In this document: positions 1 through 64,000 of the stretch, in pieces | Position numbering within the stretch: the first letter of the stretch is position 1 | Layout of the letters: every line of letters begins with the position of its first letter | Sequence record: MH791411.1 | Reading direction: 5' to 3' (one strand) | Length of the DNA stretch: 64,000 bases | Source of the DNA: Escherichia phage Ecwhy_1 | Position numbers and translations under genes: made by a program | Notes under the pieces: model-generated | Database searches by the model: none | Told to the model about the DNA's origin: nothing | What the model saw: only the letters and a program-made list of their open reading frames with translations

Positions 1-53
1 AGTACTACGTTGTCGTATACGTGTGCATTGATAGTGATTTCGATAGTGTTCAT
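1..53 (-). CDS. hypothetical protein, N-terminal part only (gene runs off window start)
   Basis: ATG at 53 with AGGAG SD upstream; reads MNTIEITINAHVYDNVV; PeSL-like cassette upstream. Confidence 0.4.
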   Translation of the reverse strand, partial: MNTIEITINAHVYDNVV

Positions 54-140
54 GGTGTATCTCCTGGACTTGAGGGGAAACCATTTCCCCCTCTCGATAT
101 AAAACATTATACGTTAATCTAACTACAATGCAAGTACTTT
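54..140 (-). promoter_or_regulatory. PeSL-like cassette: early promoter + stem-loop + SD
   Basis: minus strand TTGCAT/TTGACA -35, TATAAT -10, then GGGGGAAATGGTTTCCCC hairpin just upstream of ATG. Confidence 0.6.
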
Positions 141-332
141 TTAAATTTTATTTCCGATATAGTCCGGCATGTTCTTTTCAGTCATACGCTTTGCTAATGT
201 CTGCATATGGCTTATAGCGTTCAAGGTGTCTTCCTCCAGGGATGAATCGAGATAATCAGGATCATTCTTCACCTTGCAATGATTATGATAGCGTAGTACT
301 GCCAGTACTTTTTTAACTTCTTCTACTGTCAT
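141..332 (-). CDS. hypothetical protein (63 aa)
   Basis: ORF track; ATG overlaps stop of upstream gene (ATGA coupling). Confidence 0.6.
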   Translation of the reverse strand: MTVEEVKKVLAVLRYHNHCKVKNDPDYLDSSLEEDTLNAISHMQTLAKRMTEKNMPDYIGNKI

Positions 333-601
333 AATAAGTACCCCACTTCGTTAGCTTTCAGGTTAGTATCAATCATCAGTGGATTTTTGTAGTTCACAAA
401 ACGAGTAGTTTTCTCGATAGCGAATCCCATATAATCCAGCTTACTAACAGTACATTCATTCTTAAAAACTTCTTTCGCTGCATCGATGGCTGATTGCATG
501 GATAACCGACCATCTAAATTAATGTTTCCAAATGATCCACCAGCAGAAGTAGGATTACCGTTCATATCTTTAATGATCATAGTAGCGGAGTAGCTGGACA
601 T
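329..601 (-). CDS. hypothetical protein (90 aa)
   Basis: ORF track; ATG preceded by AAAGGAAAC SD and PeSL-like cassette. Confidence 0.65.
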   Translation of the reverse strand: MSSYSATMIIKDMNGNPTSAGGSFGNINLDGRLSMQSAIDAAKEVFKNECTVSKLDYMGFAIEKTTRFVNYKNPLMIDTNLKANEVGYLL

Positions 602-690
602 AATTTTGTTTCCTTTTATTGGTGTGGGGAGAACTATTCTCCCCTTGATGTAAACTATTATACAGTACTAAAATACTTTGTCAAATACTT
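602..690 (-). promoter_or_regulatory. PeSL-like cassette
   Basis: TTGACA-17-TATAAT then GGGGAGAATAGTTCTCCCC hairpin (minus strand). Confidence 0.65.
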
Positions 691-1098
691 TTATTCGCCC
701 ATATAGATTAGATTATCATCGCCTACATAGGGATCGCAAACGTTGATTTCTTCACAGTACTTCGTGAATACATCGCCATAGTGACCTAAACCACGATCCC
801 AAAAACCAGTTCCGTGACCTTCGCGGGTAAGGAACAGATCATGACCAGCTTGCTCATAACCGTAATCAATAAACATACCGCGAACTACTTCCAGATCATT
901 ACCGTGTTTCTCAATGAAGCGAGAACATGCAATCACCGCCGCTTGACGTGCTTCATCAGATAACTCATAATCTTCCAGGTAATCGCCGTTATCATTATGT
1001 ACAGTACTGAATTGCATAGCTTCAATGTAAGCTACAACCATTGCAGCATGATTTTTATCGTTAGTGATGTTCCGAGCGAGATTAGTAGTAGTAGACAT
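691..1098 (-). CDS. hypothetical protein (135 aa)
   Basis: ORF track; ATG start; PeSL-like cassette upstream. Confidence 0.65.
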   Translation of the reverse strand: MSTTTNLARNITNDKNHAAMVVAYIEAMQFSTVHNDNGDYLEDYELSDEARQAAVIACSRFIEKHGNDLEVVRGMFIDYGYEQAGHDLFLTREGHGTGFWDRGLGHYGDVFTKYCEEINVCDPYVGDDNLIYMGE

Positions 1099-1181
1099 GA
1101 TTTTATTCCTTATTGTATTGGGGAGAACTATTCTCCCCTTGATGTAAACTATTATACAGTACTGATATACTTTGTCAATAC
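1099..1181 (-). promoter_or_regulatory. PeSL-like cassette
   Basis: TTGACA-17-TATAAT + GGGGAGAA..TTCTCCCC hairpin. Confidence 0.65.
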
Positions 1182-1403
1182 TTAATTACGTTTAAAATGA
1201 TATGTGCCTTTATCATCCTGTACGCCCCATACTGATTTACCATCAACACCAGTGAAGCCGGATTGTAATTCAATATGGAAACCATTATTATCAACTACAA
1301 AAACTTTTTTATTTTCATCCCGATAACATTGATATTCTGAATCAACATTAAAGGCCGCATCATTCAGACGATTGGAAGCGTAAATGCAAGTCATTGTAGT
1401 CAT
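1182..1403 (-). CDS. hypothetical protein (73 aa)
   Basis: track ORF trimmed: first 11 codons are read-through of the hairpin; start MTTMTC after SD. Confidence 0.55.
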   Translation of the reverse strand: MTTMTCIYASNRLNDAAFNVDSEYQCYRDENKKVFVVDNNGFHIELQSGFTGVDGKSVWGVQDDKGTYHFKRN

Positions 1404-1500
1404 GATTTTATTCCTTAATATACCAGGGAGAACCATTCCCCCTCTCGATATAAAACATTATACTTGATTCTAAGTACAATGCAAGTACTTTTTTAAAAAT
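1404..1500 (-). promoter_or_regulatory. PeSL-like cassette
   Basis: TTGCAT-N17-TATAAT + GGGGGAATGGTTCTCCC hairpin. Confidence 0.6.
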
Positions 1501-1504
1501 AGTT

Positions 1505-1627
1505 TTCAGTACTGAATACTTATATAATAGATACACTTCCGCACCCTATGGGTCAGTGAGTTATCTCTCAATGGATATATAATAGCAAAGGGACTGACCG
1601 GAGTCAATCCCTTTTTTTAATCTTTTT
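1505..1627. repeat. conserved ~120-bp intergenic element, copy 1
   Basis: shares AGATACACTnnnGCACCCTRTGGG box and GGGACTGACCGGAGTCAATCCC hairpin + T7 run with copies at 4785 and 8785. Confidence 0.6.
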
Positions 1628-2212
1628 TTATCGTGTTACCTTACTTGCTGCCACATCACGCTTTTTATAGTACTGATTCCAGATATTGCTGGTTAAACCG
1701 TAATCAAGTACTTTAATAAGTCCATTACGATCCTGGCCGATATTCTGTTTTCTGATATCTCTTATCGTTAGTGTTGATAATGTATCATCAACGTGTTGTA
1801 GTGCATCAGCAAAGCGGTGCTGGCGTTCGATTGCATTACGTTTAATATTGTACTTTAATTCATTGCACGCGTTTACGTGCTTCACACTGCCTTTGCTTGC
1901 AGTACTCAACCGATCCATAACGATAAACATATTATCAGGATCGCATAAATGCATATGCACCTTTGCAAAGTACTGTTTCAATTGAGGGCGGTCATAGTCT
2001 AAAAAATTCCATACCTTACATTCAGTTTCATTTTGTTCTACACCCGCATCACAATTCGCGACCTTAATCACTAACCGATCATTTAAAGCGAAAACTATAC
2101 GGGAAGAACCAGCACCGATGATCTCCAGGCCAGCTAACCGACAAGCTGAAAGGATCTCTTTGTTGGTTTCCATTTCTGACAGTGTACGGATGAATTTAGT
2201 ATAATTACGCAT
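1628..2212 (-). CDS. protein kinase-like protein (194 aa)
   Basis: track ORF starts at TTG inside promoter; ATG (MRNYTKF) follows AAGGAG; IGAGSSRIVF..VIKVA and RDIRKQN..VLDYG resemble kinase G-loop/Lys/catalytic loop/DFG. Confidence 0.5.
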   Translation of the reverse strand: MRNYTKFIRTLSEMETNKEILSACRLAGLEIIGAGSSRIVFALNDRLVIKVANCDAGVEQNETECKVWNFLDYDRPQLKQYFAKVHMHLCDPDNMFIVMDRLSTASKGSVKHVNACNELKYNIKRNAIERQHRFADALQHVDDTLSTLTIRDIRKQNIGQDRNGLIKVLDYGLTSNIWNQYYKKRDVAASKVTR

Positions 2213-2243
2213 TGCATGTTCTCCTTGAGTTAATGAAACTATA

Positions 2244-2486
2244 TTACAGTACTTTACTATCAATGGCAACTACTTTTTTAACATTAACGGCGTGGATCAC
2301 TTCCTTCGTGTTTTTAGTACTGAATACTTTCGCCGCTCCTTGTTCGACCGTGATACGATAGCGACCATTAACATCAACCATATTAATAAAGTCCGGCGTG
2401 CTGAATGGTGTTGTTTTACATTTGAGTACTGTTAACAGTTCCACCAGCGATGTAGTTTCTTTGATACGTTTTTCTAAAGTAATCAT
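2244..2486 (-). CDS. hypothetical protein (80 aa)
   Basis: track ORF trimmed to MITLEKR; upstream 19 codons are promoter read-through. Confidence 0.5.
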   Translation of the reverse strand: MITLEKRIKETTSLVELLTVLKCKTTPFSTPDFINMVDVNGRYRITVEQGAAKVFSTKNTKEVIHAVNVKKVVAIDSKVL

Positions 2487-2543
2487 TTTGTTTCCCCCGT
2501 GTTGGTATGTACATATAGTACTAAAACATTTGAGTACTGTCAA

Positions 2544-2762
2544 TTAGATAATATTATATTTCTTAAAATAAAATGCGTCCTGTGTTGGTTGATACTCGAT
2601 ACCGTTACCGTTATTGACTTCAACTAATAAACCTTTGTCAATTAGTTTTTTAATAGTACGATACCCTTGTTGAAAATTGGTAAAATGTGAATCATTACGA
2701 AAGGTATAACCGTGCTTAACTGCTTCATCAATAGTTTTCTTTTCGATTTTAGATAATTTCAT
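2544..2762 (-). CDS. hypothetical protein (72 aa)
   Basis: track ORF trimmed to MKLSKIEK; promoter-leader duplicated from the 2244 gene. Confidence 0.5.
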   Translation of the reverse strand: MKLSKIEKKTIDEAVKHGYTFRNDSHFTNFQQGYRTIKKLIDKGLLVEVNNGNGIEYQPTQDAFYFKKYNII

Positions 2763-2815
2763 TTTGTTTCTCCCGTGTTGGTATGTGTACATAGTACTAA
2801 AACAATTGAGTACTG

Positions 2816-3070
2816 TCAACGTGATATTAGTTTTATTTTCTTATTGTATTGTTGATGCTCATAAAGGTTTATCTTTCCTGTGTTCTCGATTACTATCCTG
2901 TTGTTAGTGTCCACGTCGATTACACGCAGTTTCCCGTTGCTTAACTTCCTAGGTAATAGGTTACCATTAATAAACTCATTAGCAAGCTGTACGGCCTTTG
3001 TGATGATTCTCTGAGGTGCTTTATAGTGTACCCGTAAGATGTTATCTTTATATAGTTGAACCTTAATCAT
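2816..3070 (-). CDS. hypothetical protein (84 aa)
   Basis: ORF track; ATG after AGGACAAACAAA. Confidence 0.55.
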   Translation of the reverse strand: MIKVQLYKDNILRVHYKAPQRIITKAVQLANEFINGNLLPRKLSNGKLRVIDVDTNNRIVIENTGKINLYEHQQYNKKIKLISR

Positions 3071-3084
3071 TTTGTTTGTCCTAT

Positions 3085-3115
3085 AAAAAAGGCGGGAACT
3101 GATCCCGCCGTGTTG
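3085..3115 (-). terminator. rho-independent terminator candidate
   Basis: GGCGGGATCAGTTCCCGCC hairpin followed by TTTTTT on minus strand after stop of 3132 gene. Confidence 0.6.
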
Positions 3116-3131
3116 TTAGTACTGCAAGTTA

Positions 3132-3527
3132 TTAGATAACCTGGCGGCGTTTACTGTATACTGTTACACGATTACCCTTACGATCATGTCGGATCTCTTT
3201 CTGGTTGCGAATCAGTTCACTTGGACGCTTAAGGTTTGCCAGGTGATCCGCGTGAGTCCATGCGGTGTGGTTTACCTGTACTTTGATATCAGAATCAGCG
3301 ATAAACTCATCTTGTGCGTCAAGTATTGCCGCCAGCATATCCGCTCGTTTTAGTTCTGCTGCTGTCAGTACTGGCTCAGGTGAATTCACAATATCAGAGA
3401 TTTCTTTGAACTGTACGGCCCAGCGTTGACCTTTCGTTGCATCTTTGCCCATGTCTTTAAATGCTGCTCCTTCCTCGCGTGCAACAATACGGGCAGCTTC
3501 ACGGGTAGCGTAGAATTTAGTAATCAT
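3132..3527 (-). CDS. hypothetical protein; paralog of 16542-16808
   Basis: shared KYFATREQARIAAR..GATFKDMG..DRKGNRVTVY; start set at MITKF after AGGA. Confidence 0.6.
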   Translation of the reverse strand: MITKFYATREAARIVAREEGAAFKDMGKDATKGQRWAVQFKEISDIVNSPEPVLTAAELKRADMLAAILDAQDEFIADSDIKVQVNHTAWTHADHLANLKRPSELIRNQKEIRHDRKGNRVTVYSKRRQVI

Positions 3528-3622
3528 GGTATACATCCTATTAGTTGAGTTAGTACTACAAGTTAGAGTCTATTATAAAGTACTATCTGGGCAATGTCAA
3601 ATAGTACTTTAAATGGATTCTA

Positions 3623-3946
3623 TTACATGTCTTTCTTACGTTTTACATCGTGGTAGCGAACTGTTATTTCTTTGTTGATCTCTTCCTCGATGCGATGAAT
3701 AACTTTTTCTTTCGGGTTGAAACCTATAACGGTTTCTTTAATGATCTCCAAGCCCGTGTATTCGCCTTGTGTACCGTAACCGTATGTAAAGGTTTCGTGT
3801 CCCAGGTCTTCCCAGCGGTCGCCAATTAACGCAGACACGTAGCAAGAGTGGTAAGTATTGCCGTGTGAATCAGTCCACCGATTAACGTTAATGTCAAAGG
3901 AGGTTACAATTTTCAATTCTACTTTCTGGGCAAGGATCATAGCCAT
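3623..3946 (-). CDS. hypothetical protein; paralog of 10466-10789
   Basis: shared RWTDSxGNTYHSCxVS..TYGY..VKRKKD; ATG start. Confidence 0.65.
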   Translation of the reverse strand: MAMILAQKVELKIVTSFDINVNRWTDSHGNTYHSCYVSALIGDRWEDLGHETFTYGYGTQGEYTGLEIIKETVIGFNPKEKVIHRIEEEINKEITVRYHDVKRKKDM

Positions 3947-4033
3947 TTTTATTTCTCTCTCTTTGTTAGGAGGGGAACCATTCCCCTCGCTTGATGTAAA
4001 CTATTATACAGTACTAAGATACTTTGTCAATAC
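3947..4033 (-). promoter_or_regulatory. PeSL-like cassette
   Basis: TTGACA-17-TATAAT + GGGGAATGGTTCCCC hairpin. Confidence 0.65.
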
Positions 4034-4216
4034 TTATTTTTTGGAAAGTTTACGCATTAATTCTACGCTTTCTTGTGAACGTTTTGCTACCTGGCAAGCT
4101 GTATGGGCAGTAAACATTTTTGTATAGTCTGACGCTTTGCCACCGAACCGAGCGGCACGTTCACGGGCACTTGGAACTAATACTATTTCTTTATTACAGA
4201 TAGTGCACTTAGCCAT
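4034..4216 (-). CDS. hypothetical small Cys-containing protein (60 aa)
   Basis: trimmed to MAKCTICNK; CxxC near N-terminus. Confidence 0.55.
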   Translation of the reverse strand: MAKCTICNKEIVLVPSARERAARFGGKASDYTKMFTAHTACQVAKRSQESVELMRKLSKK

Positions 4217-4304
4217 TTTTATTTCTCTCTCTTTGTTAGGAGGGGAACCGTTTCCCCTCACTTGATGTAAACTATTATACAGTACTAAGATACTTTGTCA
4301 ATAC
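4217..4304 (-). promoter_or_regulatory. PeSL-like cassette
   Basis: TTGACA-17-TATAAT + GGGGAAACGGTTCCCC hairpin. Confidence 0.65.
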
Positions 4305-4580
4305 TTAAGTATTGTAAATGTCGTGAATAGTGATAAAGTTTTTACGACCGTAAACATGTAAATCAGTATCAATGTAGTGCTTATCAAGTACATCCTCGAC
4401 GCTTAAAGACGTGTCGTGAATATCTTCATAAAATTGTGGATCAACAATCGTGCTTAAGTCATCTGGCGTTAACTTATCGTTAAGGCATTGAACCGCCTGG
4501 ATATCTGCTTCACGTTTCCATTGTTCCAGATTAGTAGTCAGTACTTGCTCGATTTCGTTAGCTGTAAGTAAAGTCCGCAT
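4305..4580 (-). CDS. hypothetical protein (91 aa)
   Basis: ORF track; ATG after AAGGAAAC. Confidence 0.6.
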   Translation of the reverse strand: MRTLLTANEIEQVLTTNLEQWKREADIQAVQCLNDKLTPDDLSTIVDPQFYEDIHDTSLSVEDVLDKHYIDTDLHVYGRKNFITIHDIYNT

Positions 4581-4600
4581 TTTAATGTTTCCTTATCAGT

Positions 4601-4740
4601 GGTTGATGTAAGTATTATACTCGTTTACTTTCTATTGTCAAACTATTTTATCAGGGGAGTTTTTCGTATGTCTTACTCCTGGACTACTTAACGGGGTTAC
4701 TTATTTCGTTCCCCGTCCTGATGTAAAACATTATACTTGA
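4601..4740 (-). repeat. duplicated structured leader, copy A (copy B at 15826-15960)
   Basis: ~140 bp near-identical; two hairpins (ACGGGG..CCCCGT; CAGGAGT..ACTCCCCTG) between tandem promoters. Confidence 0.6.
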
Positions 4741-4784
4741 TTCTAAGTACAATGCAAGTACTTTTTTAAAAATAGTTTTCAGTA

Positions 4785-4895
4785 CTAGCCACCAGCAAAC
4801 AATAGATACATTTATGCACCCTGTGGGCTAATTTGTTTCTATGCGTATATAATAGCAAAGGGACTGACCGGAGTCAATCCCTTTTTCAAATATTT
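4785..4895. repeat. conserved ~120-bp intergenic element, copy 2
   Basis: GCACCCTGTGGGC box + GGGACTGACCGGAGTCAATCCC hairpin + T-run. Confidence 0.6.
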
Positions 4896-5045
4896 TTAAA
4901 CTTCTTTCGGGTTGCGATATGTGATAGCGTTCGGGTACATTTGTTTAATGTTATTCCATGCCTGGTTAACATTATAACCACTTGATCGAATCAGTTGGTT
5001 ATTACCGACACCTTGAAACACTACTTCAAATAAGAATTCTTTCAT
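4896..5045 (-). CDS. hypothetical small protein (49 aa; below track cutoff)
   Basis: ATG overlaps stop of 5042 gene (ATGA); reads MKEFLFEVVFQGVGNNQLIR. Confidence 0.4.
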   Translation of the reverse strand: MKEFLFEVVFQGVGNNQLIRSSGYNVNQAWNNIKQMYPNAITYRNPKEV

Positions 5046-5215
5046 GCTTTCACCTCTCGATCTGCTTTGCCTTTACGCCAGGCCGTTGCTAATTGTTCGC
5101 GTTGCCATAAGTCGAGTGATACGTAAAGTTTTGCATTATCACCCTTCGGATATTCGCCAGTAGTACCAATCCGATAAAACAGATCTTTCAGTACTGTTAA
5201 TTCTACCTGGACCAT
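5042..5215 (-). CDS. hypothetical protein (57 aa)
   Basis: trimmed to MVQVELT after hairpin read-through. Confidence 0.5.
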   Translation of the reverse strand: MVQVELTVLKDLFYRIGTTGEYPKGDNAKLYVSLDLWQREQLATAWRKGKADREVKA

Positions 5216-5302
5216 TATACTTTCCTCTTTGTTAGGAGGGGAACTATTCCCCTTCCGATATAAAACATTATACACTTTATTCAGTACTGTGCAAGTACTT
5301 TT
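5216..5302 (-). promoter_or_regulatory. PeSL-like cassette
   Basis: promoter + GGGGAATAGTTCCCC hairpin. Confidence 0.6.
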
Positions 5303-5515
5303 TTAATCTTTCAGCCAATGATCCTGAATGAATTTTTCACCGGAACCTTGCTGCATTGATTGTAACAGACGTTCGCGATGAGCGGCGGCGAATTGCTCAG
5401 TACTATGCGTTACACCTGGTTGATATCTGGATTCACCATTTGGGGCGATGTATTGTACATCCCACGGTTTTTCGTTAGTATCAGACCATTTACGAACGAT
5501 TAGTTGACCTTGCAT
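5303..5515 (-). CDS. hypothetical protein (70 aa)
   Basis: ORF track; ATG start. Confidence 0.6.
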   Translation of the reverse strand: MQGQLIVRKWSDTNEKPWDVQYIAPNGESRYQPGVTHSTEQFAAAHRERLLQSMQQGSGEKFIQDHWLKD

Positions 5516-5598
5516 TTTTCTTTCCTCTTAGTGGGGAGAATCATTTCTCCCCTTCATGTAAACTATTATACAGTACTGGATTGCATTGTCAATAGTTT
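5516..5598 (-). promoter_or_regulatory. PeSL-like cassette
   Basis: TTGACA-17-TATAAT + GGGGAGAAATGATTCTCCCC hairpin. Confidence 0.65.
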
Positions 5599-5922
5599 TT
5601 ATTCACCTTGTTTGAATATAGTTTTCTCCATTGATTCCATGATTGCAACCAATACAGCATGGATCTCACTTAACGCGGCATCACTAAAAGCATTAATGAA
5701 TAGGCAATCATTCTCGCGAATATTTTTAATGTACTTATCAGCAGTGGTTGCGAATTCATTCAACGGCAGATCAAATGCTTTATCCCATAATGGATGGCGT
5801 AACTGTAACAGTACTGGATTATCACGATCACCAGGGGAAAACGTACCAGTGATGAAACATACGCCCGGAATACTTTCGAACTGGCAACGGACTTCCTTTG
5901 TGATAGTAGTATGAATGTACAT
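5599..5922 (-). CDS. hypothetical protein (107 aa)
   Basis: ORF track; GAGGA SD. Confidence 0.6.
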   Translation of the reverse strand: MYIHTTITKEVRCQFESIPGVCFITGTFSPGDRDNPVLLQLRHPLWDKAFDLPLNEFATTADKYIKNIRENDCLFINAFSDAALSEIHAVLVAIMESMEKTIFKQGE

Positions 5923-5949
5923 TTATTGTTATCCTCTATTAAATTAATA

Positions 5950-6138
5950 TTACAGTTTATGAATTAATTCTTTATCTAAGCGATAGCGTACATTATTAAT
6001 GGTAACAGCATTATTTTTAATGCTACGCTGTACGGGTCCACCAGCAATAACAAACGTTGCTTTATTGCCCCGAACAATGATAGCACTTCCAGGATTACCG
6101 AAATCATCTTGTACTAAAATACTTGATAAGTTTTCCAT
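5950..6138 (-). CDS. hypothetical protein (62 aa)
   Basis: ORF track. Confidence 0.55.
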   Translation of the reverse strand: MENLSSILVQDDFGNPGSAIIVRGNKATFVIAGGPVQRSIKNNAVTINNVRYRLDKELIHKL

Positions 6139-6216
6139 TTTTATTTCCTCTTAGTAGGGGAAGATGTTTCCCCTTGATGCAAGTACTATAACAGTACTGA
6201 AAACTAAATGCAAGTA
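6139..6216 (-). promoter_or_regulatory. PeSL-like cassette
   Basis: promoter + GGGGAAACATCTTCCCC hairpin. Confidence 0.6.
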
Positions 6217-6573
6217 CTATGATAAAATCATGATAGGATATTCACTATCTATCAATACCTCGAATCCGAAACCTTCGTACCATTCTTTAAGATTAAAGGC
6301 GTTATCTTCTCCCGTATCGCATTCTAAGATGATACAATCTGAATCATCGGCGGCATCAATAAAGGCATTCATTAATTCGTTACCTTCACCATTGCCCCGA
6401 CTATCAGGATCAACATAAAGAGAATCAATAAACGCTACACGGTCATAATCAAGATCCGGTGCAATGATTCCACGTTTAACAAACCAGTACTGCAATTGTG
6501 CTACTTTGCCCTGTACTTGATAGCCAGTGATCTCGCCATTGTCAGTAGTACGCGTGATATGTTGTATTCCCAT
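6217..6573 (-). CDS. hypothetical protein (118 aa)
   Basis: ORF track; TTGACA-17-TATAAT promoter and GAGGAT SD upstream. Confidence 0.6.
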   Translation of the reverse strand: MGIQHITRTTDNGEITGYQVQGKVAQLQYWFVKRGIIAPDLDYDRVAFIDSLYVDPDSRGNGEGNELMNAFIDAADDSDCIILECDTGEDNAFNLKEWYEGFGFEVLIDSEYPIMILS

Positions 6574-6636
6574 GATTACTATCCTCAGTTAAGATATAAA
6601 ACATTATACACTATCTTTCAGTACTGTCAATACTTT

Positions 6637-6894
6637 TTATCTCATAGATCTATGCCAACAATTACGCGGATCTCTTTTAAAAGTACTATCATGATCCTCC
6701 TGGCAAGTAATACAATACATGCACCCTATAACGGCCTGGCGTCGATTCTCAGGGATTTTATCGCCGCAGTCGAGGCAATGTACAAGTGATTCTCTTTGTG
6801 CGTTAATTTGCTTTCTAGCGTGGTTAACGGCGGCCTGAATCACTGCATGAATCTCGTCTTGTTCGGCCCCGTCTTTCGCGTATCCTACTGCCAT
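6637..6894 (-). CDS. TraR/DksA-family C4 zinc-finger protein (85 aa)
   Basis: CLDCGDKIPENRRQAVIGCMYCITC = CxxC-x17-CxxC with conserved IPxxRR. Confidence 0.65.
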   Translation of the reverse strand: MAVGYAKDGAEQDEIHAVIQAAVNHARKQINAQRESLVHCLDCGDKIPENRRQAVIGCMYCITCQEDHDSTFKRDPRNCWHRSMR

Positions 6895-7056
6895 TATTTT
6901 AACCTCATTATAAAAATACTATAGTACTGTAATGCTACAATAATACTACTAGTGTTTATCTTATTCAAACCATATGATACTACATATCCACCAGCATTAC
7001 CACGAATAGTAACGCCTTTGTACTGTCTATATAAATTCAACTGCGTATATTGCCTT

Positions 7057-7129
7057 TGATCAAGAATTGATCAGAATTATACGCCTTATGCTAAATTGAT
7101 CCAGTACTTTTTTGATCATTTATTGATCG
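7057..7129. promoter_or_regulatory. cluster of five TGATC(A) / GATC sites
   Basis: five GATC within ~73 bp in an intergenic region. Confidence 0.5.
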
Positions 7130-7223
7130 ATATTATATAGTTACATTTGTGCACCCTATGGGTTAGTGACGTTCTCGTCTTGATGTAAGTATTATGCCAG
7201 TACTGGAGGATATTGTCAATAGA

Positions 7224-7421
7224 TTATTTTAATTTTTTTCTGTCATTGATTAATGCTTTCAGTACTATACTAATAACTTGCAATGATTCATCAATGACAA
7301 TGAAATTATTCTCTTTCATTAGATGATAGTTACCATTGATTGTATATTCTAACGAGTACTGTTTACGTTTAATTTTTGATAATGTTTCTATTTGTTTTTG
7401 TACTGATTTCATGCTAATCAT
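7224..7421 (-). CDS. hypothetical protein (65 aa)
   Basis: track ORF starts at TTG; ATG (MISMKS) two codons downstream. Confidence 0.5.
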   Translation of the reverse strand: MISMKSVQKQIETLSKIKRKQYSLEYTINGNYHLMKENNFIVIDESLQVISIVLKALINDRKKLK

Positions 7422-7489
7422 TGTCAAACGTCCTGTAACGCATTCTAACGAGATAAACGGTTTAGTACTGGCATTGTATAGGGTAAATG

Positions 7490-7527
7490 ATTAAAGCCCA
7501 CCAGCGTTAACCAGTGGGCTATAATAT
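7490..7527 (-). terminator. rho-independent terminator candidate
   Basis: AGCCCACTGG..CTGGTGGGCT hairpin + T-run (minus). Confidence 0.5.
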
Positions 7528-8023
7528 TACATCTTGCGGATAATCTTAACAGTATCTTTCACCGATTTACCGTTTTGCTGACATTGCTCGATCATCGCGT
7601 ATTGTTCTGCGGTCAGATCCTCGCCAGTTTTTGCCAGTACTGCGTCGATGAATGAATCCAGTGCGATCATTTTATTTCTCTCTTAGGTTAAGTTAACTAC
7701 TGTTTATAAAACTTATTATACAGTACTATCAATCTATGTCAATAGTACTGGTAATATATTTTAGCGGTAGTCGTCGTATGCTTTATTCACCTGGCGAATA
7801 TAACTTTCAAAGGCTTCGTCTACCGTTTCATACTCCCGAACATAATCACCATATGAAACTACATACATACCTTTTTGATCTTCAAACGTCATGATGATAG
7901 AATCCAGACCAACGATTTCAGTTTTTGCGATGATAGCCATTTTTTAATTCCTTAGTAGTGTAGTTGATAAAAGTTATTATGTCAGTACTATCAAACTATG
8001 TCAATAGTACTGTGATAATATTT

Positions 8024-8236
8024 TTAGTTAATGATAGTCAGTGTAAAATTGTAATCACCGCAGCGATATAGCACGTTATTCCCAAATGTCCCAACTAATC
8101 GCACATCACACAAAACGCCGGTTTTTTCTTTTACTTCCTTGATACTTGTAACTCCTGTAATATCTTTATTAAAGTATTCATGATCTGAAAATAAAACTTG
8201 TTTTGCATTTTTTAATTTCGACCGGATATTAGCCAT
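8024..8236 (-). CDS. hypothetical protein (70 aa)
   Basis: ORF track; PeSL-like cassette upstream. Confidence 0.6.
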   Translation of the reverse strand: MANIRSKLKNAKQVLFSDHEYFNKDITGVTSIKEVKEKTGVLCDVRLVGTFGNNVLYRCGDYNFTLTIIN

Positions 8237-8332
8237 TTTGTTTTCTCTCTCTGTTAGTGGGGAGAAGTTTTTCTCCCCTTGATGTAAACTATTATACAGT
8301 ACTATAATCTATTGTCAAACTATTTTTTTATA
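8237..8332 (-). promoter_or_regulatory. PeSL-like cassette
   Basis: TTGACA-17-TATAAT + GGGGAGAAAAACTTCTCCCC hairpin. Confidence 0.65.
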
Positions 8333-8674
8333 TTATTCGAAATCTTCTGGACCGGACTGATAATCATCTTCACCGTATGCACTTTCTAACCGCTCGCCAG
8401 TGTGATCATCAGTTAGTGAGTCATCCTCATAGTTCACGTCTACGCCAGTGATGTAAAACTGGCTATCGTCTGGATCATTGAAATTAATTTTCTGTATGTT
8501 TACAATAACTGTATTGATGCCCAGGACACCGCCATCAGCCGTTACAAAGTACTGATAGTTTTCGCAACCGCCTGAATTGAAACCGTAATTAATTTCGGCC
8601 CGACCATCATTTAAACGCAGTGCCTGGGCGATGATTTCGTTTTCAAAGTTAGATTGAGCAATTGAGATAGTCAT
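8333..8674 (-). CDS. hypothetical protein (113 aa)
   Basis: trimmed to MTISIAQ after hairpin read-through. Confidence 0.55.
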   Translation of the reverse strand: MTISIAQSNFENEIIAQALRLNDGRAEINYGFNSGGCENYQYFVTADGGVLGINTVIVNIQKINFNDPDDSQFYITGVDVNYEDDSLTDDHTGERLESAYGEDDYQSGPEDFE

Positions 8675-8760
8675 GATTTGTTTCCTTATTACCAGGGGAA
8701 ACCGTTTCCCCCTCTCGATGTAAAACATTATACGCTTATTGAGATAGTTTGCAAGTACTT
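8675..8760 (-). promoter_or_regulatory. PeSL-like cassette
   Basis: promoter + GGGGGAAACGGTTTCCCC hairpin. Confidence 0.6.
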
Positions 8761-8784
8761 TCTACAAATACTTTTAAAATAGTT

Positions 8785-8905
8785 TTCAGTACTCAATACT
8801 CATATAATAGATACACTTATGCACCCTGTGGGCTAGTGAGCTATCTCTCAATGAATATATAATAGCAAAATGGCTGACCGGAGTCAACCACTTTTTTCAT
8901 TTATT
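8785..8905. repeat. conserved ~120-bp intergenic element, copy 3
   Basis: GCACCCTGTGGGC box + TGGCTGACCGGAGTCAACCA hairpin + T6. Confidence 0.6.
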
Positions 8906-9126
8906 TTTAGCTTTTAGAATCGCCGCCTTTCGCGTCATGCCTTGCTTGATGTATTCTTGTACTTTCGCTTTACGTGCATTCGCTTTATTTGCTTTCGTAA
9001 ATGCCGAACAACTTTTATAGTTTAAACCTGTTGGATTCATTTAAATCACCATAAAGAATAGATAGGTTACTAACAACGCCGCGATCAATGCACCGACCAG
9101 GGCCGAACTATAGTAAGCTAATGTTT

Positions 9127-9279
9127 TCATTTTTTAGCCTGAAAGTAATGTTTAATTTGAGCGGCGGTCAGTGCACAATTACGCAGGAAGTTTTCTGTAT
9201 AACTGCGGCGAGTACTGAAAGAGAATTGACCTTTGCCGTTACCGATAGTAACATCAAACCGAGCGTTGTATTGTTTCAT
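9127..9279 (-). CDS. hypothetical protein (50 aa)
   Basis: trimmed to MKQYNARFD. Confidence 0.45.
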   Translation of the reverse strand: MKQYNARFDVTIGNGKGQFSFSTRRSYTENFLRNCALTAAQIKHYFQAKK

Positions 9280-9363
9280 TTTGATTCTCCTGTTATTGGG
9301 GAGAATCATTTCTCCCCTTCATGTAAAACATTATACAGTACTAAAAACTAATTGCAAGTACTA
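9280..9363 (-). promoter_or_regulatory. PeSL-like cassette
   Basis: promoter + GGGGAGAAATGATTCTCCCC hairpin. Confidence 0.6.
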
Positions 9364-9507
9364 TTTTTTAGATTTACGCAAACTTTCTACCATCTCAGGA
9401 GTAAGGCCCGGCGGGTAGGAAACTACTTCATCAACGAAACGTAAAGGGAATACCCCAGCGAAAGGTGAACGTGCTTTCTTAGTATTACTCTTTTTTGATG
9501 CTTTCAT

Positions 9508-9576
9508 TTCATATTCCTTAATTAGTGGGGAGAATCATTTCTCCCCTTCATGTAAAACATTATACGCGTTTAAAAA
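9508..9576 (-). promoter_or_regulatory. PeSL-like cassette
   Basis: same hairpin as 9280 cassette; precedes an unannotated ~48-aa ORF (MKASKKSN..) at ~9364-9507. Confidence 0.5.
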
Positions 9577-9786
9577 CTAATTGCAAGTACTATTTGAAAG
9601 TAAATGCTCATACGCTGCATTAACTACGTTTTCAATAACCGACTGTACAGAAAGATCCCCCACGTCCTGGCTATAGTAGAAATCGCTTACAGTGGTGTCA
9701 TCGTATGCAAATACTTTACCAGGTACTGCATCAATCACATACATATTAACCTTTAAGATGTCGATCTTATCCTGTACAGTAAGCAT
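9577..9786 (-). CDS. hypothetical protein (69 aa)
   Basis: ORF track. Confidence 0.55.
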   Translation of the reverse strand: MLTVQDKIDILKVNMYVIDAVPGKVFAYDDTTVSDFYYSQDVGDLSVQSVIENVVNAAYEHLLSNSTCN

Positions 9787-9791
9787 ATTAA

Positions 9792-10064
9792 TTAACCTTT
9801 TAAGTACTGGCTTAAGTAGTCTTGTTGATCTTCGGTGATTGCAGCCATCTTCCCTAGTACTGGATTAATGATATAATCCCCTGTAACGTCCTGTAACGCA
9901 TTCTCAGGCGGTTTAACGGCTGGGGTAGCCATAGCCATCGCCTGGACTTGTTCGACGCTATAACGCTCATATAGGCGGCATTCTTCCGGTGTTAACATAG
10001 CATCAATGCGTTTCATTGGTTTAATGATGCTTTCAACTTCATTCAGTACTTGATTAACGTTCAT
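9792..10064 (-). CDS. hypothetical protein (90 aa)
   Basis: ORF track; ATG. Confidence 0.6.
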   Translation of the reverse strand: MNVNQVLNEVESIIKPMKRIDAMLTPEECRLYERYSVEQVQAMAMATPAVKPPENALQDVTGDYIINPVLGKMAAITEDQQDYLSQYLKG

Positions 10065-10115
10065 GGTATAATCCCCAATATAAGCGGCCTGAATCGACCG
10101 CTAACGATGTTTTGA

Positions 10116-10385
10116 TTAATAGGTGTATGGTTGACGTTCAAACAATGATTGCACGTTGTACGCCCCACTAATGGGCTTTGCTGGTAAATCAATTTTATAT
10201 TGCTCACGCTTAAAGATAATAAAACGGCAATTGTTTTTAACATCAAAATTGATTGAACGTTCCAGTAGTTTACCATCGTGCACAAATACAAGATAACCGC
10301 TCGCTACTTGTTTTGTAGTACTGGTTGCAACCATAGACCGCCGAACATGTGTACCTGCGTCGATTAAAGTACTGATATTTTTCAT
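10116..10385 (-). CDS. hypothetical protein (89 aa)
   Basis: ORF track; AAGAGGAA SD; preferred over overlapping 10061-10291. Confidence 0.55.
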   Translation of the reverse strand: MKNISTLIDAGTHVRRSMVATSTTKQVASGYLVFVHDGKLLERSINFDVKNNCRFIIFKREQYKIDLPAKPISGAYNVQSLFERQPYTY

Positions 10386-10465
10386 TATACGTTCCTCTTA
10401 AGTTAATTTAATTTCTTTCCCCTATGCAGACACTATATCAAAGTATCTGCATAAAGTAAAGCTAA

Positions 10466-10789
10466 TTAAAGATCTTTTTTGCGTTTAACATTCTGTACAG
10501 TACAATGCAACGGGATATTAAGATCATTGCACAAACGAGTAAGGGAGGTTTCATCAGTATTAAGCCCGTCTACTGATTCCTTTAATAGATCTAACGCCGT
10601 TTGTTGATATGCATCTTCATAGCCATAAGTAAATGATTCAACCGCCAGATCATTCAAACCGTTATCCAGTTCGACGCTTACATGACAAGAATGATAAGTA
10701 TTGCCATATGAATCAGTCCAACGTTTACCGTCAACATTGATTGCACGGATTGCAGCCAGGGAAACGGTGTTAATGATAGTTTTAGCCAT
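10466..10789 (-). CDS. hypothetical protein; paralog of 3623-3946
   Basis: shared RWTDSYGNTYHSC..TYGY..VKRKKD. Confidence 0.65.
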   Translation of the reverse strand: MAKTIINTVSLAAIRAINVDGKRWTDSYGNTYHSCHVSVELDNGLNDLAVESFTYGYEDAYQQTALDLLKESVDGLNTDETSLTRLCNDLNIPLHCTVQNVKRKKDL

Positions 10790-10878
10790 TTTTGTATTCC
10801 TTAAATTAATATGTTGTCTTGATAAAATCTATTATGCCAGTACTATCAAACTATGTCAATAGTACTGTGATAATATTT

Positions 10879-11091
10879 TTACTTACTTTCTTTCGCTGCT
10901 TTGTGCGTTGCCACTGCCATAACCACATCAGCACGAACAAAGTTTTTAACCGTGTCGCTGTAATAATTGATCGCTTCATCAATATCTGCGAACATCCGAT
11001 ACATACCGCACCACGATACTTTATAACCTGCTTTCACTTCTTCCAGCTTAACCAGTGATTTGTTAACTTTGATTTTAGTAATGATAGCCAT
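10879..11091 (-). CDS. hypothetical protein (70 aa)
   Basis: ORF track; upstream promoter cassette identical to the one at 10790-10878. Confidence 0.6.
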   Translation of the reverse strand: MAIITKIKVNKSLVKLEEVKAGYKVSWCGMYRMFADIDEAINYYSDTVKNFVRADVVMAVATHKAAKESK

Positions 11092-11319
11092 TTTATTTTC
11101 CTCAGTTGTCTTGATAAAATCTATTATGCCAGTACTATCAAACTATGTCAATAGCACTGTGATAATATTTTTACTTACTTTTTGCTTTCTTGATTGCTTC
11201 CACCTGGTCGGCCCATTCTTTACCCCATACTTGTAAATTATAATGGTACTGGCAAAGAGCAACGCCCCGCTTTAAACCCGTAATAGATTTCTGACCACAT
11301 TGACAAGTTTTCATTTTAG

Positions 11320-11400
11320 TTTCCTTGTAGTGGGGAGAACCATTTTCTCCCCTTGATGTAATGTATTATACTTTATTCGATTTACTTTGCAAGTACTTTT
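11320..11400 (-). promoter_or_regulatory. PeSL-like cassette
   Basis: promoter + GGGGAGAAAATGGTTCTCCCC hairpin; precedes unannotated ~47-aa Cys-containing ORF (MKTCQCGQK..) at ~11176-11319. Confidence 0.5.
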
Positions 11401-11628
11401 TTAATTTAATTCATCAAGGCAAAGGATACGCTCAACGCCCAAATCAGTTAAACTAATCGACGGCACTTGATAGGTTTCAATGTATGCTACACTTGCCCAC
11501 TGACCGAACTCATTAACGGCCCAGGTATTCATTGCATTTTGCAATTCCGCACCTTCCTTGTTGGTAATGACTGCAACTACTTGTTCGTTGCCAGTAGTAC
11601 CAGATACGCGAGTAATGATAATAGCCAT
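11401..11628 (-). CDS. hypothetical protein (75 aa)
   Basis: trimmed to MAIIITRV. Confidence 0.55.
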   Translation of the reverse strand: MAIIITRVSGTTGNEQVVAVITNKEGAELQNAMNTWAVNEFGQWASVAYIETYQVPSISLTDLGVERILCLDELN

Positions 11629-11720
11629 TGTTTTGATTCCTTTGATTTGGAAGGAGAACCGTTTCCCCCTCTCGATGTAAAACATTATACGCTAATCTCT
11701 TAATCGTGCAAGTACTTTTT
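11629..11720 (-). promoter_or_regulatory. PeSL-like cassette
   Basis: promoter + GGGGGAAACGGTTCTCC hairpin. Confidence 0.6.
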
Positions 11721-11869
11721 ATTACTTTTTGCAAAATACTTTAAACGCTCTCAATCGCGTTCTTACAGCCTTAACGCCACCAGCTAGGGCAATGCATCAG
11801 ATAATCAGTTTAATGCGTTAGAATCGTTTCTAGGCGGTGCTGGTGGCATGGTAAACGATAAACACAAAA

Positions 11870-11913
11870 AAGCCCACCGTTTAAGGTGGGCTAGTGATTC
11901 AGTACTTTAATTG
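11870..11913 (-). terminator. rho-independent terminator
   Basis: GCCCACC-TTAAAC-GGTGGGC hairpin + TTTTTT on minus strand after stop. Confidence 0.7.
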
Positions 11914-12396
11914 TTATGCTTCAACTTTGCGATGAGATTCGATCCATTCCTCGCGAGTCATACCGCTGGCGTTAATCGCGTCCAGTACTACCGCAATGCA
12001 GTTACCACGCACCGGAATCAGATATTCTTCCCCGTTGTCCAGTACTACCGCTACGCGTTCCTGAATCCATTTTTTGGCTTTTACTTCTGGCTTGTCTTCC
12101 CCATACTTAACCGCCAGGGCTTTTTGTGCCATCTCTGTAACTACTTCCAGATCCAATCCAACTACTGCCGCCTGAATACTTTCGATTGTTGCTTGTAGTT
12201 CTGCTTCACGGGCCGCCTTTGCCGCTTCAATTTCTGCCGCTTTATTTGCTTGTAGTTCTTTCGCAGTACTGTACGCGATGTTAAAATTATTGCGTACCGC
12301 TTTCATGGTATCGTTATCCAGTTCAGCCAGGATCTCAGCCGCGACGTTAGTTTCATTTGCTACCAGTGCTTTGATGAATGATTTTACATTAGCCAT
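11914..12396 (-). CDS. hypothetical protein (160 aa), Ala/Glu-rich
   Basis: track ORF starts at TTG; ATG (MANVKSF) follows GAGGA SD. Confidence 0.6.
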   Translation of the reverse strand: MANVKSFIKALVANETNVAAEILAELDNDTMKAVRNNFNIAYSTAKELQANKAAEIEAAKAAREAELQATIESIQAAVVGLDLEVVTEMAQKALAVKYGEDKPEVKAKKWIQERVAVVLDNGEEYLIPVRGNCIAVVLDAINASGMTREEWIESHRKVEA

Positions 12397-12599
12397 TTTA
12401 TAAATCCTCAATTAAAGTTTAGTTTACGTTTATTAGTGTATCAAAGTTTTCTCGACGTGTCCAGTTTTTCGTTCGACTTACTGGCGGTCTACTTAGTGCT
12501 CCCCGTCTTGATGTAATACATTCTACGCTTTTCTGCGGTAATGTCAACTACTTTCTTAAAACTATTTTCAAAGTATCTCAGTACTACGATACTACAAAA

Positions 12600-12629
12600 A
12601 CAAAAAAGCCCACCAGGTGGGCTATGTAC
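12600..12629 (-). terminator. rho-independent terminator
   Basis: GCCCACC-TGGTGGGC hairpin + T-run (minus). Confidence 0.65.
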
Positions 12630-12860
12630 TTAATCAGTGAGTAAAATATTAAACACTTTACCATTTAACGTTATTGGTGCACTGCTACCAGGCACAAGAT
12701 CCGTTAGTATACCTGCAATCGCTTTATCATTGGCTACCTTTCCAGTGTCCAACAGTACTACAGTACTGATAAGATTAACGCTCGTTTCAATATCATAATG
12801 CACGGCGTTAAGTAGTTGTGTAGTACTGCTTTCGTTAAGTAAAACAATTCGCTTAGTCAT
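12630..12860 (-). CDS. hypothetical protein (76 aa)
   Basis: ORF track. Confidence 0.55.
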   Translation of the reverse strand: MTKRIVLLNESSTTQLLNAVHYDIETSVNLISTVVLLDTGKVANDKAIAGILTDLVPGSSAPITLNGKVFNILLTD

Positions 12861-12881
12861 GATGTTACCCCGTAGTATCTA

Positions 12882-13181
12882 TCAACGGCAATTAATAACG
12901 CCGGTATGAGTTACTTTCTCGGTATCCATTACAGTGACCGAACCGCGTTTAGCACTGGCATCATAATAAATTGTCGTGCTACCGTTTTCGTCTTCTTCAT
13001 GGAACGGGCCGTTTTTAAATGCTTCCGGCTGGATCTCTAAATCCTTTAATACAATCTCGCCAGTTCTTTCATCGGTCATTGCAACAGTGCACTGAATGAA
13101 TTTTTCACTACTTACATCTAATGACGCATTAACAGCGAAAGAGGAAACAGATAAAGCCAGGGCGATGATTGCAATTTTCAT
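12882..13181 (-). CDS. secreted hypothetical protein (99 aa)
   Basis: N-terminal signal-peptide-like MKIAIIALALSVSSFAVNAS. Confidence 0.6.
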   Translation of the reverse strand: MKIAIIALALSVSSFAVNASLDVSSEKFIQCTVAMTDERTGEIVLKDLEIQPEAFKNGPFHEEDENGSTTIYYDASAKRGSVTVMDTEKVTHTGVINCR

Positions 13182-13265
13182 TTGATTATCCTTAGTTACC
13201 AGGGGAAACCGTTTCCCCTTGCGATGTAAAATATTATACAGTACTAAAAACTAATTGCAAGTACT
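13182..13265 (-). promoter_or_regulatory. PeSL-like cassette
   Basis: promoter + GGGGAAACGGTTTCCCC hairpin. Confidence 0.6.
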
Positions 13266-13502
13266 TTATGATTTTTTATAAAACATTTCAGCAGTGATAT
13301 TTTTACCCGTTGGCTGTACTTTATCCAGAATTTTTTGATGCCCTGGTCGTCCAAAGGAATATGATCCGTAAACAGTAAACCAGTAGTTACCCTCAGTGTT
13401 TACATGTACAGCACAATAAGGAACACCACGCGATTCATCACTAGTAAAGTGTGATACCGTTCCCGTTACATTCGCAGACGTTGATTTGATTTGTTCGACC
13501 AT
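13266..13502 (-). CDS. hypothetical protein (78 aa)
   Basis: ORF track. Confidence 0.6.
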   Translation of the reverse strand: MVEQIKSTSANVTGTVSHFTSDESRGVPYCAVHVNTEGNYWFTVYGSYSFGRPGHQKILDKVQPTGKNITAEMFYKKS

Positions 13503-13580
13503 TTTCTTATTCCTTAGTTACCAGGGGAACCGCTCCCCCTATGCAAAACATTATACGCGTTTAAAAACTAATTGCAAGTA
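13503..13580 (-). promoter_or_regulatory. PeSL-like cassette
   Basis: promoter + GGGGGAGCGGTTCCCC hairpin. Confidence 0.6.
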
Positions 13581-13610
13581 TTTTAATAAAAAGTATTTGA
13601 AAAATAGTTG

Positions 13611-13680
13611 TTGACAAGTGCATCCAGTACTGGCATAATTACTACATCAAGACGAAACAGTCACTAACCCACCGGGTGCC
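13611..13680 (+). promoter_or_regulatory. plus-strand sigma70-type promoter + conserved box
   Basis: TTGACA-N17-CATAAT on plus strand, ACCCACCGGGTGC box ~30 nt downstream. Confidence 0.5.
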
Positions 13681-13745
13681 GAGATCCGTCTATTAAATGA
13701 TTCAGTACTGAAAAAGTAACGGGGAGTTATTATCTCCCCGTGTTG

Positions 13746-13967
13746 TTATTTTGTAAGGTATAAACAGAAGTCGCCTTTATTTGCTACGCCGCCAGTGTAA
13801 CGCGAGGAATAGTTAGAAACGTCCTGGACTTCTGCTATTACCAGGGTATCATCATTCAATTCGTCGCAGAAGCAAACGGCTGGATCTTGTACGCCGATTT
13901 TGTCGGCATGTTCCCGCATAGATTTAACCAGTGCTTCCAGTTGGGAAAGAGTAGTGATATTAGCCAT
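13746..13967 (-). CDS. hypothetical protein (73 aa)
   Basis: trimmed to MANITTL. Confidence 0.55.
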   Translation of the reverse strand: MANITTLSQLEALVKSMREHADKIGVQDPAVCFCDELNDDTLVIAEVQDVSNYSSRYTGGVANKGDFCLYLTK

Positions 13968-14051
13968 TTTATTTTCCTCATTACCAGGGAGAACCATTTC
14001 TCCCTTTGATGTAAACCATTATACAGTACTGAAAACTAATTGCAAGTACTT
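13968..14051 (-). promoter_or_regulatory. PeSL-like cassette
   Basis: promoter + GGGAGAAATGGTTCTCCC hairpin. Confidence 0.6.
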
Positions 14052-14240
14052 TTAATTAAATTCCATAAAATCATTTTCAACGTGCACAACAATCTGATTA
14101 TTTTTAAAGGACGCAGAAAACTCTATACAATCATAAACCGCTTTTTCTGTTACCAGACTATGAGCACCAATCGGATTAATTGGGGATTGAATTGTTTCAA
14201 TCTCGTTACCTTGTTCATTAACGATTAAAATATTAAACAT
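14052..14240 (-). CDS. hypothetical protein (62 aa)
   Basis: ORF track. Confidence 0.5.
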   Translation of the reverse strand: MFNILIVNEQGNEIETIQSPINPIGAHSLVTEKAVYDCIEFSASFKNNQIVVHVENDFMEFN

Positions 14241-14279
14241 TGCCGTTACTCCTGGATAGTGTTAACTCGATATAAAGTA

Positions 14280-14462
14280 TTATACGCCTTTATTGCTTAG
14301 TGTCCAGTGATCACGCATCATACGCCCCGCACGATCCCAGCTAGTAGGCATGGGTATGCCTTGCAATTCGTTAGGGGAGATCTCGACCTCGATCCCTACA
14401 TCAATAACAGTCATTCCAGCTTTCGCAGCTTGCTCGCGGATAACCTCAGATAATGTTGTCAT
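14280..14462 (-). CDS. hypothetical protein (60 aa)
   Basis: ORF track; leader duplicated from the 14052 gene. Confidence 0.5.
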   Translation of the reverse strand: MTTLSEVIREQAAKAGMTVIDVGIEVEISPNELQGIPMPTSWDRAGRMMRDHWTLSNKGV

Positions 14463-14536
14463 GATTAAAGCTCCTGGATAGTGTTAACTCGATATAAAGT
14501 ATTATACAGTACTGAAAACTAATTGCAAGTACTTTT

Positions 14537-14797
14537 TTAATATTGTTTGTCGTCGTCTTCCTCGATGAATTGACCGACGAAATGATCTACTTTCGCTTTG
14601 AGGCTTTTATAATCTTCTTCTACTTCCGTTAAACGTTCCTGGTAGTATTCCAATGCTTCAAGATACGCCGCCTCAGCAGTTTTTGCACGCATAGCTAAAT
14701 TCATTCCACGCGTTTCATCAAATAGCCAATAACCATCGGTGCACTGGCTAATAGATAATGACTTGCTTAGTACTGTATAGCTAATTACTTTACTCAT
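14537..14797 (-). CDS. hypothetical protein (86 aa)
   Basis: ORF track; GAGGG SD after GGCGGGTAATAGTTCCCGCC hairpin. Confidence 0.6.
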   Translation of the reverse strand: MSKVISYTVLSKSLSISQCTDGYWLFDETRGMNLAMRAKTAEAAYLEALEYYQERLTEVEEDYKSLKAKVDHFVGQFIEEDDDKQY

Positions 14798-14854
14798 TAG
14801 ATAACCCTCAGTAAAGGCGGGAACTATTACCCGCCATTATCTCAGTACTGAATA

Positions 14855-15094
14855 TTACATTCCAACCATTGCAGCACGGATCGCAGTAGTGCTATACTTA
14901 AAGCCGTCCGGCGTTGTAGTAGTACCGTTGGCTTTTAATCTGCGGTACATACATTCCGCAGCAATATCTTTAGTTCTACTTTGTGCGATGCAACTTTGAG
15001 CAAGCCGATACAATGACTCACCGTTATTAATCCAAAGGCTTACATTCCAATGAGTTTTGTTTTTGTGTCCGTTGTAAGTTTTAGTACTAGCCAT
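14855..15094 (-). CDS. hypothetical protein; paralog of 16895-17134
   Basis: shared HKNKTHWNVSLWINN..PDGFKYSTTAIRAAMVGM; trimmed to MASTK. Confidence 0.6.
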   Translation of the reverse strand: MASTKTYNGHKNKTHWNVSLWINNGESLYRLAQSCIAQSRTKDIAAECMYRRLKANGTTTTPDGFKYSTTAIRAAMVGM

Positions 15095-15184
15095 TTTTAA
15101 ATCCTCGTTTGAGCGGGGAACCACTCCCCGCCTCGATATAAAGTATTATACGCTTTTAAACTTAGTTTGCAAGTACTTTTTAAA
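15095..15184 (-). promoter_or_regulatory. PeSL-like cassette
   Basis: promoter + CGGGGAGTGGTTCCCCG hairpin. Confidence 0.6.
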
Positions 15185-15796
15185 TTAATATTCGATTGAT
15201 TCCACTACGCCATCAATAACATTGAATTGATACTCGTTACCCTCAATCAGTGCCGTAATGTTTTCAGTAGTGAATTGATCCTCATATGCATTCTCTAAAT
15301 CACGGTACAACTTGCGGGACAATTCACGAATAGTTTCAGTGAGTAGTTCCTCAAGCTCATTAACTAACGTTTCTTGTTTTGCGGTTAAATCAGTGTAAGC
15401 CGATTCAATGTACCCGCTTACAGTATTCTCATGCGAGTAGTGGGAGTGCGAACGTTTTACACTCATCGCCAAATCATCTTCATTCAGCAAGTGACGGATT
15501 GAGCGATACTTAGTTAATGCTCTTACCTTGCGTAAAAACTTCACTGCGTCAACGTGGTCAGTACTGATTGATGCACCGTCACCCTGGGACCAAAAACCAC
15601 TGAATTGTATTTCAGCGTCATTAATGCCATATTCCGGTAGTACTGTTTCTTTATAGTATTCAATTTCACTTTCAGAAAAATAATTGTCGTTTGAGTTTTT
15701 TTCACGTTCCCGAACCAGTTCGATAGCTGACGTTTGTTGTTCTGCGTTCAATTCAGAAAAAGCCATAACATAAGTAGTAGTAGTGATAGTTTTCAT
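15185..15796 (-). CDS. hypothetical protein (203 aa)
   Basis: ORF track; ATG after GAGGGT SD. Confidence 0.65.
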   Translation of the reverse strand: MKTITTTTYVMAFSELNAEQQTSAIELVREREKNSNDNYFSESEIEYYKETVLPEYGINDAEIQFSGFWSQGDGASISTDHVDAVKFLRKVRALTKYRSIRHLLNEDDLAMSVKRSHSHYSHENTVSGYIESAYTDLTAKQETLVNELEELLTETIRELSRKLYRDLENAYEDQFTTENITALIEGNEYQFNVIDGVVESIEY

Positions 15797-15825
15797 TTTG
15801 TAACCCTCATTCAGTAGTTGATGTA

Positions 15826-15960
15826 AGTATTATACGCTTTTAAAAACATTTGTCAAACTATTTTATCAGGGGAGTTTTTCGTGTGCCTTACTCCTGGGCT
15901 ACTTAACGGGAAGTTACTTATTTCGTTCCCCGTCCTGATGTAAAACATTATACGCCTTTA
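15826..15960 (-). repeat. duplicated structured leader, copy B
   Basis: near-identical to 4601-4740. Confidence 0.6.
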
Positions 15961-16020
15961 AACATAGTTTGCAAGTACTTTTTAAAAATAGTTTTCAGTA
16001 CTGAATAGTAAAAAAAAGTA

Positions 16021-16081
16021 TTGACAGCATTATCAAGTACTGGTATAATATACCCCATGACAACAGCTAACCCACCGGGTG
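16021..16081 (+). promoter_or_regulatory. plus-strand consensus sigma70 promoter + conserved box
   Basis: TTGACA-N17-TATAAT (perfect consensus), ACCCACCGGGTGC box downstream. Confidence 0.6.
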
Positions 16082-16223
16082 CACAATTGTAACTATACTA
16101 AACTAATTTTTCTATAGATACACTCCCGCACCCTATGGGCTACGGCTTATCTGCCAATGAATACATTATGCCAGTACTGACAAAATAAGTCAATACCGGC
16201 AATTGTAAAGATTTGTAAACTGC

Positions 16224-16460
16224 TTATACTGCAATCGCGTCCAGGCTATAATAATAATAAGTGCCGTATTGGTGTACTTTATTACCTTTTATTTCAGTAC
16301 TGAATGAATCCGAACGGTTTGCATATGATGTTAATTTAAAGTACTTTGATTTGCTGATACGTTGCCATACACCACAGATCCGCTGTAAGTAAGTAGTTTT
16401 ATTCGTGGTAGTATCTTTTACGGTTTTAACTTCAGTCATATACATATTAGTCATTTTCAT
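16224..16460 (-). CDS. hypothetical protein (78 aa)
   Basis: ORF track; GGAG SD. Confidence 0.55.
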   Translation of the reverse strand: MKMTNMYMTEVKTVKDTTTNKTTYLQRICGVWQRISKSKYFKLTSYANRSDSFSTEIKGNKVHQYGTYYYYSLDAIAV

Positions 16461-16541
16461 TACTCCAGGTTATAGGCGGGAAGAGTTCCCGCTCTCGATG
16501 TAAAACATTATACGCCATTAAACATAGTTTGCAAGTACTTT
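16461..16541 (-). promoter_or_regulatory. PeSL-like cassette
   Basis: promoter + GCGGGAACTCTTCCCGC hairpin. Confidence 0.6.
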
Positions 16542-16808
16542 TTATTCAAGTACTGCAATCTTTTTAGTACGGTACACGGTCACGCGGTTGCCCTTTCGGT
16601 CGAGCTTTATTTCTACCACTCGACGCGATACACTATCGGGACTTTTTAAGGCCGCTAACCAGTACTGTAATGATCTGGCGGTACTACGCTTTACAATGGC
16701 CCAACGTTTACCACGTTCCGATTGTACGCCCATATCTTTAAACGTTGCCCCGTCCTGGCGTGCGGCGATCCGAGCTTGTTCACGCGTCGCAAAATACTTA
16801 ATTTTCAT
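16542..16808 (-). CDS. hypothetical protein; paralog of 3132-3527
   Basis: trimmed to MKIKYFATREQ. Confidence 0.6.
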   Translation of the reverse strand: MKIKYFATREQARIAARQDGATFKDMGVQSERGKRWAIVKRSTARSLQYWLAALKSPDSVSRRVVEIKLDRKGNRVTVYRTKKIAVLE

Positions 16809-16894
16809 GCTGTTGCCCTTATCGTTGGTGTATGAATAAAACACTATTATAAAGTACTATCGCAAAAAAATGATAGTACTTTAAATAAATTCTA

Positions 16895-17134
16895 TTACAT
16901 TCCAACCATCGCCGCACGGATCGCAGTAGTGCTATATTTGAATCCGTCCGGTGTTTTATCTTGTCCAGTCTGTTCTAAAAATAACATCATATGACGGGCC
17001 GCATCATTGCGATTAGTGCTATCGTTAATAAAGTCCTGGGCCAACCGATACAATCCCTCATCGTTATTAATCCAAAGGCTTACATTCCAATGAGTTTTGT
17101 TTTTGTGACCTAAGAACATTTTTGATTTAGCCAT
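16895..17134 (-). CDS. hypothetical protein; paralog of 14855-15094
   Basis: trimmed to MAKSKMF. Confidence 0.6.
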   Translation of the reverse strand: MAKSKMFLGHKNKTHWNVSLWINNDEGLYRLAQDFINDSTNRNDAARHMMLFLEQTGQDKTPDGFKYSTTAIRAAMVGM

Positions 17135-17227
17135 TTTTTTAATCCTCTTATATAGTGGGGAACTATTCCCCACCTGATGTAAAACATTATACGCCATTAA
17201 ACATAGTTTGCAAGTACTTTATTAAAC
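17135..17227 (-). promoter_or_regulatory. PeSL-like cassette
   Basis: promoter + GGGGAATAGTTCCCC hairpin. Confidence 0.6.
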
Positions 17228-17590
17228 TTATTTGTAAATTTTGCCACTGTCAGCCCATACCAGGAAACGAGGCATATTATCCCATGCATCTTGTTTTAAG
17301 TTTAAGCCGTGCAATTCCTCAGTTGTTGCCATCCCTGGTACTGGCTTACTACACACCGCGAAATTTTCGCCCATATACTGATAAACCATCGTCAAATCAT
17401 TTGAGATCATTATATGGATCATTGAATCCAGCATCAAAGTAGCGGCGTATTGTTCACGCTTAAGCGGCAACATTGCAATAAGTTCCCGATAAGCTGCAAT
17501 GTGAATTTTTACAGTTTCAGCCGGAAGACCTTTCATCTCATCGCGGAAGTTTACCAGGTTAAGCATGATTTTATTGATTTGAGTCGCCAT
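17228..17590 (-). CDS. hypothetical protein (120 aa)
   Basis: trimmed to MATQINK. Confidence 0.6.
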   Translation of the reverse strand: MATQINKIMLNLVNFRDEMKGLPAETVKIHIAAYRELIAMLPLKREQYAATLMLDSMIHIMISNDLTMVYQYMGENFAVCSKPVPGMATTEELHGLNLKQDAWDNMPRFLVWADSGKIYK

Positions 17591-17650
17591 CGTTTTAATC
17601 TCTCTTAATGTGTAGCGGGAAGTGTTCCCGCTCTCGATGTAAAACATTAT
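17591..17650 (-). promoter_or_regulatory. PeSL-like cassette
   Basis: promoter + GCGGGAACACTTCCCGC hairpin. Confidence 0.6.
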
Positions 17651-17702
17651 ACGCTTTTATCAGTACGGTGCAAGTACTTTCTACAAATACTTTTAAAATA
17701 GT

Positions 17703-17795
17703 TTTCTTTCTATATAGGAGTACTATTATTCAGTACTGCAATCATCCAGGGGAACTATCTTTCTATATAGGAGTACTATTATTCAGTACTGAATC
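17703..17795. repeat. two tandem copies of a ~33-bp direct repeat
   Basis: CTTTCTATATAGGAGTACTATTATTCAGTACTG repeated with ~53-bp period. Confidence 0.7.
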
Positions 17796-17953
17796 AATCC
17801 ACTAAATCATCCCTATACCCCGTAAAACGTCCTCAGACGCATTCTAACGCATTAATACACATAAGCTATACATTTGCACCATTCCAATCATTCCAGGGCT
17901 TTACAGGCCGTTTAAACGCGTTAAATTATTTTCAATTATTTTGTTTTTAGGTA

Positions 17954-18025
17954 TTGACTTGATCCTGAAAAAGCGTATAATTACTACATAGACGCGAGAA
18001 AGCGGATACCCCAGGGGGTGGGAAG
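17954..18025 (+). promoter_or_regulatory. plus-strand sigma70-type promoter
   Basis: TTGACT-N16/17-TATAAT. Confidence 0.5.
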
Positions 18026-18169
18026 ATCCGTCCAAAATTCAAGATATAAAAAAAGGATACACTCCCGCACCCTAGCAGGTAAACGCACTTTCTCAGTACT
18101 GAAATATAGTACCATAGTCCGGCCCAGGATAGCAAGCAAATTAATTAAAACTTTTTTGCTTCCAGGGTA

Positions 18170-18237
18170 TTGCTTTATTTTTCCAGTACTGTATAATAGT
18201 TCCATCAAGTCGAGAAAGACTCAAGCCCACCGGGTGC
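18170..18237 (+). promoter_or_regulatory. plus-strand sigma70-type promoter + conserved box
   Basis: TTGCTT-N16-TATAAT, GCCCACCGGGTGC box downstream. Confidence 0.5.
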
Positions 18238-18294
18238 ATAGTTACGCCCAAAATTCAGTACTGAAAAAATTTTTAAAAATATCCGGCCAGGCCG

Positions 18295-18323
18295 TTGACA
18301 TTGCCCCCAGTTTATAAGATAAT
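18295..18323 (+). promoter_or_regulatory. plus-strand sigma70-type promoter
   Basis: TTGACA-N17-GATAAT. Confidence 0.45.
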
Positions 18324-18420
18324 GATTCCAGATTCAGAAAAATCTAACACCAGATACTGCGGGGAAACTATCCCCACGCGGTAGGGGAACTATTGGAAAA
18401 AACAAAATAAAATTTTGATT

Positions 18421-18612
18421 TAGCCGTCTATACTTCCAGACGTGTAACCATCTAGCCGTTTAGCCGTCCAAACGTCTAGCCATCCAGCCATCCAGAAATC
18501 TAGCCGTTTAGCCGTCTAGATGGATAGCCATCTTTACTTCCAGACTTCTGGAGGGCTAGACATATCTACGCCCAAAATCCATCCAGGGTAACTACGCCCA
18601 AAATCCGTCAGT
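18421..18612. repeat. iteron-like array of interleaved short direct repeats
   Basis: TAGCCGT x5, CCATCCAG x3, CTACGCCCAAAATCC x2, ACTTCCAGAC x2; locally GC-richer. Confidence 0.65.
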
Positions 18613-19629
18613 ACTATACCATAGATCTATCTTTTGAAAGGGAGTATTCAGTACTGCCATCATAGCCCTCACTATGTTACCCTAGGAGGATGAAGACCAT
18701 CATGTAGTACTGAATACTGTTAGAGGGAATCCACCAGCTTGTGCTGGTGGCATAATGCTTTAGATTAAAATCAGTACTGACACCATTCTGTTAATATCAG
18801 TACTGTTATTACGATTTTCATATGAGGTTCAAAAAGATGTACCACCACAGGAGGAACTATCTTTTCTGTACTGTCTCACGACAGGAGGTAGAGTAAATGA
18901 ATTGTTCGCAGCAACTCATCACCCTATGTAGAACATTATACAGTACTGAATCATAAAGTCAATAACTTTCTTTCATCTTTCAGTACTGATATTCTTGAGA
19001 ACTACCCGACTACAAACATCATTATATCCCACAAATCATAAACGTCCCAACGTAAATTTCAACTTTCGAAGATCCAACTTTTATTTCATAGGTACTCCAA
19101 AATTTTTAGGATCGAGATTTAGGATGGAGTACTAACCAACTTTTTGCTGGAGCCTCAAGGGGTAATGGAATTTTACCCCGAAGGGTAAAGGGGTAATTGA
19201 AATTAAGGTGAAAGTAATAATTCAGTACTAATCATTGCGTGATTACTTTTGATTACATTTGATGTAATTTGCAAAATGGAAAAGGAGCTTGGAAACTACA
19301 AAGTACGGCAGACTTCCTCTGCCTACTTAGTGGGATATCGCCACCTTCAGTACTGAATACTTTTAGGGCAGTACTGAATCCTTCCCTAGCATTCTTGAGT
19401 AATCTTGTCTATAATAATCAGTACTGAATCATATATAATCATTCTGTGATTCTACGGTGCTCATATAAATGTTTATATATGATTACTTATGACTACATAT
19501 GATTACGGGGTTTAGCCTGGGGAGAATCCTAGTGATCGCATTTGTCCAGGCTGAATTTTAACAATTCTTCTAATTGTTAAAGCCTGTCCAATGCTTTCCC
19601 TGCGGAGCTTCCCCTGTCTATATGTTGAA

Positions 19630-19836
19630 TTACTTCCTATATATAAGCATTAACATATAGTAGTACTGATTATGCTGTACATTCTCTTTAATATTATAAG
19701 GGTCTATAGCAATCTCGGTACATCTGTTAAATGCATATCTATTAAATGCCAGTACTATTATAGATCTAATCCATGCTTGGTCAGTCGGTGGTAGTTTACT
19801 TATATAGTACTCTTTATAGTTTTTTATGTTCTGCAT
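19630..19836 (-). CDS. small paralog family member (68 aa)
   Basis: family: N-term M-N-x-K-E-(F/Y)-Y, C-term hydrophobic ..LIYR-like. Confidence 0.6.
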   Translation of the reverse strand: MQNIKNYKEYYISKLPPTDQAWIRSIIVLAFNRYAFNRCTEIAIDPYNIKENVQHNQYYYMLMLIYRK

Positions 19837-19847
19837 AGTATACCTTA

Positions 19848-20039
19848 TTATTTCAAAGTACCATATAGTACTCTTAATAGGAAGTAGTACGTATTAGAGA
19901 TATCATTAGTAGTTAAAACAATCTTTGTACACATATTAAATTCGTATTGAGTCATTGCCAGGGGGATTAAATTGTTAACCCATGCTTGTTCGTTTTCTTT
20001 TAGTTTACTTATATAGAAATCTTTATGTTCTTTATTCAT
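19848..20039 (-). CDS. small paralog family member (63 aa)
   Basis: MNKEHKDFY..; tightly packed with neighbours. Confidence 0.6.
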   Translation of the reverse strand: MNKEHKDFYISKLKENEQAWVNNLIPLAMTQYEFNMCTKIVLTTNDISNTYYFLLRVLYGTLK

Positions 20040-20241
20040 ATAGGAATAGTATACCTATGATGCCGGAGTACATATTAGTACTGTTATTATTGTCGTTTGC
20101 GTTTAAAGTCATTTGAATACAATTATTGTAGCATACTCTGCCGAAATAAGTATCAGTACTTAAAGGTGCTGTAGTCCTTAGAAACATTTGTTCTGTGGGG
20201 CTGAGGTGTTTGGAGTAGAATTCTTTATGTTCTTTATTCAT
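20032..20241 (-). CDS. small paralog family member (69 aa)
   Basis: MNKEHKEFY.. Confidence 0.6.
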   Translation of the reverse strand: MNKEHKEFYSKHLSPTEQMFLRTTAPLSTDTYFGRVCYNNCIQMTLNANDNNNSTNMYSGIIGILFLYE

Positions 20242-20246
20242 ATTAG

Positions 20247-20432
20247 TTAGTGTCTGTATATAAGTAATAGTAAGAATACGTACTGCACCTGTTCATCTTT
20301 AGTATTGAGTACTGTACGTATTGCGTCATGGAACAAGAATATAGTACTTGGGTCATTAGAATTTAAGGGGTTTACGGGGACGGCGTGTTTGTAGTTCCCT
20401 TTAACAAATTGTGTGTAGTATTCTCTATGCAT
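20247..20432 (-). CDS. small paralog family member (61 aa)
   Basis: MHREYYTQF.. Confidence 0.6.
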   Translation of the reverse strand: MHREYYTQFVKGNYKHAVPVNPLNSNDPSTIFLFHDAIRTVLNTKDEQVQYVFLLLLIYRH

Positions 20433-20433
20433 A

Positions 20434-20622
20434 TCAGTACCTATATATTAGGGCGAGAATGTAGTACAGTTTATATGTATTATAATCTGGGTTGATAGCA
20501 CATAGTGTGTGGTAGTGGAATTGTTTGGTATTTTTCTTATCCTTGATATCTATTGGGTTTAGTGGTATAAGCATTTGGGAGTTTAGTTCCAGATGGTTTA
20601 AGTAGAATTCTTTGTTATTCAT
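20434..20622 (-). CDS. small paralog family member (62 aa)
   Basis: MNNKEFYLNHL.. Confidence 0.6.
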   Translation of the reverse strand: MNNKEFYLNHLELNSQMLIPLNPIDIKDKKNTKQFHYHTLCAINPDYNTYKLYYILALIYRY

Positions 20623-20821
20623 AGAAGAATATTAGTCCCATTACGCCTGAGTACTGAATATTTTTGTTATTGTTTTCTAAAGCTTCTAGAGTAATACGTA
20701 TACAATTATTAAAGCAATCTCTGGCGTGTGGTGTATCTAAACTTAAAGGTGATACACTCCTTAGAAACATTTGTTCTGATGCACTGAGGTGTTTGGTGTA
20801 AAATTCTTTCTGTTCGTTCAT
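20615..20821 (-). CDS. small paralog family member (68 aa)
   Basis: MNEQKEFYTKHL.. close paralog of 20032 gene. Confidence 0.6.
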   Translation of the reverse strand: MNEQKEFYTKHLSASEQMFLRSVSPLSLDTPHARDCFNNCIRITLEALENNNKNIQYSGVMGLIFFYE

Positions 20822-20831
20822 ATTGGCCTCT

Positions 20832-21020
20832 TTAGTACACGAAAGCTAGGTACAGGGTATGATACAGTACTCGATGATAGCTATCAAAATCTAGTATACA
20901 TGCTTTAGTGCACATAGTAAAGTACACTTTATCGTTTTGAGCATTGATACCGCGAGGTTTATCTAATAGATTAGTACTGAGGTACATTGGGAAATATTTT
21001 GTGTAGTATTCTTTATGCAT
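20832..21020 (-). CDS. small paralog family member (62 aa)
   Basis: trimmed to MHKEYYTKYF. Confidence 0.55.
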   Translation of the reverse strand: MHKEYYTKYFPMYLSTNLLDKPRGINAQNDKVYFTMCTKACILDFDSYHRVLYHTLYLAFVY

Positions 21021-21021
21021 A

Positions 21022-21210
21022 TTAGTACCTGAATATAAGTAGGATAGTGTTATATAATTGGTCATAGCTACTACTATTTTCTATACTGCGTTCTATGCAA
21101 TTATTGAATCCCAGTACTGCCAAATCGTTATCCAGGGGGACTTTATATCTGGCGTAGTGTTCAAAAATACTGGGGAGAAATTGTGTGTAGTATTCTTTGT
21201 GGTTGTTCAT
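21022..21210 (-). CDS. small paralog family member (62 aa)
   Basis: MNNHKEYYTQF.. Confidence 0.6.
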   Translation of the reverse strand: MNNHKEYYTQFLPSIFEHYARYKVPLDNDLAVLGFNNCIERSIENSSSYDQLYNTILLIFRY

Positions 21211-21211
21211 A

Positions 21212-21403
21212 TTAGTACTTATATATTAGTAAAAGGATGTGATACAGTACTCTATTATAGTCCTCAATATCTATCGAGGATTTAGTGCACTTAATGAAAT
21301 AGTCTTTTTCGTAGTCTTTTTCTATACTCAATTGTTTTGTTGGTACAAGGTGTTGGAGATACATTGGGAGTTTCTCTATGTAGTATTCTTTGTGGTTATT
21401 CAT
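21212..21403 (-). CDS. small paralog family member (63 aa)
   Basis: MNNHKEYYIEKL.. Confidence 0.6.
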   Translation of the reverse strand: MNNHKEYYIEKLPMYLQHLVPTKQLSIEKDYEKDYFIKCTKSSIDIEDYNRVLYHILLLIYKY

Positions 21404-21411
21404 ATTATGTG

Positions 21412-21585
21412 TTATTTCGTGAAAACAAGGGTTAGTACTGCATAGTACAAGTCATACGTATCTTTAGGGTTAATAGCACCTTTAATACATTCTTTCATTA
21501 CTTCATTATAGATAATTTTAGTACTGAATGTATTGGATGTTACTATATCGGAATTAAGGTACGAGAGGTAGAATTCTTTATACAT
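21412..21585 (-). CDS. small paralog family member (57 aa)
   Basis: trimmed to MYKEFYLSYL. Confidence 0.5.
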   Translation of the reverse strand: MYKEFYLSYLNSDIVTSNTFSTKIIYNEVMKECIKGAINPKDTYDLYYAVLTLVFTK

Positions 21586-22237
21586 AGTTTGTAATATACG
21601 TAATGAGGTGATGAAATTTCTTATCAGTACTGATAAGTTCCTGTACATGTTTTGTTAGTTTGTACGCGTTTTTATAGAGTCCTGGATTATCGATTACAGT
21701 ACTGTACATGAATTCTTCTTCCTCGGATAATTCTTTGTGTTCTAGTTCTTTGAGGAATTGCAGTACTGTATCAGTTTCGTTAGTACGTTGCTTTTGGAAG
21801 AAGTGCATGTTATCGTGTATTTTTTCTGAACCCATGCAGTACATATCGCCGATTTGGAATTGTGCAGTACTGATATCATGGGTGCTATTACAATTCCCGA
21901 AGAAGTATACATTCCCGAAAGATAGAATTATAGTGCACGGGATATTATCCATGTGTATATAGATAGATGCATTCTTTAGTGCTTTTGTGCTGGTATTAGT
22001 ACTCAATACTTTTAAATCAGTATTATAGATATTAATAAAAGCAAGAGCTATATTATTTTTCTTCAAGTACGATTTGAGGTTCTTAGATACGAGAACATTT
22101 CTGGATTTTTTCTTTTTATTTCGTTTCTTTAGTACATTTGGGTCGTAAGTATATACTGGTGTAAAAGATTCTGCTTGAATACTGTTGAGGTATTTAAAGT
22201 GCTTAAGGTATTGTTTACTGTGTGCATTAAGTTTCAT
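21578..22237 (-). CDS. hypothetical protein (219 aa) embedded in small-paralog array
   Basis: ORF track; no recognisable motif. Confidence 0.55.
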   Translation of the reverse strand: MKLNAHSKQYLKHFKYLNSIQAESFTPVYTYDPNVLKKRNKKKKSRNVLVSKNLKSYLKKNNIALAFINIYNTDLKVLSTNTSTKALKNASIYIHMDNIPCTIILSFGNVYFFGNCNSTHDISTAQFQIGDMYCMGSEKIHDNMHFFQKQRTNETDTVLQFLKELEHKELSEEEEFMYSTVIDNPGLYKNAYKLTKHVQELISTDKKFHHLITYITNYV

Positions 22238-22248
22238 TTGGTTTTCCT

Positions 22249-22428
22249 TTATACAGATGCGAGAGCGAGGATTTCCCTGAAGGGATTATCTTTTGTTAGT
22301 GCGTGATGAATGCAGCTATTGAGATTAATATTTTTAGTACTGTTAGTTGCCAGGTTGTAGTACTTCACGAAGGTGTCGTACATGAAACGGTCTTTAATGC
22401 TTATGTGTTCTATATAGTATTCTTGCAT
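22249..22428 (-). CDS. small paralog family member (59 aa; below track cutoff)
   Basis: MQEYYIEHISIKDRF..; AAGGA SD; coordinates anchored to neighbouring ORF. Confidence 0.45.
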   Translation of the reverse strand: MQEYYIEHISIKDRFMYDTFVKYYNLATNSTKNINLNSCIHHALTKDNPFREILALASV

Positions 22429-22436
22429 ATTATTCC

Positions 22437-22625
22437 TTACATAGAGATGAGTTTCAGTACATCAATATACATATAACGTTCAGATGACATTACACGGGTA
22501 GTGATAATCTCAATCGATATATTTTTAATTCCATGTGCAGATGATTGATGGTGCTGAATAAATGAGTTGTGCATACTTTGTTCTATGTGGTTTAGTTTAT
22601 TGAAGTAGTACTCAAAAGTGTTCAT
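22437..22625 (-). CDS. small paralog family member (62 aa)
   Basis: MNTFEYYFNKL..YIDVLKLISM. Confidence 0.6.
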   Translation of the reverse strand: MNTFEYYFNKLNHIEQSMHNSFIQHHQSSAHGIKNISIEIITTRVMSSERYMYIDVLKLISM

Positions 22626-22632
22626 GTCTACC

Positions 22633-22812
22633 TTAGATTGAGATTAGTTTAAGTACTTCTCTGTACGTGTACTTTTCGTTTTGTGCTTCTACTGTACATG
22701 ATAGTAGGTATCGTTTTTTATCTCTTTTGTTCCCGACTGTGTAGTACCTTTGGAATTTATTATAGTTGTATCTATCTTTGTGCTGGAGGTTATAGATATA
22801 GAATTCTTGCAT
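22633..22812 (-). CDS. small paralog family member (59 aa; below track cutoff)
   Basis: MQEFYIYNLQHKDRY..YREVLKLISI. Confidence 0.45.
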   Translation of the reverse strand: MQEFYIYNLQHKDRYNYNKFQRYYTVGNKRDKKRYLLSCTVEAQNEKYTYREVLKLISI

Positions 22813-22820
22813 AGAGTACC

Positions 22821-23006
22821 TTATATTGCTATCAGTTTGAGTACTTCAATATATGTGCGGTACTCTGCTTTAATTAAATTTGTACACACTGTAAGGGAAT
22901 TTCTTTGTATAAGTTTATTGCCGCTTTTATACGCATTTCTCCACACATAGAGATGAGATCTTTCAGGCATAGATAGTTTATTTGTATAGTACTCAAATGT
23001 ATTCAT
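22821..23006 (-). CDS. small paralog family member (61 aa)
   Basis: MNTFEYYTNKL..YIEVLKLIAI. Confidence 0.6.
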   Translation of the reverse strand: MNTFEYYTNKLSMPERSHLYVWRNAYKSGNKLIQRNSLTVCTNLIKAEYRTYIEVLKLIAI

Positions 23007-23014
23007 ATATTACC

Positions 23015-23197
23015 TCAAATAGAGATTAGTTTAAGTACTTCTCTGTATGTGTACTTTTCGTTTTGTGCATCTCTTGTGCTTGTATATAGGTATCCTCGAC
23101 GATATTTGTTGCTCCCGTTCTTGTAGTTGAATTCGAACTTATTGTAGATGAATCTATCGCCAGGCTGTAATTTACTTAAGTACAATTCAATGCTCAT
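23015..23197 (-). CDS. small paralog family member (60 aa)
   Basis: trimmed to MSIELYLSKL; ..YREVLKLISI. Confidence 0.55.
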   Translation of the reverse strand: MSIELYLSKLQPGDRFIYNKFEFNYKNGSNKYRRGYLYTSTRDAQNEKYTYREVLKLISI

Positions 23198-23207
23198 AGT
23201 ATTCTCT

Positions 23208-23393
23208 TTACATATCAATAAGTTTCAGTACTGCTCTGTACGTGTACTTAGTTGTTAGTGCTTCTTTTATAGCAATACAGAAGTAATGTTGTTTGTCTCT
23301 TATACTACCGCGTTTGTAGTACCATACATTGGAGTTGTGGGTGTACTTGTCCCTGTCGGATAGATTTAGGTAATAGTATAATATATGATTCAT
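23208..23393 (-). CDS. small paralog family member (61 aa)
   Basis: ..YTYRAVLKLIDM. Confidence 0.6.
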   Translation of the reverse strand: MNHILYYYLNLSDRDKYTHNSNVWYYKRGSIRDKQHYFCIAIKEALTTKYTYRAVLKLIDM

Positions 23394-23602
23394 GGTAATG
23401 TAATTAGCCTTATTATGTTAAAGTACTCGGTCCCTGGTACACCTTGTAGAATATTATCAACTACATTTTCTTGGTGCAGGATTAATACATTCGGTGCGGT
23501 TCTTTTAAGGTTTTTTAAAGTACTGTATTCTTGTTTAAGGATGAACTGTACATCTTTAGGGAGAATATCTAAGTAGTACTGGTGTATGTTCATAGTTTTC
23601 AT
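23390..23602 (-). CDS. small paralog family member (70 aa)
   Basis: MKTMNIHQYY.. Confidence 0.55.
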   Translation of the reverse strand: MKTMNIHQYYLDILPKDVQFILKQEYSTLKNLKRTAPNVLILHQENVVDNILQGVPGTEYFNIIRLITLP

Positions 23603-23613
23603 ATAGTACTCTT

Positions 23614-23799
23614 TTAGAACTTAAAGATGAGGTTCATGATAGATAAGTACTTAGTTTCAGGAAATTGATGTTCTATTGCATAACGTGTCTCCAGTCTGAA
23701 GTCAAATTTATAAAAGGGACTATTCATATCCATAGGTTCATTGGGAAATGAATCTCTGTATTGTTTGTGCAGCTTACTACAGTAGAATTCTTTATACAT
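23614..23799 (-). CDS. small paralog family member (61 aa)
   Basis: MYKEFYCSKL.. Confidence 0.6.
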   Translation of the reverse strand: MYKEFYCSKLHKQYRDSFPNEPMDMNSPFYKFDFRLETRYAIEHQFPETKYLSIMNLIFKF

Positions 23800-23800
23800 A

Positions 23801-24013
23801 TTAGTGCTCGATTAAAAGGGTTAGGATGTAATAGTATTGCATACTTTCTACCCCTTGTACAGCATTTCTTATTTTATTATTCCTGTACGAGTTCAAGAGT
23901 TTAGGACAATGTTTGAAGTTTATATAATTATTTTGTGTATACAGTAGGCTTTCTCGTAGACCTTTTGTTGGTAGTGCATCGATGTAGTACTGTTCAATGT
24001 TCATAGTGTTCAT
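23801..24013 (-). CDS. small paralog family member (70 aa)
   Basis: MNTMNIEQYY.. Confidence 0.6.
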   Translation of the reverse strand: MNTMNIEQYYIDALPTKGLRESLLYTQNNYINFKHCPKLLNSYRNNKIRNAVQGVESMQYYYILTLLIEH

Positions 24014-24237
24014 AGAGCTACCAGTACTAAGATTTTTGATAATTGTTTGTTTCTATCCCCGCAGATGTTGTTGTGTAAAATGCTCACTACAAGGGTATCA
24101 AGTGCATTGTTCAGCATAAGGTTACATCCAGTACTGTTATATTTTTTTAGCTCAATTAGCCACGAACAATCCGCGAGAAATTTCCCGTACTCTAGTTCAT
24201 TTAGCGTATTAATGTAGTACTTAAGTGTAGTTGTCAT
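24010..24237 (-). CDS. small paralog family member (75 aa), first gene of array
   Basis: MTTTLKYYINTL..; AAGGAG SD; early-type promoter upstream. Confidence 0.6.
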   Translation of the reverse strand: MTTTLKYYINTLNELEYGKFLADCSWLIELKKYNSTGCNLMLNNALDTLVVSILHNNICGDRNKQLSKILVLVAL

Positions 24238-24300
24238 GTGTAGTTCTCCTTATATTCCTTCTATAGTACACCAGTACTGAAAGGATGTCAAGGGTTTTGT
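24238..24300 (-). promoter_or_regulatory. early-type promoter of small-paralog array
   Basis: minus strand TTGACA-N17-TACTAT then AAGGAG. Confidence 0.55.
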
Positions 24301-24343
24301 TTATGGGGTATAAATATGATATAATGAATAAAGGAGAAGAAAT
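24301..24343 (+). promoter_or_regulatory. late-type promoter candidate of RCC1-like array
   Basis: TATAAATA (T4 late -10 consensus) ~28 nt before ATG, then AAGGAG. Confidence 0.5.
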
Positions 24344-25492
24344 ATGTTACCTTTTGTTAGAATGTTTGATTATGGGAATGAAGCACCTACCAACTCTGGG
24401 CGTTTTAAAATATATTCCAGTGATTCTATGTATCTTCATGATACTTATACTGACAAGTTGTATGCATCTTCTGCGACGAATTGGGGTACTGGTACAGGTG
24501 TAGCATCGAGTAAATTTATTCTTTGTGCGGAGAATGTTAAACGAGTTCTATTGGAAGATAACAGTAGTGATTGTCAATTGTATGAAGAGAAAGGTACTGG
24601 AAAAGTTTTTATCACTGGTAACACGAAGGCATTCACTGGTGTAACTGATAGAAAAACTTTGTGGACGGACTGTACTACGTGGATAACATCAAGTGGTATT
24701 AATGTTTCTGATATAAAATACATGAGTAGTTTTTATGATATGAAGGTGAATTTGATAACAAACGATGGTACATTGTATTGTTGTGGAGCTAACAATATAT
24801 CGAACATATCATCATTTGGTGATGGCACAAACATTAATTCTTTTAACACATTCAAAAGAGTAGATACTATAACTTCGGTTAAAAAGGCAGTTGGTAACAT
24901 TTATTTGCGAGAAGATAATACTTTATGGGGTTGTGGTTTTAACTATTACTACCAGTTGGGCACGGGTAATCAAACTTCTATTACTGGGGTGACGATGATT
25001 TCTTCGGATGTTATAGATTTTAATGTAAGTTATCAGAGTACATTTTTTATCAAATCGGATAATAATTTGTACGCTTGTGGTAAACAGTTCGGTGCACAAT
25101 ATGGGAACGAATTTGGTACAGGTGGTACTTCTACATCTACAGATATACAATATAAAACTCCCACATTATTGAGTGCAGGTGTTTATAGTTTATATACTTG
25201 TGTTGGTAACATGGCATCACATATAGTTAAAGGTGATGAAGTACTTTATGCATCTGGAAGCAACTCGTCTGGTCAATTAGGTGTTGGTAATAATAATAAT
25301 CAGTACTCCTATACTCCTTCATATACTTCGTTTAATACCTCTTGTAATTTGGTACGCACCCCATCTGGTTCACTTATACTTACTGATACTGGAAAATTAT
25401 ATTATTGTGGCCTTGCAATAGTAGTAATGGGTGGTATTTCTGGACAGAACGTTCTTAATTATACAGAAGTCGATATGTCATTTTTGCAGTAA
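24344..25492 (+). CDS. RCC1-like beta-propeller repeat protein, array member 1
   Basis: N-term MLPFVRMFDYGN; YYYQLGTGN and GQLGVGNN blade motifs. Confidence 0.85.
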   Translation: MLPFVRMFDYGNEAPTNSGRFKIYSSDSMYLHDTYTDKLYASSATNWGTGTGVASSKFILCAENVKRVLLEDNSSDCQLYEEKGTGKVFITGNTKAFTGVTDRKTLWTDCTTWITSSGINVSDIKYMSSFYDMKVNLITNDGTLYCCGANNISNISSFGDGTNINSFNTFKRVDTITSVKKAVGNIYLREDNTLWGCGFNYYYQLGTGNQTSITGVTMISSDVIDFNVSYQSTFFIKSDNNLYACGKQFGAQYGNEFGTGGTSTSTDIQYKTPTLLSAGVYSLYTCVGNMASHIVKGDEVLYASGSNSSGQLGVGNNNNQYSYTPSYTSFNTSCNLVRTPSGSLILTDTGKLYYCGLAIVVMGGISGQNVLNYTEVDMSFLQ

Positions 25493-25559
25493 ATTAATAT
25501 GCCAGTACTTGATACTGGCTTTTTTGATTAAATATAGTATAATGAATAAAGGAGGAAAT
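25493..25559 (+). promoter_or_regulatory. array intergenic cassette: terminator hairpin + TATAAT + AGGAGG
   Basis: GCCAGTAC-TTGA-TACTGGC + T-run, TTGATTAAATATAGTATAAT, AAAGGAGG. Confidence 0.65.
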
Positions 25560-36577: not shown

Positions 36578-37714
36578 ATGTTACCTTTTGCAAGAATGGT
36601 TAAGTACGGGAATATAAAAGTAAAGAGTACTATACAAAAAGTTATACTTGGTGGTGGTGGTCAATGTGTGGTAACATTACTCAGTGATGGTAGAGTGTAT
36701 GGACGTGGTTACAACACTACACATGGGTTAGGTACTGGTACAACAACATTCGTAAGTGATTGGGTATTAATGGGAGATAATATTGTTGATATCCATTCAA
36801 ATGGTGTTACTGGAACATTCCTTATTACCAAAGAAAATAGAATATTGTATTCTGGTTTTGCGACACCAATCAATGGCACAACATCACATTATACACGTTT
36901 CACTGATTTAACATCAACTGTATTTGCTGCGGTGGATGTTAGTAATATTAAAACAATTACGGGAAATGGTAATGTTACAATGGTTCTTTTGAATGATGGT
37001 TCACTTTATGGGAGTGGTGCAAATATAGGGGTTATAGGTAATGGTAGTAACGTTGCATTATCAACACAAACATATGTGACTAATGATGTGCGTGATGTGA
37101 AAACATATCCATCAATGAACACTATAACAAAAAATAATAATCAAATATTGGCTAGTGGTATTTTATACCAAGGCGTGAACGGTACAAATTCATCAATAAA
37201 CACGTCTTCATATACATTACTGTACACATTACCGAGTTCTGATTGTTTTCAATTTGCATTTGATACATATACATTTGGATATGTTGACCCTAGTACTAAC
37301 ACTTCTTATATAAGAGGTATACCAATAAATGGTTCATTAGGTAATGGCGTTACTAATAATACAGCAGTTACAACATGGGTTACTAAAGTTTGGAATACAC
37401 CAATTGATAGTTCTATACCTAATAAATCATATACAACTAACCATGTCTCCTTGTTCAATGATGGAAACTTATGGACAACTGGTGCATCTAGTGTAGGTTA
37501 TTCCAATGGTACAAATAGCACAACAGCTAATACATGGACCAGTTCATCTAATTTACCATTCAACACTAATAACATAACAGACTATGCTTTTGGTGGTAGT
37601 ATTACTGTAGTGGTAATCGACTACAGGACTATGTACATACTAGCTAACAACGCCATTGCTGGTACTGCTACGACAACTTATAAATTTGAGCCATATAATT
37701 CTCCACCAGTTTAA
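36578..37714 (+). CDS. RCC1-like repeat protein, array member 11
   Basis: MLPFARMVKYGN. Confidence 0.8.
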   Translation: MLPFARMVKYGNIKVKSTIQKVILGGGGQCVVTLLSDGRVYGRGYNTTHGLGTGTTTFVSDWVLMGDNIVDIHSNGVTGTFLITKENRILYSGFATPINGTTSHYTRFTDLTSTVFAAVDVSNIKTITGNGNVTMVLLNDGSLYGSGANIGVIGNGSNVALSTQTYVTNDVRDVKTYPSMNTITKNNNQILASGILYQGVNGTNSSINTSSYTLLYTLPSSDCFQFAFDTYTFGYVDPSTNTSYIRGIPINGSLGNGVTNNTAVTTWVTKVWNTPIDSSIPNKSYTTNHVSLFNDGNLWTTGASSVGYSNGTNSTTANTWTSSSNLPFNTNNITDYAFGGSITVVVIDYRTMYILANNAIAGTATTTYKFEPYNSPPV

Positions 37715-37746
37715 TATAATGCCAGTACTATGTACTGGCTTTTCTT
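37715..37746. terminator. terminator hairpin between convergent genes
   Basis: GCCAGTACTATGTACTGGC + T-run. Confidence 0.6.
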
Positions 37747-38397
37747 TTACATATTATATAATGTGAATGCAGTCACTTTACCAGTTGTTGTTAGTTCATT
37801 ATAAAGATACTCCAAGATTCTCGCACACTCTAAGTATATCTCGATATCATCATGAATAAGTGAGTACTGAAATAGCTGTTCTTCAGGTAATTTGTATTGA
37901 CTTCCTTTTAATGAATTGAGAATATCTTTCACATCATCAAGTACTGGGTAAAGTACGAAATCTTCATCATATTTTGAAGCAATAAATTCAAATCCACCAC
38001 CATCAGTACTAGATATACCAATCAGTACTTTATCAATCAAGTTAATGTTTATATAACGGTTGTGATTTGGGTGAATTGAAATCTCAAACATAAGAGTACT
38101 GTTACAATCAACATCAATATACAAATATACATCATTGAATTTATAAGTTAAGCAACCGTACTCAAGAAAATCAGAGCAAATAATTGATGAGTTTTTTCTC
38201 GTCTCTGCGTAATGCATCTTGATATTCTTTTCACGCATAAGTAATTCGAACTTTGCACTAAACTTGCCACCAGCAAGATAGTTAGTATTAGGACGTTTGT
38301 AACTTGCAACTGGTCGGTGGGATGATGTAAAGTATTTTTTTGTGAATCGTTTATGTTTAGTGAAATATTCTTGATAGAACTTACTTCTTTTATTCAT
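37747..38397 (-). CDS. hypothetical protein (216 aa), opposite strand inside array
   Basis: ORF track; GAGGT SD; divergent from array member 12. Confidence 0.6.
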   Translation of the reverse strand: MNKRSKFYQEYFTKHKRFTKKYFTSSHRPVASYKRPNTNYLAGGKFSAKFELLMREKNIKMHYAETRKNSSIICSDFLEYGCLTYKFNDVYLYIDVDCNSTLMFEISIHPNHNRYININLIDKVLIGISSTDGGGFEFIASKYDEDFVLYPVLDDVKDILNSLKGSQYKLPEEQLFQYSLIHDDIEIYLECARILEYLYNELTTTGKVTAFTLYNM

Positions 38398-38474
38398 GAG
38401 TACCTCAATTAAATCGCTGTAAAATTGTACATTATAAAATGATTAAATAAAGTATAACACAAGGAGATTTTATC

Positions 38475-39599
38475 ATGTTACCTTTCGTATTGTTATTTGA
38501 TTATGGGAACGAAAAACAAGAAAGTTCTTATGATGTTAGTGTATATGGAAACAATAACTACATTTTAAATAAACAAACTGGAAACCTTTTTGCATCCGGT
38601 GCTGCGGCATTCATGGGTGATAACACAGTTAAGTATTATATTACCCAAATAGAATCAAATGTTCATAGCTGTGAGATAGGTTTCCTATCATCATGGATAA
38701 TTAAGAAGGACAAAACTGTTTTCATTTTAGGAAACAAAAGCAGTATAGGATTAACTGGTTCGACAACATCATGGTTCGAAATTACAAATTTATTTTCTGC
38801 TGTTCCTGAAATATGGGACAACCTATTTGAATGTAAAGTTCAATTGGGATATAACTGTATACGTGTTATGACACCACTAGGATCAATCTATGCGATTGGT
38901 ACAAACACTTATGGTGCATTGGGTACTGGTACTACATCCTCATCAACTTCGTTCGTTAAAAGTGGTGCTGTGGATGCTGTACGCATGGAATCAACAGAAC
39001 GTTCAGTGTTCTATCAAAACAGTTCTGGACAATGGTTTGGATGTGGTGATAACACATATGGTATACTAGGTCTAGGAACTACCGCGAGTCGTGTAAACTC
39101 ATACACCGCACCAGTATGGACTAATGCAGAAGCTGTTAGCTTCTCTAACCGTGGGATCATATACAGCCTCAATGGTACTCTATACTCATGTGGTGACAAA
39201 GTTAATGGTCAGCTAGGGGATGGATATACACAAAGCATAGACGCTGCCAGGAGCACACCATACACCATAGGAACCGCATTCCAAATTGGTAAGGCAATAA
39301 CATCAGCTACACAAGCATCAGCCAACGTATTCATTGGTAAAGATAATAAGTTCTATGGTACTGGTAGTATTGCTGCTGGTATAAATGGTAGTGCTAGTGC
39401 TGCATTAAGTAAAGTTACTGCGTTATCAGCATCACTACCACCTGACATTACATACAATGATATTATAACATTTAATACAGGGACCGTAACTTTTATTCAA
39501 GCAAAAGGACAACTATATTATGTTGGTAGAAGAACTTACATAGATAATAGTTCAGACGTTACCACACAGTTCAGTGTAATTGGTGGCTTAGATAATTAA
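38475..39599 (+). CDS. RCC1-like repeat protein, array member 12
   Basis: MLPFVLLFDYGN; NTYGALGTGTT, NTYGILGLGTT, VNGQLGDGY. Confidence 0.85.
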   Translation: MLPFVLLFDYGNEKQESSYDVSVYGNNNYILNKQTGNLFASGAAAFMGDNTVKYYITQIESNVHSCEIGFLSSWIIKKDKTVFILGNKSSIGLTGSTTSWFEITNLFSAVPEIWDNLFECKVQLGYNCIRVMTPLGSIYAIGTNTYGALGTGTTSSSTSFVKSGAVDAVRMESTERSVFYQNSSGQWFGCGDNTYGILGLGTTASRVNSYTAPVWTNAEAVSFSNRGIIYSLNGTLYSCGDKVNGQLGDGYTQSIDAARSTPYTIGTAFQIGKAITSATQASANVFIGKDNKFYGTGSIAAGINGSASAALSKVTALSASLPPDITYNDIITFNTGTVTFIQAKGQLYYVGRRTYIDNSSDVTTQFSVIGGLDN

Positions 39600-39635
39600 A
39601 ATTAATCCAGTACTATTATAGTACTGGATTTTTTA
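39600..39635. terminator. bidirectional terminator candidate
   Basis: TCCAGTACTATTATAGTACTGGA hairpin flanked by T-runs between convergent genes. Confidence 0.6.
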
Positions 39636-40007
39636 TTATAACATACGTTTTTTACGAATAGTATTGTGGATATTTTTTAAGTAGTTCACACCTTTACACA
39701 ACCCATAAAATACACCAGCACATACACCAAATGCAGGTATCATACATGCAAACATCGTTATCAATTCCCACATCTCCATGCCATCTTGATTCGGTCCAAG
39801 GTCAAAGATAACAACCGAAACCAAACCTGTGATACTTAGCATATAATATGCCATGAAGATAATAAAAGAAACAATACCAACGTCAGATTTTACTGAATTT
39901 AGCATATTATATACTGGGGTTACACAGAAGTAATACAATAACCAAATCAAAGAACCTAAACTAAACACAATAATAGTAATGATTGAAAATATTTCACGAT
40001 AACTCAT
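39636..40007 (-). CDS. small polytopic membrane protein family, member (123 aa)
   Basis: 3-4 hydrophobic segments; basic C-terminus. Confidence 0.65.
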   Translation of the reverse strand: MSYREIFSIITIIVFSLGSLIWLLYYFCVTPVYNMLNSVKSDVGIVSFIIFMAYYMLSITGLVSVVIFDLGPNQDGMEMWELITMFACMIPAFGVCAGVFYGLCKGVNYLKNIHNTIRKKRML

Positions 40008-40008
40008 T

Positions 40009-40371
40009 TTAGTCCCTCGTGCCTAAACGCTCATGGATTTCGGAAATCTTATGATACATCCACGCCAGCAACTCAACGGATGCACAGAGAATAACCACAC
40101 ACAGTGTTAGTGAACATACCATAATACCAAATGTTATAAAATTCGAACTCGATGTTAATAATGCAACCAGCATTAGAATAAAACCAAAATTGAATGCTGT
40201 ACTCAACACAGTATATGCTGGACTATATCTCCTTTGTATTACATCATATATATTTGATAATGGTCGCTTATGGAAGTACTTCCCAATGCACACGAATGCA
40301 TTCAGTGAGAAGATAAATGTATACGCCATTACCATTAATTGACCAATAAAAGATAATTCAATATTATTCAT
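40009..40371 (-). CDS. small membrane protein family member (120 aa)
   Basis: hydrophobic segments; tightly coupled. Confidence 0.65.
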   Translation of the reverse strand: MNNIELSFIGQLMVMAYTFIFSLNAFVCIGKYFHKRPLSNIYDVIQRRYSPAYTVLSTAFNFGFILMLVALLTSSSNFITFGIMVCSLTLCVVILCASVELLAWMYHKISEIHERLGTRD

Positions 40372-40372
40372 G

Positions 40373-40744
40373 TTATCCTCGTTTGCGGTATTTGATGCTT
40401 TGGTGCATTCTCTGAAAATGTGGAACTAATACATATTGTACGGTTTGCCAAATTACCATCAGATTATGGACAGCACCACCGAGTAGACCAAACACTACAC
40501 AGATAATTGCCAGTACTGGATCACCATCTACCATACCCCATTTGAATATATGTAAAATCCATACAGTGATAAGTAGTAATAAACTAATCCAATACGTAGT
40601 AAAAAATCCTGCATGTAATTCATAGTCATCAGCAATTTCATCGTATACGGTTTCCAAGAAGGATACACAGAAGAACTTGCCAATAATAACAATTGTACTA
40701 ATAAACAACATAGCAGTTAATATAATAAGTGCAATTTCCATCAC
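40373..40744 (-). CDS. small membrane protein family member (123 aa)
   Basis: hydrophobic segments; tightly coupled. Confidence 0.65.
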   Translation of the reverse strand: MMEIALIILTAMLFISTIVIIGKFFCVSFLETVYDEIADDYELHAGFFTTYWISLLLLITVWILHIFKWGMVDGDPVLAIICVVFGLLGGAVHNLMVIWQTVQYVLVPHFQRMHQSIKYRKRG

Positions 40745-41055
40745 ATCCCTCGTTTACGCTTTTGATTGCGTCTAAATTCGGTTAGCCCACGAGTAATCGG
40801 TGGCATCAGACTACATAAAAAAATAACAGTTGTTGGTAATAACATGAAGTCAATCATTGCTGTATTAACAGGTGGTTCACATATCAAATAATACAAGCAA
40901 GTAATACTAATTATGGTTGACCCAATAAAAGGAATACAAAATTCTTTTATCTGTTTTTCAACATAATCAAACATCTTCAGTACAAATAAAAATCCAACCC
41001 AACACATAATAAAATAGAATGAATAAAGCGTGTAAATCAATGTTACGATATCCAT
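40741..41055 (-). CDS. small membrane protein family member (104 aa)
   Basis: hydrophobic segments; overlapping stop/start. Confidence 0.65.
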   Translation of the reverse strand: MDIVTLIYTLYSFYFIMCWVGFLFVLKMFDYVEKQIKEFCIPFIGSTIISITCLYYLICEPPVNTAMIDFMLLPTTVIFLCSLMPPITRGLTEFRRNQKRKRGM

Positions 41056-41393
41056 TAGTACCTCGCATCAGGAACTTTAGCACGTAATTTATGAACGACT
41101 GGGAACAACAACAAACTTACATATGCAATAGTTGAACCCCAATAGAATACTAATATAATTGGTTCACCATTGGAACGGAACCCTCTACTAATCATTGAGT
41201 AGTGAATAATTGGCATAATCATCGCCATACCAAACCATGCGTGTAATTTTAATTGCAACAGGTGTTCAGAGATGAATACTGAAATTGGTCGTTTGAAGAA
41301 CCACATAAGAAAGTAGAATCCAGCACTAAGAATATAGTACATAATACTAACTTTCATATACCACGGCAGTAAGTGTAAAAAATATTCCATCAT
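41055..41393 (-). CDS. small membrane protein family member (112 aa)
   Basis: C-term LRAKVPDARY. Confidence 0.65.
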   Translation of the reverse strand: MMEYFLHLLPWYMKVSIMYYILSAGFYFLMWFFKRPISVFISEHLLQLKLHAWFGMAMIMPIIHYSMISRGFRSNGEPIILVFYWGSTIAYVSLLLFPVVHKLRAKVPDARY

Positions 41394-41737
41394 TCCTCCG
41401 GTATCTTGTTTCGAAGTTCAATCATAACACAACAAATTTTAATGGTCAAGTAAAAAACTACACATATCATACCCAATGTACCGTAAACTGCGGAGAATGC
41501 TGGCAGTACCTTTCCTGTGAGTGTTGCTACAATACATGCTATCAATGTTGATGCAAACAACGATTGATTAATGAAAGAATTCATAAAATCTTCACCATTA
41601 CGCTTATAGAATTGTCGTTTAAAATACCATCCTAGAAACATAACTACCCAAAATGTTACATAACCTGTTAGAATAATCCCTGCAATTGAATGTGCAACAG
41701 AACTACTCTTTAAAAACTCAAGATAAGATTCAAACAT
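41390..41737 (-). CDS. small membrane protein family member (115 aa)
   Basis: C-term LRNKIPEE. Confidence 0.65.
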   Translation of the reverse strand: MFESYLEFLKSSSVAHSIAGIILTGYVTFWVVMFLGWYFKRQFYKRNGEDFMNSFINQSLFASTLIACIVATLTGKVLPAFSAVYGTLGMICVVFYLTIKICCVMIELRNKIPEE

Positions 41738-42075
41738 TAGAAGTCCCCACGAATTTTTGCTCTACCATTAATGATGAGATTAAACAAGTATATCAGCACC
41801 CAAATTAGTAATCCAAGGAATACAATATATTGTGATATTGAGTTCAACTGTGGATTAGCACAATAAATTAAGTGTGCGATAAGACCAACAATTGCAAACA
41901 TACCTTGGATAATAGTGAAAAGAAGTAGTGAAATGTTTCCATCAGGATACAGTTTGAAAACGATTTTCTTTTTAAAATACCATAGTACTACAACTAGTGC
42001 ATGATAAAAGAAAAAACCAAACAGATAAATCAAAGTAATACTAAGCATTGTATCTGAATTAAAAAACTCAAGCAT
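41737..42075 (-). CDS. small membrane protein family member (112 aa), first of operon
   Basis: AGGAG SD; TTGACA..TATAAC promoter upstream. Confidence 0.65.
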   Translation of the reverse strand: MLEFFNSDTMLSITLIYLFGFFFYHALVVVLWYFKKKIVFKLYPDGNISLLLFTIIQGMFAIVGLIAHLIYCANPQLNSISQYIVFLGLLIWVLIYLFNLIINGRAKIRGDF

Positions 42076-42142
42076 ATCGTATCTCCTGTGGTGAATATTA
42101 AGTTATAGTACTACACTATGGTAGTACTGTCAATACATGTAA
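42076..42142 (-). promoter_or_regulatory. promoter of membrane-protein operon
   Basis: minus strand TTGACA ~N19 TATAAC + AGGAG. Confidence 0.5.
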
Positions 42143-42913
42143 TTAAATTTTCTCAAGGAACAAGTTTTCGCACTGCTCTTCCCAATCATACGGATTGTTG
42201 TTGTATACTGCTGAAATCAACAGAGGCATACGCAGTGAAGGAGCACGAAGTGCATCTTCATGTTTCAGCATCCAATTCAGGATTGCTTTGCTACCATTAC
42301 TATTAACACCTTTAGTTGACAGGATGTTGGTCTTGTTCATTACGTTTTCAATGTGAATCATGATATCGCTTTTAGTCTGGATCTGTAAGTCAACATACAC
42401 AGAGCGAGACATAAGAGCAGCATAGTGAGCAGACATTTTGGTTTTAGCTTTAGCATTCAGTGCTAAATCTTTGTTAGTAATGAATACGATACGACCGTTA
42501 AAATCAAAGCTGTTAGGGATACCGTTGGTAGTTAAGTACTTAGAGCTAGTCATGTAAGACACAGTACGTTTACCGCTGTCCAGTACAGCTTTGAGCAGGT
42601 TCATACCGTCTTCTGAATCAAAGATGCTGTCCATATCATCCAGTACTAATACGTTGGTGCTGTGACGATTCTTGTACAGAACTTCATACAGAGCAAGAGT
42701 AGTCATCTTACCACTGATAGTAGCTACGTTCCATTCTGCTGCGTCATGAGCTTTCTGGAGGCGTTGTGACAGGGTGTAAGTCTTACCAACACCAGGTGCA
42801 CCGCTGACAACCATACTTTTTACAGTACTGTTATCGTCGAGCAAACACTCAAGAGCAACCATCATGGAGTTGAAGTTTTTCTGAATTTGAATGCTACGTG
42901 CTTCTCTGGTCAT
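42143..42913 (-). CDS. P-loop NTPase (AAA-type ATPase-like), 256 aa
   Basis: Walker A GAPGVGKT; Walker B-like VLVLDDMD. Confidence 0.75.
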   Translation of the reverse strand: MTREARSIQIQKNFNSMMVALECLLDDNSTVKSMVVSGAPGVGKTYTLSQRLQKAHDAAEWNVATISGKMTTLALYEVLYKNRHSTNVLVLDDMDSIFDSEDGMNLLKAVLDSGKRTVSYMTSSKYLTTNGIPNSFDFNGRIVFITNKDLALNAKAKTKMSAHYAALMSRSVYVDLQIQTKSDIMIHIENVMNKTNILSTKGVNSNGSKAILNWMLKHEDALRAPSLRMPLLISAVYNNNPYDWEEQCENLFLEKI

Positions 42914-42980
42914 TTCGTTATCCTCATCAATTGATGAAATAATTATAGCAAAAAGGGCTGACCTAAGTCAACCCTTTTGT
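42914..42980 (-). promoter_or_regulatory. class-B cassette: terminator hairpin overlapping promoter
   Basis: GGGTTGAC-loop-GTCAGCCC hairpin + T-run; TTGACT (in stem) ~N18 TATAAT; GAGGA SD. Confidence 0.6.
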
Positions 42981-44324
42981 TTAGTTTTGTTTCACCCCAC
43001 CCCATTTTTCATAGATGGCAATAATTTTATCTATGTTGTTTGGTGTAGTTGTTTCTGTATACCCATCCCCCACCTCTCTTTTAGTGAAGATTGGACAAAA
43101 CTGCCTTTTACATTCATTTTCTGCGTTAGTACAATTTCCAACACTTGGAAAGCGATACGAATACATTGGTTTTATATCAAAAATACTATTCAAATTTTGT
43201 TTTGAAACTCGATTGCCCTTTACTGTTTCTTTTCCATATTTCACACCAACACATACCCCGCTGTCCATTATTACATGAATATATGTATATGTTGCACACT
43301 TTCCGGCATCATATGGGTTACCTTGATGTTTATCTAAAAAGTTCGTTATAGATGTTTTATATGGTAAATTATTACTACTCCCCATCAACATTATGTTAGT
43401 TTTCTGATTTGGTTTTTCTGGATTGTGTTCAAACCCTATAAATTTATCATTTGAATTACGAAATTCTAATTCCTTTTTTATACGATATACATACTGTGAT
43501 TTAGTCCAGTGGAAATTAGTTGAACACCTACACGGTATAATATGTGCAGATGATAAATCATTTAGTGTTGCGTAGAATACACCATCACATACACCAGCTT
43601 GTACATATTCATCATAACTACACTTCGCACACACAAATTTGTATAAACGATAATTTCCCCTCATCTTTTCTGATGGTTGAATTGTAAATTCATTAGTTAA
43701 ATGACCATTATTATTAATTTTATCTATATGATATTGTAGTGGTTTAGAGTTAGTTTTAGTTATTGACTCTTTTTTACATTTCATACAACCAAATGTTTTA
43801 TTTTTTGATGTTAACGTATTAATATTAGAAATCGAACAAAACACATTATGTTTGTTACAATAAATTAGTATCTCAGTGTTGGTAGCATTAATTTTATCAT
43901 AAGAACCAAGACCCAATAATGTATATATCCCACCACTGAATTTTTTGAATTGTTCAATAATAGTCATAATATGTTGTGTATTTGTTTTCTTTGTCCACTT
44001 TGTTGCAGATTTCTTTTTAGTAATATGTATGGAGTTTATTCCCAATCCATATATTAAACCATTCGGGACATCATATTTTTTAAGATAGTGTTTACTATTA
44101 TTGTAAATGAAATATCCCAAAATCGAGTTATCATTATTGGAAAAATCATCTTGGGGTAATTTATTAAAATCCATATGGTTGAAATCTTTTGTTGGATGGC
44201 GTTCTGATAAAATAATACGAGTTATTTTATCAGAATCGACCATTTTTGAACAAATTGTAATTCTAACATCTTGTATGAAATTCAATTTGGTACATTTAAA
44301 AGGTACTTTAATATCAACACGCAT
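42981..44324 (-). CDS. Cys-rich hypothetical protein (447 aa)
   Basis: ORF track; several CxxC/CxC pairs; no confident family assignment. Confidence 0.65.
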   Translation of the reverse strand: MRVDIKVPFKCTKLNFIQDVRITICSKMVDSDKITRIILSERHPTKDFNHMDFNKLPQDDFSNNDNSILGYFIYNNSKHYLKKYDVPNGLIYGLGINSIHITKKKSATKWTKKTNTQHIMTIIEQFKKFSGGIYTLLGLGSYDKINATNTEILIYCNKHNVFCSISNINTLTSKNKTFGCMKCKKESITKTNSKPLQYHIDKINNNGHLTNEFTIQPSEKMRGNYRLYKFVCAKCSYDEYVQAGVCDGVFYATLNDLSSAHIIPCRCSTNFHWTKSQYVYRIKKELEFRNSNDKFIGFEHNPEKPNQKTNIMLMGSSNNLPYKTSITNFLDKHQGNPYDAGKCATYTYIHVIMDSGVCVGVKYGKETVKGNRVSKQNLNSIFDIKPMYSYRFPSVGNCTNAENECKRQFCPIFTKREVGDGYTETTTPNNIDKIIAIYEKWGGVKQN

Positions 44325-44553
44325 TACTTAAAACTCCTTTCCAGTACTGAACCCGTCCAGCACCATTAATCTTAGCTTGAATCTTATCTTTTTCGACAAG
44401 ACCTTCTTTGTAATCGATGGAAGTATTATCGCACTGAATTACATCTAAGTCAAGTACTTCTTGTGTACTTAATGAAGTATTGTCTGCAATTTGTTGTAAT
44501 GTAATGATATCAGTACCGAAGAATTCTGCTAAACGTATAAAAGATAGTTTCAT
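44314..44553 (-). CDS. hypothetical protein (79 aa)
   Basis: ORF track; overlaps start of 447-aa gene. Confidence 0.55.
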   Translation of the reverse strand: MKLSFIRLAEFFGTDIITLQQIADNTSLSTQEVLDLDVIQCDNTSIDYKEGLVEKDKIQAKINGAGRVQYWKGVLSNAC

Positions 44554-44673
44554 GTATTGCCTCTTGAGATGATGAAATAATTATAGCAAAAAGGGCTGAC
44601 CTAAGTCAACCCTGTTTTAAAGTTTTTTTAATATGTTGATAACGACGGTATGTATTCACCATCTGTCATCATT
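44554..44673 (-). promoter_or_regulatory. class-B cassette
   Basis: same ~45 bp as 42925-42975. Confidence 0.6.
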
Positions 44674-45411
44674 TCACACGATATCCCCATATGGTTTAAT
44701 TGTTTTTAGACACCAAGGAATAGGAATCCCATATTCAGAACCCCATAAATCTGAATAAGAATTATAGAGTTCACCAAGTTCTTTCATCTGTTCATAGTTG
44801 TTCAACAACTGATATTGAAAGTCTAAGCCTTCATCCCCAACTGGTACAAACTTATTACCAAGTAGGTTATTTTTTACTTTACCTATATGTATGCCATGTG
44901 TCGCATCAGATATCGTCCCATCACTTTCTAACCAAAACGATCCATCATATGATCCACTACCTCTACGAATATAAATTCTTTCTCCATATGGAACAATAGC
45001 TGGAGTTGTCATATCATGCAATGCATTATTGTACTTATTATCTTTATCAAAAGTATTAATACTACCTTCAGAAAAAGATTTATTATTAGAAAGAATAAAG
45101 TATGCCATATCATTTATTAATTGTGATGGAACCCATCCATGCGAATCACCATCAGAACCTACGTTGTAATAAGTAATTTCGTTTCCTAATTTATCAACTG
45201 TAATATCAATATCATATACAGGAAATGACCCACTATAACGTTCATAACCATGAGCATCGAATGTTAAATATCCATTATTATCTAATATCATACTATAAGT
45301 ACTATTATTAATAACAATAGTAAGTTCTTTTTGTTTTCCACATTTTAAGGTAGTTCGCGAATAAGTTAATTCATAATATGTTTTGTATAAGTAATGTTCT
45401 TCTATCAACAT
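44674..45411 (-). CDS. hypothetical protein (245 aa)
   Basis: ORF track. Confidence 0.6.
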   Translation of the reverse strand: MLIEEHYLYKTYYELTYSRTTLKCGKQKELTIVINNSTYSMILDNNGYLTFDAHGYERYSGSFPVYDIDITVDKLGNEITYYNVGSDGDSHGWVPSQLINDMAYFILSNNKSFSEGSINTFDKDNKYNNALHDMTTPAIVPYGERIYIRRGSGSYDGSFWLESDGTISDATHGIHIGKVKNNLLGNKFVPVGDEGLDFQYQLLNNYEQMKELGELYNSYSDLWGSEYGIPIPWCLKTIKPYGDIV

Positions 45412-45609
45412 TTAAATATCCTTGTTGGATAATCATAACGTTAGTTCGTTAATGATTATTATATAAAGGATGATAACTAACTATTTTTCAAGTTAATATA
45501 TTCACCCCATAAATTATATATATTGTTTTCAACACAATCATCATCGCTTAATTCTATCATTGACGATATAAGTACTGAATAGTTCATTACACATCTGTCA
45601 CTACATCAA

Positions 45610-45804
45610 CTAATCCTCACTGAAAACAACAATAAGGAATGACACGAACAATGCCGCATAACAAGGAGCTATCTTCATGTACCACGGGACTTCATAATAC
45701 CATGTACCCAATTCATCCCACGAAAAGAGTATACTCACACCGAAGCCGATTAGCGATAGTACAATAAAAGAAATCCAGAAACGCTTTGAATATACTAATA
45801 ACAT
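45610..45804 (-). CDS. small membrane peptide (64 aa)
   Basis: two hydrophobic segments. Confidence 0.5.
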   Translation of the reverse strand: MLLVYSKRFWISFIVLSLIGFGVSILFSWDELGTWYYEVPWYMKIAPCYAALFVSFLIVVFSED

Positions 45805-45842
45805 GTTATGTTCCTTTGTGTGACCGAAGTTAACCCTTACCT

Positions 45843-46358
45843 TTAATAATTATTCATTTCATCTTTGATTTGTTCTTCAATTTCGTCGAACATATCAGTA
45901 CTAGATTCTATATTACTACTTACGTCCTGCATATCTTTAACGTACTGTGGGCGTTCAACGTCAGTAAATTTATACCACATAGGCTTCATATGGAGCTTCT
46001 CAATCAAACGCTCACGAGACATTTTAATCTCTGACTCCGATGGTACGTAGTCATTACAAAACTCAGCAGGGAAGCCGCTAATGTCGTTTACTTCAGTGTT
46101 TTGAATCTTCATCCCACGACGCAAACATTCGTTAACAATATCAATATGACGCTTCTGTAAGTACAATAACTTGTTGTAGAAGAATGTTACATGACCTGAA
46201 CCTAACAGGTAAGTACTGTTAATTTTGAAATCACGGACTCGCTTACGTGCTTGAACATGTTTTTGTACAGCACCAAACACACGTGGGAGTTCACGATATT
46301 CAGCCATCAGATGTTGGTCAGCAAGTTCTTTAACGTGTACTAAGTTAATGCGTGTCAT
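45843..46358 (-). CDS. denV: endonuclease V (pyrimidine-dimer DNA glycosylase), T4 DenV homolog
   Basis: [42 protein letters not shown] recalled T4 DenV signature; extra ~33-aa acidic C-terminus. Confidence 0.85.
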
Positions 46359-46430
46359 GTATTCATCCTCTCGTTTCGATGAAATGATTATAGCAAAAAG
46401 GGCTGACCGAAGTCAACCCGTTTTGAAAGG
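46359..46430 (-). promoter_or_regulatory. class-B cassette
   Basis: GGGTTGACTTCGGTCAGCCC hairpin + T-run + TATAAT. Confidence 0.6.
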
Positions 46431-46700
46431 ATTTTTTAATGGTTTTCGTACTGTATGTATTTTGCTTTGTAGTTCTTCTTCCCACAAAACATTTATATTA
46501 TAAACTAAATCATTGTAGTCACTGTTCACAAAGATAAAATCATACTTCTCATTAAAAGTATGAGAAATCAATTGCATTTTCATAAGTATTATTGAACTTT
46601 TAAATTTATATGTTTCTTTTTCTTCTCCAGTTTTTGAACTTTGTATATTTTTTATAAATTCCATGAATTCATCATTGGTCATTGTTTCAGCATCCAACAA
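46413..46700 (-). CDS. hypothetical protein (95 aa)
   Basis: ORF track; 3-prime end runs into cassette hairpin. Confidence 0.5.
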   Translation of the reverse strand: MLDAETMTNDEFMEFIKNIQSSKTGEEKETYKFKSSIILMKMQLISHTFNEKYDFIFVNSDYNDLVYNINVLWEEELQSKIHTVRKPLKNPFKTG

Positions 46701-46977
46701 TACCCAACTTCACAATCTCATACCCATCCAAATATCCATATGAACACTCAGGCGTTTCATAAGATGAACCATCATGGATGCCCTGGCATTGACTTTTGGA
46801 ATTCTCAAGCAATCGTTGCAGTACTGATACGTCATCAAGAACGTAATACAAGTTAGCATATAGGTCCGTTACAATACAGTACTCCAACATGTCAAATGTA
46901 TCAATCGAAATTTCAACCTTAGCAAATTGTTTCTTTTCTTTATTATACAGTGCGTACATATTAATCTCCATAATCAA
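46687..46977 (-). CDS. hypothetical protein (96 aa)
   Basis: ORF track. Confidence 0.5.
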   Translation of the reverse strand: MIMEINMYALYNKEKKQFAKVEISIDTFDMLEYCIVTDLYANLYYVLDDVSVLQRLLENSKSQCQGIHDGSSYETPECSYGYLDGYEIVKLGIVGC

Positions 46978-47332
46978 GTTTAACTAACTTACCACCCAGA
47001 TACCCAAAGTTTTCTGGCTTCGCATCTGAATAGAAGAAGTCAGTACTCAACTCTGAATCCAATGCTAAAGCACACAACTCCACCCAAAATAAACCCCTAT
47101 GTTGTACTGGCTTACAACGTTTCTGTACAGTTACTAGTCCAGTACATGATGACCACAACGTAGGGCAGATACCACTATCACTACGCTTGGAGTACTGCAT
47201 CCAAGAACGTTCATTGAGGTTAGCTATCATCCCTGTTAAGAATAGCTTCCAACTTTTAAAGGTTGGAATCTTGATAGCATATTCCCCAATGAGTATGACA
47301 GTTCGTGTTGCACCTTTCAAATCTATATTCAT
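46961..47332 (-). CDS. hypothetical protein with kinase-like catalytic motifs (123 aa)
   Basis: DAKPENFGY..KLVKLDYGD resembles kinase catalytic loop + DFG; too short for full kinase. Confidence 0.45.
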   Translation of the reverse strand: MNIDLKGATRTVILIGEYAIKIPTFKSWKLFLTGMIANLNERSWMQYSKRSDSGICPTLWSSCTGLVTVQKRCKPVQHRGLFWVELCALALDSELSTDFFYSDAKPENFGYLGGKLVKLDYGD

Positions 47333-47341
47333 ATTTTTTAA

Positions 47342-47593
47342 TTAGAAGAACACAAACCAAGTCCAGAATAAATTCCACACTACAAATAAAGACATAGTGG
47401 TTTTATGTACAATATCAGCAGTACTGGTCCATCCTCCACCGTGTCCTATTCCATTTATGAATAGAACTAAGAACAAGATACCATTTACTACAATAGTACA
47501 TAGTAAGTACACAAACACATTCCATGCAAGTTCAGGGGATACTAACGTAAATGGTAAAACAATTAGTAGTATTAGAACTAATAAAATTTTCAT
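47342..47593 (-). CDS. small membrane protein (83 aa)
   Basis: hydrophobic throughout. Confidence 0.55.
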   Translation of the reverse strand: MKILLVLILLIVLPFTLVSPELAWNVFVYLLCTIVVNGILFLVLFINGIGHGGGWTSTADIVHKTTMSLFVVWNLFWTWFVFF

Positions 47594-47809
47594 TTATCGC
47601 CTCACTTAATTAACGTGACAATTAGTACGAATCAGATTCCCAGTACTCGATTGCTTCTTTCAGCAATTCTTTAGCACGTTGTTTTGCAATGCGAGCGGGT
47701 AACAGATATGTGTACATTAACTGACGCTTCACTTCATTCAGTGAAAGCTGTTCATGGTACAGTGCATCCATCAGTCGATTACGAGTACGTAGTTTCATAT
47801 AAGTTATCC

Positions 47810-48364
47810 TTATTTCAAAGAATCATAGTAAGCAGTGTCAAAGATTGGAGTCATAATAACATAGTCAATACGGTCAATGTAAGTTGAACTCCACATTTCT
47901 GGTTTGTCATAAAATTGACGCTCGCGTTCATTCATACGAGTCAGTACTTCTTCCAATTTACTACGTGAAGCCATCAATGTATTACGCGATCCATAAGTGA
48001 AGTACTCAGTCCATTGATATTCATATTCAGTACTGATAGATTGAATAGTACCATCTTTGAAATGAGCTAAGGCATATCCTTTCTCTACAAAGTTATCAGG
48101 TGGAAGAACACTATCTGGATTAGTTTTCAATGCTTTGGTTAACTTTTCTTTAATTTCAGTTAACGTGCATACTGAACGAATGTTCTTCAGGTTTGATACT
48201 TGAAAATCACTGTACTTTCCAAAGAAAAATACACGCCAATCTTTAGGTTCATTATCAGATACGGTAATATTCGGATGATGGGCGAGTAAACGAAGAAGGC
48301 CAGCTTTGTGACCGTTAATGTAGATCTCATGGATGTGGTTAGCAGTTTTCTTAAAAGTAATCAT
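47810..48364 (-). CDS. hypothetical protein (184 aa)
   Basis: ORF track. Confidence 0.6.
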   Translation of the reverse strand: MITFKKTANHIHEIYINGHKAGLLRLLAHHPNITVSDNEPKDWRVFFFGKYSDFQVSNLKNIRSVCTLTEIKEKLTKALKTNPDSVLPPDNFVEKGYALAHFKDGTIQSISTEYEYQWTEYFTYGSRNTLMASRSKLEEVLTRMNERERQFYDKPEMWSSTYIDRIDYVIMTPIFDTAYYDSLK

Positions 48365-48440
48365 GACAATTCCTCGATTGTGGGGATGAGAAGTTCATCC
48401 CCTTGATAAACATTATACAGTACTGAATGAGTTTGTCAAC

Positions 48441-48821
48441 TCAAAATAAATTCATTTCATGTGCGTATTGTGGTTCAAGATGCGATAAGTTTTTGAAGCT
48501 TTCTTTCAACTCAGCATCATCTACATACACCGTGCCTGGTACATTCCCCATAGTGAAACCTACCCACACAGTCATGTCACCAGTCCCTAAGCGTGGCATT
48601 GATAGCGAACCATCAGGTGAAACATCAAACGCTACACTGAAGTCATCAGTAACAACGTCAGAACCATTTTCGAGAATAATACATCCACTATCTTTAAGCT
48701 TCTGAATGTGGATAGCAGCCTCTACAGCACGTTTGAAGTTATAGTAAGACTCTTTATCCTCAAACATTGATTGTTTAATCAGACGCTTGTTTAGCTCGGT
48801 TACTTTGTGCATTTGACGCAT
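48441..48821 (-). CDS. hypothetical protein (126 aa)
   Basis: ORF track. Confidence 0.55.
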   Translation of the reverse strand: MRQMHKVTELNKRLIKQSMFEDKESYYNFKRAVEAAIHIQKLKDSGCIILENGSDVVTDDFSVAFDVSPDGSLSMPRLGTGDMTVWVGFTMGNVPGTVYVDDAELKESFKNLSHLEPQYAHEMNLF

Positions 48822-49078
48822 TACTTATCCATCTCCCACAGTTGTAGAATTTCATAAGAGCCTGGTGGTGCAGGATTCCTGATCTCAGGGAATTGAGTAC
48901 TTTTAGGATTTCCACCAGCATTAAATTCGTCAAGTAATGATTCCAGTTCGCGACGATCCTGAACAACATAAACACAATCACCTGAACCTTCTTCGAGAAT
49001 CATTTCACTTCCTGCACAATCCCATACTATTGAGATACATAGAATCTCTTTTGTATTTTTATTACGCAATGCAAACAT
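48821..49078 (-). CDS. hypothetical protein (85 aa)
   Basis: ORF track. Confidence 0.55.
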   Translation of the reverse strand: MFALRNKNTKEILCISIVWDCAGSEMILEEGSGDCVYVVQDRRELESLLDEFNAGGNPKSTQFPEIRNPAPPGSYEILQLWEMDK

Positions 49079-49087
49079 AGCAATCCC

Positions 49088-49456
49088 CTATCGATTTGGC
49101 ATTTTATCTCGTAATTTCACAAGATAATCAATCACGGTACATCCTGAAATAAAGGTAATATAAGTACTGAAAAATCCTACCAGAATAAAGGCAACAAGCG
49201 TACTCCCATTTGGTTCTTCAGCTTTAATACCAATGATACCATCAGATGCAGTGAAAAATGTAGACATAAACGTTAGACAGATGTACATCACTAATAAGAA
49301 TTCATGTTCTAATGACGGATAAAAACGGTCAAAGAGTTTATAAAATTTAAAGTACAGTAGGAGTATACCAACAAAGGCATAGAAAGTAAACAGTGTTGTT
49401 ATGATATATGATATTAAATTTAAATTATACATCTCAACGCTCCGGTAGATTATCAC
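49088..49456 (-). CDS. small membrane protein family member (122 aa)
   Basis: same family as 39636-42075; C-term LRDKMPNR. Confidence 0.65.
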   Translation of the reverse strand: MIIYRSVEMYNLNLISYIITTLFTFYAFVGILLLYFKFYKLFDRFYPSLEHEFLLVMYICLTFMSTFFTASDGIIGIKAEEPNGSTLVAFILVGFFSTYITFISGCTVIDYLVKLRDKMPNR

Positions 49457-49781
49457 GTAATGTTTTGATTCGATTATACAATTTCATTGCTACATTTCCA
49501 AATAAACCAAAACCCATTACTAAAATGTATGCGATGAACATAGTAATAATCACAATAGTACCTAGACTGTAATGTACTGCACTAATACCCATTATTGTTT
49601 CTACAATGATGTGAGCAACAGAAATAATCAAAAGTACTACTACAATTGGATGATTTGGATACATTCGGTTAAACAATGTTTTGTACTTAAAGAAGTACAG
49701 TACTCCACCAAATAAGAAGTACACAATGTAGATTGATGCAATAGCATAAGCAAAAGCATTAGTGTAGAAAATCATTATCAA
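49434..49781 (-). CDS. small membrane protein family member (115 aa)
   Basis: C-term LRDNLPER. Confidence 0.65.
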   Translation of the reverse strand: MIMIFYTNAFAYAIASIYIVYFLFGGVLYFFKYKTLFNRMYPNHPIVVVLLIISVAHIIVETIMGISAVHYSLGTIVIITMFIAYILVMGFGLFGNVAMKLYNRIKTLRDNLPER

Positions 49782-49784
49782 TCC

Positions 49785-50123
49785 TTACTTTTCAGGGATT
49801 TTATCACGCCACTCATCAATACGATGAAGCAGTTTAAAGAGCAAAAATATCGGAACAGTAGCTATCATAATGGCAATTGTTAGTAATGTCAACCCCGATA
49901 CGAGATTTAATTCGTCAGTACTATATCCACATACCAGTGCTTCAATTATCCCCCACGTACATGCACAGAACATCATAAATGAAATGGGTGCATCGTAGTA
50001 TATGCGTTGATACAAGGTTGTGTATCGGAAGAATGCAATAATGTAACAAAACATGTAATACACCCAAATTAACGATACTACATAAAATGATACCTTATTA
50101 ATTAATTCAAAATGTTGTTCCAT
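49785..50123 (-). CDS. small membrane protein family member (112 aa)
   Basis: C-term WRDKIPEK. Confidence 0.65.
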   Translation of the reverse strand: MEQHFELINKVSFYVVSLIWVYYMFCYIIAFFRYTTLYQRIYYDAPISFMMFCACTWGIIEALVCGYSTDELNLVSGLTLLTIAIMIATVPIFLLFKLLHRIDEWRDKIPEK

Positions 50124-50133
50124 TTTTTTACCC

Positions 50134-50436
50134 CTACATATATTCTAAGAATAATGTATTAGCTTCGTCTATGTTCTTAAGATAATACATGTAATACAGA
50201 TTTGGTTGTCCGTCTTTTGAACTCAAATCAAAGTACTTTAAACTATGCACCTTCATGACAAAAACAAATAATGACTTAAAACCAATCTCACCGTACTTAA
50301 TAAACAGTTCATCTAAATGAATGTAACTCTTAGTTTCAGATAATTCCTTCACATCAGCTTCAATTTCTTGTAAGCGAAGTTTACCGATTAAGTTTTCAAA
50401 TGAACGCATGATGTTGTTCCTTATGCTGGTACACAA
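50134..50436 (-). CDS. hypothetical protein (100 aa)
   Basis: ORF track. Confidence 0.55.
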   Translation of the reverse strand: MCTSIRNNIMRSFENLIGKLRLQEIEADVKELSETKSYIHLDELFIKYGEIGFKSLFVFVMKVHSLKYFDLSSKDGQPNLYYMYYLKNIDEANTLFLEYM

Positions 50437-50834
50437 TTTTTTATAATGAATACACGTTTCATGAATGAACTTTCATATACGTACTTCAGTTTACCATTTT
50501 CACGCATACGATGAAACACATCTTTACCACTAGTACTCCATGTTGAACCAGTCTCTGCATCAACATTGTTCATTACACCAGATGTTACGTTCACCCCGTA
50601 CTTGAAGCTAAAGGTACTGCCTTCTTCTACTAGAGGGATTGGTGTACTACGTTCATGTTCCAGTACAAGTTTACTGCCGATGATGTTGTACGAAGTTAGC
50701 TTGCATTTTAAAACACCCATCTCTTGTGCAGTTGGGTAATTCTTCTCAAATAAATCAGATACTTCATTTGCATAACAAACTGAACTAATCATAAGAAGTA
50801 ATGAACTGATAGAACGGAAAATAACTTTTAACAT
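50421..50834 (-). CDS. secreted hypothetical protein (137 aa)
   Basis: signal-peptide-like N-terminus. Confidence 0.6.
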   Translation of the reverse strand: MLKVIFRSISSLLLMISSVCYANEVSDLFEKNYPTAQEMGVLKCKLTSYNIIGSKLVLEHERSTPIPLVEEGSTFSFKYGVNVTSGVMNNVDAETGSTWSTSGKDVFHRMRENGKLKYVYESSFMKRVFIIKNCVPA

Positions 50835-50900
50835 GTTTGCCTCCAGTAGTTGATGAAATGATTATAGCAAAAAGGGCCGACCGAAGTCAACCCTTTTCTT
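50835..50900 (-). promoter_or_regulatory. class-B cassette
   Basis: GGGTTGACTTCGGTCGGCCC hairpin + T-run + TATAAT. Confidence 0.6.
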
Positions 50901-51251
50901 TTATATTTTACATGTCATGTCTGGTTTTGGCTTTTCATTCTTTGGCTTTTCAAATGGATTTGGCTTAGGGGACTTTTTATCTTTGTCATCTTTAGCTTTC
51001 TTTTTGTTTTCTTTTTTATCCGATTTGTCAGCTTTGTCTTTCTTATCTTTTGAATCTTTGTCAGCTTTAGATTGTGGTTCCTCACATACAGCAGTTTTTG
51101 GCTCCGGCATATCACATGAGTTATCCACAGGTTTAATGAACTCTTTACAGTTGTAGAAGTATAAACTTTCATTGGTAGTAAGATTGTGGAATCTAAAAGT
51201 ATTTTCACCATTAGTATATACTTTCTTAGTACTCTCAATATCATTACACAT
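50901..51251 (-). CDS. Lys/Asp-rich Cys-containing protein; possibly C-terminal part of a frameshifted secreted protein
   Basis: track ORF starts at GTG; first ATG at 51251; no own signal peptide; upstream ORF with signal peptide ends 13 nt away in another frame. Confidence 0.4.
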   Translation of the reverse strand: MCNDIESTKKVYTNGENTFRFHNLTTNESLYFYNCKEFIKPVDNSCDMPEPKTAVCEEPQSKADKDSKDKKDKADKSDKKENKKKAKDDKDKKSPKPNPFEKPKNEKPKPDMTCKI

Positions 51252-51261
51252 TGCAACCGTG

Positions 51262-51513
51262 TCACCGGAATTCACGCTCGATACCTAGTATATCCGACTT
51301 ACGTTCAGATAGTATTCCAGACGTATATCGATCTTTGTTATCAAATGCATTGAACCCTATAGTTTTATAATTGTCATGTACCAATCCTCTAGTGTAAGAC
51401 TTGGTATAGAACTCACCGTTTCTAAACTCCTGTCTAGCAATGGAGCACTGGTATTCAGTACTATAAACTATATCAGTAAACAATACAAGTGAAAATAAAA
51501 CATATTTAAACAT
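51262..51513 (-). CDS. secreted hypothetical protein (83 aa)
   Basis: signal peptide MFKYVLFSLVLFTDIVYS. Confidence 0.55.
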   Translation of the reverse strand: MFKYVLFSLVLFTDIVYSTEYQCSIARQEFRNGEFYTKSYTRGLVHDNYKTIGFNAFDNKDRYTSGILSERKSDILGIEREFR

Positions 51514-51584
51514 TGCATTACCTCTTATAAAACCCTCTACAATATTTACAAAAAAAGGTTGACCGAAGTCAACCTTTTAAATGT
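51514..51584 (-). promoter_or_regulatory. class-B cassette
   Basis: perfect GGTTGAC-TTCG-GTCAACC hairpin + T7. Confidence 0.6.
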
Positions 51585-53096
51585 TTATTTTTTATCCTTT
51601 CCAACACCACGGTCGTACTCTTTGAATGAGTTATCAAGTGTAGTTAGTGCATACTCATATGCTTCTGGTGATTCAATGTCAACATCATCTGCACCATTTA
51701 CTAAATCAGCCCAAGCCTTTTGAAGTTTACGAGCATTGTTACCAACATTATCTTTAATCCAACTAATGTTTTTGTTGATACTTTTACTATCAGCACCTGC
51801 TTTTTTACCAATCTCGGATATCCACATCATTAGCTTTTGAAGTTCATGAATTGATTTATCGGTCATTTCAAGATGTTCTTCTTCCATACCTTCGGAATCA
51901 GATGAACCAACGTCAATTCCATGTTTAGCTAATAGTTTACCAAGTTCAAAGAATGCAGCTTCAGCAGGGAAGTCATAACCTTTGTCTTTATAGTTATTCC
52001 ATGCACTATCAAACTCGTCAACAAAACGGTTAGCATAATCTGGATTTTTAACTAATGCTTTATATACTGCCATTGCATGTTCAAAACCTTCTTTATCTGA
52101 CCCAAACTCTTCCATCTCAGGACGATGAATGTATCCATCCATATCAACGGTATCAGGTAGATCTTCTTGCTCAGGCTCAACATCTTTCTGTTCAACTGCA
52201 CCTTCTTCATCTTTACGTAGTAGATATCCATCAGGTGTCACTTTCTCACCATGTTCTGCTTCATACTTTTTCATAGTGTTGAATGCAGCATCCATAGCTG
52301 TTACGAAGCGACTTTTCTCACCTTGTACATAAGATTTAAGTGCACTGTTAACTGCATCTGATACGAGCTTAACCTTATCATCTTTACCTTCTAAACGGTT
52401 TTCAAGTTTAGCCAGTACATTCTTGACTTGCTGGGCATTAGCACGTTCTGCTTTACCAATACTATCAAAAATTTTAAGAATACCATCAAGACTTGCTTCA
52501 CCCTGTTCAGGTTCTTTGGAATCTTCTTTGTGTGTACCTTCAAGTGCACGCATGATAGTACTGAATACTTCAGTAGGTTCAGTGCTCTTATTACCTTTCA
52601 TTGCATCAAGTACAGCTTGTGCTTTACCTTTGAGTTCTTCTTTAGGAACTGCCTGTAGTGCTTTGACAATACCCTGAATCAACTGTGGTTTGTTAGCAAA
52701 GATCTTACCTAAGTTATCAGATAACTCTTTAACAGGGTTAGCAGCTTTAGGAGCTTCTGGTTTTGGTTCTTCTTTAGGAACTGCTTGTTCTTTCTCAGCA
52801 CGTTCCATATCAGCAAGGCGTTGTTTCTGTGTTGCGTTAAGAAGACCTAATGAGTTAACATAACGTAGCTTTTCTAGCTCAGTCATGTTCTCAGTACTCT
52901 TAACTTCACCTGCTTCTGCGTTTGCCTTACCAGCTAAACCTGTCCCTTGATTACGTGAACCACGTGACCCCTGTCCTGCTTGGTAGCTATTTTGACGACG
53001 ATTGCGTTCACTCCATTTATCAGAGTGACCTGCCATGTTCCCGCCATTTTTATCAGTAAATTGACCTGGCATTTGATTTCTCTCCATAGATTTCAT
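51585..53096 (-). CDS. hypothetical 503-aa protein, candidate late/virion protein
   Basis: TATAAATA ~27 nt upstream; shares N-terminal domain with 53944-54327. Confidence 0.7.
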   Translation of the reverse strand: MKSMERNQMPGQFTDKNGGNMAGHSDKWSERNRRQNSYQAGQGSRGSRNQGTGLAGKANAEAGEVKSTENMTELEKLRYVNSLGLLNATQKQRLADMERAEKEQAVPKEEPKPEAPKAANPVKELSDNLGKIFANKPQLIQGIVKALQAVPKEELKGKAQAVLDAMKGNKSTEPTEVFSTIMRALEGTHKEDSKEPEQGEASLDGILKIFDSIGKAERANAQQVKNVLAKLENRLEGKDDKVKLVSDAVNSALKSYVQGEKSRFVTAMDAAFNTMKKYEAEHGEKVTPDGYLLRKDEEGAVEQKDVEPEQEDLPDTVDMDGYIHRPEMEEFGSDKEGFEHAMAVYKALVKNPDYANRFVDEFDSAWNNYKDKGYDFPAEAAFFELGKLLAKHGIDVGSSDSEGMEEEHLEMTDKSIHELQKLMMWISEIGKKAGADSKSINKNISWIKDNVGNNARKLQKAWADLVNGADDVDIESPEAYEYALTTLDNSFKEYDRGVGKDKK

Positions 53097-53177
53097 ATTG
53101 TTTATTCTCTATGACTATATTTATAGTATAAAGAAAAGGTTGACCGAAGTCAACCCTATTTTCACTGTACTATACCA
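53097..53177 (-). promoter_or_regulatory. class-B hairpin + late-type promoter
   Basis: GGGTTGACTTCGGTCAACC hairpin then TATAAATA on minus strand. Confidence 0.6.
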
Positions 53178-53474
53178 TTAGTAGTTACAGTCAGCTTTCG
53201 CTGTGAATGTTTTACTTTCACCTCGTTGTGTGGTGATTCGTCCGAGTAAAGTAGTTTTGTCAATAGTCATTGTAGTTAGTACTGGAACATTACCTTCAAA
53301 GTCAATAGCTTTGAAATTGTAGGTGGTTTCATTCTCCACTACACTTGGACCAAAGAGTTCATATGTGTTGATTTCAAGTGTGTCACCATCTGAACGCAAC
53401 AGTGTGCAGTCCAGATTAGGAGTAGCCAGTACTGGGAAAGCCAAAAACATCATCATTACAATAATTAATTTCAT
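53178..53474 (-). CDS. secreted hypothetical protein (98 aa)
   Basis: signal peptide MKLIIVMMMFLAFPVLATP. Confidence 0.6.
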   Translation of the reverse strand: MKLIIVMMMFLAFPVLATPNLDCTLLRSDGDTLEINTYELFGPSVVENETTYNFKAIDFEGNVPVLTTMTIDKTTLLGRITTQRGESKTFTAKADCNY

Positions 53475-53734
53475 TTCACTTCTCCTGTTTTTTTCTTAGG
53501 ATCAACCAATGACCAAATGAAGAATCCGAGAATTACAAGTACCCACAGAATCATGATAAAGAAAGCGAACAGTACAATAGTGTTTGTCAAAAAGAAATAC
53601 AATAGAATGTTCGACCCAATACTACATACAATCAATGCAGCTTCATGTTTAACAACACGAATGGCTGTAATGAGTGCAGGAAGAAATCCGACAAATAACA
53701 GTACTAACGCATATAGTGATAATGTTTCAGCCAT
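53471..53734 (-). CDS. small membrane protein (87 aa)
   Basis: two hydrophobic segments. Confidence 0.6.
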   Translation of the reverse strand: MAETLSLYALVLLFVGFLPALITAIRVVKHEAALIVCSIGSNILLYFFLTNTIVLFAFFIMILWVLVILGFFIWSLVDPKKKTGEVK

Positions 53735-53860
53735 GATATCCCTTATTTGGTTTGTTCAAAACTAGGTGTATTGATATAGGTGTCAATTGAATAACATACT
53801 GTACCCACTACAACAGCAGCGATTAGGGCAGCGATGATGAATTTAGTACCTTGCATAATT

Positions 53861-53943
53861 TAATACCTCACGTTGTTTGTATTTTGTATCACTTGATGAA
53901 AATATTATACGACAAAGGGCTGACTGAAGTCAACCCCTTTTAA
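53861..53943 (-). promoter_or_regulatory. class-B cassette
   Basis: GGGGTTGACTTCAGTCAGCCC hairpin + TATAAT. Confidence 0.6.
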
Positions 53944-54327
53944 TTATTTTTTAAACTTATGTTTTTCGCCTTCAATAGAGTTCACGATGTCATCATGAAT
54001 CTTGCGAAGGTTATGAGTTTTCTTTAGTGCTTCATGTAGTGCACGGAATGCTGCGTGTACTGTTGCCTTGAAGTGCTCTTTAGGAGTCACTTTAAGTTTC
54101 TCAATGATATCACGTACATAAATTGGATGATCTTCAAATACACGATTCAATTCATGGCCTAGTGATTCTAAACTGAAAGCTTTTTCGCGTGAAGGACGAT
54201 CATGTGCAAGACTTTGGTCAGGCTTTAGTAGACCTAGTGAATCAAGATACTTATGCTTATGTGCATTATCAATTCCAGAAATATCCACATCATGCGATGG
54301 ATCTTTCTTATTCCATTTATCAACCAT
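53944..54327 (-). CDS. hypothetical 127-aa protein, paralog of N-terminal part of 503-aa protein
   Basis: KYLDSLGLLKPDQS vs RYVNSLGLLNATQK; TATAAATA + AAGGAG upstream. Confidence 0.65.
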   Translation of the reverse strand: MVDKWNKKDPSHDVDISGIDNAHKHKYLDSLGLLKPDQSLAHDRPSREKAFSLESLGHELNRVFEDHPIYVRDIIEKLKVTPKEHFKATVHAAFRALHEALKKTHNLRKIHDDIVNSIEGEKHKFKK

Positions 54328-54375
54328 TTCATACTCCTTAAAGAGATAAATTACTTTAATATTTATACTTCATGT
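54328..54375 (-). promoter_or_regulatory. late-type promoter candidate
   Basis: TATAAATA ~30 nt upstream of ATG on minus strand. Confidence 0.5.
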
Positions 54376-54438
54376 GCTGTTTATTTCAACAGACACTTAA
54401 GATTATATCACATATGAAATGGTTGTTCCAAAGTCAAA

Positions 54439-54882
54439 TCAGTACTGTTTAAGTTCTGAACTGAAGATAAAGGAATCCATATCTTCTAGTGTTAACTTCA
54501 AGTTCGGTGTGTACTTTAATATCACACATTCAGGTTTCTTAATGGCAGCTTGATAGGCAGCAATTGCCAACTGTTGAAGCTGCTCTGGTGTGTAGTTCAT
54601 GCGTTCTGCATTGAATACGATGTTCTTAATATCACCACCTGGCAGCTTCTCAAACTCACGCATAACAGCAGCCATCACATCATCAGATGTATTCTTATAA
54701 GCCCAATGAGGTAGTTGCATAACGTCATAAATCTCGCCATTGTCGTTCATAAGAGAGATCCATTTTTTACCGTCCGATGAACTAAACAGACGACCTTTAA
54801 TAGCAATGTTCTCTACCAAATTAACAAAGGCAAATATGTCTTGCTCATTTAGTTCAATGCTATTAACGTTAATCCAACCCAT
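54439..54882 (-). CDS. hypothetical protein (147 aa)
   Basis: trimmed to MGWINVN after GGAG SD. Confidence 0.55.
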   Translation of the reverse strand: MGWINVNSIELNEQDIFAFVNLVENIAIKGRLFSSSDGKKWISLMNDNGEIYDVMQLPHWAYKNTSDDVMAAVMREFEKLPGGDIKNIVFNAERMNYTPEQLQQLAIAAYQAAIKKPECVILKYTPNLKLTLEDMDSFIFSSELKQY

Positions 54883-54895
54883 ACTACATCTCCAG

Positions 54896-55468
54896 TTATA
54901 AATCACGAACGACATTCATTAAACACAATTTGGGCTTTATCGCATTCAAAACCCATATGCATTCTTTGTAAGTTGCTATTATAGCATCTAAATGCTCAGT
55001 TACAATGCTTTCTTGAAAATATTCTTCTTCATTGAGCTTTGCTAAATTAGTCACATCACATGTAGGTACTATAGGTCTGGATTGTACACCCATTCCATTA
55101 TTGATATTGGTAAAATGTAAAAAATTGTACTTCACCACACCGTTATCTACACTTATGATACATGTCAAATGTTCCAACTCAGTTAGTTCGGTATTACAAG
55201 TGACATGAATGAATCCAGCATTATAGGCTCTATAATCATCTACTAATATCTCAAAATCATTACGTTTAAATATAAGTGAAATGAGTTTGTCTTGTGGTTT
55301 AACCTTCTGAAATTTTACCGAATTTACGTATGATACTTTAATCTTAGATGAAATTATCTTTTTACTAAGTGCAGTTAATTCTTCTTTAGCCTTAAAAGTT
55401 AAAGTTATAGGTCTAAATCTAGAACTTTTGTTCTTCTTTGATACTTTGAACTTACCTTTTCTATTCAT
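54896..55468 (-). CDS. hypothetical protein (190 aa)
   Basis: ORF track. Confidence 0.6.
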   Translation of the reverse strand: MNRKGKFKVSKKNKSSRFRPITLTFKAKEELTALSKKIISSKIKVSYVNSVKFQKVKPQDKLISLIFKRNDFEILVDDYRAYNAGFIHVTCNTELTELEHLTCIISVDNGVVKYNFLHFTNINNGMGVQSRPIVPTCDVTNLAKLNEEEYFQESIVTEHLDAIIATYKECIWVLNAIKPKLCLMNVVRDL

Positions 55469-55522
55469 TAATTAAACCCCACATAAAGTAAAAGGGTTGG
55501 AATAATACCAACCCTATATCTT

Positions 55523-55759
55523 TTATTTTTTAATAGATTCATAAAGCAGAAACAACCAAATAAACATTGATGAACAAACTACTACTGGGATTAATGTAAA
55601 TTCAGTAAAGAATAAAAGTATTCCATAAGTTAGTATGCAACATAAGTTTACGTACATAATTGCTTCTGCATTTTTATTTTTCATTTTATATGCAATGAAT
55701 GTTGGTGACCACATTACCAAAAATGCAAACAACGCACATATGATGATTATAGTTTCCAT
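55523..55759 (-). CDS. small membrane protein (78 aa)
   Basis: hydrophobic segments. Confidence 0.55.
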   Translation of the reverse strand: METIIIICALFAFLVMWSPTFIAYKMKNKNAEAIMYVNLCCILTYGILLFFTEFTLIPVVVCSSMFIWLFLLYESIKK

Positions 55760-55829
55760 ATTACACCTCCGTAAAATAATGTTCTGTACTGCTATTATTT
55801 ACAGAGAATATCTGAAAAATTGATCTAGA

Positions 55830-56054
55830 TCAATTTTTAGTCACTTTACAATTTGAATCTTTTTTGTACTGAACAATCACATTGTTCTTAAGGAAGATGA
55901 TGGTCCCATAGGAACCTTGGGCTGCAACTTCAACAATATGGTTCTTATATGTTTCAGTATATCCTTCCATCTCGTTGATACACACTACATGATACTTTGG
56001 TTTAGCACATACAACAGTACTCAAGAATAGCAGTACTAGTACTAGATATTTCAT
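55830..56054 (-). CDS. secreted hypothetical protein (74 aa)
   Basis: signal peptide MKYLVLVLLFLSTVVCA. Confidence 0.6.
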   Translation of the reverse strand: MKYLVLVLLFLSTVVCAKPKYHVVCINEMEGYTETYKNHIVEVAAQGSYGTIIFLKNNVIVQYKKDSNCKVTKN

Positions 56055-56104
56055 TTTATTACCTTATAAACAAGAACAGGAATCCTTTTACGGATTCCTA
56101 TAAT

Positions 56105-56398
56105 TTAGTCCTTTAATGTACCATTGTGTAAACGATTATACACATCATTGCGACGCAACTCAACAATATCTTCAGCGTACTTCATTGTAAACGCCCATGC
56201 TTTTGGATGCACATTAAGCTTCATACGAATGCGATTCTTCATCAATTCACCGCTTAGGCGAACAAACTCATGAACACCACGACTTCCGTACTCTGAAATC
56301 AAATCATTGATGTACATGTTGCGAAGGGTTTCGTCTGTACATTCTTTAACCATTTCTACGTCTGCCACGATGCTTGCATTTACTGAAGTACTGATCAT
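56105..56398 (-). CDS. hypothetical protein (97 aa)
   Basis: ORF track. Confidence 0.55.
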   Translation of the reverse strand: MISTSVNASIVADVEMVKECTDETLRNMYINDLISEYGSRGVHEFVRLSGELMKNRIRMKLNVHPKAWAFTMKYAEDIVELRRNDVYNRLHNGTLKD

Positions 56399-56409
56399 TT
56401 TAAGTTACC

Positions 56410-56676
56410 TTATTTGAATTGGACTGTAATTTTATCACCTTCAACTACGAACTTACAGTCGTAGCGACGGGCCATATCCATATACATATGCTCAGAATAC
56501 CACGGAACATCAATAACTGGATGCTCTGCGTATTGTAGCACTTCACGGTCACCAACAGTAGTGATGACGAAAGGAATGTTCATCTCTCGCAAAAACAACT
56601 CGGCACCTGGTGAACGATTGACAAACTCAGTGTCGTTACGCAAAGTAAAACCATTGTATTGTAATTTAAGCTTCAT
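56410..56676 (-). CDS. hypothetical protein (88 aa)
   Basis: ORF track. Confidence 0.55.
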   Translation of the reverse strand: MKLKLQYNGFTLRNDTEFVNRSPGAELFLREMNIPFVITTVGDREVLQYAEHPVIDVPWYSEHMYMDMARRYDCKFVVEGDKITVQFK

Positions 56677-56690
56677 GATTATCCTCTAAG

Positions 56691-57047
56691 TTAATACCAT
56701 TCTTTTAAACCATCAAGTTCGGCTATGTGAGTAATTATAACACAGATAACACTCAGGTCAAGCATTATTTGCTCATAATTTAATTTTATTCTATCATCAC
56801 TGTATGCTCTAAAAACAACATCAAAGTCAAAGTAGTTATCGTTTTCATCATTCATTGGAATGATTCTATATCTACGTCTACCATCATCATTGAATACAGT
56901 CAAACATTGTTTGAATTTCTTCATTAACTGTGTAGTCAATGCATTGTAATATGCAACATCATATTGTGTACAACGTGGGTCATTGGGTAGATAAAACGAT
57001 ACAAATTTTTTTAATTCTATTTGAGTCTTATCCATATACAGCCTCAT
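56691..57047 (-). CDS. hypothetical protein (118 aa)
   Basis: ORF track. Confidence 0.55.
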   Translation of the reverse strand: MRLYMDKTQIELKKFVSFYLPNDPRCTQYDVAYYNALTTQLMKKFKQCLTVFNDDGRRRYRIIPMNDENDNYFDFDVVFRAYSDDRIKLNYEQIMLDLSVICVIITHIAELDGLKEWY

Positions 57048-57468
57048 GTATTACTCTTTTACTTTGGCGGTACTCATCCTTTGCTTCTCTCACTGACATG
57101 ATACGAACCAGATTGGCACTACCACAATAGTACTGAACCTGACTACGACCAATGTCAACATGATTATCAGGAACTTCATATACTGATACAGCAAACCCTG
57201 CACGATGTAATTTACCCAAGTCCATAGTAAAGAACTTAAACAAATCATTCAAACTCTGACAGCCAAATGCCCAGCCACGTTTGATTGAATAGATTCCATC
57301 TTCAGTTGGTTCTGGTTGGAATTGCGAAGGCGTGGTCATGCACAAACGGTCAAATCCATTTTTAGTACTGTATCGTGAAGAGTACCGTGCGAACGGCCCT
57401 ACTGTTTTTGCTGGATCTAAGTTAGGTTCAATATAACTGAATTTAAGTTCAAAACGATATACGTACAT
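57028..57468 (-). CDS. hypothetical protein (146 aa)
   Basis: ORF track. Confidence 0.6.
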   Translation of the reverse strand: MYVYRFELKFSYIEPNLDPAKTVGPFARYSSRYSTKNGFDRLCMTTPSQFQPEPTEDGIYSIKRGWAFGCQSLNDLFKFFTMDLGKLHRAGFAVSVYEVPDNHVDIGRSQVQYYCGSANLVRIMSVREAKDEYRQSKRVIHEAVYG

Positions 57469-57523
57469 AATTAAAATCCCCAGTAGTTGATGAAATAATT
57501 ATAACAAAAAAGGTTGACCGAAG
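57469..57523 (-). promoter_or_regulatory. class-B cassette
   Basis: GGTTGACTTCGGTCAACC hairpin + T7 + TATAAT. Confidence 0.6.
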
Positions 57524-57745
57524 TCAACCTTTATTTTGAAGTTCTTGAACTAATTGTCGTACTTCTTTGATGTTATGACACTGCTTTACAGTGAAGTAAT
57601 CATACTTACGACCATAGGTTCTTGGATCATCACCTTCCATATACTGCTGCACATCAAAGATTTGTAAGTAGGGATGCTGCATAACACGAATGTTACCACA
57701 TTGATAAATCAACATATGTTTAGTCCTCATATTTACACAAGCCAC
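57524..57745 (-). CDS. hypothetical protein (73 aa)
   Basis: ORF track. Confidence 0.5.
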   Translation of the reverse strand: MACVNMRTKHMLIYQCGNIRVMQHPYLQIFDVQQYMEGDDPRTYGRKYDYFTVKQCHNIKEVRQLVQELQNKG

Positions 57746-58070
57746 CGAATGTTGCCTGTTTTGCTGCCTTACGCATCATCACAAGTTTAACATACTGTTC
57801 GCCATTACTTTCTTCATATACATCAACTTGAAGAAATGCAAGCATATTGGGATCAGTATCGTTCGAGTACTGCGTAAAACTAATGTCACCTACAGTATGT
57901 TCTTTAACAAAATTATACACTTCACCATCGATATAAACGATAGTATGGTCATCGCTATCACCTTGGTAAATGTGTTTAATATCACCTTCAGTACAGACTA
58001 GTCCAGGTAATGGTTCTGCATAAGACATACCACATATAATCATACAAACAAAAAACAAAATTACTTTCAT
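57720..58070 (-). CDS. secreted hypothetical protein (116 aa)
   Basis: signal peptide MKVILFFVCMIICGMSYA. Confidence 0.6.
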   Translation of the reverse strand: MKVILFFVCMIICGMSYAEPLPGLVCTEGDIKHIYQGDSDDHTIVYIDGEVYNFVKEHTVGDISFTQYSNDTDPNMLAFLQVDVYEESNGEQYVKLVMMRKAAKQATFGGLCKYED

Positions 58071-58450
58071 GATTTGTTTCCTTTGGATAAAATGGATTTC
58101 TTCACTTTGTACTGCTTGTAGTTATTATACCAAACATCGATTACATAAATCAAGTACCAAAGTGATGGATATAATGATAGACCAATAAAAACTGAAAAAA
58201 TACTTGTATTAATAAAACCAATACAGTGCAGTGTAAATGCAACGATTAGAATACCAATCGTAATCATACTAGCTGAATATGGTACGCTATCAGATGCGAA
58301 CCATGAATCAACCTTACTAATTAAAGTATACTTCCCAGTACTAACAGCATAAACAATTGCTACTATACCAAATAATGCCATTGAAATAGTTATTACTGAG
58401 TTAATAAGAATCGGAGTAATTAATACATAAAGCATTACATCGTTTATCAT
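58067..58450 (-). CDS. membrane protein (127 aa)
   Basis: multiple hydrophobic segments. Confidence 0.6.
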   Translation of the reverse strand: MINDVMLYVLITPILINSVITISMALFGIVAIVYAVSTGKYTLISKVDSWFASDSVPYSASMITIGILIVAFTLHCIGFINTSIFSVFIGLSLYPSLWYLIYVIDVWYNNYKQYKVKKSILSKGNKS

Positions 58451-58460
58451 TTGTTATACC

Positions 58461-58826
58461 TTAAAGTTCACAATGAATATTCAATTTATCAATATCCTGA
58501 TCGCGTTTGTTCGACGAATCTTGATAAATGACTATGTAAATATCCCCATCCTTTGTCTTGGGGTCCACTATCAATATTACATTTGCTATTATACCAGCAT
58601 CTGATTTATATGTCGATACCTTTTTATTCCCAATCAAACTCTCGGCCCTGAAACGGTAAACCTCATTATCTACGACAATATTGTTTCCATTTTGTGGGTC
58701 ATTAGAAAGTACATGCCATGTTCCATCGTTTCCCATACAATCAAGGTAAGCAGGTACGGCTGTACTGAACCTTGAATAAAGCATGAATACTACAAACACC
58801 ATTATCATTCTTATATATTTTTTCAT
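58461..58826 (-). CDS. secreted hypothetical protein (121 aa)
   Basis: trimmed to MKKYIRMIMVFVVFML after AGAGG SD. Confidence 0.55.
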   Translation of the reverse strand: MKKYIRMIMVFVVFMLYSRFSTAVPAYLDCMGNDGTWHVLSNDPQNGNNIVVDNEVYRFRAESLIGNKKVSTYKSDAGIIANVILIVDPKTKDGDIYIVIYQDSSNKRDQDIDKLNIHCEL

Positions 58827-58904
58827 TATAACCTCTAACGAGCAATACTTCTGCACATATTATTTGTACAGAAGTATTTAATACTATTAGAGACTTTTTG
58901 AACG

Positions 58905-59231
58905 TTACTTCTTACTAGTTAGTTTATCTTTCAAGATATCAAACCAAATGGAAACTTTACCAGCAAACAATGCATTAGTAAACCACACAATACCAACAAT
59001 GTTCTCAACTAAATTCATAATTGAAACAAATGGTCCAATTGGTAATACAAAACTTACTAACCATGACAGTACTGAAATAAGTACTACAACGAAGAAGATT
59101 CGTACAATGGGTGAGTCTAACATAAACAACTCACGAAACTCATCACGCTCGGTTTCGTCTTTAATGAAGAATTCGAAAACCATAACCCATAACAGAATTA
59201 GAGCAGGAATTGAAATTAGAACTGATAACAT
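58905..59231 (-). CDS. membrane protein (108 aa)
   Basis: hydrophobic segments. Confidence 0.6.
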   Translation of the reverse strand: MLSVLISIPALILLWVMVFEFFIKDETERDEFRELFMLDSPIVRIFFVVVLISVLSWLVSFVLPIGPFVSIMNLVENIVGIVWFTNALFAGKVSIWFDILKDKLTSKK

Positions 59232-59289
59232 GTTTTATATCCTCAAGTTTAAGTGTTAAGTTTCAGACTACAAGAACCATTATACAGTA

Positions 59290-59532
59290 CTACAAACGTT
59301 TGTCAACAGGTTTTTCTTCAATAAGCATAAGATAACTGAAGACGAATAGTAATACAGATGCCATATCAATAACCGTAAAGCTCACGGGAATGATAATAGA
59401 CACTAGAATGAGTGCCACGTTTAGCAAGAATACAGTAGTGATATCCACCAGCTTTCGTTTAGTGGCTACTGCTACTAGTGTAGGGTAGAACATAAACAAT
59501 AATGCAACTACAAAACTCAATACTAGATACAT
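59290..59532 (-). CDS. small membrane protein (80 aa)
   Basis: hydrophobic segments. Confidence 0.55.
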   Translation of the reverse strand: MYLVLSFVVALLFMFYPTLVAVATKRKLVDITTVFLLNVALILVSIIIPVSFTVIDMASVLLFVFSYLMLIEEKPVDKRL

Positions 59533-60185
59533 TTCTTTTTCACCTTAAGAAAATTATAACATAAAACAACCTCAACATCTGGCTCATCATACAAGTACTC
59601 AAAGCGTTCTTTACTACGCTTAGTACCGATGTACTCACCATTCTTATGCCAACGCCACCCACCACTCTCTGGTTGGTCAGACTTCAGTACTGGATGATAG
59701 CACATGACAATTTCTTCTGGACCTTCAATAAGGTTCTTGTACTTCGTCAAAATCTGTTCAAGCGTATCTGCTACACCATAAGACGAGTGCATAAGATAAG
59801 ACTCAGGACGTGGACGACCACTTGGTAGAATGTCATCAGTACTATTAAAGATAGCACGGAAGTCTTCTGACGTGTATAAACTTCCATCTTCATGGATCAT
59901 TGGATACTCATCTACTACATCATAATCAGTGAAGTGTTCAATCGCATGTCCTGGTCTGTAACCTGCGAGGATACCTGTATGTTTCGTCTGTACAATAGTC
60001 ATAACAGATGTACTATTGTTTACATTAGGATCATGAATTTCAGCCCAAAAAGGATGATGAGGATCAAATTTAGCATTAACTAAAGTACAATCACCAATGT
60101 AGTCGAAATTAGTTTCTTTAAAGTTCAAAGAAACACCACGCAATGCCCAATCAGGAGAAGTGATGAAATTAAGATTAACTAACAT
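59523..60185 (-). CDS. hypothetical protein (220 aa)
   Basis: ORF track; ATG verified. Confidence 0.65.
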   Translation of the reverse strand: MLVNLNFITSPDWALRGVSLNFKETNFDYIGDCTLVNAKFDPHHPFWAEIHDPNVNNSTSVMTIVQTKHTGILAGYRPGHAIEHFTDYDVVDEYPMIHEDGSLYTSEDFRAIFNSTDDILPSGRPRPESYLMHSSYGVADTLEQILTKYKNLIEGPEEIVMCYHPVLKSDQPESGGWRWHKNGEYIGTKRSKERFEYLYDEPDVEVVLCYNFLKVKKKCI

Positions 60186-60219
60186 AGTATCCTCAGTTGC
60201 GGTTGTTTTGATACAGTTA

Positions 60220-60540
60220 TTATATCAAAGACGTGTCAATTTGTACAACATTTATTGTAACTATTTCGTACATAAAATCAATTGCATTGAACTCTGCATA
60301 CCACTCTACAATCTCACAAGCAGCATCAACTTGGTTTTTCGCATTAACACGTCTGGCATAGGTGCTGCTCATTTTGAATCTACCATATTCATAGACATTG
60401 TAGACACCATGACACCACCACATCTTAGTCATTAATGCTAGGCCATACAGTGAATTGTAAGTCTTGGTATTCAAATTTACCAATATCATTCTTCTTACGG
60501 AATGATTCTTCAACCTGAATTTCTGCGTCGTACTGACCAT
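60220..60540 (-). CDS. hypothetical protein; start uncertain
   Basis: overlaps 60425-60643 in another frame; internal ATGs at 60432/60423 possible. Confidence 0.35.
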   Translation of the reverse strand: MVSTTQKFRLKNHSVRRMILVNLNTKTYNSLYGLALMTKMWWCHGVYNVYEYGRFKMSSTYARRVNAKNQVDAACEIVEWYAEFNAIDFMYEIVTINVVQIDTSLI

Positions 60541-60643
60541 CGGCCTTTACTACGTACTTAAAATATTCTACATGTGAAAAACGATACCCTTCTCCGTCTT
60601 GCTTGGATACTTGTACTGACCCTTCAACTAGATATAAATTCAT
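60425..60643 (-). CDS. hypothetical protein (72 aa)
   Basis: ORF track. Confidence 0.5.
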   Translation of the reverse strand: MNLYLVEGSVQVSKQDGEGYRFSHVEYFKYVVKADGQYDAEIQVEESFRKKNDIGKFEYQDLQFTVWPSIND

Positions 60644-60646
60644 TTG

Positions 60647-60868
60647 TCATTCTCCATCATATTCAGTGAGTATTACACTATGTACTGTTTCAATATAGCG
60701 TTGTGTTTTTGGTGTGTTGTACTTAGTTACTTCATCAAACAATTTAAATAGTGCATGTGTTGGACTTAATGCACGAACAAATACATCAATCTTCTGTACT
60801 TCTTTCTTATAACCACGTACATTATTAAACTCAGATACATGCTCATACACAATGTAGTAACGATTCAT
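60647..60868 (-). CDS. hypothetical protein (73 aa)
   Basis: ORF track. Confidence 0.55.
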   Translation of the reverse strand: MNRYYIVYEHVSEFNNVRGYKKEVQKIDVFVRALSPTHALFKLFDEVTKYNTPKTQRYIETVHSVILTEYDGE

Positions 60869-61380
60869 ATATTAAGTAGTTCCATAAATTCATCGATCAA
60901 GGAAGTTCTAATGCACATAACAAATTCAAAATCAACATCGATAGTATCGAGTAGTTTGAACAACTTTGGTACATTTGGATCATTCAACTGGAAGTTATGA
61001 ATCAAGCTCTGTTGAAACACACTTTCTTCAGTACTGTAATCAATAACAAAATATTCAGCTACACCTGGAGGTGAATAAACATCATATAATATCTGACGTT
61101 TATTGTGTGTTTCTGAACCAGGACAATATATAAGTTCTATTTCATACGAACCTGCCGAGGATCTATCATAAAACACAATCTCAGTACTAGTTATTTCACT
61201 ACCATCACTTCTTTCATAAAAACATACATCGGCATATCGTTTACCATTGGGCTTCAAGATCTCATGAGTTGTTTTACCATAACATTTATCAGTTTCAATG
61301 TGTACTTTGCCTTGATATTCAGAACGTCTTACATCATTTCCACGATTAAACAATATGTTCAACAACTCATTAATATCCAT
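60865..61380 (-). CDS. hypothetical protein (171 aa)
   Basis: ORF track. Confidence 0.6.
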   Translation of the reverse strand: MDINELLNILFNRGNDVRRSEYQGKVHIETDKCYGKTTHEILKPNGKRYADVCFYERSDGSEITSTEIVFYDRSSAGSYEIELIYCPGSETHNKRQILYDVYSPPGVAEYFVIDYSTEESVFQQSLIHNFQLNDPNVPKLFKLLDTIDVDFEFVMCIRTSLIDEFMELLNI

Positions 61381-61619
61381 TATTTCGCCTCGATAACCTT
61401 AAGGTTAACAAAATCACCTTTTACTTTCATACATTTGAATTCAGTGCGTGTTTCATCACCACTATCACGAGGCCAATGAGTTGCAGAGTAGCACTGGTCT
61501 GGTGTTTTATATACACCTTCACCAATAGTACGAATGATTTCACCATTCGTGAGAACTACTGCAAGATATAAAGTAAACATGATATTCGCCTCAGAATAAT
61601 TTATTAATAATAATAGCAC
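61380..61619 (-). CDS. hypothetical protein (79 aa)
   Basis: ORF track. Confidence 0.55.
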   Translation of the reverse strand: MLLLLINYSEANIMFTLYLAVVLTNGEIIRTIGEGVYKTPDQCYSATHWPRDSGDETRTEFKCMKVKGDFVNLKVIEAK

Positions 61620-61733
61620 CTAACGCAAGAACTGCAATAATTACAGATACCCACATTACTGCATTCACTGTACCAGTTAGTTCTTTATCAAACTCCCTGC
61701 ACTTCTTACGGTACTCTTCCCACTCTTTGTTAT

Positions 61734-61949
61734 TCACACTGCCGCTCCTAATAGGTCGGTAGCTTTCTTCAGTACTACGTCAATTGTTTCCAGTACTGCA
61801 CCTTTGTGTTCAATTGATACAATATTATTATAAGTATCAAGGTCCAAGTACTCCATATATTCAGTTTTGAATACACGAACATCAGTACTGGTGATTTTAA
61901 GATCGCAACCTTTATCCCAAATAACCTGCATCATTTCATTGGTAGTCAT
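61734..61949 (-). CDS. hypothetical protein (71 aa)
   Basis: ORF track. Confidence 0.55.
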   Translation of the reverse strand: MTTNEMMQVIWDKGCDLKITSTDVRVFKTEYMEYLDLDTYNNIVSIEHKGAVLETIDVVLKKATDLLGAAV

Positions 61950-62224
61950 TATTCAACCTTATCATAAACAAGTTTGTGTGTGCTTAGTACTTTGTTGAGA
62001 TGACCAGGGCATTCATATACATACAATCGCTCCTGACGTTTTTCCCAACCACCACAGATACGGCCTGATTGTGTACATACCTCATACTCGTTAATAAAAG
62101 ACTTACCTGTGAATGTACAATCCTGACGAACTAAGTCTTTTGCACTAAACCTGCCGTCATCATTACATGCTGTAAGAAACATTGTACAGAATACAAAGAC
62201 AACTGTCAATAGTTTTTTAATCAT
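61949..62224 (-). CDS. putative lipoprotein (91 aa)
   Basis: signal peptide with LTAC lipobox-like motif. Confidence 0.6.
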   Translation of the reverse strand: MIKKLLTVVFVFCTMFLTACNDDGRFSAKDLVRQDCTFTGKSFINEYEVCTQSGRICGGWEKRQERLYVYECPGHLNKVLSTHKLVYDKVE

Positions 62225-62589
62225 TTAACATCACCCCAACGGAAACCTTTCATATAATTCAAATTCACCTCAACGAGTTCATGTGTTTTTGTACACCAAA
62301 TGGAGAGAGTTTTTGTAACATCACCAGGTTCAGATTCATAATTCACACAATAACCTTCAATGCGTAGAGTTTTGTTAGTCCATGACTCCCACTCAATCCA
62401 AATTTCATTTGGATAATAAACCATATCTTCGTTGAACGTATGGAATTGGTCCATTGGTAAGTGACCTTCAACTTCAATTACTTCAGCACTTCGTGCCAGT
62501 TTTTCAAGCTTGTACTTTATTTCAGCAAGAAATTCTTCATTATTCATACGAGTTAATAAATCTGTTGCACGGGTTGTATCAAGGCTCAT
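62221..62589 (-). CDS. hypothetical protein (122 aa)
   Basis: ORF track. Confidence 0.6.
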   Translation of the reverse strand: MSLDTTRATDLLTRMNNEEFLAEIKYKLEKLARSAEVIEVEGHLPMDQFHTFNEDMVYYPNEIWIEWESWTNKTLRIEGYCVNYESEPGDVTKTLSIWCTKTHELVEVNLNYMKGFRWGDVK

Positions 62590-62837
62590 TGTTGTACTCC
62601 ATTAATCACTGAAGTATTGATTCGTGTTTTACCGCTGCTGTATCCAGTACTGGTATTTGCATTAGGGCAATAAACTGTATACAAGGTTACACCAGCACCG
62701 TCCTTTTGCATACGATAAATCTTACATCCTGCTTCTTGTAATTCAATAGGGAGAATAAAATCACTTGTGCGTTCTTTTGTTGAAGCGTCACATGCAGTGA
62801 GTAAAAATGCAACGAGTACTGCTACGATATATTTCAT
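62586..62837 (-). CDS. putative lipoprotein (83 aa)
   Basis: MKYIVAVLVAFLLTAC lipobox-like. Confidence 0.6.
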   Translation of the reverse strand: MKYIVAVLVAFLLTACDASTKERTSDFILPIELQEAGCKIYRMQKDGAGVTLYTVYCPNANTSTGYSSGKTRINTSVINGVQQ

Positions 62838-63145
62838 TAACGAACCTCCACTTCTTGAGAAAGAGCATGAGTCAGTGCATTTGAATTCGAACTATTCATT
62901 TCACGCTGACATACAAACATAATGGCATCTTGTACTGAACCTGCGATTTCATACTCACGACCTTCTGGATCAGTTACCAGATGTTCAACGATACAACCAC
63001 CACGCAGTACAGAAGCACCAGTACTTACACTAATCCTGTAACCTAAAAAATCAAACTGCATACATGCGTCAGTAGGTTTCATCCAATAACCGCTGTTTTG
63101 GTTCAAATCGATGATTACAAAACCTTGAGTGTTAGTTTGAAACAT
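62837..63145 (-). CDS. hypothetical protein (102 aa)
   Basis: ORF track. Confidence 0.55.
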   Translation of the reverse strand: MFQTNTQGFVIIDLNQNSGYWMKPTDACMQFDFLGYRISVSTGASVLRGGCIVEHLVTDPEGREYEIAGSVQDAIMFVCQREMNSSNSNALTHALSQEVEVR

Positions 63146-63363
63146 AGTTAATTCCTCATTTAATTTAAAAGGGTGGAAACGCAGTGACGAGTACGATTAT
63201 GCTGTCTTTCCTTTCACTGCATTCCCTTTTATATAAAACATAATACAGTACTGATATCTTATGTCAAGTATTAATCACCAAAAATCATCAGATACCCAAA
63301 CCAACCCACACAGACGACTAAGCTAACAATACCAAAGACAATCTCTAAAGTCATGTTGCATCC

Positions 63364-63564
63364 TTAATCAATGATTTTATATTCACGATGACCATAGAAT
63401 CCAGCCTCAAGGATGCGATTACCATCAGCATCTTCCAAATCCCACCCACGGGATGTTTCGGCAATAATAGTCATGATGTGACCTCTTGGGAAAATTCCAC
63501 TCAAGGTGGATACATCCTCAAGTAATTGAACCTTCTTACCAACATTTGTATTTGATTTAAACAT
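63364..63564 (-). CDS. hypothetical protein (66 aa)
   Basis: ORF track. Confidence 0.5.
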   Translation of the reverse strand: MFKSNTNVGKKVQLLEDVSTLSGIFPRGHIMTIIAETSRGWDLEDADGNRILEAGFYGHREYKIID

Positions 63565-63573
63565 ACTTTACCC

Positions 63574-63756
63574 TTATTCGTTGATTACGTCAAGTACTTT
63601 GTCCAGTTTCTTACCAATACTATCCTTTGGTTTCTCACCATTCTGGAATACATTAGTACTGCAATACTCAGGACGGGTATTAGGGAACTTCTCGTTCATC
63701 CAGGAGTGACCATATACACCAAGAATGATACCTACGATAAGAATGATGATTTGCAT
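63574..63756 (-). CDS. small membrane protein (60 aa)
   Basis: N-terminal hydrophobic segment. Confidence 0.5.
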   Translation of the reverse strand: MQIIILIVGIILGVYGHSWMNEKFPNTRPEYCSTNVFQNGEKPKDSIGKKLDKVLDVINE

Positions 63757-63770
63757 GATATATCCTCTAA

Positions 63771-63980
63771 TTAAATTACATATGGTTTATAGTAATGAAT
63801 CTCGTTTGATATTACAGCGAAGACTTTGTTATTAAATCTTTCACCATAATCACGAAGAGATTCACCTTCTTCGCTTTCAATAAAGTAATTATATACTGGT
63901 AGACGTGCGGTGTCAACACCTACAAATGATTTCATGTAAATTTGTACTAAACGATTCATTCCTTCATTTAAGCATTGCAC
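63771..63980 (-). CDS. hypothetical protein (69 aa or longer; start near window end)
   Basis: ORF track. Confidence 0.45.
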   Translation of the reverse strand: MQCLNEGMNRLVQIYMKSFVGVDTARLPVYNYFIESEEGESLRDYGERFNNKVFAVISNEIHYYKPYVI

Positions 63981-64000
63981 CTCAAAGTGCTTGATACCTT

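Follow-up and report, generated by a model that had tools for sequence, protein, structure and literature searches.

A predicted T5orf172-type homing endonuclease gene beside an NrdC.10-family ATPase gene and putative composite terminator-promoter cassettes in the jumbo coliphage Ecwhy_1

Results

Organization of the locus

The early-gene region of Escherichia phage Ecwhy_1 examined here contains three independent features lying side by side: a selfish gene for a predicted homing endonuclease of the T5orf172 type, located in an insertion hot spot; a conserved ATPase gene of the NrdC.10 type; and generic cassettes, each combining a putative intrinsic terminator with a putative sigma-70 promoter. 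We consider that this combination of unrelated parts, with the ATPase independent of the endonuclease, is the best explanation of the locus, with a probability of roughly 0.8. All coordinates refer to the window, the whole 64,000-nucleotide stretch that was analyzed (MH791411.1), which represents an Asteriusvirus-type jumbo coliphage of the PBECO4/121Q/phAPEC6 group. The flanks were matched at 88-98% by 46 Asteriusvirus-type records.

An earlier note on this DNA had described an ATPase gene, a gene for a 447-aa protein with several CxxC motifs, and a 79-aa ORF, all three enclosed by two repeats at 42925-42975 and 44570-44620. The three ORFs were confirmed, all on the minus strand, and an exact 44-bp direct repeat was verified, although the intervals proposed for it were out of register: the copies occupy 42932-42975 and 44570-44613, with a spacing of 1,638 bp. 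The stretch between them holds the 447-aa and 79-aa ORFs but not the ATPase gene, which is outside the pair, downstream of the 42932-42975 copy. The features are as follows.

42143..42913, minus strand: NrdC.10-family AAA+ ATPase gene, 256 aa (phrog_1250, NrdC.10 homology)
42932..42975, minus strand: cassette copy 1 (exact repeat, promoter scan, RNA fold)
42981..44324, minus strand: predicted free-standing homing endonuclease gene of the T5orf172 type, 447 aa (phrog_681, homology breaks, empty site, GC)
42984..43295, minus strand: C-terminal nuclease domain, aa 344-447, T5orf172/GIY-YIG superfamily (family alignment)
43521..43676, minus strand: CapR-homology zinc finger, aa 217-268, C232xxC235...C265xC267 (Pfam PF21817)
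43776..43859, minus strand: DUF723/DUF4379-like zinc ribbon, C156xxH159...C180xxC183 (family alignment)
44314..44553, minus strand: conserved 79-aa ORF, phrog_34150 (E 1.5e-54)
44570..44613, minus strand: cassette copy 2, identical to copy 1 (exact repeat, promoter scan, RNA fold)
46380-46423, 50851-50894, from 53894, and from 57488: further members of the cassette family
1586, 4856, 8866, 45812, 51551, and 53132: more diverged members of the cassette family

Domain architecture of the 447-aa protein

The 447-aa protein matched phrog_681, annotated as 'endonuclease' (1.7e-29), and profile comparison together with a structure model, along the lines of the check that had been proposed for it, revealed a GIY-YIG/T5orf172 fold at its C-terminus. 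The AF2 model of this protein had a pLDDT above 90 over residues 340-447 and low confidence for the first 113 residues. In the family alignment (15-16 homologues), Y348, G364, R372, E402, and E424 were invariant, with Y363 preceding G364; these residues correspond to the GIY tyrosine, the YIG Tyr-Gly, the arginine, and the glutamate of such enzymes and are putatively catalytic. The Pfam models T5orf172 and MUG113 did not match the 447-aa protein itself at E<=1, so that the T5orf172 assignment rests on the fold, the conserved residues, and transitive profile homology; hhalign linked it (98.8%, E 8e-17) to a protein that passes the Pfam T5orf172 model. No PDB sequence matched the 447-aa protein at E<=10, and an NCBIfam search with four ORFs gave no meaningful match.

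The motifs CMKC, CAKC, CRC, and CNKH were all found in the ORF. The CapR-homology region scored 28.8 bits against Pfam PF21817, compared to a gathering score of 24.2, and its cysteines follow the CxxC...CxC motif described for CapR (PMC10448857); this finger is a predicted sequence-specific DNA-binding module. At the zinc ribbon, the family alignment showed the consensus CxxHG...GCxxC, and homologues match DUF723 and DUF4379. Two of the four zinc modules present in homologues, the N-terminal one and one at about residues 310-343, are degenerate and have lost their cysteines; together with the poorly modeled N-terminus, this suggests that DNA binding may be impaired or retargeted. According to the proposed mechanism, the zinc ribbon and the CapR finger would recognize a DNA site, and the C-terminal GIY-YIG-superfamily domain would cut.

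The GC content is 25-31% inside the 447-aa gene vs 39-43% in the ATPase gene. Family members elsewhere adjoin DNA ligase or PhoH genes on their 3' side. The Ecwhy_1 allele is rare, and GenBank phage proteins reached at most about 32% identity to it.

The endonuclease gene occupies a variable slot behind a conserved ORF

The endonuclease gene takes up precisely the space that separates the 79-aa stop codon from the terminator hairpin. It lacks its own promoter, and its ATG is located within the end of the 79-aa ORF, so that the two genes overlap by 11 nt, and its Shine-Dalgarno sequence AAGGAG belongs to the conserved 3' end of that ORF. The slot was surveyed in the 27 phage records carrying the 79-aa ORF (93-98% nucleotide identity), 23 of which contained both anchors; three Asteriusvirus records with the ATPase but no megablast match to the 79-aa ORF fall outside this survey.

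In nine relatives, homology breaks precisely at the ends of the 447-aa ORF. Four Salmonella Asteriusviruses (SD-15_S21, SD-1_S14, SD-2_S15, and SD-6_S16) have an empty site, in which the anchors are 65-66 bp apart, compared to 1,410 bp in Ecwhy_1, and the junction lies between ...GTCAACCCTTTTTT and TACTTAAAACTCC. When the alleles of the 79-aa ORF were aligned, its C-terminus was found to vary with the inserted gene, ending in ...LSNAC in Ecwhy_1 and, where the site is empty, in ...LSKKRVDFGRPFLL (88 aa); the inserted endonuclease gene rewrites the last codons of this ORF. Presence or absence of the gene between conserved flanks is the hallmark of a free-standing homing endonuclease gene. The earlier suggestion of an accessory module holds for the 447-aa gene, which some close relatives have, some lack, and others have replaced, and finds no support for the ATPase.

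Other occupants of the slot are HNH (phrog_559) or T5orf172 genes, single or paired, in at least nine size classes. T5orf172, HNH, and paired occupants have in common a borrowed Shine-Dalgarno sequence and an ATG overlapping the stop codon of the host ORF. In BLASTP comparisons, the 447-aa protein showed no similarity to the HNH occupant or to the 365-aa occupant of BF17, only a weak match (E 0.001) in the middle zinc-ribbon region to the 471-aa occupant of BF17, and no match to the 259-aa T5orf172 protein of L006, to which it is linked by profile comparison only. Among relatives that share this endonuclease gene, L015 is the nearest; its copy, set in a second genomic background, differs at 1 synonymous position over 1,344 nt, and there the flanks diverge more than the endonuclease gene and the next upstream slot holds other content.

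These data are consistent with homing. The endonuclease gene would have entered precisely between the final codons of the 79-aa ORF and the hairpin, where it would borrow the promoter and the Shine-Dalgarno sequence of that ORF. In a mixed infection, the enzyme would cut near this site in a relative whose slot is empty or otherwise filled, and repair from the endonuclease-bearing genome would copy the gene and flanking markers into the rival genome. The term exclusion, used in the earlier note, is loosely apt in that homing endonucleases bias inheritance against competing genomes; an exclusion module formed by the ATPase and the cysteine-rich protein is unsupported.

We also considered that the 447-aa protein might be a T5orf172/CapR protein co-opted for another role and not, or no longer, a homing element, serving either as a sequence-specific anti-rival or anti-satellite nuclease like ICP1 Odn or as a DNA-binding regulator like PLE CapR. 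The combination of two degenerate finger modules with intact nuclease residues, and the position of the gene under a predicted early sigma-70 promoter, would fit such a role. However, the precise presence/absence pattern, the replacement by unrelated endonucleases, and the low GC content form the signature of a selfish insert and not of a retained function, and the allele is rare, with no GenBank phage match over 32% identity; we regard co-option as unlikely.

Unrelated endonuclease families start at an identical position in the slot. This could alternatively reflect exchange of slot contents by ordinary flanking recombination instead of homing by each enzyme.

Composite cassettes at predicted transcription-unit boundaries

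The exact repeat had no equal in 100 dinucleotide-preserving shuffles, none of which contained a 44-bp match. Read on the minus (coding) strand, the cassettes consist of a 9-12-bp hairpin followed by a T-run, with an embedded sigma-70 promoter (TTGACT-18-TGcTATAAT). Copy 1 has the hairpin AGGGTTGAC-TTAG-GTCAGCCCT and, after it, T5; its -35 hexamer TTGACT (42971-42966) lies within the hairpin, and the extended -10 element TGcTATAAT ends at 42942. The promoter scan gave 11/12 with the TG motif at four successive copies, including copies 1 and 2. RNA folding yielded -20.2 kcal/mol (z -3.7) for copy 1 and -16.0 kcal/mol (z -4.0) for copy 2, with cassette hairpins overall ranging from -16 to -20 kcal/mol (z between -3.7 and -4.9), and the G17 record annotates the orthologous hairpins as terminators. 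An Rfam search of 39000-47500 at E<=0.1 found no RNA families.

The cassettes are thus predicted to act as composite intrinsic terminators and sigma-70 promoters. They are not special to this locus: the same family, with at least 12 members, recurs at many other positions of the window and is generic at many transcription-unit boundaries; full copies number at least six and partial ones about 12. Copy 2 is predicted to end the denV/64-aa/245-aa unit and to start the unit formed by the 79-aa ORF and the endonuclease gene; copy 1 would end the latter and start the ATPase unit. In each case, the hairpin with its T-run would close the upstream unit and the promoter in the same DNA would open the next one, splitting the minus strand into short units.

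In L015, the loop of the hairpin reads TTCG in one cassette copy and TTAG in the other, and the perfect identity of copies 1 and 2 is peculiar to the Ecwhy_1 genome. Homology to all relatives ends at 44613, the upstream edge of copy 2, and a second variable segment (44614-45599), which is replaced between relatives, begins exactly there. Mismatches to L015 cluster at 44521-44602.

A transposon-like unit marked by the repeat pair was rejected because the boundaries of the polymorphism fall away from the repeats. It is very improbable that the 1,638-bp unit, comprising the 79-aa ORF plus the endonuclease gene, is a mobile cassette of the PeSL type, recombining between its flanking repeats via mini-circles, as in T4-type phages. 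The unit is indeed flanked by two perfectly identical 44-bp direct repeats, the combination of a stem-loop with a sigma-70 promoter and a Shine-Dalgarno sequence resembles PeSLs, and the cassette-edge start of the 44614-45599 segment, together with the clustered L015 mismatches, points to recombination near cassettes. However, those 23 of the 27 records retain both anchors, the segment that varies comprises nothing but the endonuclease ORF, with boundaries at its start and stop codons and not in the cassettes, and the whole 1,638-bp unit is missing from none of the relatives examined.

The ATPase is a conserved neighbor

The Walker A (GAPGVGKT, G38-T45) and Walker B (VLVLDDMD, V88-D95) motifs reported earlier for the ATPase were confirmed, and sensor 1 (N147) and a candidate arginine finger (the invariant R170) complete the elements of an AAA+ fold. 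The protein matched phrog_1250 (E 6.8e-103) and NrdC.10 of the T4-type phage AR1 (38% identity, E 6e-59, over residues 9-254). The matches begin at position 77/327 of the phrog_1250 profile and at AR1 residue 79; the Ecwhy_1 protein is a short form lacking the N-terminal extension (75-80 aa) of T4-type members and of the PHROG profile. The gene heads a transcription unit with seven small membrane-protein genes downstream, and its family comprises 1,305 phage records.

Comparison with relatives, which had been proposed as a check of the module, separated the two genes: the ATPase is retained, still 92-99% identical, where the endonuclease slot is empty or refilled with unrelated endonucleases. 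Gene neighborhoods of distant ATPase homologues showed no recurrent partner, and ATPase identity showed no clear co-conversion pattern with the type of slot occupant. The ATPase is best seen as a conserved NrdC.10-family phage protein, apparently a neighbor and not a partner of the selfish gene.

A two-component nucleic-acid enzyme or exclusion/anti-defense system made of the ATPase and the cysteine-rich nuclease, which would agree with two adjacent genes on the same strand, with the known AAA+/P-loop ATPase-nuclease pairs of defense systems, and with the synteny of 79-aa ORF, homologous endonuclease, and ATPase in a relative whose ATPase is 64% identical, appears largely refuted by the comparative data, since a predicted terminator-promoter cassette separates the genes, the ATPase is kept at the same high identity beside empty slots or HNH genes, about 1,300 phages have members of its family without such a partner, endonuclease homologues adjoin ligase, PhoH, or other genes, and PADLOC yielded only insignificant P-loop-level matches for the ATPase (E 1e-3 and 3e-3) and none for the 447-aa protein. 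From the pair proposed in the earlier note, the nuclease fold survives; its pairing with the ATPase finds no support, and the two genes are not co-inherited as a defense or anti-defense pair would be.

Discussion

The 447-aa protein, the cassettes, and the ATPase all appear, judged by their sequences, to be of known kinds, and the comparative data reveal no functional ATPase-nuclease pair; no new mechanism is opened, and a new defense or anti-defense system is not supported. Nevertheless, three 'hypothetical' jumbo-phage genes gain firm assignments, and mis-annotations of the ATPase ('thioredoxin', 'clamp loader', and 'FleQ') can be corrected to NrdC.10-family AAA+. Predicted T5orf172/CapR homing endonucleases, so far mainly characterized in ICP1, also populate Asteriusvirus genomes, and a single slot with at least nine occupancy states, including empty alleles, offers ready substrates for mapping cleavage sites. 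More tentatively, and we think it rather doubtful, the slot may be a dedicated 'landing pad' for rival endonuclease families, with the cassettes acting as PeSL-like recombination anchors outside the T4 group; if true, this would provide a natural system for studying competition between endonucleases and cassette-mediated shuffling in jumbo phages.

T4 NrdC.10 is described as a conserved ORF with an AAA motif and no assigned function (Nolan 2006, PMC1524935). The Ecwhy_1 ATPase resembles it in sequence (38% identity), AAA+ fold, Walker A/B motifs, and membership of phrog_1250, but lacks the N-terminal extension of 75-80 residues and is followed by tandem small membrane proteins.

The cassettes are closest to the PeSL motifs of T4-like phages, conserved composite promoter-terminator elements of about 45-70 bp (Arbiol 2010, PMC2839356; Comeau 2014, PMC4122927), in which a stem-loop is likewise combined with a near-consensus sigma-70 promoter and a Shine-Dalgarno element and which recur where short early transcription units meet in variable regions. 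One Ecwhy_1 cassette copy also coincides with a segment replacement (44614-45599). In PeSLs, however, the stem-loop is situated just upstream of the promoter, whereas the -35 hexamer of the Ecwhy_1 cassette is inside the stem-loop; moreover, the Ecwhy_1 phage is not T4-like, and the limits of its endonuclease polymorphism do not lie at the cassettes.

Like the T4 Seg (GIY-YIG) and Mob (HNH) genes, which are believed to spread in mixed infections through cleavage of the allele that lacks the endonuclease, the 447-aa gene is an intergenic, promoter-less gene amid conserved genes and is present or absent in close relatives. In the T4-like phage AR1, a seg-type gene abuts nrdC.10. The domain order differs, as Seg proteins have an N-terminal nuclease domain and a C-terminal DNA-binding region; in the 447-aa protein this order is reversed, and zinc fingers are present.

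Closer in architecture are the T5orf172-family homing endonucleases of vibriophage ICP1, Gp165, Gp174, Gp121, Gp53, and Gp130 (Netter 2021, PMC8096241; Barth 2023, PMC10448857). These also combine N-terminal CapR/DUF723/DUF4379 zinc-finger repeats with a C-terminal T5orf172 domain, are encoded by free-standing genes adjoining conserved genes, and have gained, lost, or degenerate repeat modules. The nuclease domain of the 447-aa protein, in contrast, has diverged too far to match the Pfam T5orf172 model, and its phage belongs to the Asteriusvirus jumbo coliphages, of which the ICP1 T5orf172 survey makes no mention.

A counterpart in the same slot is phAPEC6 gp019, with its slurp01 homologue (628 aa, annotated as 'exonuclease ABC C subunit'), which begins at the same start position and has a C-terminal nuclease domain 57% identical to that of the 447-aa protein. 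Because its N-terminal 500 residues are unrelated and carry another set of DNA-binding repeats, gp019 presumably represents a different specificity or allele.

Organization of the ATPase-endonuclease locus

All genes between 39.6 and 47.3 kb were located on the minus strand, and the locus contained the following features.

Features of the locus
42143-42913, minus: ORF of a 256-aa ATPase, with GAPGVGKT at aa 38-45 and VLVLDDMD at aa 88-95
42981-44324, minus: ORF of a 447-aa Cys-rich protein, with CNKH...CMKC, CAKC...CRC and further cysteines
44314-44553, minus: 79-aa ORF, its final 11 nt shared with the start of the 447-aa ORF
42932-42975 and 44570-44613, minus: exact 44-bp repeat (chance expectation, none)
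50851-50894: third repeat copy, with 3 mismatches (chance expectation, none)

The ATPase motifs described in the earlier note were thus borne out, and the cassette copies that it called near-identical were exactly alike over 44 bp. Its proposal of a module bracketed by these cassettes held for the 447-aa and 79-aa ORFs only; the ATPase gene lay outside the repeat pair, so the observation was only partly confirmed.

The flanks matched 46 records of Asteriusvirus-type jumbo coliphages at 88-98% (PBECO4, 121Q, phAPEC6, G17, BF17, TH47 and others), and the middle of the 2.7-kb query was missing, which kept coverage in every record to about half at most. In pairwise alignments with nine relatives, homology spanned the ATPase gene and cassette to 42981-42986, restarted at 44321-44324 and ran to 44613, so that the variation coincides precisely with the 447-aa ORF.

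Identification of the 447-aa protein

The 447-aa gene probably encodes a T5orf172/CapR homing endonuclease occupying an insertion hot spot. The nuclease fold sought in this protein was recovered: it matched phrog_681 'endonuclease' (E 1.7e-29), and its family profile aligned with a neighbouring protein of the distant relative L006 (98.8% probability, E 8e-17) that itself passes the Pfam T5orf172 threshold. A Pfam CapR homology domain scored above threshold at aa 217-268, and its 15 database homologues carried CapR, DUF723 and DUF4379 zinc-finger domains, a few of them matching T5orf172 or MUG113. The homologues have four finger modules, two of which lack cysteines in the 447-aa protein. Y348, G364, R372, E402 and E424, all within the final 100 residues, were invariant in the family alignment and correspond to the signature of GIY-YIG-superfamily nucleases (Tyr / Tyr-Gly / Arg / Glu). 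The AlphaFold model reached pLDDT >90 in the C-terminal part, and residues 1-113 were poorly modelled. By tblastn, 320 phage records contained relatives, none reaching 60% identity and the best at 31.6%; the allele is thus without precedent among GenBank phages, the T5orf172/CapR architecture being known already. Metagenomes hold identical or near-identical copies.

Variability of the insertion slot

To size the slot between the 79-aa ORF and the ATPase-side cassette, the distance from the 79-aa ORF to the 5' end of the ATPase gene was taken in 23 phage records and reduced by ~66 bp, the constant contribution of cassette and spacer. With PBECO4 and 121Q represented by two records each, the survey covered 21 distinct phages.

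Insert size in the slot
~0 bp: Salmonella phages SD-15_S21, SD-1_S14, SD-2_S15, SD-6_S16
~1120 bp: G17, Sharanji, JP4, vB_Ec-M-J
~1150 bp: TH47
1344 bp: window (size unique in the survey)
~1430 bp: SHEFM2K, BAU.Micro_ELP-22
~1500 bp: PBECO4, WPEC5
~1700 bp: A4
~1880 bp: 121Q, UB, slurp01, phAPEC6
~1960 bp: E9.1
~2470 bp: BF17, Turkey3

In the empty slot of SD-15_S21 the small ORF runs directly up against the terminator hairpin (...GTCAACCCTTTTTT/TACTTAAAACTCC) and continues through it, reaching 88 aa versus 79. The occupants examined fell into three groups: HNH-type endonucleases (phrog_559/9084); another T5orf172 protein, phAPEC6 gp019, which resembles the 447-aa protein solely in the nuclease domain (57% identity); and gene pairs. 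All start at the same ATG, formed at ...AGTAA/TG; 9 nt upstream of it, the conserved 3' end of the 79-aa ORF contains AAGGAG. GC content was 25-31% within the 447-aa gene versus 39-43% in the ATPase gene. In the metagenomic contig L015, the endonuclease gene differs from that of the window at one synonymous position out of 1,344 nt, whereas the flanks diverge more and the next upstream slot holds different content. A more distant relative, whose ATPase is 64% identical, encodes a homologue of 34% identity at the same position and also has a second T5orf172 gene. The WPEC5 slot (L002 3983-5482) holds several short ORFs of 60-115 aa rather than one long gene; they resemble the remains of a decayed endonuclease gene, such as the late phase of the homing-endonuclease life cycle would be expected to leave.

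A co-opted nuclease or regulator, Odn- or CapR-like, would be a possible but disfavoured reading of the 447-aa protein, given the presence, absence and replacement of the slot gene among relatives.

Predicted terminator-promoter cassettes

On the coding strand, the repeat reads AGGGTTGAC-TTAG-GTCAGCCCT-TTTTTGC-TATAAT-TATTTCATCA. A hairpin of 9-12 bp is followed by a T-run (-16 to -20 kcal/mol; z -3.7 to -4.9 versus shuffles) and overlaps a predicted sigma-70 promoter, with TTGACT within the hairpin, an 18-nt spacer and TG-n-TATAAT.

Predicted cassette promoters (score 11/12 each)
42971-42942, minus
44609-44580, minus
46416-46387, minus
50890-50861, minus

The window contained at least six full and about 12 partial copies, and orthologous hairpins carry terminator annotation in the G17 GenBank record. 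On these grounds the repeats are probably generic terminator-promoter cassettes at transcription-unit boundaries. An Rfam search of the cassette region matched no family.

A 1,638-bp unit moving as a whole, in the manner of the promoter-early stem-loop (PeSL) elements of T4-like phages, would agree with the neighbouring segment 44614-45599 starting exactly at the cassette edge (44613); however, this reading is disfavoured because no relative examined lacked the whole unit and the polymorphism end points fall outside the cassettes.

This 986-bp segment stands in place of a 661-bp segment (119-aa and 65-aa ORFs) in L015, G17 and vB_Ec-M-J, and mismatches to L015 are concentrated beside it, at 44521-44602. 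It contains a 245-aa ORFan (44674-45411, minus, GC 25-29%) that had no match in Pfam, PHROG, NCBIfam or PADLOC, nor by tblastn in 50,697 phage records; its sole database match was the identical 'hypothetical protein Ecwhy1_540' of Escherichia phage Ecwhy_1.

Other repeats were also observed. A 'class A' family in window 1-18000 (at least 16 copies), longer than and different from the 44-bp cassettes, has promoter-like boxes TTGCAAGTAC...TATAATGTTTTACATC and then a GGGGAGAA-loop-TTCTCCCC hairpin that follows the -10 instead of enclosing the -35. A tandem array with ~8-bp period (CGTCTAGC/CATCCAGC-like units) lies at 18425-18576. Twelve tandem paralogous genes (about 360-414 aa, ~1.2-kb spacing) occupy 24344-39599 on the plus strand; relatives annotate them as RCC1/ATS1-like 'regulator of chromosome condensation', and most are individually equipped with a conserved promoter (TAAATATAGTATAAT), a Shine-Dalgarno sequence and a hairpin (GCCAGTACT..AGTACTGGC).

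Independence of the ATPase

The ATPase belongs to phrog_1250 (E 6.8e-103) and shares 38% identity (E 6e-59) with NrdC.10 of the T4-like phage AR1, lacking the first ~78 residues of the latter. T4 nrdC.10 is known solely as a conserved AAA-motif ORF (PMC1524935). Homologues occurred in 1,305 phage records by tblastn, most of them T4-like and Rak2-like; the product is wrongly labelled there, variously as a thioredoxin, a clamp loader or FleQ. The two Walker motifs (A and B), sensor-1 N147 and R170 were invariant.

The earlier suggestion that ATPase and nuclease act as a pair is essentially excluded: the ATPase gene is kept at 92-99% identity in relatives whatever the slot holds and has its own predicted cassette promoter, and PADLOC returned nothing significant. 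No nuclease recurred in the gene neighbourhoods of distant ATPase homologues. The ATPase is thus independent of the slot endonuclease.

In AR1 (L014 3767-5229), nrdC.10 is overlapped at its end by a GIY-YIG endonuclease gene of seg type, so that a selfish nuclease lies independently beside this conserved gene; together with the window, selfish nucleases therefore adjoin it in two unrelated phage groups.

Directly downstream of the ATPase gene of the window, in the same transcription unit, lie seven tandem genes for hydrophobic proteins of 104-123 aa (39636-42075, minus), apparently paralogous and multi-pass membrane proteins, without Pfam matches. A bidirectional hairpin (39604-39630) closes the unit, and the arrangement is kept in all relatives examined and in L006.

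Proposed mechanism and comparison with known systems

Most likely, the 44570-44613 cassette would end the upstream denV unit and start a short transcript of the 79-aa ORF and endonuclease, the latter translated from the Shine-Dalgarno sequence of the host ORF and the overlapping ATG. The 42932-42975 cassette would end this transcript and start the ATPase/membrane-protein operon. During mixed infection, the zinc fingers may bind near an unoccupied or foreign junction, which would be cut, and recombinational repair would copy the endonuclease gene into the rival genome.

Such endonuclease genes reportedly tend to adjoin conserved genes, in agreement with family members found elsewhere downstream of DNA ligase or PhoH genes. 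The cassettes are similar to PeSL elements (PMC4122927); unlike in those, the -35 sits inside the stem-loop. The architecture of the 447-aa protein is that of the homing endonucleases of the ICP1 vibriophage and many other phages, in which zinc-finger CapR/DUF723/DUF4379 modules precede a C-terminal T5orf172 domain (PMC8096241; PMC10448857).

Follow-up and report, generated by a model that had tools for sequence, protein, structure and literature searches.

Hairpin cassettes of an Asteriusvirus jumbo coliphage as candidate PeSL-type composites of terminator and promoter

The window analyzed here, a 64,000-nucleotide stretch of Escherichia phage Ecwhy_1 (MH791411.1), derives from an Asteriusvirus (121Q/PBECO4-like), i.e., a Rak2-like jumbo coliphage. 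Eight sites between positions 42,914 and 57,538 carry a cassette in which an A-tract is followed by a G+C-rich hairpin with a stem of 7-9 bp (GGTTGAC / GTCARCC) and a 4-nt loop, and then by a T-run. All eight lie on the minus strand, where the genes of that region are encoded; every cassette occupies an intergenic gap, with a Shine-Dalgarno sequence (SD) and ATG 20-40 nt downstream, and the 5' stem arm includes TTGACT at 8/8 sites. The sites had been proposed in a first-pass annotation and are real: GGTTGACTTCGGTCAACC with up to three mismatches yields 10 matches, all on the minus strand, compared to 0.02 expected from shuffles, and all eight hairpins fold significantly. The positions given there denote the correct gaps, being the first base of each, whereas the hairpin cores lie further in (42956-73, 44594-611, 46401-18, 50875-92, 51557-74, 53138-55, 53918-35 and 57512-29). 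The UUCG-type loop described in that annotation is found as TTCG at five sites, the others having TTAG (two) or TTCA (one), and its arrangement of TTGACT 18 nt upstream of TATAAT holds for six of the eight, but not for 51557 (TAAATA) and 53138 (TATACT at 17 nt).

The first cassette (42935..42980, minus strand as all that follow; A-tract, hairpin and T-run 42951-42978, loop TTAG) precedes a P-loop NTPase gene (42143..42913), with the candidate -35 TTGACT at 42966-42971 and TGcTATAAT placing the -10 at 42942-42947; its fold has -17.8 kcal/mol (z -5.7). The second (44573..44619; hairpin 44587-44619, loop TTAG, -35 44604-44609, -10 TATAAT 44580-44585; -16.0 kcal/mol, z -3.8) faces a 79-aa ORF (44314..44553), and the third (46380..46425; hairpin 46394-46425, loop TTCG, -35 46411-46416, -10 46387-46392; -16.8 kcal/mol, z -4.6) the endonuclease V gene denV (45843..46358); here, the upstream 87-aa ORF uses the TGA within TTGAC as its stop codon. 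In the fourth (50854..50898; hairpin 50869-50898, -35 50885-50890, -10 50861-50866; -18.0 kcal/mol, z -5.0), upstream of a 137-aa ORF (50421..50834), the 3' arm GTCGGCC forms two U.G wobbles. The fifth (51536..51578) has a perfect hairpin (51553-51578; -15.6 kcal/mol, z -5.4), TTGACT at 51567-51572 and a T7 run, yet only TAAATA at the -10 position (51543-51548); its sequence suggests a terminator whose associated promoter is weak or of another kind, and an 83-aa ORF (51262..51513) follows. The sixth (53111..53157; hairpin 53136-53157; -14.4 kcal/mol, z -3.8) combines TTGACT (53148-53153) with TATACT at 17 nt (53125-53130) and an overlapping TATAAATA (53118-53125) and precedes the gene for a virion structural protein (51585..53096). 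The seventh (53897..53939; hairpin 53914-53939, loop TTCA, short T-run CCCTTTGT, -35 53928-53933, -10 TATAAT 53904-53909; -16.0 kcal/mol, z -4.7) is followed by three small ORFs (53747..53860, 53471..53734 and 53178..53474). The eighth (57491..57538; perfect hairpin 57505-57538, -35 57522-57527, TGtTATAAT with the -10 at 57498-57503; -14.1 kcal/mol, z -5.2) serves a 146-aa ORF (57028..57468), and the upstream ORF (57524..57745) again terminates at the TGA within TTGAC.

The window contains further minus-strand copies. Among the three in the first 18 kb, the copy at 8859..8894 (AAAAGTGGTTGAC-TCCG-GTCAGCCATTTT, then TATTAT at 17 nt; hairpin and A/T-tracts 8867-8894, -16.9 kcal/mol) would drive a conserved non-coding segment with no ORF; the copy at 4849..4884 (AAAGGGATTGAC-TCCG-GTCAGTCCCTTT, TATTAT at 17 nt; hairpin and A/T-tracts 4857-4884) has a compensated G-C to A-U change in the stem, and that at 1579..1614 (hairpin and A/T-tracts 1587-1614) is identical to it in hairpin and -10. 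A decayed half-cassette (45818..45842, core 45818-35), AAGGGTTAACTTCGGT followed by unrelated sequence just past the endonuclease V stop, is unfolded (-2.2 kcal/mol, z +0.3) and lacks a -10. The cassette type typical of the first 18 kb has the palindrome CAGTACTG, never present in the TTGAC-in-stem type, in a spacer of 16-17 rather than 18 nt, and its hairpin follows the start site; the -10 and a CATCAA start region are common to both. One such element (48365..48440; TTGACA-N16-TATAAT with CAGTACTG in the spacer) is followed by a 5'UTR hairpin GGGGATGA..TCATCCCC (GGGGA...TCCCC) without a T-run. A strict division of control elements between the halves of the window, as proposed in the first-pass annotation, is therefore contradicted: the first 18 kb contains three intact TTGAC-in-stem copies, the other type recurs at 48365-48440, and the types are thus interspersed.

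The cassette is observed in 162 phage records, which comprise all Rak2-like genera as well as the KVP40-like and 65-like T4 relatives; copies of KVP40 and the KVP40-like D482 share 28 contiguous nucleotides, AAAGGGTTGACTTCGGTCAGCCCTTTTT, with that of the window. Zero matches were obtained in 5,426 E. coli genomes, and the cassette is not host-derived. The GenBank records of G17 and Munch annotate the hairpins as terminators, with the G17 calls made by ARNOLD, and a match in UE-S1 also falls on a terminator-annotated feature.

At six of the eight sites, the promoter elements match the sigma-70 consensus in 11/12 positions, all with an 18-nt spacer (1 nt above the optimum) and in 5/6 cases with TG before the -10; these six cassettes are among the top 11 promoter matches in 19 kb. 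Two -10 subtypes occur among the copies, TATAAT at 18 nt and TATTAT at 17 nt, the extended TG being present in most. Rak2-like phages encode their own sigma-70-like (RpoD-like) factor (CPT_Munch_487 in Munch, CBB_513 in CBB), so that host sigma-70 is not the sole candidate reader. It could be this phage factor, rather than host sigma-70 right after infection, that reads the cassettes, which would set them apart from the CAGTACTG promoters as delayed-early or middle ones, and the systematic differences of the two cassette types in CAGTACTG and spacer, as well as the range of served genes, which beyond tiny ORFans include denV and the NTPase, would suit this assignment. It is nevertheless unlikely, given the near-perfect match to the E. 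coli consensus with its extended -10, the -10 and CATCAA region shared by both types, and the occurrence of the same cassette in KVP40-like phages; the sigma factor gene is absent from the window, where nothing links the factor to the sites. Mapped transcript ends or start sites of an Asteriusvirus were not found in the literature searched.

Predicted folding energies of the eight hairpins range from -14 to -18 kcal/mol (z from -3.8 to -5.7). In 8/11 copies, the sense RNA is more stable than the antisense RNA by 5-10 kcal/mol; the cause is the 3' arm, in most cases GTCAGCC or GTCGGCC, which gives U.G in sense and C.A in antisense. In an alignment of 51 distinct copies from the window, five Asteriusvirus relatives, RaK2, Munch, KVP40 and D482, pairing holds in 97.7% of cells, a value that is partly circular for the inner stem, as the copies were collected by TTGAC and at least six pairs, leaving the outer pairs and the loop as free observations. 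The outer pairs vary with compensation (one is G-C in 32, A-U in 11 and G-U in 7 copies), the loop varies freely and includes the GNRA loops GAAA and GAGA, and the 3' arm opposite the two T's of TTGAC changes solely between A and G. TTGAC, itself a collection criterion, is without any change, while loop and 3' arm vary. This pattern indicates that hairpin and T-run are selected as sense-strand RNA; weak points are the short T-run at 53918 (TTTGT) and a T.T mismatch in the stem of the orthologous RaK2 copy before denV.

The two sites without a good -10, 51557 and 53138, have nonetheless kept TTGACT, and conservation of TTGAC could thus partly reflect shared descent or gene conversion and not -35 function. 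Taken further, the cassettes may be terminators only, with TTGAC and TATAAT hitchhiking through duplication or gene conversion of one ancestral unit, without initiation, and the downstream genes expressed through read-through or other promoters. The annotators of G17 and Munch indeed marked terminators alone, and the high similarity over ~50 nt makes recent common descent obvious. A terminator-only function is quite improbable, however, as TTGAC is invariant across Asteriusvirus, Alcyoneusvirus, Munch and KVP40-like phages, whereas variation is seen in loop, outer stem and 3' arm; an unconstrained stem would drift with compensation. Moreover, the -10 is kept at a fixed 17-18 nt with an extended TG in most copies, efficient terminators without promoters would silence the downstream genes, and the promoter-early stem-loops (PeSLs) of RB49 act as strong promoters (PMC2839356).

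Indel junctions are observed directly at the hairpins: homology with close relatives stops within 10 nt of them at 42983, 44613, 45821, 46424, 53135 and 53162. These are 6 of 21 breakpoints compared to 0.47 expected under a uniform null (p about 1e-5); when the null allows intergenic positions only, the excess is not significant (p = 0.17). For a part in recombination that exceeds the mere intergenic location, the support comes from a few junctions. In fEgEco12 and EC.P1, a single cassette replaces the half-cassette (45818), four ORFs and the full cassette (42956) of the window, pointing to a crossover inside the hairpin. At 46424, three states occur: nothing (121Q, G17), an HNH endonuclease (fEgEco12, EC.P1) or the 87-aa ORF (window). 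A derived TTAG loop is common to the neighboring cassettes 42956 and 44594 but absent from their orthologues, a pattern suggestive of gene conversion. Junctions at the hairpins, one of them within a hairpin, an HNH endonuclease gene directly adjoining one cassette in several relatives and the site-specific recombination left open for PeSLs by Arbiol et al. (PMC2839356) could hint at a primary role in the DNA, as a cruciform or protein site for recombination, homing-endonuclease targeting or another DNA transaction with transcription secondary, but this is very improbable indeed, since most copies are imperfect palindromes (GGTTGAC/GTCAGCC) that pair fully only as sense RNA, the C.A mismatches on the other strand disfavoring a cruciform or symmetric protein site, RNA-specific stable tetraloops (UUCG, GNRA) dominate, all copies are gene-oriented with a T-run after each, and breakpoints are not significantly enriched among intergenic positions.

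The cassettes are, as read from their sequence, quite probably PeSL-type composite regulatory units of a Rak2-like jumbo coliphage, in which terminator, promoter and homology patch are united. The dual function proposed in the first-pass annotation is best supported, by RNA-level pairing, the invariant TTGAC, the -10 fixed at 18 nt and the match to PeSLs, but TATAAT is missing at two of the eight sites, one having a late-type promoter instead. The cassettes could operate in the following manner: The minus-strand transcript copies the A-tract, the G+C-rich stem with its UUCG-type tetraloop and the U-run, which would constitute an intrinsic terminator, and RNA polymerase may be released within the spacer of the next promoter. 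The same DNA would act as a sigma-70-type promoter, presumably used by the host holoenzyme early in infection. In this promoter, the A-tract would be a UP-like element and TTGACT of the 5' arm the -35, separated by 18 nt from an extended -10 (TGnTATAAT). A conserved CATCAA would mark the start region, ~7 nt past the -10, and SD and ATG come another 20-30 nt on. In this way, transcription may start anew at each cassette and cover a short, insulated unit, the number of small genes in it ranging from one to about a dozen. Because the ~50-bp unit is repeated, it may also serve as a homology patch for gain, loss and swap of gene modules. The hairpin module may be combinable with another promoter type, such as the T4-type late promoter at 53138, where TATAAATA, the T4 late-promoter consensus, lies 22 nt after TTGACT. 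TATAAATA is depleted in the window (3 copies, 13.7 expected), and genes follow all three; for the Rak2-like phages CBB and GAP32, ATAAATA has been put forward as the late promoter.

Among known systems, the T4-type late promoter TATAAATA recurs at site 53138, before a virion protein gene, but is joined here to a PeSL-type hairpin; the combination would correspond to a 'late' version of the PmSL known from nt-1. Intrinsic (Rho-independent) terminators with UUCG or GNRA tetraloops have the same G+C-rich stem, stable 4-nt loop, U-run and upstream A-tract pairing with it; in ordinary ones, one arm is without sequence constraint, whereas here TTGAC is fixed, with a -10 at fixed distance. The morons of lambdoid phages (concept cited in PMC1524935) are likewise self-contained transcription units inserted between genes, but their G+C is unlike that of the phage and their signals are unrelated, in contrast to the one repeated, phage-specific unit seen here. 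The PeSLs of RB49 and phi1 (Arbiol et al. 2010, PMC2839356) are composites of the same kind, joining a terminator stem-loop to a sigma-70 promoter close to consensus and to AT-rich sequence upstream, whereas in the window the stem contains the -35; promoter and terminator activity of the RB49 elements was shown by lacZ fusions, the promoters being strong, and these activities and the mini-circles are experimental, while the activities of the window's cassettes are predicted from sequence. The PeSLs of nt-1 and KVP40 (Comeau, Arbiol & Krisch 2014, PMC4122927) have the same anatomy, with the consensus A3-4G3-loop-C3T3-4, TTGYVH-N17-TAWWAT, then SD and ATG, which KVP40 copies such as AAAGGGTTGACAGATGTCAGCCCTTT..TATTCT fit; they occupy gaps between genes where small ORFs abound, and half ('degraded') copies occur beside indels, like 45818 in the window. 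In the text consulted, the -35 is not said to form part of the stem, and its apparent position within the stem in KVP40 is our own reading of that sequence. The cassettes of the window differ in belonging to an Asteriusvirus jumbo phage of E. coli outside Straboviridae, in a -10 nearer to consensus (TGnTATAAT) and in the 18-nt spacer of most copies. The terminator-promoter design was already described in T4-like viruses, and the window is an ordinary example of it in a new virus group.

The cassettes of 42-58 kb are quite probably elements of the PeSL (promoter-early stem-loop) type: an intrinsic terminator overlapped by a sigma-70-type promoter, with a suggested secondary role as a homology patch for gene shuffling. 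Incoming transcripts would end at the terminator hairpin; the 5' arm of its stem would hold the -35 of the overlapping promoter, and the UP-like A-tract of this promoter would be the pairing partner of the U-run. Termination, initiation and timing are what we infer from the sequence. A window search with GGTTGACTTCGGTCAACC, allowing up to three mismatches, returned 10 matches compared with 0.02 in shuffled sequences, all of them on the minus strand, which according to GC skew and ORFs is the coding strand at 40-64 kb and at 1-20 kb. Eight of the 10 coincide with the intergenic sites of the first-pass annotation, whose coordinates proved to be the first base of each intergenic gap; the hairpin cores start at 42956, 44594, 46401, 50875, 51557, 53138, 53918 and 57512 (cassettes 1-8). 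Their minus-strand consensus is aaaaGGGTTGAC-TTCG-GTCAGCCC-TTTTTGCTATAATnATTTCATCAAC, with GAGG and ATG 10-25 nt further on, and the gaps holding them measure 55-120 nt and all end in GAGG/GGAG plus ATG. At 8 per 15 kb, the cassettes are scattered among ORFs mostly shorter than 150 aa without Pfam match, and the genes behind them are chiefly such small ORFs; the recognisable ones encode a P-loop NTPase, endonuclease V (DenV), an endonuclease and two virion structural proteins. Three intact copies that had not been listed lie in the first 18 kb (1587-1614, 4857-4884 and 8867-8894), and a decayed half-copy at 45818-35 has lost hairpin folding.

The promoter half had been described as TTGACT about 18 nt upstream of TATAAT. 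This holds at six of the eight sites (11/12 positions of the sigma-70 consensus), five of which also carry an extended -10 (TG ahead of TATAAT); 51557 has TAAATA instead, and 53138 reads TTGACT-17-TATACT (10/12). Of the 11 top-scoring sigma-70 matches in 19 kb, six belong to cassettes; promoter-like matches overall are not enriched in this stretch (74 versus 89 expected). Sequence conservation was assessed in an alignment of 68 copies, 51 of them distinct, from the window, five Asteriusvirus relatives, RaK2, Munch, KVP40 and the KVP40-like D482; CMSTMSU, whose record is marked unverified and whose cassette T-runs are one base shorter than those of the other relatives, was excluded. In nearly all copies the A-rich columns 4-11 form an AT-rich tract upstream of the -35, and the register of A-tract, TTGACT, 18-nt spacer, TGnTATAAT and start region CATCAA is kept across genera; a TATTAT subtype (RaK2, Munch and the first-18-kb copies) has a 17-nt spacer. 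That a sigma factor of the phage's own, not host sigma-70, reads these promoters is unlikely in our estimate; a tblastn search of the window with the Munch sigma factor as query found no phage sigma factor. The motif TTTTTGCTATAAT was considered as a MotA-box of a middle promoter and rejected: its TGC adjoins the -10, as an extended -10, and is not located at -30.

The idea that the two halves of the window use different control elements had to be given up, the two types being interspersed: three copies with TTGAC in the stem occur in the first 18 kb, and one element of the first-18-kb type is found at 48365-48440. Promoters of the latter type have the -10 and the CATCAA start in common with the cassettes; they possess TTGACA, a spacer of 16-17 nt containing the palindrome CAGTACTG, and a hairpin GGGGAGAA..TTCTCCCC without T-run positioned 3' of the start site. 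Given the shared -10 and start and the differing hairpin, spacer and -35, the two types are best regarded as variants of one promoter class.

Several observations concern the surroundings of the first-18-kb promoters. Between 600 and 17000, the minus strand carries ~25 near-consensus sigma-70 promoters (TTGACA/TTGCA-N16-17-TATAAT), one per small ORF, many of them followed by a 5'UTR hairpin of the form GGGGAGAA-loop-TTCTCCCC, again without T-run, and an SD; this is probably the immediate-early region and what the first-pass annotation took as its first cassette family. The octamer CAGTACTG occurs 67 times on both strands of the window versus 0.83 expected (e.g. at 1002, 5571, 14024, 18772 and 48418), with 51 of the 67 copies within 1-32 kb. 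It is located in the spacer right before the -10 of the first-18-kb promoters (...CAGTACTGTATAAT), in plus-strand hairpin stems and also in coding regions, and is missing from every cassette with TTGAC in the stem; a phage regulator or a DNA-binding protein could bind to it. Furthermore, a non-coding unit of ~45 nt centred on CCCAYAGGGTGC / CCCACCGGGTGC is present in 8 conserved copies versus 0.09 expected, five on the minus strand (1515-1582, 4790-4857, 7125-7192, 8795-8862 and 16102-16169) and three on the plus strand (13638-13705, 16041-16108 and 18196-18263). Each lies just 3' of a promoter start region, three of them behind the first-18-kb cassettes with TTGAC in the stem. RNAalifold yields a weak 7-pair hairpin without covariation and Rfam no match for this unit, which may be a small RNA or leader family.

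All eight cassette hairpins are stable (folding energy between -14 and -18 kcal/mol, z between -3.8 and -5.7 relative to dinucleotide shuffles) and followed by a T-run. Judged by a G+C-rich stem of 5 bp or more, a 3-8 nt loop and no fewer than 4-5 U in the 8 nt past the stem, they are predicted intrinsic terminators. A minus-strand scan with a terminator consensus called four of the eight sites (44613, 46419, 53157 and 57532); the other four escape it because A-U pairs draw the T-run into the stem. The UUCG-type loop claimed for every site is confirmed as TTCG in five, the remaining loops being TTAG (two sites) and TTCA (one), and the T-run, likewise claimed throughout, is a weak tail (TTTGT) at 53918. 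The GenBank entries for G17 and Munch place terminator features on these same hairpins, and in UE-S1 the cassette match falls on one. No Rfam family matched anywhere in the window, and a tRNA scan found none.

Conservation of the stem is one-sided. TTGAC and its partners G, T and C are invariant in the alignment, and opposite the two T's only A<->G changes occur. Three outer pairs show compensated changes (one of them G-C in 32, A-U in 11 and G-U in 7 copies). The loop is unconstrained: TTCG, TTAG, TAAG, TTCA, TTTG, ACTA, TTAT, ATAA and TCCG are all found, as are the GNRA loops GAAA and GAGA. Pairing is seen in 97.7% of cells, a figure that for the inner stem is partly circular since copies were selected by TTGAC plus at least six pairs; this does not affect the outer pairs, the loop or the A<->G changes on one side. 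An inner-stem covariation test that used only the outer stem as its anchor was set aside, as mostly loci fetched by stem pattern entered it. One arm that is fixed and another that is merely complementary is the prediction of a double constraint, in which the -35 constrains the 5' arm and base pairing the 3' arm. Cassettes that were terminators only would require neither this one-sided invariance of TTGAC nor a -10 in fixed register, and we regard this reading as very unlikely.

Most copies are imperfect palindromes, with GGTTGAC as 5' arm and GTCAGCC or GTCGGCC as 3' arm. These differences give U.G wobbles in the sense RNA and C.A mismatches in the antisense RNA or a cruciform; because the wobbles pair only in the former, the sense hairpin is the more stable one, by 5-10 kcal/mol in 8/11 copies, and the hairpin is strand-specific. 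That the cassette instead is a DNA-level cruciform or protein site is scarcely credible in view of its strand-asymmetric wobble pairs and its tetraloops of RNA type.

Three different upstream ORFs stop on the TGA of the -35 TTGAC (57524-57526 and 46420-46422 in the window, ~3552-3554 in the fEgEco12 locus), so that one triplet ends an ORF and at once belongs to the promoter element and to the terminator stem. Two further terminator-like hairpins on the minus strand, AGGGTTGGTATTATTCCAACCCT-TTTT at 55493-55515 and ATAGGAATCCGTAAAAGGATTCCTGT at 56076-56101, have neither TTGAC nor a -10 and appear to be plain terminators within the unit of cassette 8; a synteny break with respect to 121Q and G17 adjoins the former.

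Cassette 6 deviates in its -10. The T4 late consensus TATAAATA is depleted in the window (3 copies versus 13.7 expected, sd 4.2), and all three copies are directly upstream of genes: (i) 53118-53125 (minus), within cassette 6 and overlapping TATACT, before the virion structural protein gene 51585..53096 (phrog_20398); (ii) 54360-54367 (minus), before the second virion protein gene, 53944..54327; (iii) 24309-24316 (plus), ahead of the first gene in a tandem series of twelve RCC1-like paralogues. With TATAAATA at about -10, a -35 unnecessary and a late (virion) gene downstream as the definition of a T4-type late promoter, 53138 is the only one of the eight sites that qualifies. The location of the three copies fits a late promoter of T4 type in this phage; for the Rak2-like phages CBB and GAP32, the late promoter proposed is ATAAATA (PMC5259590). 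In the D482 cassette copy TATAAATA follows too, so the hairpin module is evidently combined with different -10 modules. The RCC1-like genes themselves form a plus-strand array at 24344-39599 (12 tandem paralogues of 358-414 aa, PHROG match 'regulator of chromosome condensation'), and some are separated by hairpins of the form GCCAGTACT-loop-AGTACTGGC with a T-run, then TATAGTATAATGAATAAAGGAGG, to all appearances a third kind of hairpin plus promoter-like unit.

Over 42-58 kb, fEgEco12, EC.P1, CMSTMSU and vB_Ec-M-J are 98-99% identical to the window over 76-81% of the length; 121Q, PBECO4, phAPEC6 and G17 (Asteriusvirus, Rak2-like jumbo myoviruses of ~350-385 kb) are 85-88% identical. Pairwise comparison with six relatives placed homology ends at 42982/3 (four phages; 42978 in a fifth), 44613 (three), 45821 (two), 46423/4 (five), 53135 (one) and 53162 (three), each at most 10 nt from a hairpin; another boundary, at 53893 in three phages, marks the promoter end of cassette 7, 25 nt off its hairpin. 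In fEgEco12 and EC.P1, a single complete cassette separates the endonuclease V stop from the NTPase gene. In the window, 121Q and G17, only AAGGGTTGACTTCGGT remains after this stop, joined to unrelated sequence; 2.8 kb with four ORFs and an internal cassette come next, before a complete cassette and the NTPase gene are reached. Comparison of this half-copy with the complete cassette indicates a crossover in the loop or 3' arm of the hairpin; crossover inside the hairpin was likewise reported for RB49 mini-circles (PMC2839356). The upstream edge of cassette 3 (46424) exists in three states: nothing (121Q, G17), a free-standing, directly abutting HNH endonuclease gene (3552-3965 in both the fEgEco12 and the EC.P1 locus, and in others), or, in the window, an unrelated 87-aa ORF in its place (46424-46679). 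The HNH gene and the 87-aa ORF both stop on the TGA inside the TTGAC of cassette 3. The neighbours 42956 and 44594 have in common a derived TTAG loop that is missing from their orthologues, which suggests conversion between copies. The cassette-free block at 46.7-50.4 kb is a single unbroken alignment in every relative retaining it. Six of 21 distinct breakpoints are at most 12 nt from a hairpin, compared with 0.47 expected under a uniform null (p ~1e-5), an excess that loses significance under an intergenic-only null (p = 0.17); a role of the cassettes as recombination sites is thus suggested, not established, and we make no claim of a proven hotspot.

The cassette is widespread. A 48-nt query hit 561 places in 162 phage records, covering all Rak2-like genera (Asteriusvirus, RaK2, GAP32, CBB, BF, Munch, 7t3, fHe-Yen9-04 and Erwinia jumbo phages) and, beyond these, KVP40-like vibriophages, Aeromonas 65-like phages and ~149-kb CR3/CB7-like phages. 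RaK2 has 11 copies within 21 kb. A strict pattern scan of IMG/VR gave at least 120 loci, among those listed mainly on contigs of 345-424 kb and ~245 kb, the jumbo contigs carrying 5-6 copies per 7-9 kb. None of 5,426 E. coli genomes contained a match, and a host origin was rejected. E. coli jumbo phages and Vibrio T4-like phages share the 28-nt core without a single difference, the peculiar U.G wobble included. Beyond convergent design, the cassette might be a shared docking module, integron-like, by which genes pass from one large myovirus to another, unrelated one, and might couple termination to re-initiation, a proposal we hold to be improbable. Pointing towards docking are the identical core, the stop of different inserted genes on the TGA of TTGAC and the crossovers within the hairpin; as to the coupling, the polymerase could be passed straight to the next promoter, the release point of the terminator being within that promoter's spacer.

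The finding leaves concepts unchanged. It carries the PeSL idea, in which a short repeat closes one transcription unit, opens the following one and offers a recombination patch, from T4-type to Rak2-like jumbo phages, and points to one solution conserved across several large-myovirus families: -35 in the terminator stem, UUCG loop and strand-specific U.G wobble. For the annotation of 350-kb genomes it supplies a simple rule to delimit transcription units and promoters absent from current records, and for synthetic biology a compact natural terminator-promoter insulator. A literature search on promoters and terminators of Asteriusvirus, RaK2, 121Q and phAPEC6 yielded generic predictions only and nothing on the composite element. 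For CBB, 18 RpoD-like promoters and 74 terminators (ARNOLD) were predicted (PMC5259590); in PA5oct, a distant relative, TTGAC/TATAATA promoters are backed by RNA-seq.

Descriptions of the PeSL concept in T4-like phages date from 2010 and 2014 and almost certainly include the cassettes' own sequence family. New are the documentation of the cassette in Rak2-like jumbo phages, the explicit reading of the -35 as part of the stem with its one-sided constraint, the reuse of the TGA in TTGAC as stop codon, and the late-promoter variant. In RB49/phi1, where PeSLs were defined, lacZ fusions revealed strong promoter and terminator activity, and inverse PCR detected mini-circles from recombination between flanking copies (PMC2839356). 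For nt-1/KVP40, the available portion of PMC4122927 gives the consensus SLS A3-4G3-loop-C3T3-4 with promoter TTGYVH-N17-TAWWAT, and the KVP40 cassette copies (AAAGGGTTGACAGATGTCAGCCCTTT..TATTCT, AAAAGGGTTGCACTGTGCAGCCCTTTT..TATCAT and AAAGGGTTGACTACGGTCAGCCCTTT..TATTAT) agree with it; that the -35 would form part of the stem in KVP40 is our own reading of these copies, that portion of the text containing no such statement. The PeSL family was described from T4-type phages, whereas the relatives here belong to Asteriusvirus, not Straboviridae, and Rak2-like phages are only distant T4 relatives (PMC5259590); a carrier that is not T4-type is a limit of the described host range of the family and not a property of the element. 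The cassettes match PeSLs in their sigma-70-like -35 and -10 at 16-18 nt (51557 excepted), stable stem-loop, AT-rich tract, SD and ATG, and equally in their intergenic place and in being repeats clustered amid small ORFs of unknown function.

Follow-up and report, generated by a model that had tools for sequence, protein, structure and literature searches.

The denV gene of Escherichia phage Ecwhy_1 encodes a predicted T4-endonuclease-V-type CPD DNA glycosylase/AP lyase, an assignment based on its sequence and its modelled fold, and this enzyme carries an acidic C-terminal tail that is genuine but polymorphic. The tail consists of a linker that is not conserved and a terminal helix that is, a pattern of change suggesting that selection acts on the helix. 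Judged by tblastn and megablast, the window (the whole 64-kb stretch of DNA that we analysed) belongs to a 121Q-like jumbo coliphage of the genus Asteriusvirus (121Q/PBECO4 group, ~350 kb). We consider the tail to be probably functional, and the reading that we favour, to which we would assign a probability of roughly 40%, is that its helix acts as a tethered docking peptide that would bind a partner protein in trans. T4 endonuclease V is the textbook stand-alone base-excision enzyme, with dermatological and biotechnological uses. Our claim to novelty is a modest one, namely a known enzyme with a small C-terminal variant that had previously gone unremarked: in the literature searched, we found no mention of a C-terminal extension of phage DenV and no description of an accessory interaction module for T4 endonuclease V. 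The tailed protein as such has been on deposit since the 121Q record.

Read directly from the window, denV is an open reading frame at 45843..46358 on the minus strand, running from ATG to TAA and encoding 171 aa; the coordinates and the tail residues quoted in an earlier note on this DNA both agree with it (features of the locus are listed in Table 1). That note had also taken the product for a DenV homolog, which is upheld by matches in PDB, Pfam and PHROG and at the level of the fold. Residues 1-131 align without a gap to the same stretch, 1-131, of the T4 enzyme (phmmer against PDB; 2end_A, 138 aa; E = 7.1e-53), and the identity to T4's own denV is 63.4% (tblastn). The protein further matches PF03013 (Pyr_excise) at 55.2 bits, the Pfam gathering cut-off being 23, and, in PHROGs, phrog_1183 (E = 4.5e-58), a family named "endonuclease V N-glycosylase UV repair enzyme". 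The segments M-T-R-I-N-L and E-Y-R-E-L-P-R have the same letters as in T4, residues T2, R3, R22, E23 and R26 are invariant in a 57-homolog alignment, and the catalytic set of the Ecwhy_1 enzyme comprises Thr2 (alpha-amino nucleophile), Glu23 and the basic cluster Arg3/Arg22/Arg26. The AlphaFold2 (AF2) model of the 171-aa protein has a mean pLDDT of 90.7, with the core above 90, and it shows the same single all-alpha domain as the T4 enzyme (Foldseek against 2end: E = 3e-16, TM (target) 0.94, rmsd 1.2 Å over 133 columns).

Table 1. Features in and around denV, in window coordinates
Feature	Position	Strand	Location or basis
PeSL-like composite element	46387..46419	-	directly 5' of denV; promoter scan, hairpin, repeat count
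Shine-Dalgarno-like GAGAGGA	46366..46372	-	7 nt 5' of ATG; direct read
Predicted DenV catalytic core, residues 1-131	45966..46358	-	phmmer, Pfam, PHROG, AF2/Foldseek
Residues 132-144, jumbo-phage-specific, in place of T4 YGKAIYA	45927..45965	-	C-terminal alignment
Linker, residues 145-154, Ser/Thr/Asn/Asp-rich	45897..45926	-	varies among relatives
Terminal acidic amphipathic helix, residues 155-171	45846..45896	-	conserved motif, AF2 helix
TAA stop, long allele	45843..45845	-	direct read
Truncated PeSL hairpin copy, GGGTTAACTTCGGTCA	45821..45836	-	just 3' of denV stop; alignment
Small hydrophobic ORF, 64 aa	45610..45804	-	3' of denV; context only

To define the end of the protein, we aligned the C-termini of denV reading frames taken from 14 related genomes. 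The match to T4 had been put at ~138 residues; collinearity does hold for residues 1-131, but the last seven residues of the T4 enzyme (YGKAIYA) have no counterpart. Likewise, the acidic tail is indeed missing from T4 DenV, which at 138 aa is shorter than 171 aa, but its length had been overestimated at ~33 residues. All RaK2-like jumbo-phage DenVs examined have at least 144 aa, none being as short as T4's, and they end in ...WYKF-T-D-V-E-x-P-x-Y-Y-x-x-M-[IL] where T4 has ...WYKYYGKAIYA. Because these DenVs already reach 144-147 aa, the extra part is limited to residues 145-171, that is, 27 aa. The Ecwhy_1 protein thus resembles T4 endonuclease V (2END, 1VAS) in its collinear part, its basic core and its W-Y-K-aromatic segment, whereas T4 ends seven residues past WYKY and the jumbo-phage protein has a replaced end followed by the linker and helix; unlike the T4 enzyme, it is also net acidic at full length (pI 6.3 versus 9.4).

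Short forms of 144-147 aa are present in PBECO4, slurp01, A4, Turkey3, CMSTMSU, phAPEC6, RaK2, K64-1, GAP32, CBB and Kaldavass, and longer ends in the window, TH47, 121Q and ph0011 (167-171 aa) and in the Mimasvirus phage XbC2 (179 aa). The best protein match for the Ecwhy_1 enzyme comes from phage TH47 (98.8%), and 121Q gp217 (AIT14107), "endonuclease V", has the same 171 aa at 94.7% identity, tail included; XbC2_562 has the same terminal helix on a longer linker. From these last two long forms the Ecwhy_1 protein shows no difference of substance. Their annotations read simply "endonuclease V" or "pyrimidine dimer ...". Tailed forms are also found in metagenomes: P0002 with 171 aa, P0003 and P0004 with 158 aa, P0008 with 176 aa at 72% identity, and the XbC2-like P0015. 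Dozens of genomes carry T4-type DenVs of 134-139 aa, and T4-like and marine DenVs surveyed in 80 IMG/VR loci uniformly have 134-140 aa, with rare, unrelated extensions; no further tailed DenV was found among these 80 loci. Two of the loci, L026 and L040, had appeared as long DenVs and were rejected, the tblastn alignment having extended beyond the stop codon.

Within Asteriusvirus, the full 171 aa are intact in 18 phage records, corresponding to 17 phages. The earlier note had named, as a refutation of its reading, absence of the tail from all close relatives; this is not so, as the tail occurs in these 17 phages and also in another genus. Roughly every second close relative nevertheless lacks it, and the tail is dispensable, since tail-less alleles of 144-145 aa are carried by at least 13 of ~30 Asteriusvirus genomes and all five of the Alcyoneusvirus (Klebsiella) phages with an inspected DenV end have short forms. 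This polymorphism among close relatives is a point missing from the earlier note. The short-form enzymes share with the Ecwhy_1 protein the locus, the genus or clade and the P-x-Y-Y-x-x-M-[IL] helix start, with core identities of 80-96% in Asteriusvirus and Alcyoneusvirus and of 66-70% in Mimasvirus; they differ from it in ending at residues 144-147, with DNA that diverges at ~codon 135.

This divergence was located by comparing the window denV with four tail-less alleles (PBECO4, A4, Turkey3 and slurp01) in ungapped 36-nt bins. DNA identity is 86-100% through codon 132 and 50-58% at codons 133-144, which puts the breakpoint between long and short alleles at ~codons 133-137, near 45954. For the tail-less allele of Turkey3, the bins through codon 132 are 92-100% identical and the proteins agree at 96% of residues 1-139. 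In the multiple alignment, the shared sequence ends at ...ACTGAYGTTGA (codon ~135), beyond which the sequence continues in at least four unrelated ways inside one genus. A further rearrangement is seen in Salmonella phage SD-2_S15, in which an in-frame deletion joins DenV codon ~136 to the downstream 119-aa gene, resulting in a protein of 242 aa. Taken together, these alignments indicate that denV has alternative 3' cassettes, apparently swapped by recombination at ~codon 135.

Because the DNA differs beyond codon ~135, an early stop in the long allele does not account for the short ones, nor does read-through of a short allele account for the long one. We therefore regard it as practically out of the question that the tail is an artefact, be it read-through of a mutated stop or an error of sequencing or assembly. 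Frame and stop are shared by the 18 phage records, each sequenced independently, and by several contigs from metagenomes, and the helix is conserved in the second genus (XbC2); together with the divergent DNA of the short alleles, this refutes the read-through that the earlier note had raised as a possibility. A different matter is whether the tail does anything. The 3' end of denV is a recombination hot spot, as its various ends and the SD-2_S15 fusion attest, and a functionless tail could be one of many tolerated extensions that arise there by recombination or indels. Unrelated extensions on other DenV homologs (P0012, P0014, P0017, P0026, P0060 and P0105) are in line with such a neutral passenger, as is the lack of the tail in so many close relatives. 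Even so, we hold this explanation to be fairly improbable in view of how linker and helix have changed.

Across lineages, linker length ranges between 0 and 22 aa, and the sequence of the linker is likewise variable. Four residues are lost in ph0011, none are left in the 158-aa proteins P0003 and P0004, and the linkers of P0008 and XbC2 consist of 17-22 unrelated residues, Gly or Pro among them. Between the window and 121Q, the tail has three differences, all of them non-synonymous and all in the linker. The helix, by contrast, has a motif common to Asteriusvirus, XbC2 and P0008, [FYL]-x2-[IV]-E-x-Q-I-K-[DE]-E-M-N (terminal helix letters: XbC2, DEYEDVERQIKEEMNNY; P0008, DPYEDIEQQIKDEMNLE), and its Q-I-K-[DE]-E-M-N core and hydrophobic stripe are kept in three lineages whose enzyme cores are only 66-72% identical. 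Tyr171 is retained in Asteriusvirus and XbC2, while P0008 instead ends in ...E-M-N-L-E. A helical wheel places the hydrophobic residues F/Y/L157, I/V160, I164, M168 and Y171 in one 120-degree arc, and the hydrophobic moment of the helix is 0.51 as against 0.21 in shuffles (p ~0.001), with the same result for XbC2.

Rates of change between lineages agree with this picture. With only ~6 synonymous sites, and thus underpowered, the helix gives a pN/pS of ~0.4 at a pS of ~0.5-0.6, which fits purifying selection; the corresponding values for the DenV core are 0.2-0.3 at a pS of 0.6-0.76. As the pS of the helix is near that of the core, old shared descent is indicated rather than recent transfer. 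Moreover, the indels in ph0011 and in P0003/P0004 always spare the helix and hold the reading frame. Retention of the helix in three lineages at this synonymous divergence, next to a scrambled linker, argues against a neutral passenger, as do the significantly non-random amphipathic pattern and the placement of the indels.

Structure models of the tails were evaluated by their secondary structure and pLDDT in the AlphaFold output. In the AF2 model of Ecwhy_1 DenV, a single projecting helix spans residues 138-169 (pLDDT 72-84). The model of P0015, which is of the XbC2 type, has a confident helix at 138-154 (pLDDT ~89), a disordered linker at 155-161 (pLDDT < 50) and a terminal helix at 162-177 (pLDDT ~60). 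As modelled, the tail would hold its helix on a tether, with no confident packing against the core. An amphipathic C-terminal helix predicted to project in this manner, with hydrophobic residues spaced 3-4-4-3, might serve to dimerise DenV, for example for closely spaced lesions. We find such self-association very unlikely, however, as the helix has only ~4.5 turns and a net charge of -6 over its 17 residues, which disfavours homomeric packing, and both heptad regularity and supporting homology are absent.

The charge of the tail invites a further explanation. Residues 145-171 include nine Asp/Glu and one Lys (net charge -8), whereas residues 1-144 carry +6 at a pI of 9.4, close to the T4 enzyme (+5, pI 9.4), so that the full-length protein has a charge of -2 and a pI of 6.3. 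With charges this complementary, the acidic helix could regulate its own enzyme in cis, folding as a DNA mimic onto the basic, DNA-binding concave face; this would lower the affinity for non-target DNA and tune the salt-dependent one-dimensional scanning and product release known of T4 endonuclease V. The tail exits the core beside the W-Y-K-F segment, the AF2 model of P0015 has a flexible tether, and since the target would be the conserved DNA cleft, the core need not co-vary with the tail. There are precedents as well, in that acidic C-terminal tails fold back on the DNA-binding surfaces of HMGB1, T4 gp32, T7 gp2.5 and E. coli SSB. Scanning by T4 endonuclease V itself is electrostatic, as work of the Lloyd laboratory has reportedly shown (e.g. 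Gruskin & Lloyd 1988, cited in PMC9600533). Nevertheless, we judge autoregulation in cis to be possible rather than probable. A pure polyanion predicts conserved charge, but what is conserved here is the stripe and Q-I-K..E-M-N, while the acidic linker varies or vanishes; AF2 does not dock the helix, which has a pLDDT of ~60 in P0015 and is straight in the window protein; and in the linker-less 158-aa variant, a distant surface could hardly be reached.

Docking in trans is favoured by several of the same observations. The helix is unchanged where the linker is fully lost (P0003/P0004), which speaks for trans over cis, and so does the near identity of the cores of tailed and tail-less alleles, which shows no co-adaptation of the core. 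Conservation is positional, comprising the stripe and specific polar residues, and not compositional, and AF2 leaves the helix undocked; both favour docking in trans. That Lys, Gln and Asn positions are conserved suggests a specific interface rather than a generic polyanion. For the interaction or regulation that the earlier note had proposed for the tail, support is indirect, coming from helix positions conserved behind a linker that changes freely, a pN/pS below 1 and the neutralised charge. In the mechanism we propose, the tail would be an optional C-terminal module on the catalytic core, made up of a flexible, fast-evolving linker and a conserved 17-residue helix. Its docking surface would be the hydrophobic stripe formed by M156/F157, I160, I164, M168 and Y171, flanked by acidic residues, and partner binding would serve to couple the glycosylase or to target it. 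Incidentally, cancelling the +6 of the core would also weaken the salt-sensitive, non-specific binding of DNA. A bolder version, which we offer as a doubtful suggestion, is that the helix is a dedicated recruitment peptide to a phage or host partner, the first docking motif to be described in the family, and switchable by exchange of the 3' cassette. Candidate partner classes named in the analysis are replisome, recombination and transcription components.

A useful comparison for a docking peptide of this kind is provided by SSB-Ct, T7 gp2.5 and the A-domain of T4 gp32, which are tethered acidic C-terminal peptides, usually with an aromatic end, on basic DNA-binding proteins. SSB-type acidic tails dock partners and also compete with DNA for the binding surface of their own protein. 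Their key contact is made by the side chain and carboxylate of an invariant aromatic or hydrophobic C-terminal residue. By analogy with tails that do both, trans and cis roles of the DenV helix may well be compatible. The DenV tail is like them in having an acidic extreme C-terminus (-8) on a disordered linker (pLDDT < 50 in P0015). The comparison is one of analogy only, however, the carrier being a DenV glycosylase and not an OB-fold SSB. Further, the DenV tail has a 17-residue amphipathic helix instead of a short D-D-D-I-P-F-type tip, and there is no sequence similarity. As for an aromatic end, Asteriusvirus and XbC2 have Tyr, and P0008 has N-L-E.

The helix was also sought outside DenV. A tail-only tblastn search (35 aa, E up to 10) of 50,697 phage records returned only denV tails and Microviridae noise at E >= 2, and a tail-only phmmer search (32 aa) of 1.84 billion representative proteins gave no credible match, its sole match, a 1252-aa repetitive lipoprotein, being spurious and without an aligned stretch. 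The motif E-x-Q-I-K-[DE]-E-M-N, written as degenerate DNA, was sought in IMG/VR, metagenomes and 185,579 genomes; the only DenV contexts recovered were 121Q and the P0008 contig, and ~14 unrelated families matched as well, about the number expected from amino-acid composition. Clostridial NusA, which ends in ...ESQIKEEMNIQ, belongs to this chance-level class of matches and was rejected as a homologue of the tail. The whole TH47 genome has 591 ORFs, of which two end in E-M-N-x-[YF], DenV and one 126-aa protein (window 48441..48821, 3 kb upstream); by BLASTP the latter does not resemble the tail, and with ~0.1 such endings expected by chance, the match is not significant. Since these searches recover only DenV tails and chance-level matches, there is no sign that proteins other than DenV use the tail as a portable motif. 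Compared by eye, Q-I-K-D-E-M-N-N-Y does not fit the known PIP-box, beta-clamp, T4 gp45-binding or ssrA/SspB motifs.

The natural pair of tailed and tail-less alleles on a near-identical core constitutes a ready-made experiment that would be cheap to perform. It could show how charge and tethered peptides tune the search for lesions on DNA, or how a phage links excision to the repair steps downstream. In addition, denV offers a clean example, in jumbo phages, of cassette-like exchange of a C-terminus within a coding sequence. Should the tail turn out to be neutral, it would be of interest as a minor annotation note only.

The surroundings of the gene bear on how such exchange may come about. 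From its sequence, the denV locus appears to be an early "hyperplastic" region rich in PeSL-like repeats. In the element directly 5' of denV (46387..46419), a terminator-like hairpin of 8 pairs, GGGTTGAC-TTCG-GTCAGCCC followed by TTTTT, overlaps a putative sigma-70-type promoter (TTGACT, 18-nt spacer, TG-extended TATAAT; score 11/12), from which denV may be transcribed early. The 33-nt element, GGGTTGACTTCGGTCAGCCCTTTTTGCTATAAT, has four copies in the window and none in shuffles, and copies sit at variable gene junctions in relatives. In T4-type phages, the shuffling of modules has been attributed to PeSL (promoter-early stem-loop) elements (PMC2839356, PMC4122927), and the combination that characterises them, a stem-loop terminator and a near-consensus early sigma-70 promoter that overlap and recur at variable junctions, is found here. 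As in T4-type phages, the repeats lie between small early genes, and junctions of alternative gene content fall in or beside the element. They differ from those of the ~170-kb T4-like myoviruses in belonging to a 350-kb Asteriusvirus and in having a hairpin sequence of their own; also unlike PeSL shuffling, the 5'-side breakpoint of denV lies within the coding sequence (~codon 135) and not in a PeSL. The 64-aa small ORF after denV, for which there was no PHROG match, is present in the window and 121Q and absent in TH47, ph0011 and the short-allele phages. The element that follows denV is complete in ph0011, whereas 121Q, TH47 and the window diverge within its hairpin (121Q and TH47 after GGTCA), and the junction with the downstream insertion falls inside this hairpin (45821..45836).

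The 33-nt element that occurs four times in the window, always on the minus strand, combines a near-consensus sigma-70 promoter carrying a TG-extended -10 box with a terminator hairpin that overlaps it, and in this respect is PeSL-like. It marks a part of the jumbo-phage genome as early and subject to modular shuffling. Directly 3' of the stop codon of denV, the gene for the T4 endonuclease V homolog, lies a truncated copy of the element's hairpin, followed downstream by a 64-aa hydrophobic ORF that is found in the window and in the related phage 121Q and is absent from two other relatives, TH47 and ph0011. The junction falls within the truncated hairpin, which suggests that the element served as a site of insertion or recombination.

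Coordinates of the features discussed
Feature	Record	Position	Strand	Remark
33-nt element	window	42942-42974	-	
33-nt element	window	44580-44612	-	
33-nt element	window	46387-46419	-	
33-nt element	window	50861-50893	-	
Truncated hairpin	window	45821-45836	-	
64-aa hydrophobic ORF	window	45610-45804	-	
126-aa protein	window	48441-48821	-	phrog_7672; ends ...EPQYAHEMNLF
Acidic-tailed protein	TH47, MT446416.1	233063-234181	-	
Acidic-tailed protein	TH47, MT446416.1	46492-47154	-	
Acidic-tailed protein	TH47, MT446416.1	228981-229409	-	
DenV, annotated as 242 aa	Salmonella phage SD-2_S15, OR699181.1 (L005)	1501-2229		

The C-terminus of DenV seems generally to tolerate additions. Metagenomic homologs P0012, P0014, P0017, P0026, P0060 and P0105 carry unrelated extensions of 10-40 aa, among them a basic and amphipathic one (P0017) and one that is acidic and aromatic, ending ...NEYYQENHF (P0026). 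For the long DenV of SD-2_S15, DNA alignment revealed an in-frame deletion joining codon ~136 to a point near codon 13 of the 119-aa gene that lies downstream in PBECO4, with loss of the normal C-terminal helix; a similar fusion appears to be present in its relative SD-6_S16. The DenV of Escherichia phage CMSTMSU (MH494197.1, UNVERIFIED_ORG; locus L013, ~1780-1810) has GFLRSFADYV in place of 11 residues of its relatives, and ungapped DNA identity collapses beyond nt 288; the record appears to contain either a sequencing error or a compensated frameshift.

Among the 591 ORFs of the TH47 genome, only DenV (...DEMNNY) and the 126-aa phrog_7672 protein end in E-M-N-x-[YF]. BLASTP found no similarity between the two, and with a chance expectation of ~0.1 the sharing is within chance and only weakly suggestive of a common C-terminal motif. 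Proteins in Clostridia/Eubacteriales genomes and one metagenome contig (L117, L119, L120, L122, L131, L134 and L135), which by eye we take to be NusA from their KH-domain-like sequence, end ...GWKIDIKSESQIKEEMN(IQ/VQ), matching the DenV helix core over nine residues at equal distance from the C-terminus. Because the total of families matched by the E-x-Q-I-K-[DE]-E-M-N scan is approximately the number predicted from composition, this match is probably a coincidence. Acidic tails as such are not unique to DenV in TH47, since three further proteins have strongly acidic C-termini (for example ...LDLDDDDDDDE); one of them, containing a Walker A motif, is presumably RecA/UvsX-like, judged by eye.

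Follow-up and report, generated by a model that had tools for sequence, protein, structure and literature searches.

T5 Llp and T1/phi80 Cor are small phage lipoproteins that jam FhuA from the periplasmic side. Llp is an early exclusion lipoprotein of known mechanism, and the genes encoding Llp and Cor lie directly downstream of an RBP gene (PMC9586334). In T4, the tail lysozyme is inhibited by Spackle, an early protein that is exported by means of a signal peptide and carries a disulfide bond (PMC7677548). The definition of the MliC/PliC family (PF09864) includes a disulfide joining strand 1 to strand 8 (PMC5507604), while PhiA, a protein of the same fold, gave no lysozyme inhibition in vitro (PMC8334348). 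Here, we compare these systems with a stretch of small genes in a jumbo phage of E. coli.

The window is a 64,000-nucleotide stretch of Escherichia phage Ecwhy_1 (MH791411.1), which is of the Asteriusvirus type and shares 99% identity with vB_Ec-M-J. Its envelope-protein block (50421-62837) is a 12-kb stretch dense in small genes, corresponding to 310 to 323 kb on the vB_Ec-M-J map. An earlier note on this DNA had described a high density of secreted or lipoprotein-like ORFs in the block, at least eight of them with export signals, and both observations held. Each of the eight flagged coordinates, by which we name the genes, marks the low-coordinate end of a real minus-strand ORF that agrees with the deposited gene calls. 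Six of these ORFs encode Sec-type signal peptides, that of 51262 being weaker in the window, and the other two encode LTAC lipoboxes. Signal peptides were called with a rule-based classifier (positive n-region, uncharged h-region ≥10 residues long, −3/−1 rule, and a mature part without a transmembrane [TM] segment), lipoproteins by L[ASTVI][GAS]C closing the h-region, and TM segments from Kyte-Doolittle windows; applied to T4 Spackle, the classifier correctly called the protein exported but mislabelled its class as SPII. Counts were made on a nonredundant genome consisting of the window and the rest of vB_Ec-M-J (617 called genes). Strict signal-peptide or lipoprotein calls numbered 17 genome-wide, 7 of which fall inside the block, so that they cover 7 of the 31 block genes and 10 of the 586 others (odds ratio, 17; Fisher P = 5.5e-6). 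With TM calls added to exported ones, the proportions were 14/31 and 74/586 (P = 1.9e-5). In sliding windows, the block is the single genome-wide maximum of exported-protein density, and several calls outside it are false positives (terminase) or lysis proteins (o-spanin and endolysin anchor). For small TM proteins, the enriched region is broader (~40 kb) and reaches well past 50421-62837.

All block genes and promoter elements described below lie on the minus strand. The 137-aa secreted protein 50421 (50421..50834) has a strict signal-peptide call, CYA/NEV (the slash marks the predicted cleavage site), and a Cys-clamp, LKC...NCVPA; its alleles fall into discrete classes of 100, 74, 56, and 43% identity, and the ortholog in G17 has the signal peptide MKKIFLSIILVLFSFNVYA, followed by AD. 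Strict calls and Cys-clamps were likewise found in the 98-aa protein 53178 (53178..53474; VLA/TPN; LDC...DCNY), which has homologs at 43 to 47% identity in JNE01 and EJP2 and was not found in PBECO4 or G17, and in the 74-aa protein 55830 (55830..56054; VCA/KPK; VVC...NCKVTKN), whose orthologs at 49 to 51% identity retain the signal peptide. The 121-aa protein 58461 (58461..58826; strict call STA/VPA; cysteines at LDC... and ...HCEL) is a paralog of 57720 (BLASTP, 3.5e-5; hhalign probability, 73%), and the two make up a putative disulfide-clamped beta-barrel family. The signal peptide of the 83-aa protein 51262 (51262..51513), which has a single Cys right after the cleavage site, is weak in the window, with an h-region of 8 residues broken by D, while the PBECO4/G17 ortholog has a canonical one, MKKYIIFGIVLFSSTAYG, followed by ADYHC; in the PHROG search, this protein matched phrog_28901, of unknown function. 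Judged by sequence comparison, the export signals are real and conserved across orthologs: at 40 to 78% identity, signal-peptide residues differ and the n/h/c layout is retained. The Cys-clamp is present in 6 of 8 small SPI-class proteins versus 12 of 304 nonexported proteins (P = 4e-7). The 57720 family showed a sequence link to the remaining Cys-clamp proteins that was lost once signal peptides were stripped off as a control.

The 116-aa secreted protein 57720 (57720..58070; strict call SYA/EPL) is, as modelled by AF2, an eight-stranded antiparallel beta-barrel of periplasmic type, which is the fold of MliC/PliC. The barrel is well folded and the N-terminus disordered, with Cys26 in strand 1 (residues 24 to 28) and Cys112 in strand 8 (106 to 114). 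In the family alignment C26 is invariant and C112 occurs in at least 90% of members; Gly61, also invariant, sits in the turn between strands 4 and 5, which is short and has no protruding loop in the model. In being a small, signal-peptide-exported barrel of this kind, 57720 resembles MliC/PliC, Neisseria ACP, and Brucella PhiA, and the MliC/PliC group likewise has cysteines in its first and last strands. However, 57720 is phage encoded and lacks sequence or profile similarity to MliC/PliC: the motifs SxSGAxY (loop 4) and YxxxTKG (strand 6) are absent from its family alignment, 23 family members gave no Pfam match at E values up to 10, and PliC/MliC chains were not among the matches of a PDB profile search with the family. 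Foldseek on the model favours a lipocalin-like protein, and the family is confined to one phage group (18 matches among 1.84 billion representatives). Like ACP and PhiA, 57720 would need another binding mode, and the fold alone does not guarantee inhibition.

Small membrane proteins had also been described as interspersed among these ORFs, and we found seven. Three, with predicted TM segments as given, lie in the 53- to 56-kb part of the block: the 87-aa protein 53471 (53471..53734; 3 TM), which shares 4 nt with the start of 53178 and is limited to the window's own subclade (8 tblastn records, all at ≥95% identity); the 37-aa single-pass peptide 53743 (53743..53856; TM window 6-24, mean 2.52); and the 78-aa protein 55523 (55523..55759; 3 TM), which lies downstream of 55830 in one shared unit and is present in JNE01 and absent from PBECO4 and G17. 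Farther along are the 127-aa polytopic protein 58067 (58067..58450; 4 to 5 TM; 43% identity to G17), whose stop shares 4 nt with the 57720 start; the 108-aa protein 58905 (58905..59231; 2 to 3 TM; 60% identity to G17); the 80-aa protein 59290 (59290..59532; 2 to 3 TM), a paralog of 55523 (BLASTP E = 0.007); and the 48-aa protein 61591 (61591..61737), with one C-terminal TM segment (window 26-44, mean 2.84). The size and TM count of these proteins fit T4 Imm. Identity with Imm was nonetheless rejected: against PF14373 (Imm_superinfect), 55523 scored 15.7 bits versus a cutoff of 27.9 bits while 53471 and 59290 gave no match, the resemblance of 59290 to the LPWFIAL motif of Imm is weak (hhalign probability, ≤25%), and a phmmer query with T4 Imm returned no matches in the whole genome. 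Similarly, phmmer with T4 Sp found nothing in the genome better than E = 0.5, and 57720 was rejected as a Spackle because its model is all beta, Spackle is an alpha-helical bundle, and the two share no sequence similarity. Across Pfam, PHROGs, PADLOC, and PDB sequences, no block protein reaches a curated family of known function.

The two lipoproteins both have LTAC closing the h-region, the type of lipoprotein signal found in Cor and Llp, and both are strict calls. The 91-aa protein 61949 (61949..62224) has Asn at +2 and four cysteines in its mature part; its lipobox is retained in JNE01 (LTGC/D) and EJP2 (LTAC/E), identity to PBECO4 and G17 is 98 to 99%, and its family is limited to 41 jumbo-phage records. 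The 83-aa protein 62586 (62586..62837) belongs, by homology, to an uncharacterised lipoprotein family that is widespread among virulent phages, with tblastn matches in 579 phage records (102 clusters). Among 50 diverse homologs, the lipid-attachment Cys (C16), C38, and K70 are invariant and P30, Y41, C57, and P58 nearly so, whereas position +2 may be D, N, E, S, T, or R. Of these 50 members, 16 match LPAM_1, the Pfam model of the lipid-attachment site, and none gave another Pfam match; the AF2 model of 62586 is poor (pLDDT, 61). Under the Lol-avoidance rule of E. coli, Asp at +2 leads to retention in the inner membrane. Since 62586 has Asp at this position, it is predicted to reside in the inner membrane, unlike Llp, which is in the outer membrane.

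Short transcription units stand behind sigma70-type promoters, with membrane and secreted genes placed together and some overlapping by 4 nt. One unit, 53743-53471-53178, begins with 53743; another, 58905-58461-58067-57720-57524, begins with 58905 and has its promoter at 59306-59279 (12/12 matches). Another sigma70-type promoter, TTGACA-16-TATTAT (63240..63267), precedes a 13-gene unit (62837...59290) that includes both lipoproteins and 61591. Furthermore, a terminator-hairpin/promoter repeat, GGTTGAC-TTCG-GTCAACC, with a −35-like TTGACT in its 5′ arm and then TATAAT, is found at 57512..57529, with other copies in or beside the block at 53918-53935, 53138-53155, 51557-51574, and 50875-50892; the window holds 10 copies, all on the minus strand, versus 0.02 expected. 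Given their sigma70-type promoters, the envelope units are probably transcribed early in infection by host RNA polymerase, on which the distant relative PA5oct depends (PMC7318152). Meanwhile, the T4-type late motif TATAAATA occurs only twice on the minus strand of the 64 kb, each time in an intergenic position before a gene annotated as virion structural: at 53118..53125, 53 nt upstream of 51585, and at 54360-54367, 40 nt upstream of its virion-protein paralog 53944. To judge from these motifs, 51585 and 53944 are embedded late genes that lie outside the envelope set.

In PBECO4, G17, JNE01, and EJP2, the island is conserved in position and variable in content. Block genes are absent or swapped in relatives and, except for the 62586 family, restricted to the phage group. 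Synonymous divergence is a mosaic, with dS ranging from 0.08 to over 3, and omega values of 0.05 to 0.37 indicate that all block genes are under purifying selection (omega < 0.4). Compared with neighbouring genes, gene-wide omega is raised only marginally (P = 0.066), and a classical arms-race signature is thus not demonstrated. Variable content, discrete alleles, and mosaic dS are what contact with variable partners, e.g., competitor phages, would produce.

The reading of the block as an envelope-directed accessory set, put forward in the earlier note, is supported by the conserved export signals, the gene turnover in relatives, the location of the lysis genes elsewhere, and the periplasmic-type barrel modelled for 57720. 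We tentatively propose, as a reasonable possibility short of a probable one, that the block is an early envelope-protection or superinfection-exclusion arsenal forming the core of an accessory island of Asteriusvirus-type phages. Its predicted products are six periplasmic proteins exported by Sec, two lipoproteins, and seven small proteins of the inner membrane. The genes form short operons that cotranscribe small membrane proteins with secreted ones, often with translational coupling. Together, the products may act on the periplasm and membranes of an already-infected cell, remodelling them or guarding them against a second attack, and such protection would span both superinfection exclusion and lysis from without. 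We infer a candidate role for 57720 and 58461 in binding or inhibiting peptidoglycan hydrolases in the periplasm, with the GH24 tail lysozymes of incoming phages of the same type as a candidate target; the phage genome itself encodes gp5-like and other GH24 lysozyme domains. Other Cys-clamp proteins may act similarly.

It is possible, though fairly unlikely, that the proteins serve host-envelope takeover or counter-defence by neutralising host factors of the periplasm or membranes, for example, proteases, lytic transglycosylases, envelope-stress sensors, or membrane-acting abortive-infection systems, or, in a variant of this idea, by blocking bacterial weapons, e.g., colicins or T6SS effectors, while the cell makes phage. 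Early-type promoters and an envelope location would suit such a role, and the 62586 family, being conserved in phages that infect different hosts, suggests a host target that is itself conserved. However, searches of PADLOC and other families returned no match to defence or counter-defence systems, and the strain-level turnover of most block genes is easier to reconcile with variable targets than with host machinery that is conserved.

We consider it unlikely that the lipoproteins, and perhaps the secreted proteins, mask the phage's outer-membrane receptor(s) from the periplasmic side and so prevent progeny or sister phages from attaching to debris or to infected cells. The deposited annotation points this way, labelling 62586 a “Cor superinfection exclusion protein” and 61949, 62586, and 51262 each a “lytic conversion lipoprotein,” as do a weak PHROG Cor match of 62586, the presence of two small lipoproteins behind an early-type promoter, and the precedent of the Llp mechanism (PMC9586334). 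Yet these labels, like the deposited “immunity to superinfection,” rest on subthreshold matches, and 51262 has no lipobox at all. The match of 62586 to PHROG Cor (phrog_1119; E = 9.4e-4) covers only residues 1 to 49, about half of which are signal peptide, with no significant similarity in the mature domain; phrog_902, without known function, is a better match (5e-13), and none of the 579 phage records matched by tblastn bears a Cor or Llp label. Moreover, the neighbours of the lipoprotein genes are small hypothetical genes rather than an RBP or tail-fibre gene, the tail-fibre/RBP genes (146 to 163 and 208 to 211 kb) being at least 100 kb away, and the 62586 family is common to phages of E. 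coli, Salmonella, Erwinia, Vibrio, and Acinetobacter, whose receptors differ. The inner-membrane location predicted for 62586 also speaks against masking.

T4 RI is a periplasmic antiholin, and the membrane/periplasmic pairs of the block might analogously be holin/antiholin-like or endolysin-regulating modules that tune lysis or lysis inhibition. This we regard as quite unlikely. Small TM proteins are indeed cotranscribed with periplasmic proteins, the endolysin, anchored in the membrane by its N-terminus, would face the periplasm, and a PliC-like fold could restrain such an anchored enzyme. However, the lysis genes of vB_Ec-M-J are far from the block (310 to 323 kb), with spanins annotated at 109,930-110,615 and the endolysin at 119 kb; the promoters of the units are early type rather than late type; and several paralogous modules that come and go between close relatives would be unusual for an essential timing device. 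The lipoproteins 62586 and 61949 were also considered as o-spanins and rejected: the block has no i-spanin-adjacent or embedded layout, and the spanin pair maps elsewhere, as it does in 121Q and PBECO4 (PMC6139136 supplement). Finally, the notion that small, AT-rich ORFs have hydrophobic N-termini by chance, and are either not exported or not genes, is close to refuted, since, although export calls are rule based and loose rules give false positives elsewhere in the window, it is contradicted by the enrichment, by signal peptides conserved despite sequence change, by the omega values of all genes, by a lipobox Cys invariant in 50 diverse homologs, by a Cys-clamp specific to exported proteins, and by a well-folded barrel behind a disordered N-terminus in 57720.

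Returning to the envelope-protection reading, the island can be set beside several known systems. Like phage morons and the hypervariable regions of large virulent phages, it is a position-conserved, content-variable cluster of small genes with its own promoters and terminators and with alleles exchanged between lineages; unlike typical accessory regions, which are functionally mixed and mostly cytoplasmic, it is thematically uniform, with about half of its genes envelope directed. T5 Llp and T1/phi80 Cor resemble 61949 and 62586 in being small, envelope-acting, and probably early phage lipoproteins, and differ from them in that the block lipoproteins have only a marginal, signal-peptide-dominated PHROG match and no adjoining RBP gene. 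T4 Imm and Spackle, in turn, are a polytopic inner-membrane protein and a signal-peptide-exported, Cys-containing one, both small, a combination also present in the block, and both T4 and the Ecwhy_1-type phage carry a gp5-like GH24 tail lysozyme. Both sets belong to virulent myoviruses, and the T4 genes are early, as the block units are predicted to be from their sigma70-type promoters. Unlike in T4, the membrane and secreted genes of the block are adjacent and cotranscribed, are present as multiple paralogous modules, and differ from one close relative to the next. If the proposed function is correct, the island would be a functional analogue of T4 Imm and Spackle and of T5 Llp, drawn from unrelated protein families.

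The minus-strand block at window positions 50421 to 62837, dense in small envelope-directed genes, belongs to an Asteriusvirus-type E. coli jumbo phage. Its genes lie on the minus strand throughout, and the gene calls made here match those deposited. The block is 99% identical to its counterparts in vB_Ec-M-J, BF17, and fEgEco12 and 84 to 86% identical to those in PBECO4, 121Q, and G17. Window position x converts to position 373,210 - x of the vB_Ec-M-J record, a genome with direct terminal repeats of 21.5 kb, of which the right one covers window positions 1 to about 16,160 and places the block 34 to 47 kb inside.

The earlier note had assigned export signals to eight ORFs in this block, here named by their low-coordinate ends. 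We applied strict rules: for a signal peptide, a positive n-region, an uncharged hydrophobic h-region, agreement with the -3/-1 rule, and a mature part without a transmembrane (TM) segment; for a lipoprotein, a lipobox at the end of the h-region. Seven of the eight were called by these rules, 50421, 53178, 55830, 57720, and 58461 as signal peptidase I (SPI) substrates and 61949 and 62586 as lipoproteins, both with the lipobox LTAC. The signal peptide of the eighth, 51262, is weaker in the window phage, and that of its ortholog in PBECO4 and G17 is textbook. In all families the signal peptide is kept at 40 to 78% protein identity, with different residues in the same n/h/c layout. The small membrane proteins that the same note saw interspersed among these genes were also confirmed, seven in number (53471, 53743, 55523, 58067, 58905, 59290, and 61591). 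When the rules were run on T4 Spackle as a control, export was flagged correctly, but the protein was mislabeled as a lipoprotein. The lipoprotein calls for 61949 and 62586 therefore lean also on the lipobox cysteine itself, which is invariant in 50 diverse homologs and placed at the extreme end of the h-region.

Against a background of 617 called genes in a nonredundant genome (the window plus the rest of vB_Ec-M-J), strict exported calls made up 7 of 31 genes in the block versus 10 of 586 outside it (Fisher P = 5.5e-6), and several of the latter were either lysis proteins or false positives. A sliding-window scan placed the genome's unique maximum of exported proteins at the block, and a chance origin of the cluster is effectively excluded. 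Small TM proteins, by genome-wide sliding windows, are enriched across a wider region of ~40 kb (record positions 300 to 340 kb). Altogether, the enrichment, the conservation of the signals, and a content that varies among relatives bear out the suggestion of an envelope-directed accessory set.

Several observations concern the surroundings of these genes. Two minus-strand arrays of tandem paralogous multi-TM proteins of 104 to 123 amino acids (aa), seven at 39636-42075 and three at 49088-50123, share distant homology (BLASTP E = 0.004) and stretch the membrane-protein-rich zone well past the block. Directly after tail-anchored 61591, a 66-aa protein (61380-61580, minus strand) has a hydrophobic N terminus (MFTLYLAVVLTNG) and a weak, sub-cutoff match to DUF1482 (E = 0.003). 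A 60-aa protein just beyond the block (63574-63756, minus strand) carries an N-terminal hydrophobic stretch free of charged residues (MQIIILIVGIILGVYG) and is probably a membrane protein held by a signal anchor, which would extend the envelope theme upstream. The window also holds other repeats. On the plus strand at 24344-39599 are 13 tandem paralogs of about 370 to 397 aa, all starting MLPF(V/A)R(M/L)(F/V)(D/K)YGN; one copy is split (30381-31560), and a relative in the EJP2 record is annotated "RCC1 repeat domain protein." On the minus strand at 19630-24237, about twenty tandem paralogs of 59 to 75 aa share the N-terminal pattern M..EFY..KL... and are interrupted by a 219-aa gene at 21578-22237. 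The right-repeat part (window 1 to about 16160) is full of small genes separated by spacers of ~80 to 100 nt each.

The block is a series of short transcription units in which secreted and membrane proteins recur together. Both lipoproteins, tail-anchored 61591, and membrane protein 59290 belong to a 13-gene unit with the promoter TTGACA-16-TATTAT. The next unit has a perfect promoter (TTGACA-16-TATAAT) and the order 58905 (TM), 58461 (secreted), 58067 (TM), 57720 (secreted), and 57524, with a 4-nt overlap between 58067 and 57720. Secreted 55830 is followed by 55523 (TM); 53743 (TM) is followed by 53471 (TM) and then by secreted 53178, another unit with a 4-nt overlap; secreted 51262 is paired with 50901; and secreted 50421 heads the next unit. 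The partner of 51262 (50901-51251, minus strand, 116 aa) has a C-terminal half of low complexity that is extremely rich in Lys and Asp (KADKDSKDKKDKADKSDKKENKKKAKDDKDKK...), and we found no family match for it.

Many spacers carry the hairpin GGTTGAC-TTCG-GTCAACC, which resembles an intrinsic terminator; the 5' arm also contains a -35-like TTGACT, with TATAAT ~18 nt downstream. Ten copies were observed in the window versus 0.02 expected, on the coding (minus) strand only (8872, 42956, 44594, 45818, 46401, 50875, 51557, 53138, 53918, and 57512). The G17 record annotates such sites as terminators only. By contrast with these early-type signals, the T4-type late motif TATAAATA occurs just twice on the minus strand in 64 kb, both times intergenic: at 53118-53125, 53 nt upstream of 51585, and at 54360-54367, 40 nt upstream of 53944. 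Both genes are paralogs annotated as virion structural proteins and sit within a stretch of genes that have early-type promoters. Since the late motif is confined to these two virion genes, we infer that the envelope units are early genes using the host polymerase. PA5oct, a distant relative, relies on host RNA polymerase (PMC7318152).

We asked how the block varies among relatives. Relative to G17, divergence is far greater in the envelope genes than in their cytoplasmic neighbors (Mann-Whitney P = 0.0016; P = 0.011 with absent genes excluded). PBECO4 and G17 lack the 53471 and 53178 pair as well as 55523; 53471 is limited to the subclade of the window phage, and 53178 and 50421 exist as discrete diverged alleles. 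The syntenic block of JNE01 and EJP2 is equally rich in signal-peptide, lipoprotein, and TM genes, many of which have no detectable match to the window versions. Nei-Gojobori estimates for envelope genes versus neighbors gave dN of 0.19 versus 0.05, dS of 1.12 versus 0.60 (P = 0.044), and a marginally higher omega of 0.19 versus 0.12 (P = 0.066). All omega values are below 0.4, and the envelope genes are therefore functional and under purifying selection; with values only marginally above those of neighbors, we rejected gene-wide positive selection. Given that dS between neighboring genes spans 0.08 to more than 3, an exchange of old alleles within a mosaic region accounts better for the divergence.

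The family of lipoprotein 62586 extends far beyond these phages. It was found in 579 phage records from many genera (102 protein clusters), always labeled hypothetical, including FelixO1-like and rV5-like phages, Erwinia and Yersinia jumbo phages, 114-kb Vibrio phages, and Acinetobacter phages. Its conserved core is the lipobox cysteine followed by LP.E(L/M)..C.IY.L...VV.CPN..T.T.Y..GK. Under the Lol-avoidance rule, Asp at +2 leads to inner-membrane retention in E. coli; the +2 residue of this family is mostly Asp (also N, E, S, T, and R), which predicts such retention. The AF2 model is poor (pLDDT 61, pTM 0.31), and the Pfam tag PF16225, precomputed on all relatives, was not reproduced by hmmscan at E values up to 10. 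A small TM protein lies at most two genes from the 62586 relative in W70, one Erwinia phage, and one Vibrio phage.

The secreted proteins share an architecture that we call the Cys-clamp, with one cysteine 3 to 25 residues past the predicted cleavage site and another 1 to 8 residues from the C terminus. It is present in all six true small secreted proteins of the genome and in 6 of 8 small SPI calls versus 12 of 304 nonexported proteins (P = 4e-7), the two exceptions being one false positive and the o-spanin. The sole strong signal-peptide protein outside the block, at 12882-13181 in the right repeat, has the clamp too (IQC...INCR). Paralogs 57720 and 58461 form a family limited to Asteriusvirus-type contigs (23 clusters; 18 matches among 1.84 billion representatives), with the signal peptide and both cysteines kept in all members. 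The hypothesis that Cys-clamp proteins are MliC/PliC-like barrels predates the structure model. The AF2 model of 57720 (pLDDT 80 to 93 over most of the mature domain, pTM 0.68) predicts an all-beta fold of eight strands, with invariant C26 on the first strand and C112 on the eighth. Foldseek with this model ranked lipocalin-like Tp0751 first (E = 0.012), with PliC not near the top, and in the viral structure library other small phage proteins show the fold at 14 to 19% identity. Profile searches of the family returned no link to PliC or MliC, and it lacks the motifs SxSGAxY and YxxxTKG that define MliC/PliC (PMC5507604). Of proteins with the MliC/PliC-type fold and disulfide, ACP inhibits lysozyme without these motifs, yet PhiA shows no lysozyme inhibition in vitro (PMC8334348). 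With the signal peptide removed, a broadened 57720 profile recruited two EJP2-only island genes (E = 2.5e-5 and 4.8e-4) and did not recruit 53178, 55830, or 12882, for which weak matches vanished. In hhalign comparisons of shallow alignments, 57720 and 58461 were the only supported pair. A single superfamily for all secreted proteins was thus rejected at the sequence level; the Cys-clamp architecture alone is common to them.

No block protein reached a Pfam family, PADLOC model, or PDB sequence, PHROG matches were unnamed, and an NCBI-style name search returned nothing. In OQ718158 and PP777464, the names "Cor superinfection exclusion protein," "lytic conversion lipoprotein," and "immunity to superinfection" reflect subthreshold similarity. 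The PHROG match of 62586 to Cor (E = 9e-4, residues 1 to 49) is borderline and stems from the signal peptide; 51262, labeled a lytic conversion lipoprotein, has no lipobox; and the immunity label scores 15.7 bits against a 27.9-bit cutoff. The membrane proteins line up with T4 Imm at the same motif, below significance (hhalign probability against real T4 Imm, ≤25%), and the genome has no homologs of T4 Sp or Imm. Nor are the lipoproteins o-spanins, as the spanin pair maps elsewhere (PMC6139136 supplement; genome annotation). The deposited functional labels are unsupported at the level of family membership and should not be propagated. Our literature search found no description of the island, and the genome papers checked, those of fEgEco12 and Sharanji, are silent on signal peptides, lipoproteins, and superinfection.

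What these results firmly support is an accessory island of proteins destined for the envelope that keeps its position while its gene content varies and is organized as operons of membrane and secreted proteins with early-type promoters. We tentatively propose, with slightly less than even confidence, that it protects the envelope of the infected cell from secondary attack. On this view, the barrels would be candidates for periplasmic proteins that bind or inhibit peptidoglycan hydrolases. Among the phage's own genes, the equivalents of EcMJ_264, 320, and 321 encode three GH24 lysozyme domains, one of them in a gp5-like hub, so sister phages would present the kind of target, a GH24/gp5-type lysozyme, that T4 Spackle neutralizes (PMC7677548). 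A more specific and, in our judgment, unlikely version is that Asteriusviruses evolved secreted MliC/PliC-type barrels with a strand 1-8 disulfide, several paralogs each being cotranscribed with a small polytopic membrane protein, as an exchangeable battery of periplasmic inhibitors against the enzymes with which competing phages breach the envelope, tail-associated lysozymes or others. Such a battery would be a modular, convergently evolved equivalent of T4 Spackle plus Imm, and the same fold would extend, unrecognizable by sequence, to 53178, 55830, 50421, and 12882. It is also possible that the island takes over a host-envelope function, acts in counter-defense, or controls the timing of lysis. 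Receptor masking is a further possibility, but the 62586 family spans phages with unrelated receptors and 62586 lies far from any tail-fiber gene, which argues against a mask of the Llp or Cor type (PMC9586334).

For envelope protection or superinfection exclusion, the island offers about fifteen compact candidates in one place, including a phage-restricted beta-barrel family whose modeled fold resembles bacterial lysozyme inhibitors and a lipoprotein family (62586) common to hundreds of virulent phages of different genera. To our knowledge, molecular detail on these processes in virulent phages exists for only a few proteins (T4 Imm, Spackle, T5 Llp, and Cor). Asteriusviruses are under characterization for therapy, and early envelope-modifying genes could alter their behavior in phage cocktails, giving practical value to knowing the targets of exclusion. 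At the sequence level the island falls outside the MliC/PliC family and those of T4 Imm, T4 Sp, and T5 Llp, yet it plausibly works as the T4 and T5 systems do.

Follow-up and report, generated by a model that had tools for sequence, protein, structure and literature searches.

To our knowledge, few programmed +1 frameshifts have been described in bacteria and phages, and most of them were found by chance. Programmed shifts of phages include -1 shifts in tail assembly chaperones, and +1 shifts at CCC_UGA in structural genes of Listeria phage PSA. In E. coli, few features predict +1 shifting as strongly as a CGG codon in the A site, since the tRNA for CGG is scarce and GGY, the +1 codon, is read by an abundant tRNA-Gly; a +1 shift at GGU_CGG_C in yehP was confirmed by mass spectrometry, and UUU_CGG_C in ygcH figures among the top-ranked candidates (PMC2790909). 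A related +1 shift, at UCC_UUU_CGU, produces PA-X in influenza A virus (PMC3498833). Finally, indels accompanied by low-level compensatory frameshifting form a recognised class (review by Atkins et al., PMC5009743).

The locus compared here with these systems lies on the minus strand of a 64,000-nt stretch of Escherichia phage Ecwhy_1 (MH791411.1), which we call the window. ORF A (51262..51513) starts with an ATG, encodes 83 aa ending in ...GIEREFR, and stops at a TGA (51264-51262); its Shine-Dalgarno (SD) sequence AAGAGG (51521..51526) is located 7 nt 5' of the ATG and pairs at -7.2 kcal/mol. ORF B (50901..51251) follows in the +1 frame relative to ORF A, and encodes 116 aa from its ATG to a TAA (MCNDIES...FYNCKEF...NSCD...AVCEE); an alternative GTG start for this frame, at 51275, is found in the ORF listing. 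A preliminary description had placed ORF B 13 nt downstream of ORF A in another frame: the change of frame is real, but the spacer between TGA and ATG (51252..51261) measures 10 nt, and 13 is obtained only by counting the stop.

The window belongs to an Asteriusvirus-like jumbo coliphage. In this region, identity reaches 99% with Escherichia phages Turkey3, EC.P1 and BF17, and 77 to 87% with the Asteriusvirus jumbo phages 121Q, PBECO4 and slurp01, whose genomes have about 350 kb. With tblastn, ORF A and ORF B each match the same 35 phage records. In the 30 records of Asteriusvirus type, without exception, the coordinates place the first codon of ORF B 14 nt past the last sense codon of ORF A, a common geometry of identical stop, 10-nt spacer and +1 offset, and two genes are annotated in all split records. 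The break is older than the separation of two clades, that of the window and that of 121Q, whose synonymous sites are saturated.

A single-ORF form exists in Salmonella phages Munch, 7t3, SE_PL and PHA46 and in Klebsiella phage fENko-Kae01, where the A-like and B-like matches are in the same frame, 240 nt apart, within one CDS. These homologs are 192 to 202 aa long (the annotated CDSs have 202 to 204 aa, or 192 to 194 aa if counted from the likely start MRK). An IMG/VR contig of about 360 kb (L011) also carries one ORF, the contig being found again in a JGI metagenome as AGFT01054919.1 (L018, protein cluster P0003), and clusters P0002 and P0003 are both single ORFs. Scans of IMG/VR, metagenomes and GTDB genomes gave one further fused locus and no intermediates. 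When ORF A and ORF B are read as a conceptual +1 fusion, in which the T of the TGA is skipped, the product aligns with the single-ORF homologs without a gap at the junction (IEREFR-DTVAMC versus LKHKAK-DNVAFC); D84, V86, A87, C89 and six cysteines, one in the A half and five in the B half, are invariant in this alignment. At the DNA level, AAG GAT AAC GTA GCT TTC TGT in the fused form corresponds to CGG-T-GAC ACG GTT GCA ATG TGT in the split form, a difference of one inserted base. The start codon of ORF B is Met in every split phage, and Phe or Tyr (TTC or TAC) in every fused one, a replacement of two base changes. The existence of the single-ORF homologs, together with the one-base insertion, indicates that the fused state is ancestral and that the split one was derived in the Asteriusvirus lineage. 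We regard it as near certain that ORF A and ORF B represent the two halves of what was ancestrally a single gene for a secreted barrel protein. The proposal that the two ORFs together form one secreted protein is partly supported: they correspond to a single protein, as judged from single-ORF homologs of 192 to 202 aa, from the gap-free +1 fusion and from a single predicted barrel. The preliminary description had set against such a protein the case of homologs in two separate genes with their own start signals; this is half the case, since the close relatives all have two ORFs, with the ATG of ORF B at the stop-to-start distance usual in this phage.

The signal peptide of ORF A, read from the sequence, covers codons 1 to 18 (MFKYVLFSLVLFTDIVYS, 51460..51513). 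Its n, h and c regions (MFK / YVLFSLVLF / TDIVYS|TE), with small residues at -3 and -1, are those of a Sec signal for SPase I, which would likely cleave after VYS. Equivalent regions are found in 121Q (...SYG|AD) and in the fused homologs (...AFS|TQ in the Munch type). The earlier account of ORF A, a clear signal peptide on a product that ends after 83 aa, is confirmed in its coordinates and in its Sec-type organisation. The mature form has 65 residues and a single conserved cysteine, C23. A lipoprotein of the T5 Llp type was considered and rejected, as the lipobox L-x-x-C is absent and no cysteine is present at the cleavage site, the first one of the mature protein being 5 residues in (TEYQC). 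The ORF A ortholog of phage fEgEco12 (g556, L003 1988-2239) is annotated as 'lytic conversion lipoprotein', an assignment to which the sequence gives no support and of which the fEgEco12 paper makes no mention. In the PHROGs database, the sole match is phrog_28901, a family without functional annotation that spans the A half only.

ORF B has five cysteines and a K/D/P-rich tail, and lacks a hydrophobic N-terminus or signal peptide, in agreement with the first description of a Cys-containing, K/D-rich product without export signal. The last three predicted strands of the barrel described below fall within 51263-51129 in an AlphaFold2 model, followed by a Cys-rich linker (51128-51072) and by the tail (51071-50904), which terminates in PDMTCKI. 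The length of the tail differs among isolates, those of P0005 and E9.1 being shorter by 11 and 8 aa, respectively, and the loci with variation in the segment corresponding to 50904-51071 are L005, L012, L013, L015 and P0005. In PBECO4, SD-1_S14 and SD-2_S15 the tail is truncated by frame breaks in an A-rich tract, which may reflect true slippage or else errors of sequencing in assemblies that are older or in draft state.

For the conceptual fusion, AlphaFold2 with an eight-row alignment predicts eight beta-strands between residues 18 and 125. The mean pLDDT is 57, with values of 70 to 87 in the better blocks and low values at residues 72-90, around the junction, and in the tail. ORF A holds predicted strands 1 to 4 (residues 18-69) and a low-confidence fifth (79-82) at the junction; the natural single-ORF protein P0003 has the same predicted strand pattern. 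Foldseek matches in the PDB are NHBA-C, TbpB, LolA and lipocalin barrels, and BFVD yields, over 113 to 134 aligned columns, the homolog of 7t3 together with several barrel proteins or lipoproteins of phages, 110 to 130 aa in length. Sequence searches of Pfam, NCBIfam and the PDB gave no match. Given that mature ORF A has only 65 residues, a barrel needs strands from both ORFs, and this moderate-confidence model suggests one eight-stranded beta-barrel built from the two halves. The resemblance to small periplasmic eight-stranded barrels, such as the PliC/MliC lysozyme inhibitors, Brucella PhiA, Neisseria ACP and the NHBA C-domain, is one of fold class. From these features we infer that the A+B protein would be periplasmic and disulfide-bonded; a role there, for example in lysozyme inhibition or superinfection exclusion, is speculation on the basis of the model. 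We also considered whether the protein could be a spanin and rejected this, since the spanins of 121Q are encoded at another place in its genome, by genes 511 and 512 (PMC6139136 supplement), and ORF B has no lipobox.

Both halves evolve under constraint. Between the clade of the window and that of 121Q, pS reaches 0.62 to 0.84 (saturated), for a non-synonymous divergence of 0.13 to 0.20. The resulting pN/pS is 0.18 to 0.23 in mature ORF A and 0.22 to 0.24 in the barrel half of ORF B, as compared with 0.24 and 0.37 to 0.42 in single-ORF lineages. The linker alone (residues 129-147) is relaxed, with pN/pS of 0.7 to 0.8, and its cysteines are kept. As judged from these substitution ratios, neither half is relaxed since the split.

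ORF A and ORF B appear bounded as one unit. Upstream, a terminator hairpin with a UUCG loop (51553..51578; -15.6 kcal/mol, z -4.6), which contains a TTGACT -35-like box in its stem, lies 3' of the gene of a 503-aa virion structural protein and marks the start of the A-B unit; downstream, a second UUCG hairpin (50869..50898; -19.1 kcal/mol, z -5.2) marks its end. The element GTTGACTTCGGTC is present in ten copies on the minus strand of the window, with at most one mismatch, for 0.05 expected by chance, the 13-nt cores being at 8876, 42960, 44598, 45822, 46405, 50879, 51561, 53142, 53922 and 57516. When folded, each of the two copies that flank A-B supplies the UUCG loop of a strong terminator hairpin, together with its 5' arm. 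These elements look like combined terminator/promoter cassettes that bound small transcription units, and the presence of GTTGACTTCGGTC hairpins on both flanks, with none between ORF A and ORF B, indicates that the two ORFs belong to one transcription unit. The next gene downstream, ORF C (50421-50834), has a near-consensus promoter (50890-50861; TTGACT, 18 nt, TATAAT) that overlaps the second hairpin, whose stem holds the TTGACT box, and matches at 11 of 12 positions. ORF C also encodes a signal peptide, and the possibility that it is a paralog of the A+B protein was discarded (hhalign probability of 0.2%). In the 121Q clade, ORF C begins 9 nt after ORF B (L002 3073-3083), whereas in the window clade a 66-nt cassette (50835-50900) separates them, which suggests gain or loss of this terminator/promoter cassette between clades. 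In 121Q, a protein kinase gene follows ORF C; none was seen immediately after ORF C in the window. Further on, two adjacent minus-strand ORFs of about 112 to 115 aa (49434-49781 and 49785-50123), with alike hydrophobic profiles and C-termini (...RDNLPER and ...WRDKIPEK), look like tandem paralogs encoding small membrane proteins, as far as their sequences tell; the annotation of Turkey3 has a run of similarly sized genes in the 49434-50123 region.

The stretch that is open in both frames, 51262..51284, runs from an upstream TAG (51287-51285) to the TGA of ORF A. As frame B is open only from 51284, any change of frame falls in the last 7 codons of ORF A; in the 121Q clade, the both-frame window is just 5 codons. 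The proposed recoding site, TTC CGG TGA (Phe, rare Arg, stop; 51262..51270), is not a homopolymer, and reads GGT GAC in the +1 frame, or GAC after CGG. Inspection of every base of the junction in 13 loci gave GAR TTY CGG TGA N10 ATG TGY, and TTY CGG TGA is invariant in all of them. CGG is the rarest Arg codon of 27 long ORFs of the window, where it accounts for 4 of 248 Arg codons (1.6%), or 0.5 per 1000 codons. The variation 5' of CGG is synonymous in frame A (GAA/GAG, TTC/TTT), the change from TTC to TTT giving Ser to Phe in frame B. On the 3' side of the T, most changes are silent in frame B (GAC/GAT, ACG/ACA, TCA/TCC, GTT/GTA/GTG), with two conservative changes, Thr/Ser and Ala/Val. The 10-nt spacer reads (D)-T-V-A in frame B, where the fused homologs have D-N-V-A. 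Five of at least seven events fall on third positions of frame B, to which 4 of the 10 sites belong; with a binomial p of about 0.1, this codon-position pattern is just suggestive. Comparing the window with 121Q, indels are found in 7 of 12 genuine intergenic spacers of 8 to 14 nt, and never in the A-B spacer. Substitutions in spacers do not discriminate, with 8 of 48 sites overall, and 5 of 9 sites in a similarly diverged region versus 4 of 10 in the A-B spacer.

The explanation that we favour, with a probability of about 0.5, is that ribosomes cross the one-base break by a +1 frameshift at UUY_CGG_UGA, giving a full-length periplasmic protein. One base would have been inserted (CGG-T-GAC) in the common ancestor of the Asteriusvirus-type phages, creating an in-frame TGA and moving the rest of the gene to the +1 frame. 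A fraction of the ribosomes would then shift by +1 within UUY_CGG_UGA and make the full-length protein, and those that do not shift would terminate and release the 83-aa product. Two routes can be imagined. The shift may occur while the rare CGG is waiting in the A site, leading to ...EF-G-DTVAMC... (peptide EFGDTVAMCNDIESTK), or while UGA is waiting with tRNA-Arg in the P site, leading to ...EFR-DTVAMC... (peptide DTVAMCNDIESTK). CGG followed by UGA would impose two consecutive pauses, and a +1 move at either would yield a product of the same length. This product would be Sec-exported, and would consist of a disulfide-bonded small barrel, a Cys-rich linker and a Lys/Asp/Pro-rich tail with a terminal cysteine. 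The frameshift, like its exact site and its efficiency, is something we infer. We give it the highest weight because a half-barrel devoid of signal, which keeps its cysteines and is under undiminished selection, would make little sense in the cytoplasm, because the codons 5' of the AUG still look translated, and because the site is built of the two slowest decoding events available.

Several properties of the locus are those expected of recoding: the ORFs in the 0 and +1 frames overlap, and the trans-frame product is colinear with the single-ORF homologs; a slow codon, the rare CGG directly followed by UGA, occupies the A site; and the shift site is conserved while both ORFs are under purifying selection. 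Re-pairing in the +1 frame of the P site is incomplete, with one of three pairs for CGG to GGU and two of three for UUC to UCC, and would be perfect (UUU to UUC) only in slurp01 and SP27; in shifts of the Ty3 type, re-pairing is not strictly required. An SD stimulator with the prfB spacing (at least 4 nt, about 3 nt upstream) is absent from the loci inspected. No conserved RNA structure was found at the junction, where the fold has a z of +0.33, and the alignment fold, at -5.45 kcal/mol, contains one covarying pair. Virion mass spectrometry of phAPEC6 lists the upstream neighbour gp035c but neither gp033c nor gp034c, an absence to be expected of a non-virion protein.

Alternatively, the insertion may have split the gene into two independently translated ones, an outcome that we hold to be possible, if short of probable. 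ORF A would then be exported as a 65-aa peptide, and ORF B would be translated from its own AUG, by coupling or re-initiation 10 nt past the stop, to give a product that stays in the cytoplasm or acts in a manner independent of the intact barrel. The ATG is found exactly 10 nt after the TGA in 30 of 30 Asteriusvirus-type records, and looks like an acquired start codon, since TTC or TAC stands in its place in the fused homologs. Moreover, a stop, 9 to 11 nt and an ATG constitute the standard junction of this phage, so that the ATG of ORF B stands at the customary stop-to-start distance; the gene junctions of 19800-63800 are very regular, the stop overlapping the next SD (TAAGG or TAGGGG) and the ATG coming 9 to 11 nt on. 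Translational coupling is possible without a good SD. In addition, the statement that ORF B has no convincing SD needs correction: the anti-SD pairing of CCGGUGA, 5' of ORF B, has a strength of -7.4 kcal/mol, and among 130 crude gene calls of the window 82% have a weaker best pairing upstream, which places GGUGA in the top 18% of window genes, and just 6% of all ATG triplets match this strength. If GGUGA serves as an SD, it would also account for the conservation of CGG and TGA. Annotators call two genes in all split records, and the classical +1 stimulators are all missing. Against a true fission, both halves make up one predicted eight-stranded barrel, and ORF B has no export signal, yet its five cysteines are aligned with those of fused secreted proteins. 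Its barrel half is as constrained as ORF A (pN/pS of about 0.2 to 0.24), and is not relaxed with respect to the fused lineages. The D-x-V-A codons 5' of the ATG are kept, and vary mainly at third positions of frame B, and GGUGA, as judged from aligned spacings, is probably some 6 nt farther from the ATG of ORF B than the SDs of neighbouring genes are from theirs. The two processes may also coexist, most ribosomes terminating at UGA, some re-initiating to give free ORF B product, and a few shifting by +1 to make the functional protein; a 'compensatory' low-level shift of this kind would keep a dose-sensitive periplasmic protein scarce. The evidence for shifting and that for fission are mutually compatible, but we judge this combination distinctly unlikely, as it is the least parsimonious and nothing specific speaks for it.

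The view implied by the preliminary description, which advised inspecting the reads, is that of a sequencing or assembly error; an error, or else a recently inactivated pseudogene, now seems very improbable. It is true that a lone one-base break resembles a homopolymer error or a fresh mutation, and that PBECO4, SD-1_S14 and SD-2_S15 have extra frame breaks in the A-rich tail of ORF B. But one and the same junction recurs in 30 records, which many laboratories sequenced independently on various platforms, and it does not lie in a homopolymer, which rules out an assembly error; furthermore, the break predates clades that are now saturated at synonymous sites, and purifying selection on two intact ORFs excludes a decaying pseudogene. 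Other ways of joining the frames were rejected. A -1 frameshift or transcriptional slippage does not fit, as ORF B is in the +1 frame and there is neither an in-frame X_XXY_YYZ nor a homopolymer (the GAAAAAG of the 121Q clade is missing from the window clade). A hop from CGG to a second CGG (CA-CGG-TT) would end in the third frame, and the 121Q clade has no second CGG. Readthrough of the UGA would be of no avail, since frame A meets a TAA five codons later. No tRNA gene that could supply a phage tRNA of unusual anticodon is present within the 64-kb window.

With the frameshift as preferred reading, A-B is a clean and testable candidate, as the unbroken ancestral gene survives in sister phages. 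The break passes through a single folded, exported domain, is kept genus-wide in jumbo phages of E. coli and Salmonella, and joins the rarest Arg codon of host and phage to a stop codon. If the frameshift is real, it represents a new type of shift site working in E. coli, and the annotation of some 30 genomes, which now list two 'hypothetical proteins', one of them mislabelled as a lipoprotein, would have to be corrected. If it is not, a beta-barrel gene has been split with both halves under selection, which itself needs an explanation. A bolder version of the frameshift, which we consider unlikely, is that of a genus-wide regulated +1 signal, in which CGG backed by UGA, without slippery P-site codon and without SD or structural stimulator, would set the ratio of the 65-aa half-barrel to the full-length protein, possibly in relation to how much host tRNA-Arg(CCG) or RF2 is available while a jumbo phage infects the cell, and with a possible periplasmic role of the full-length protein, such as superinfection exclusion or lysozyme inhibition.

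How does this candidate compare with known systems? Like the programmed shifts of phages, it is phage-encoded, conserved in relatives, and would yield a shorter and a longer protein from a single start. However, those shifts extend complete proteins at the C-terminus, whereas the A-B break cuts the single domain of a secreted non-virion protein, and the short A product looks incomplete. In the case of prfB (RF2; CUU_UGA_C), the likeness resides in an in-frame UGA that follows a sense codon, in a +1 frame that opens with GAC or GAY (Asp), and in the skipping of the U of UGA for the full-length product; the window clade also shares the weak UGA-C context, while the 121Q clade has UGA-U. In contrast to prfB, CGG cannot re-pair here as CUU does on UUU, the AGGGGG SD stimulator is missing, and the A-B site has no evident autoregulatory logic. 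The resemblance to yehP and PA-X lies in the decoding step itself, with a Phe or Gly codon followed by a rare and slow CGN Arg codon in the A site, and a +1 A-site codon, GGU in the present case, that is decoded by an abundant tRNA. Most A-B members differ from these two in having UUC_CGG, for which two of three pairs re-form, and in having the rare codon backed by a stop; slurp01 and SP27, with UUU_CGG, are directly analogous to PA-X.
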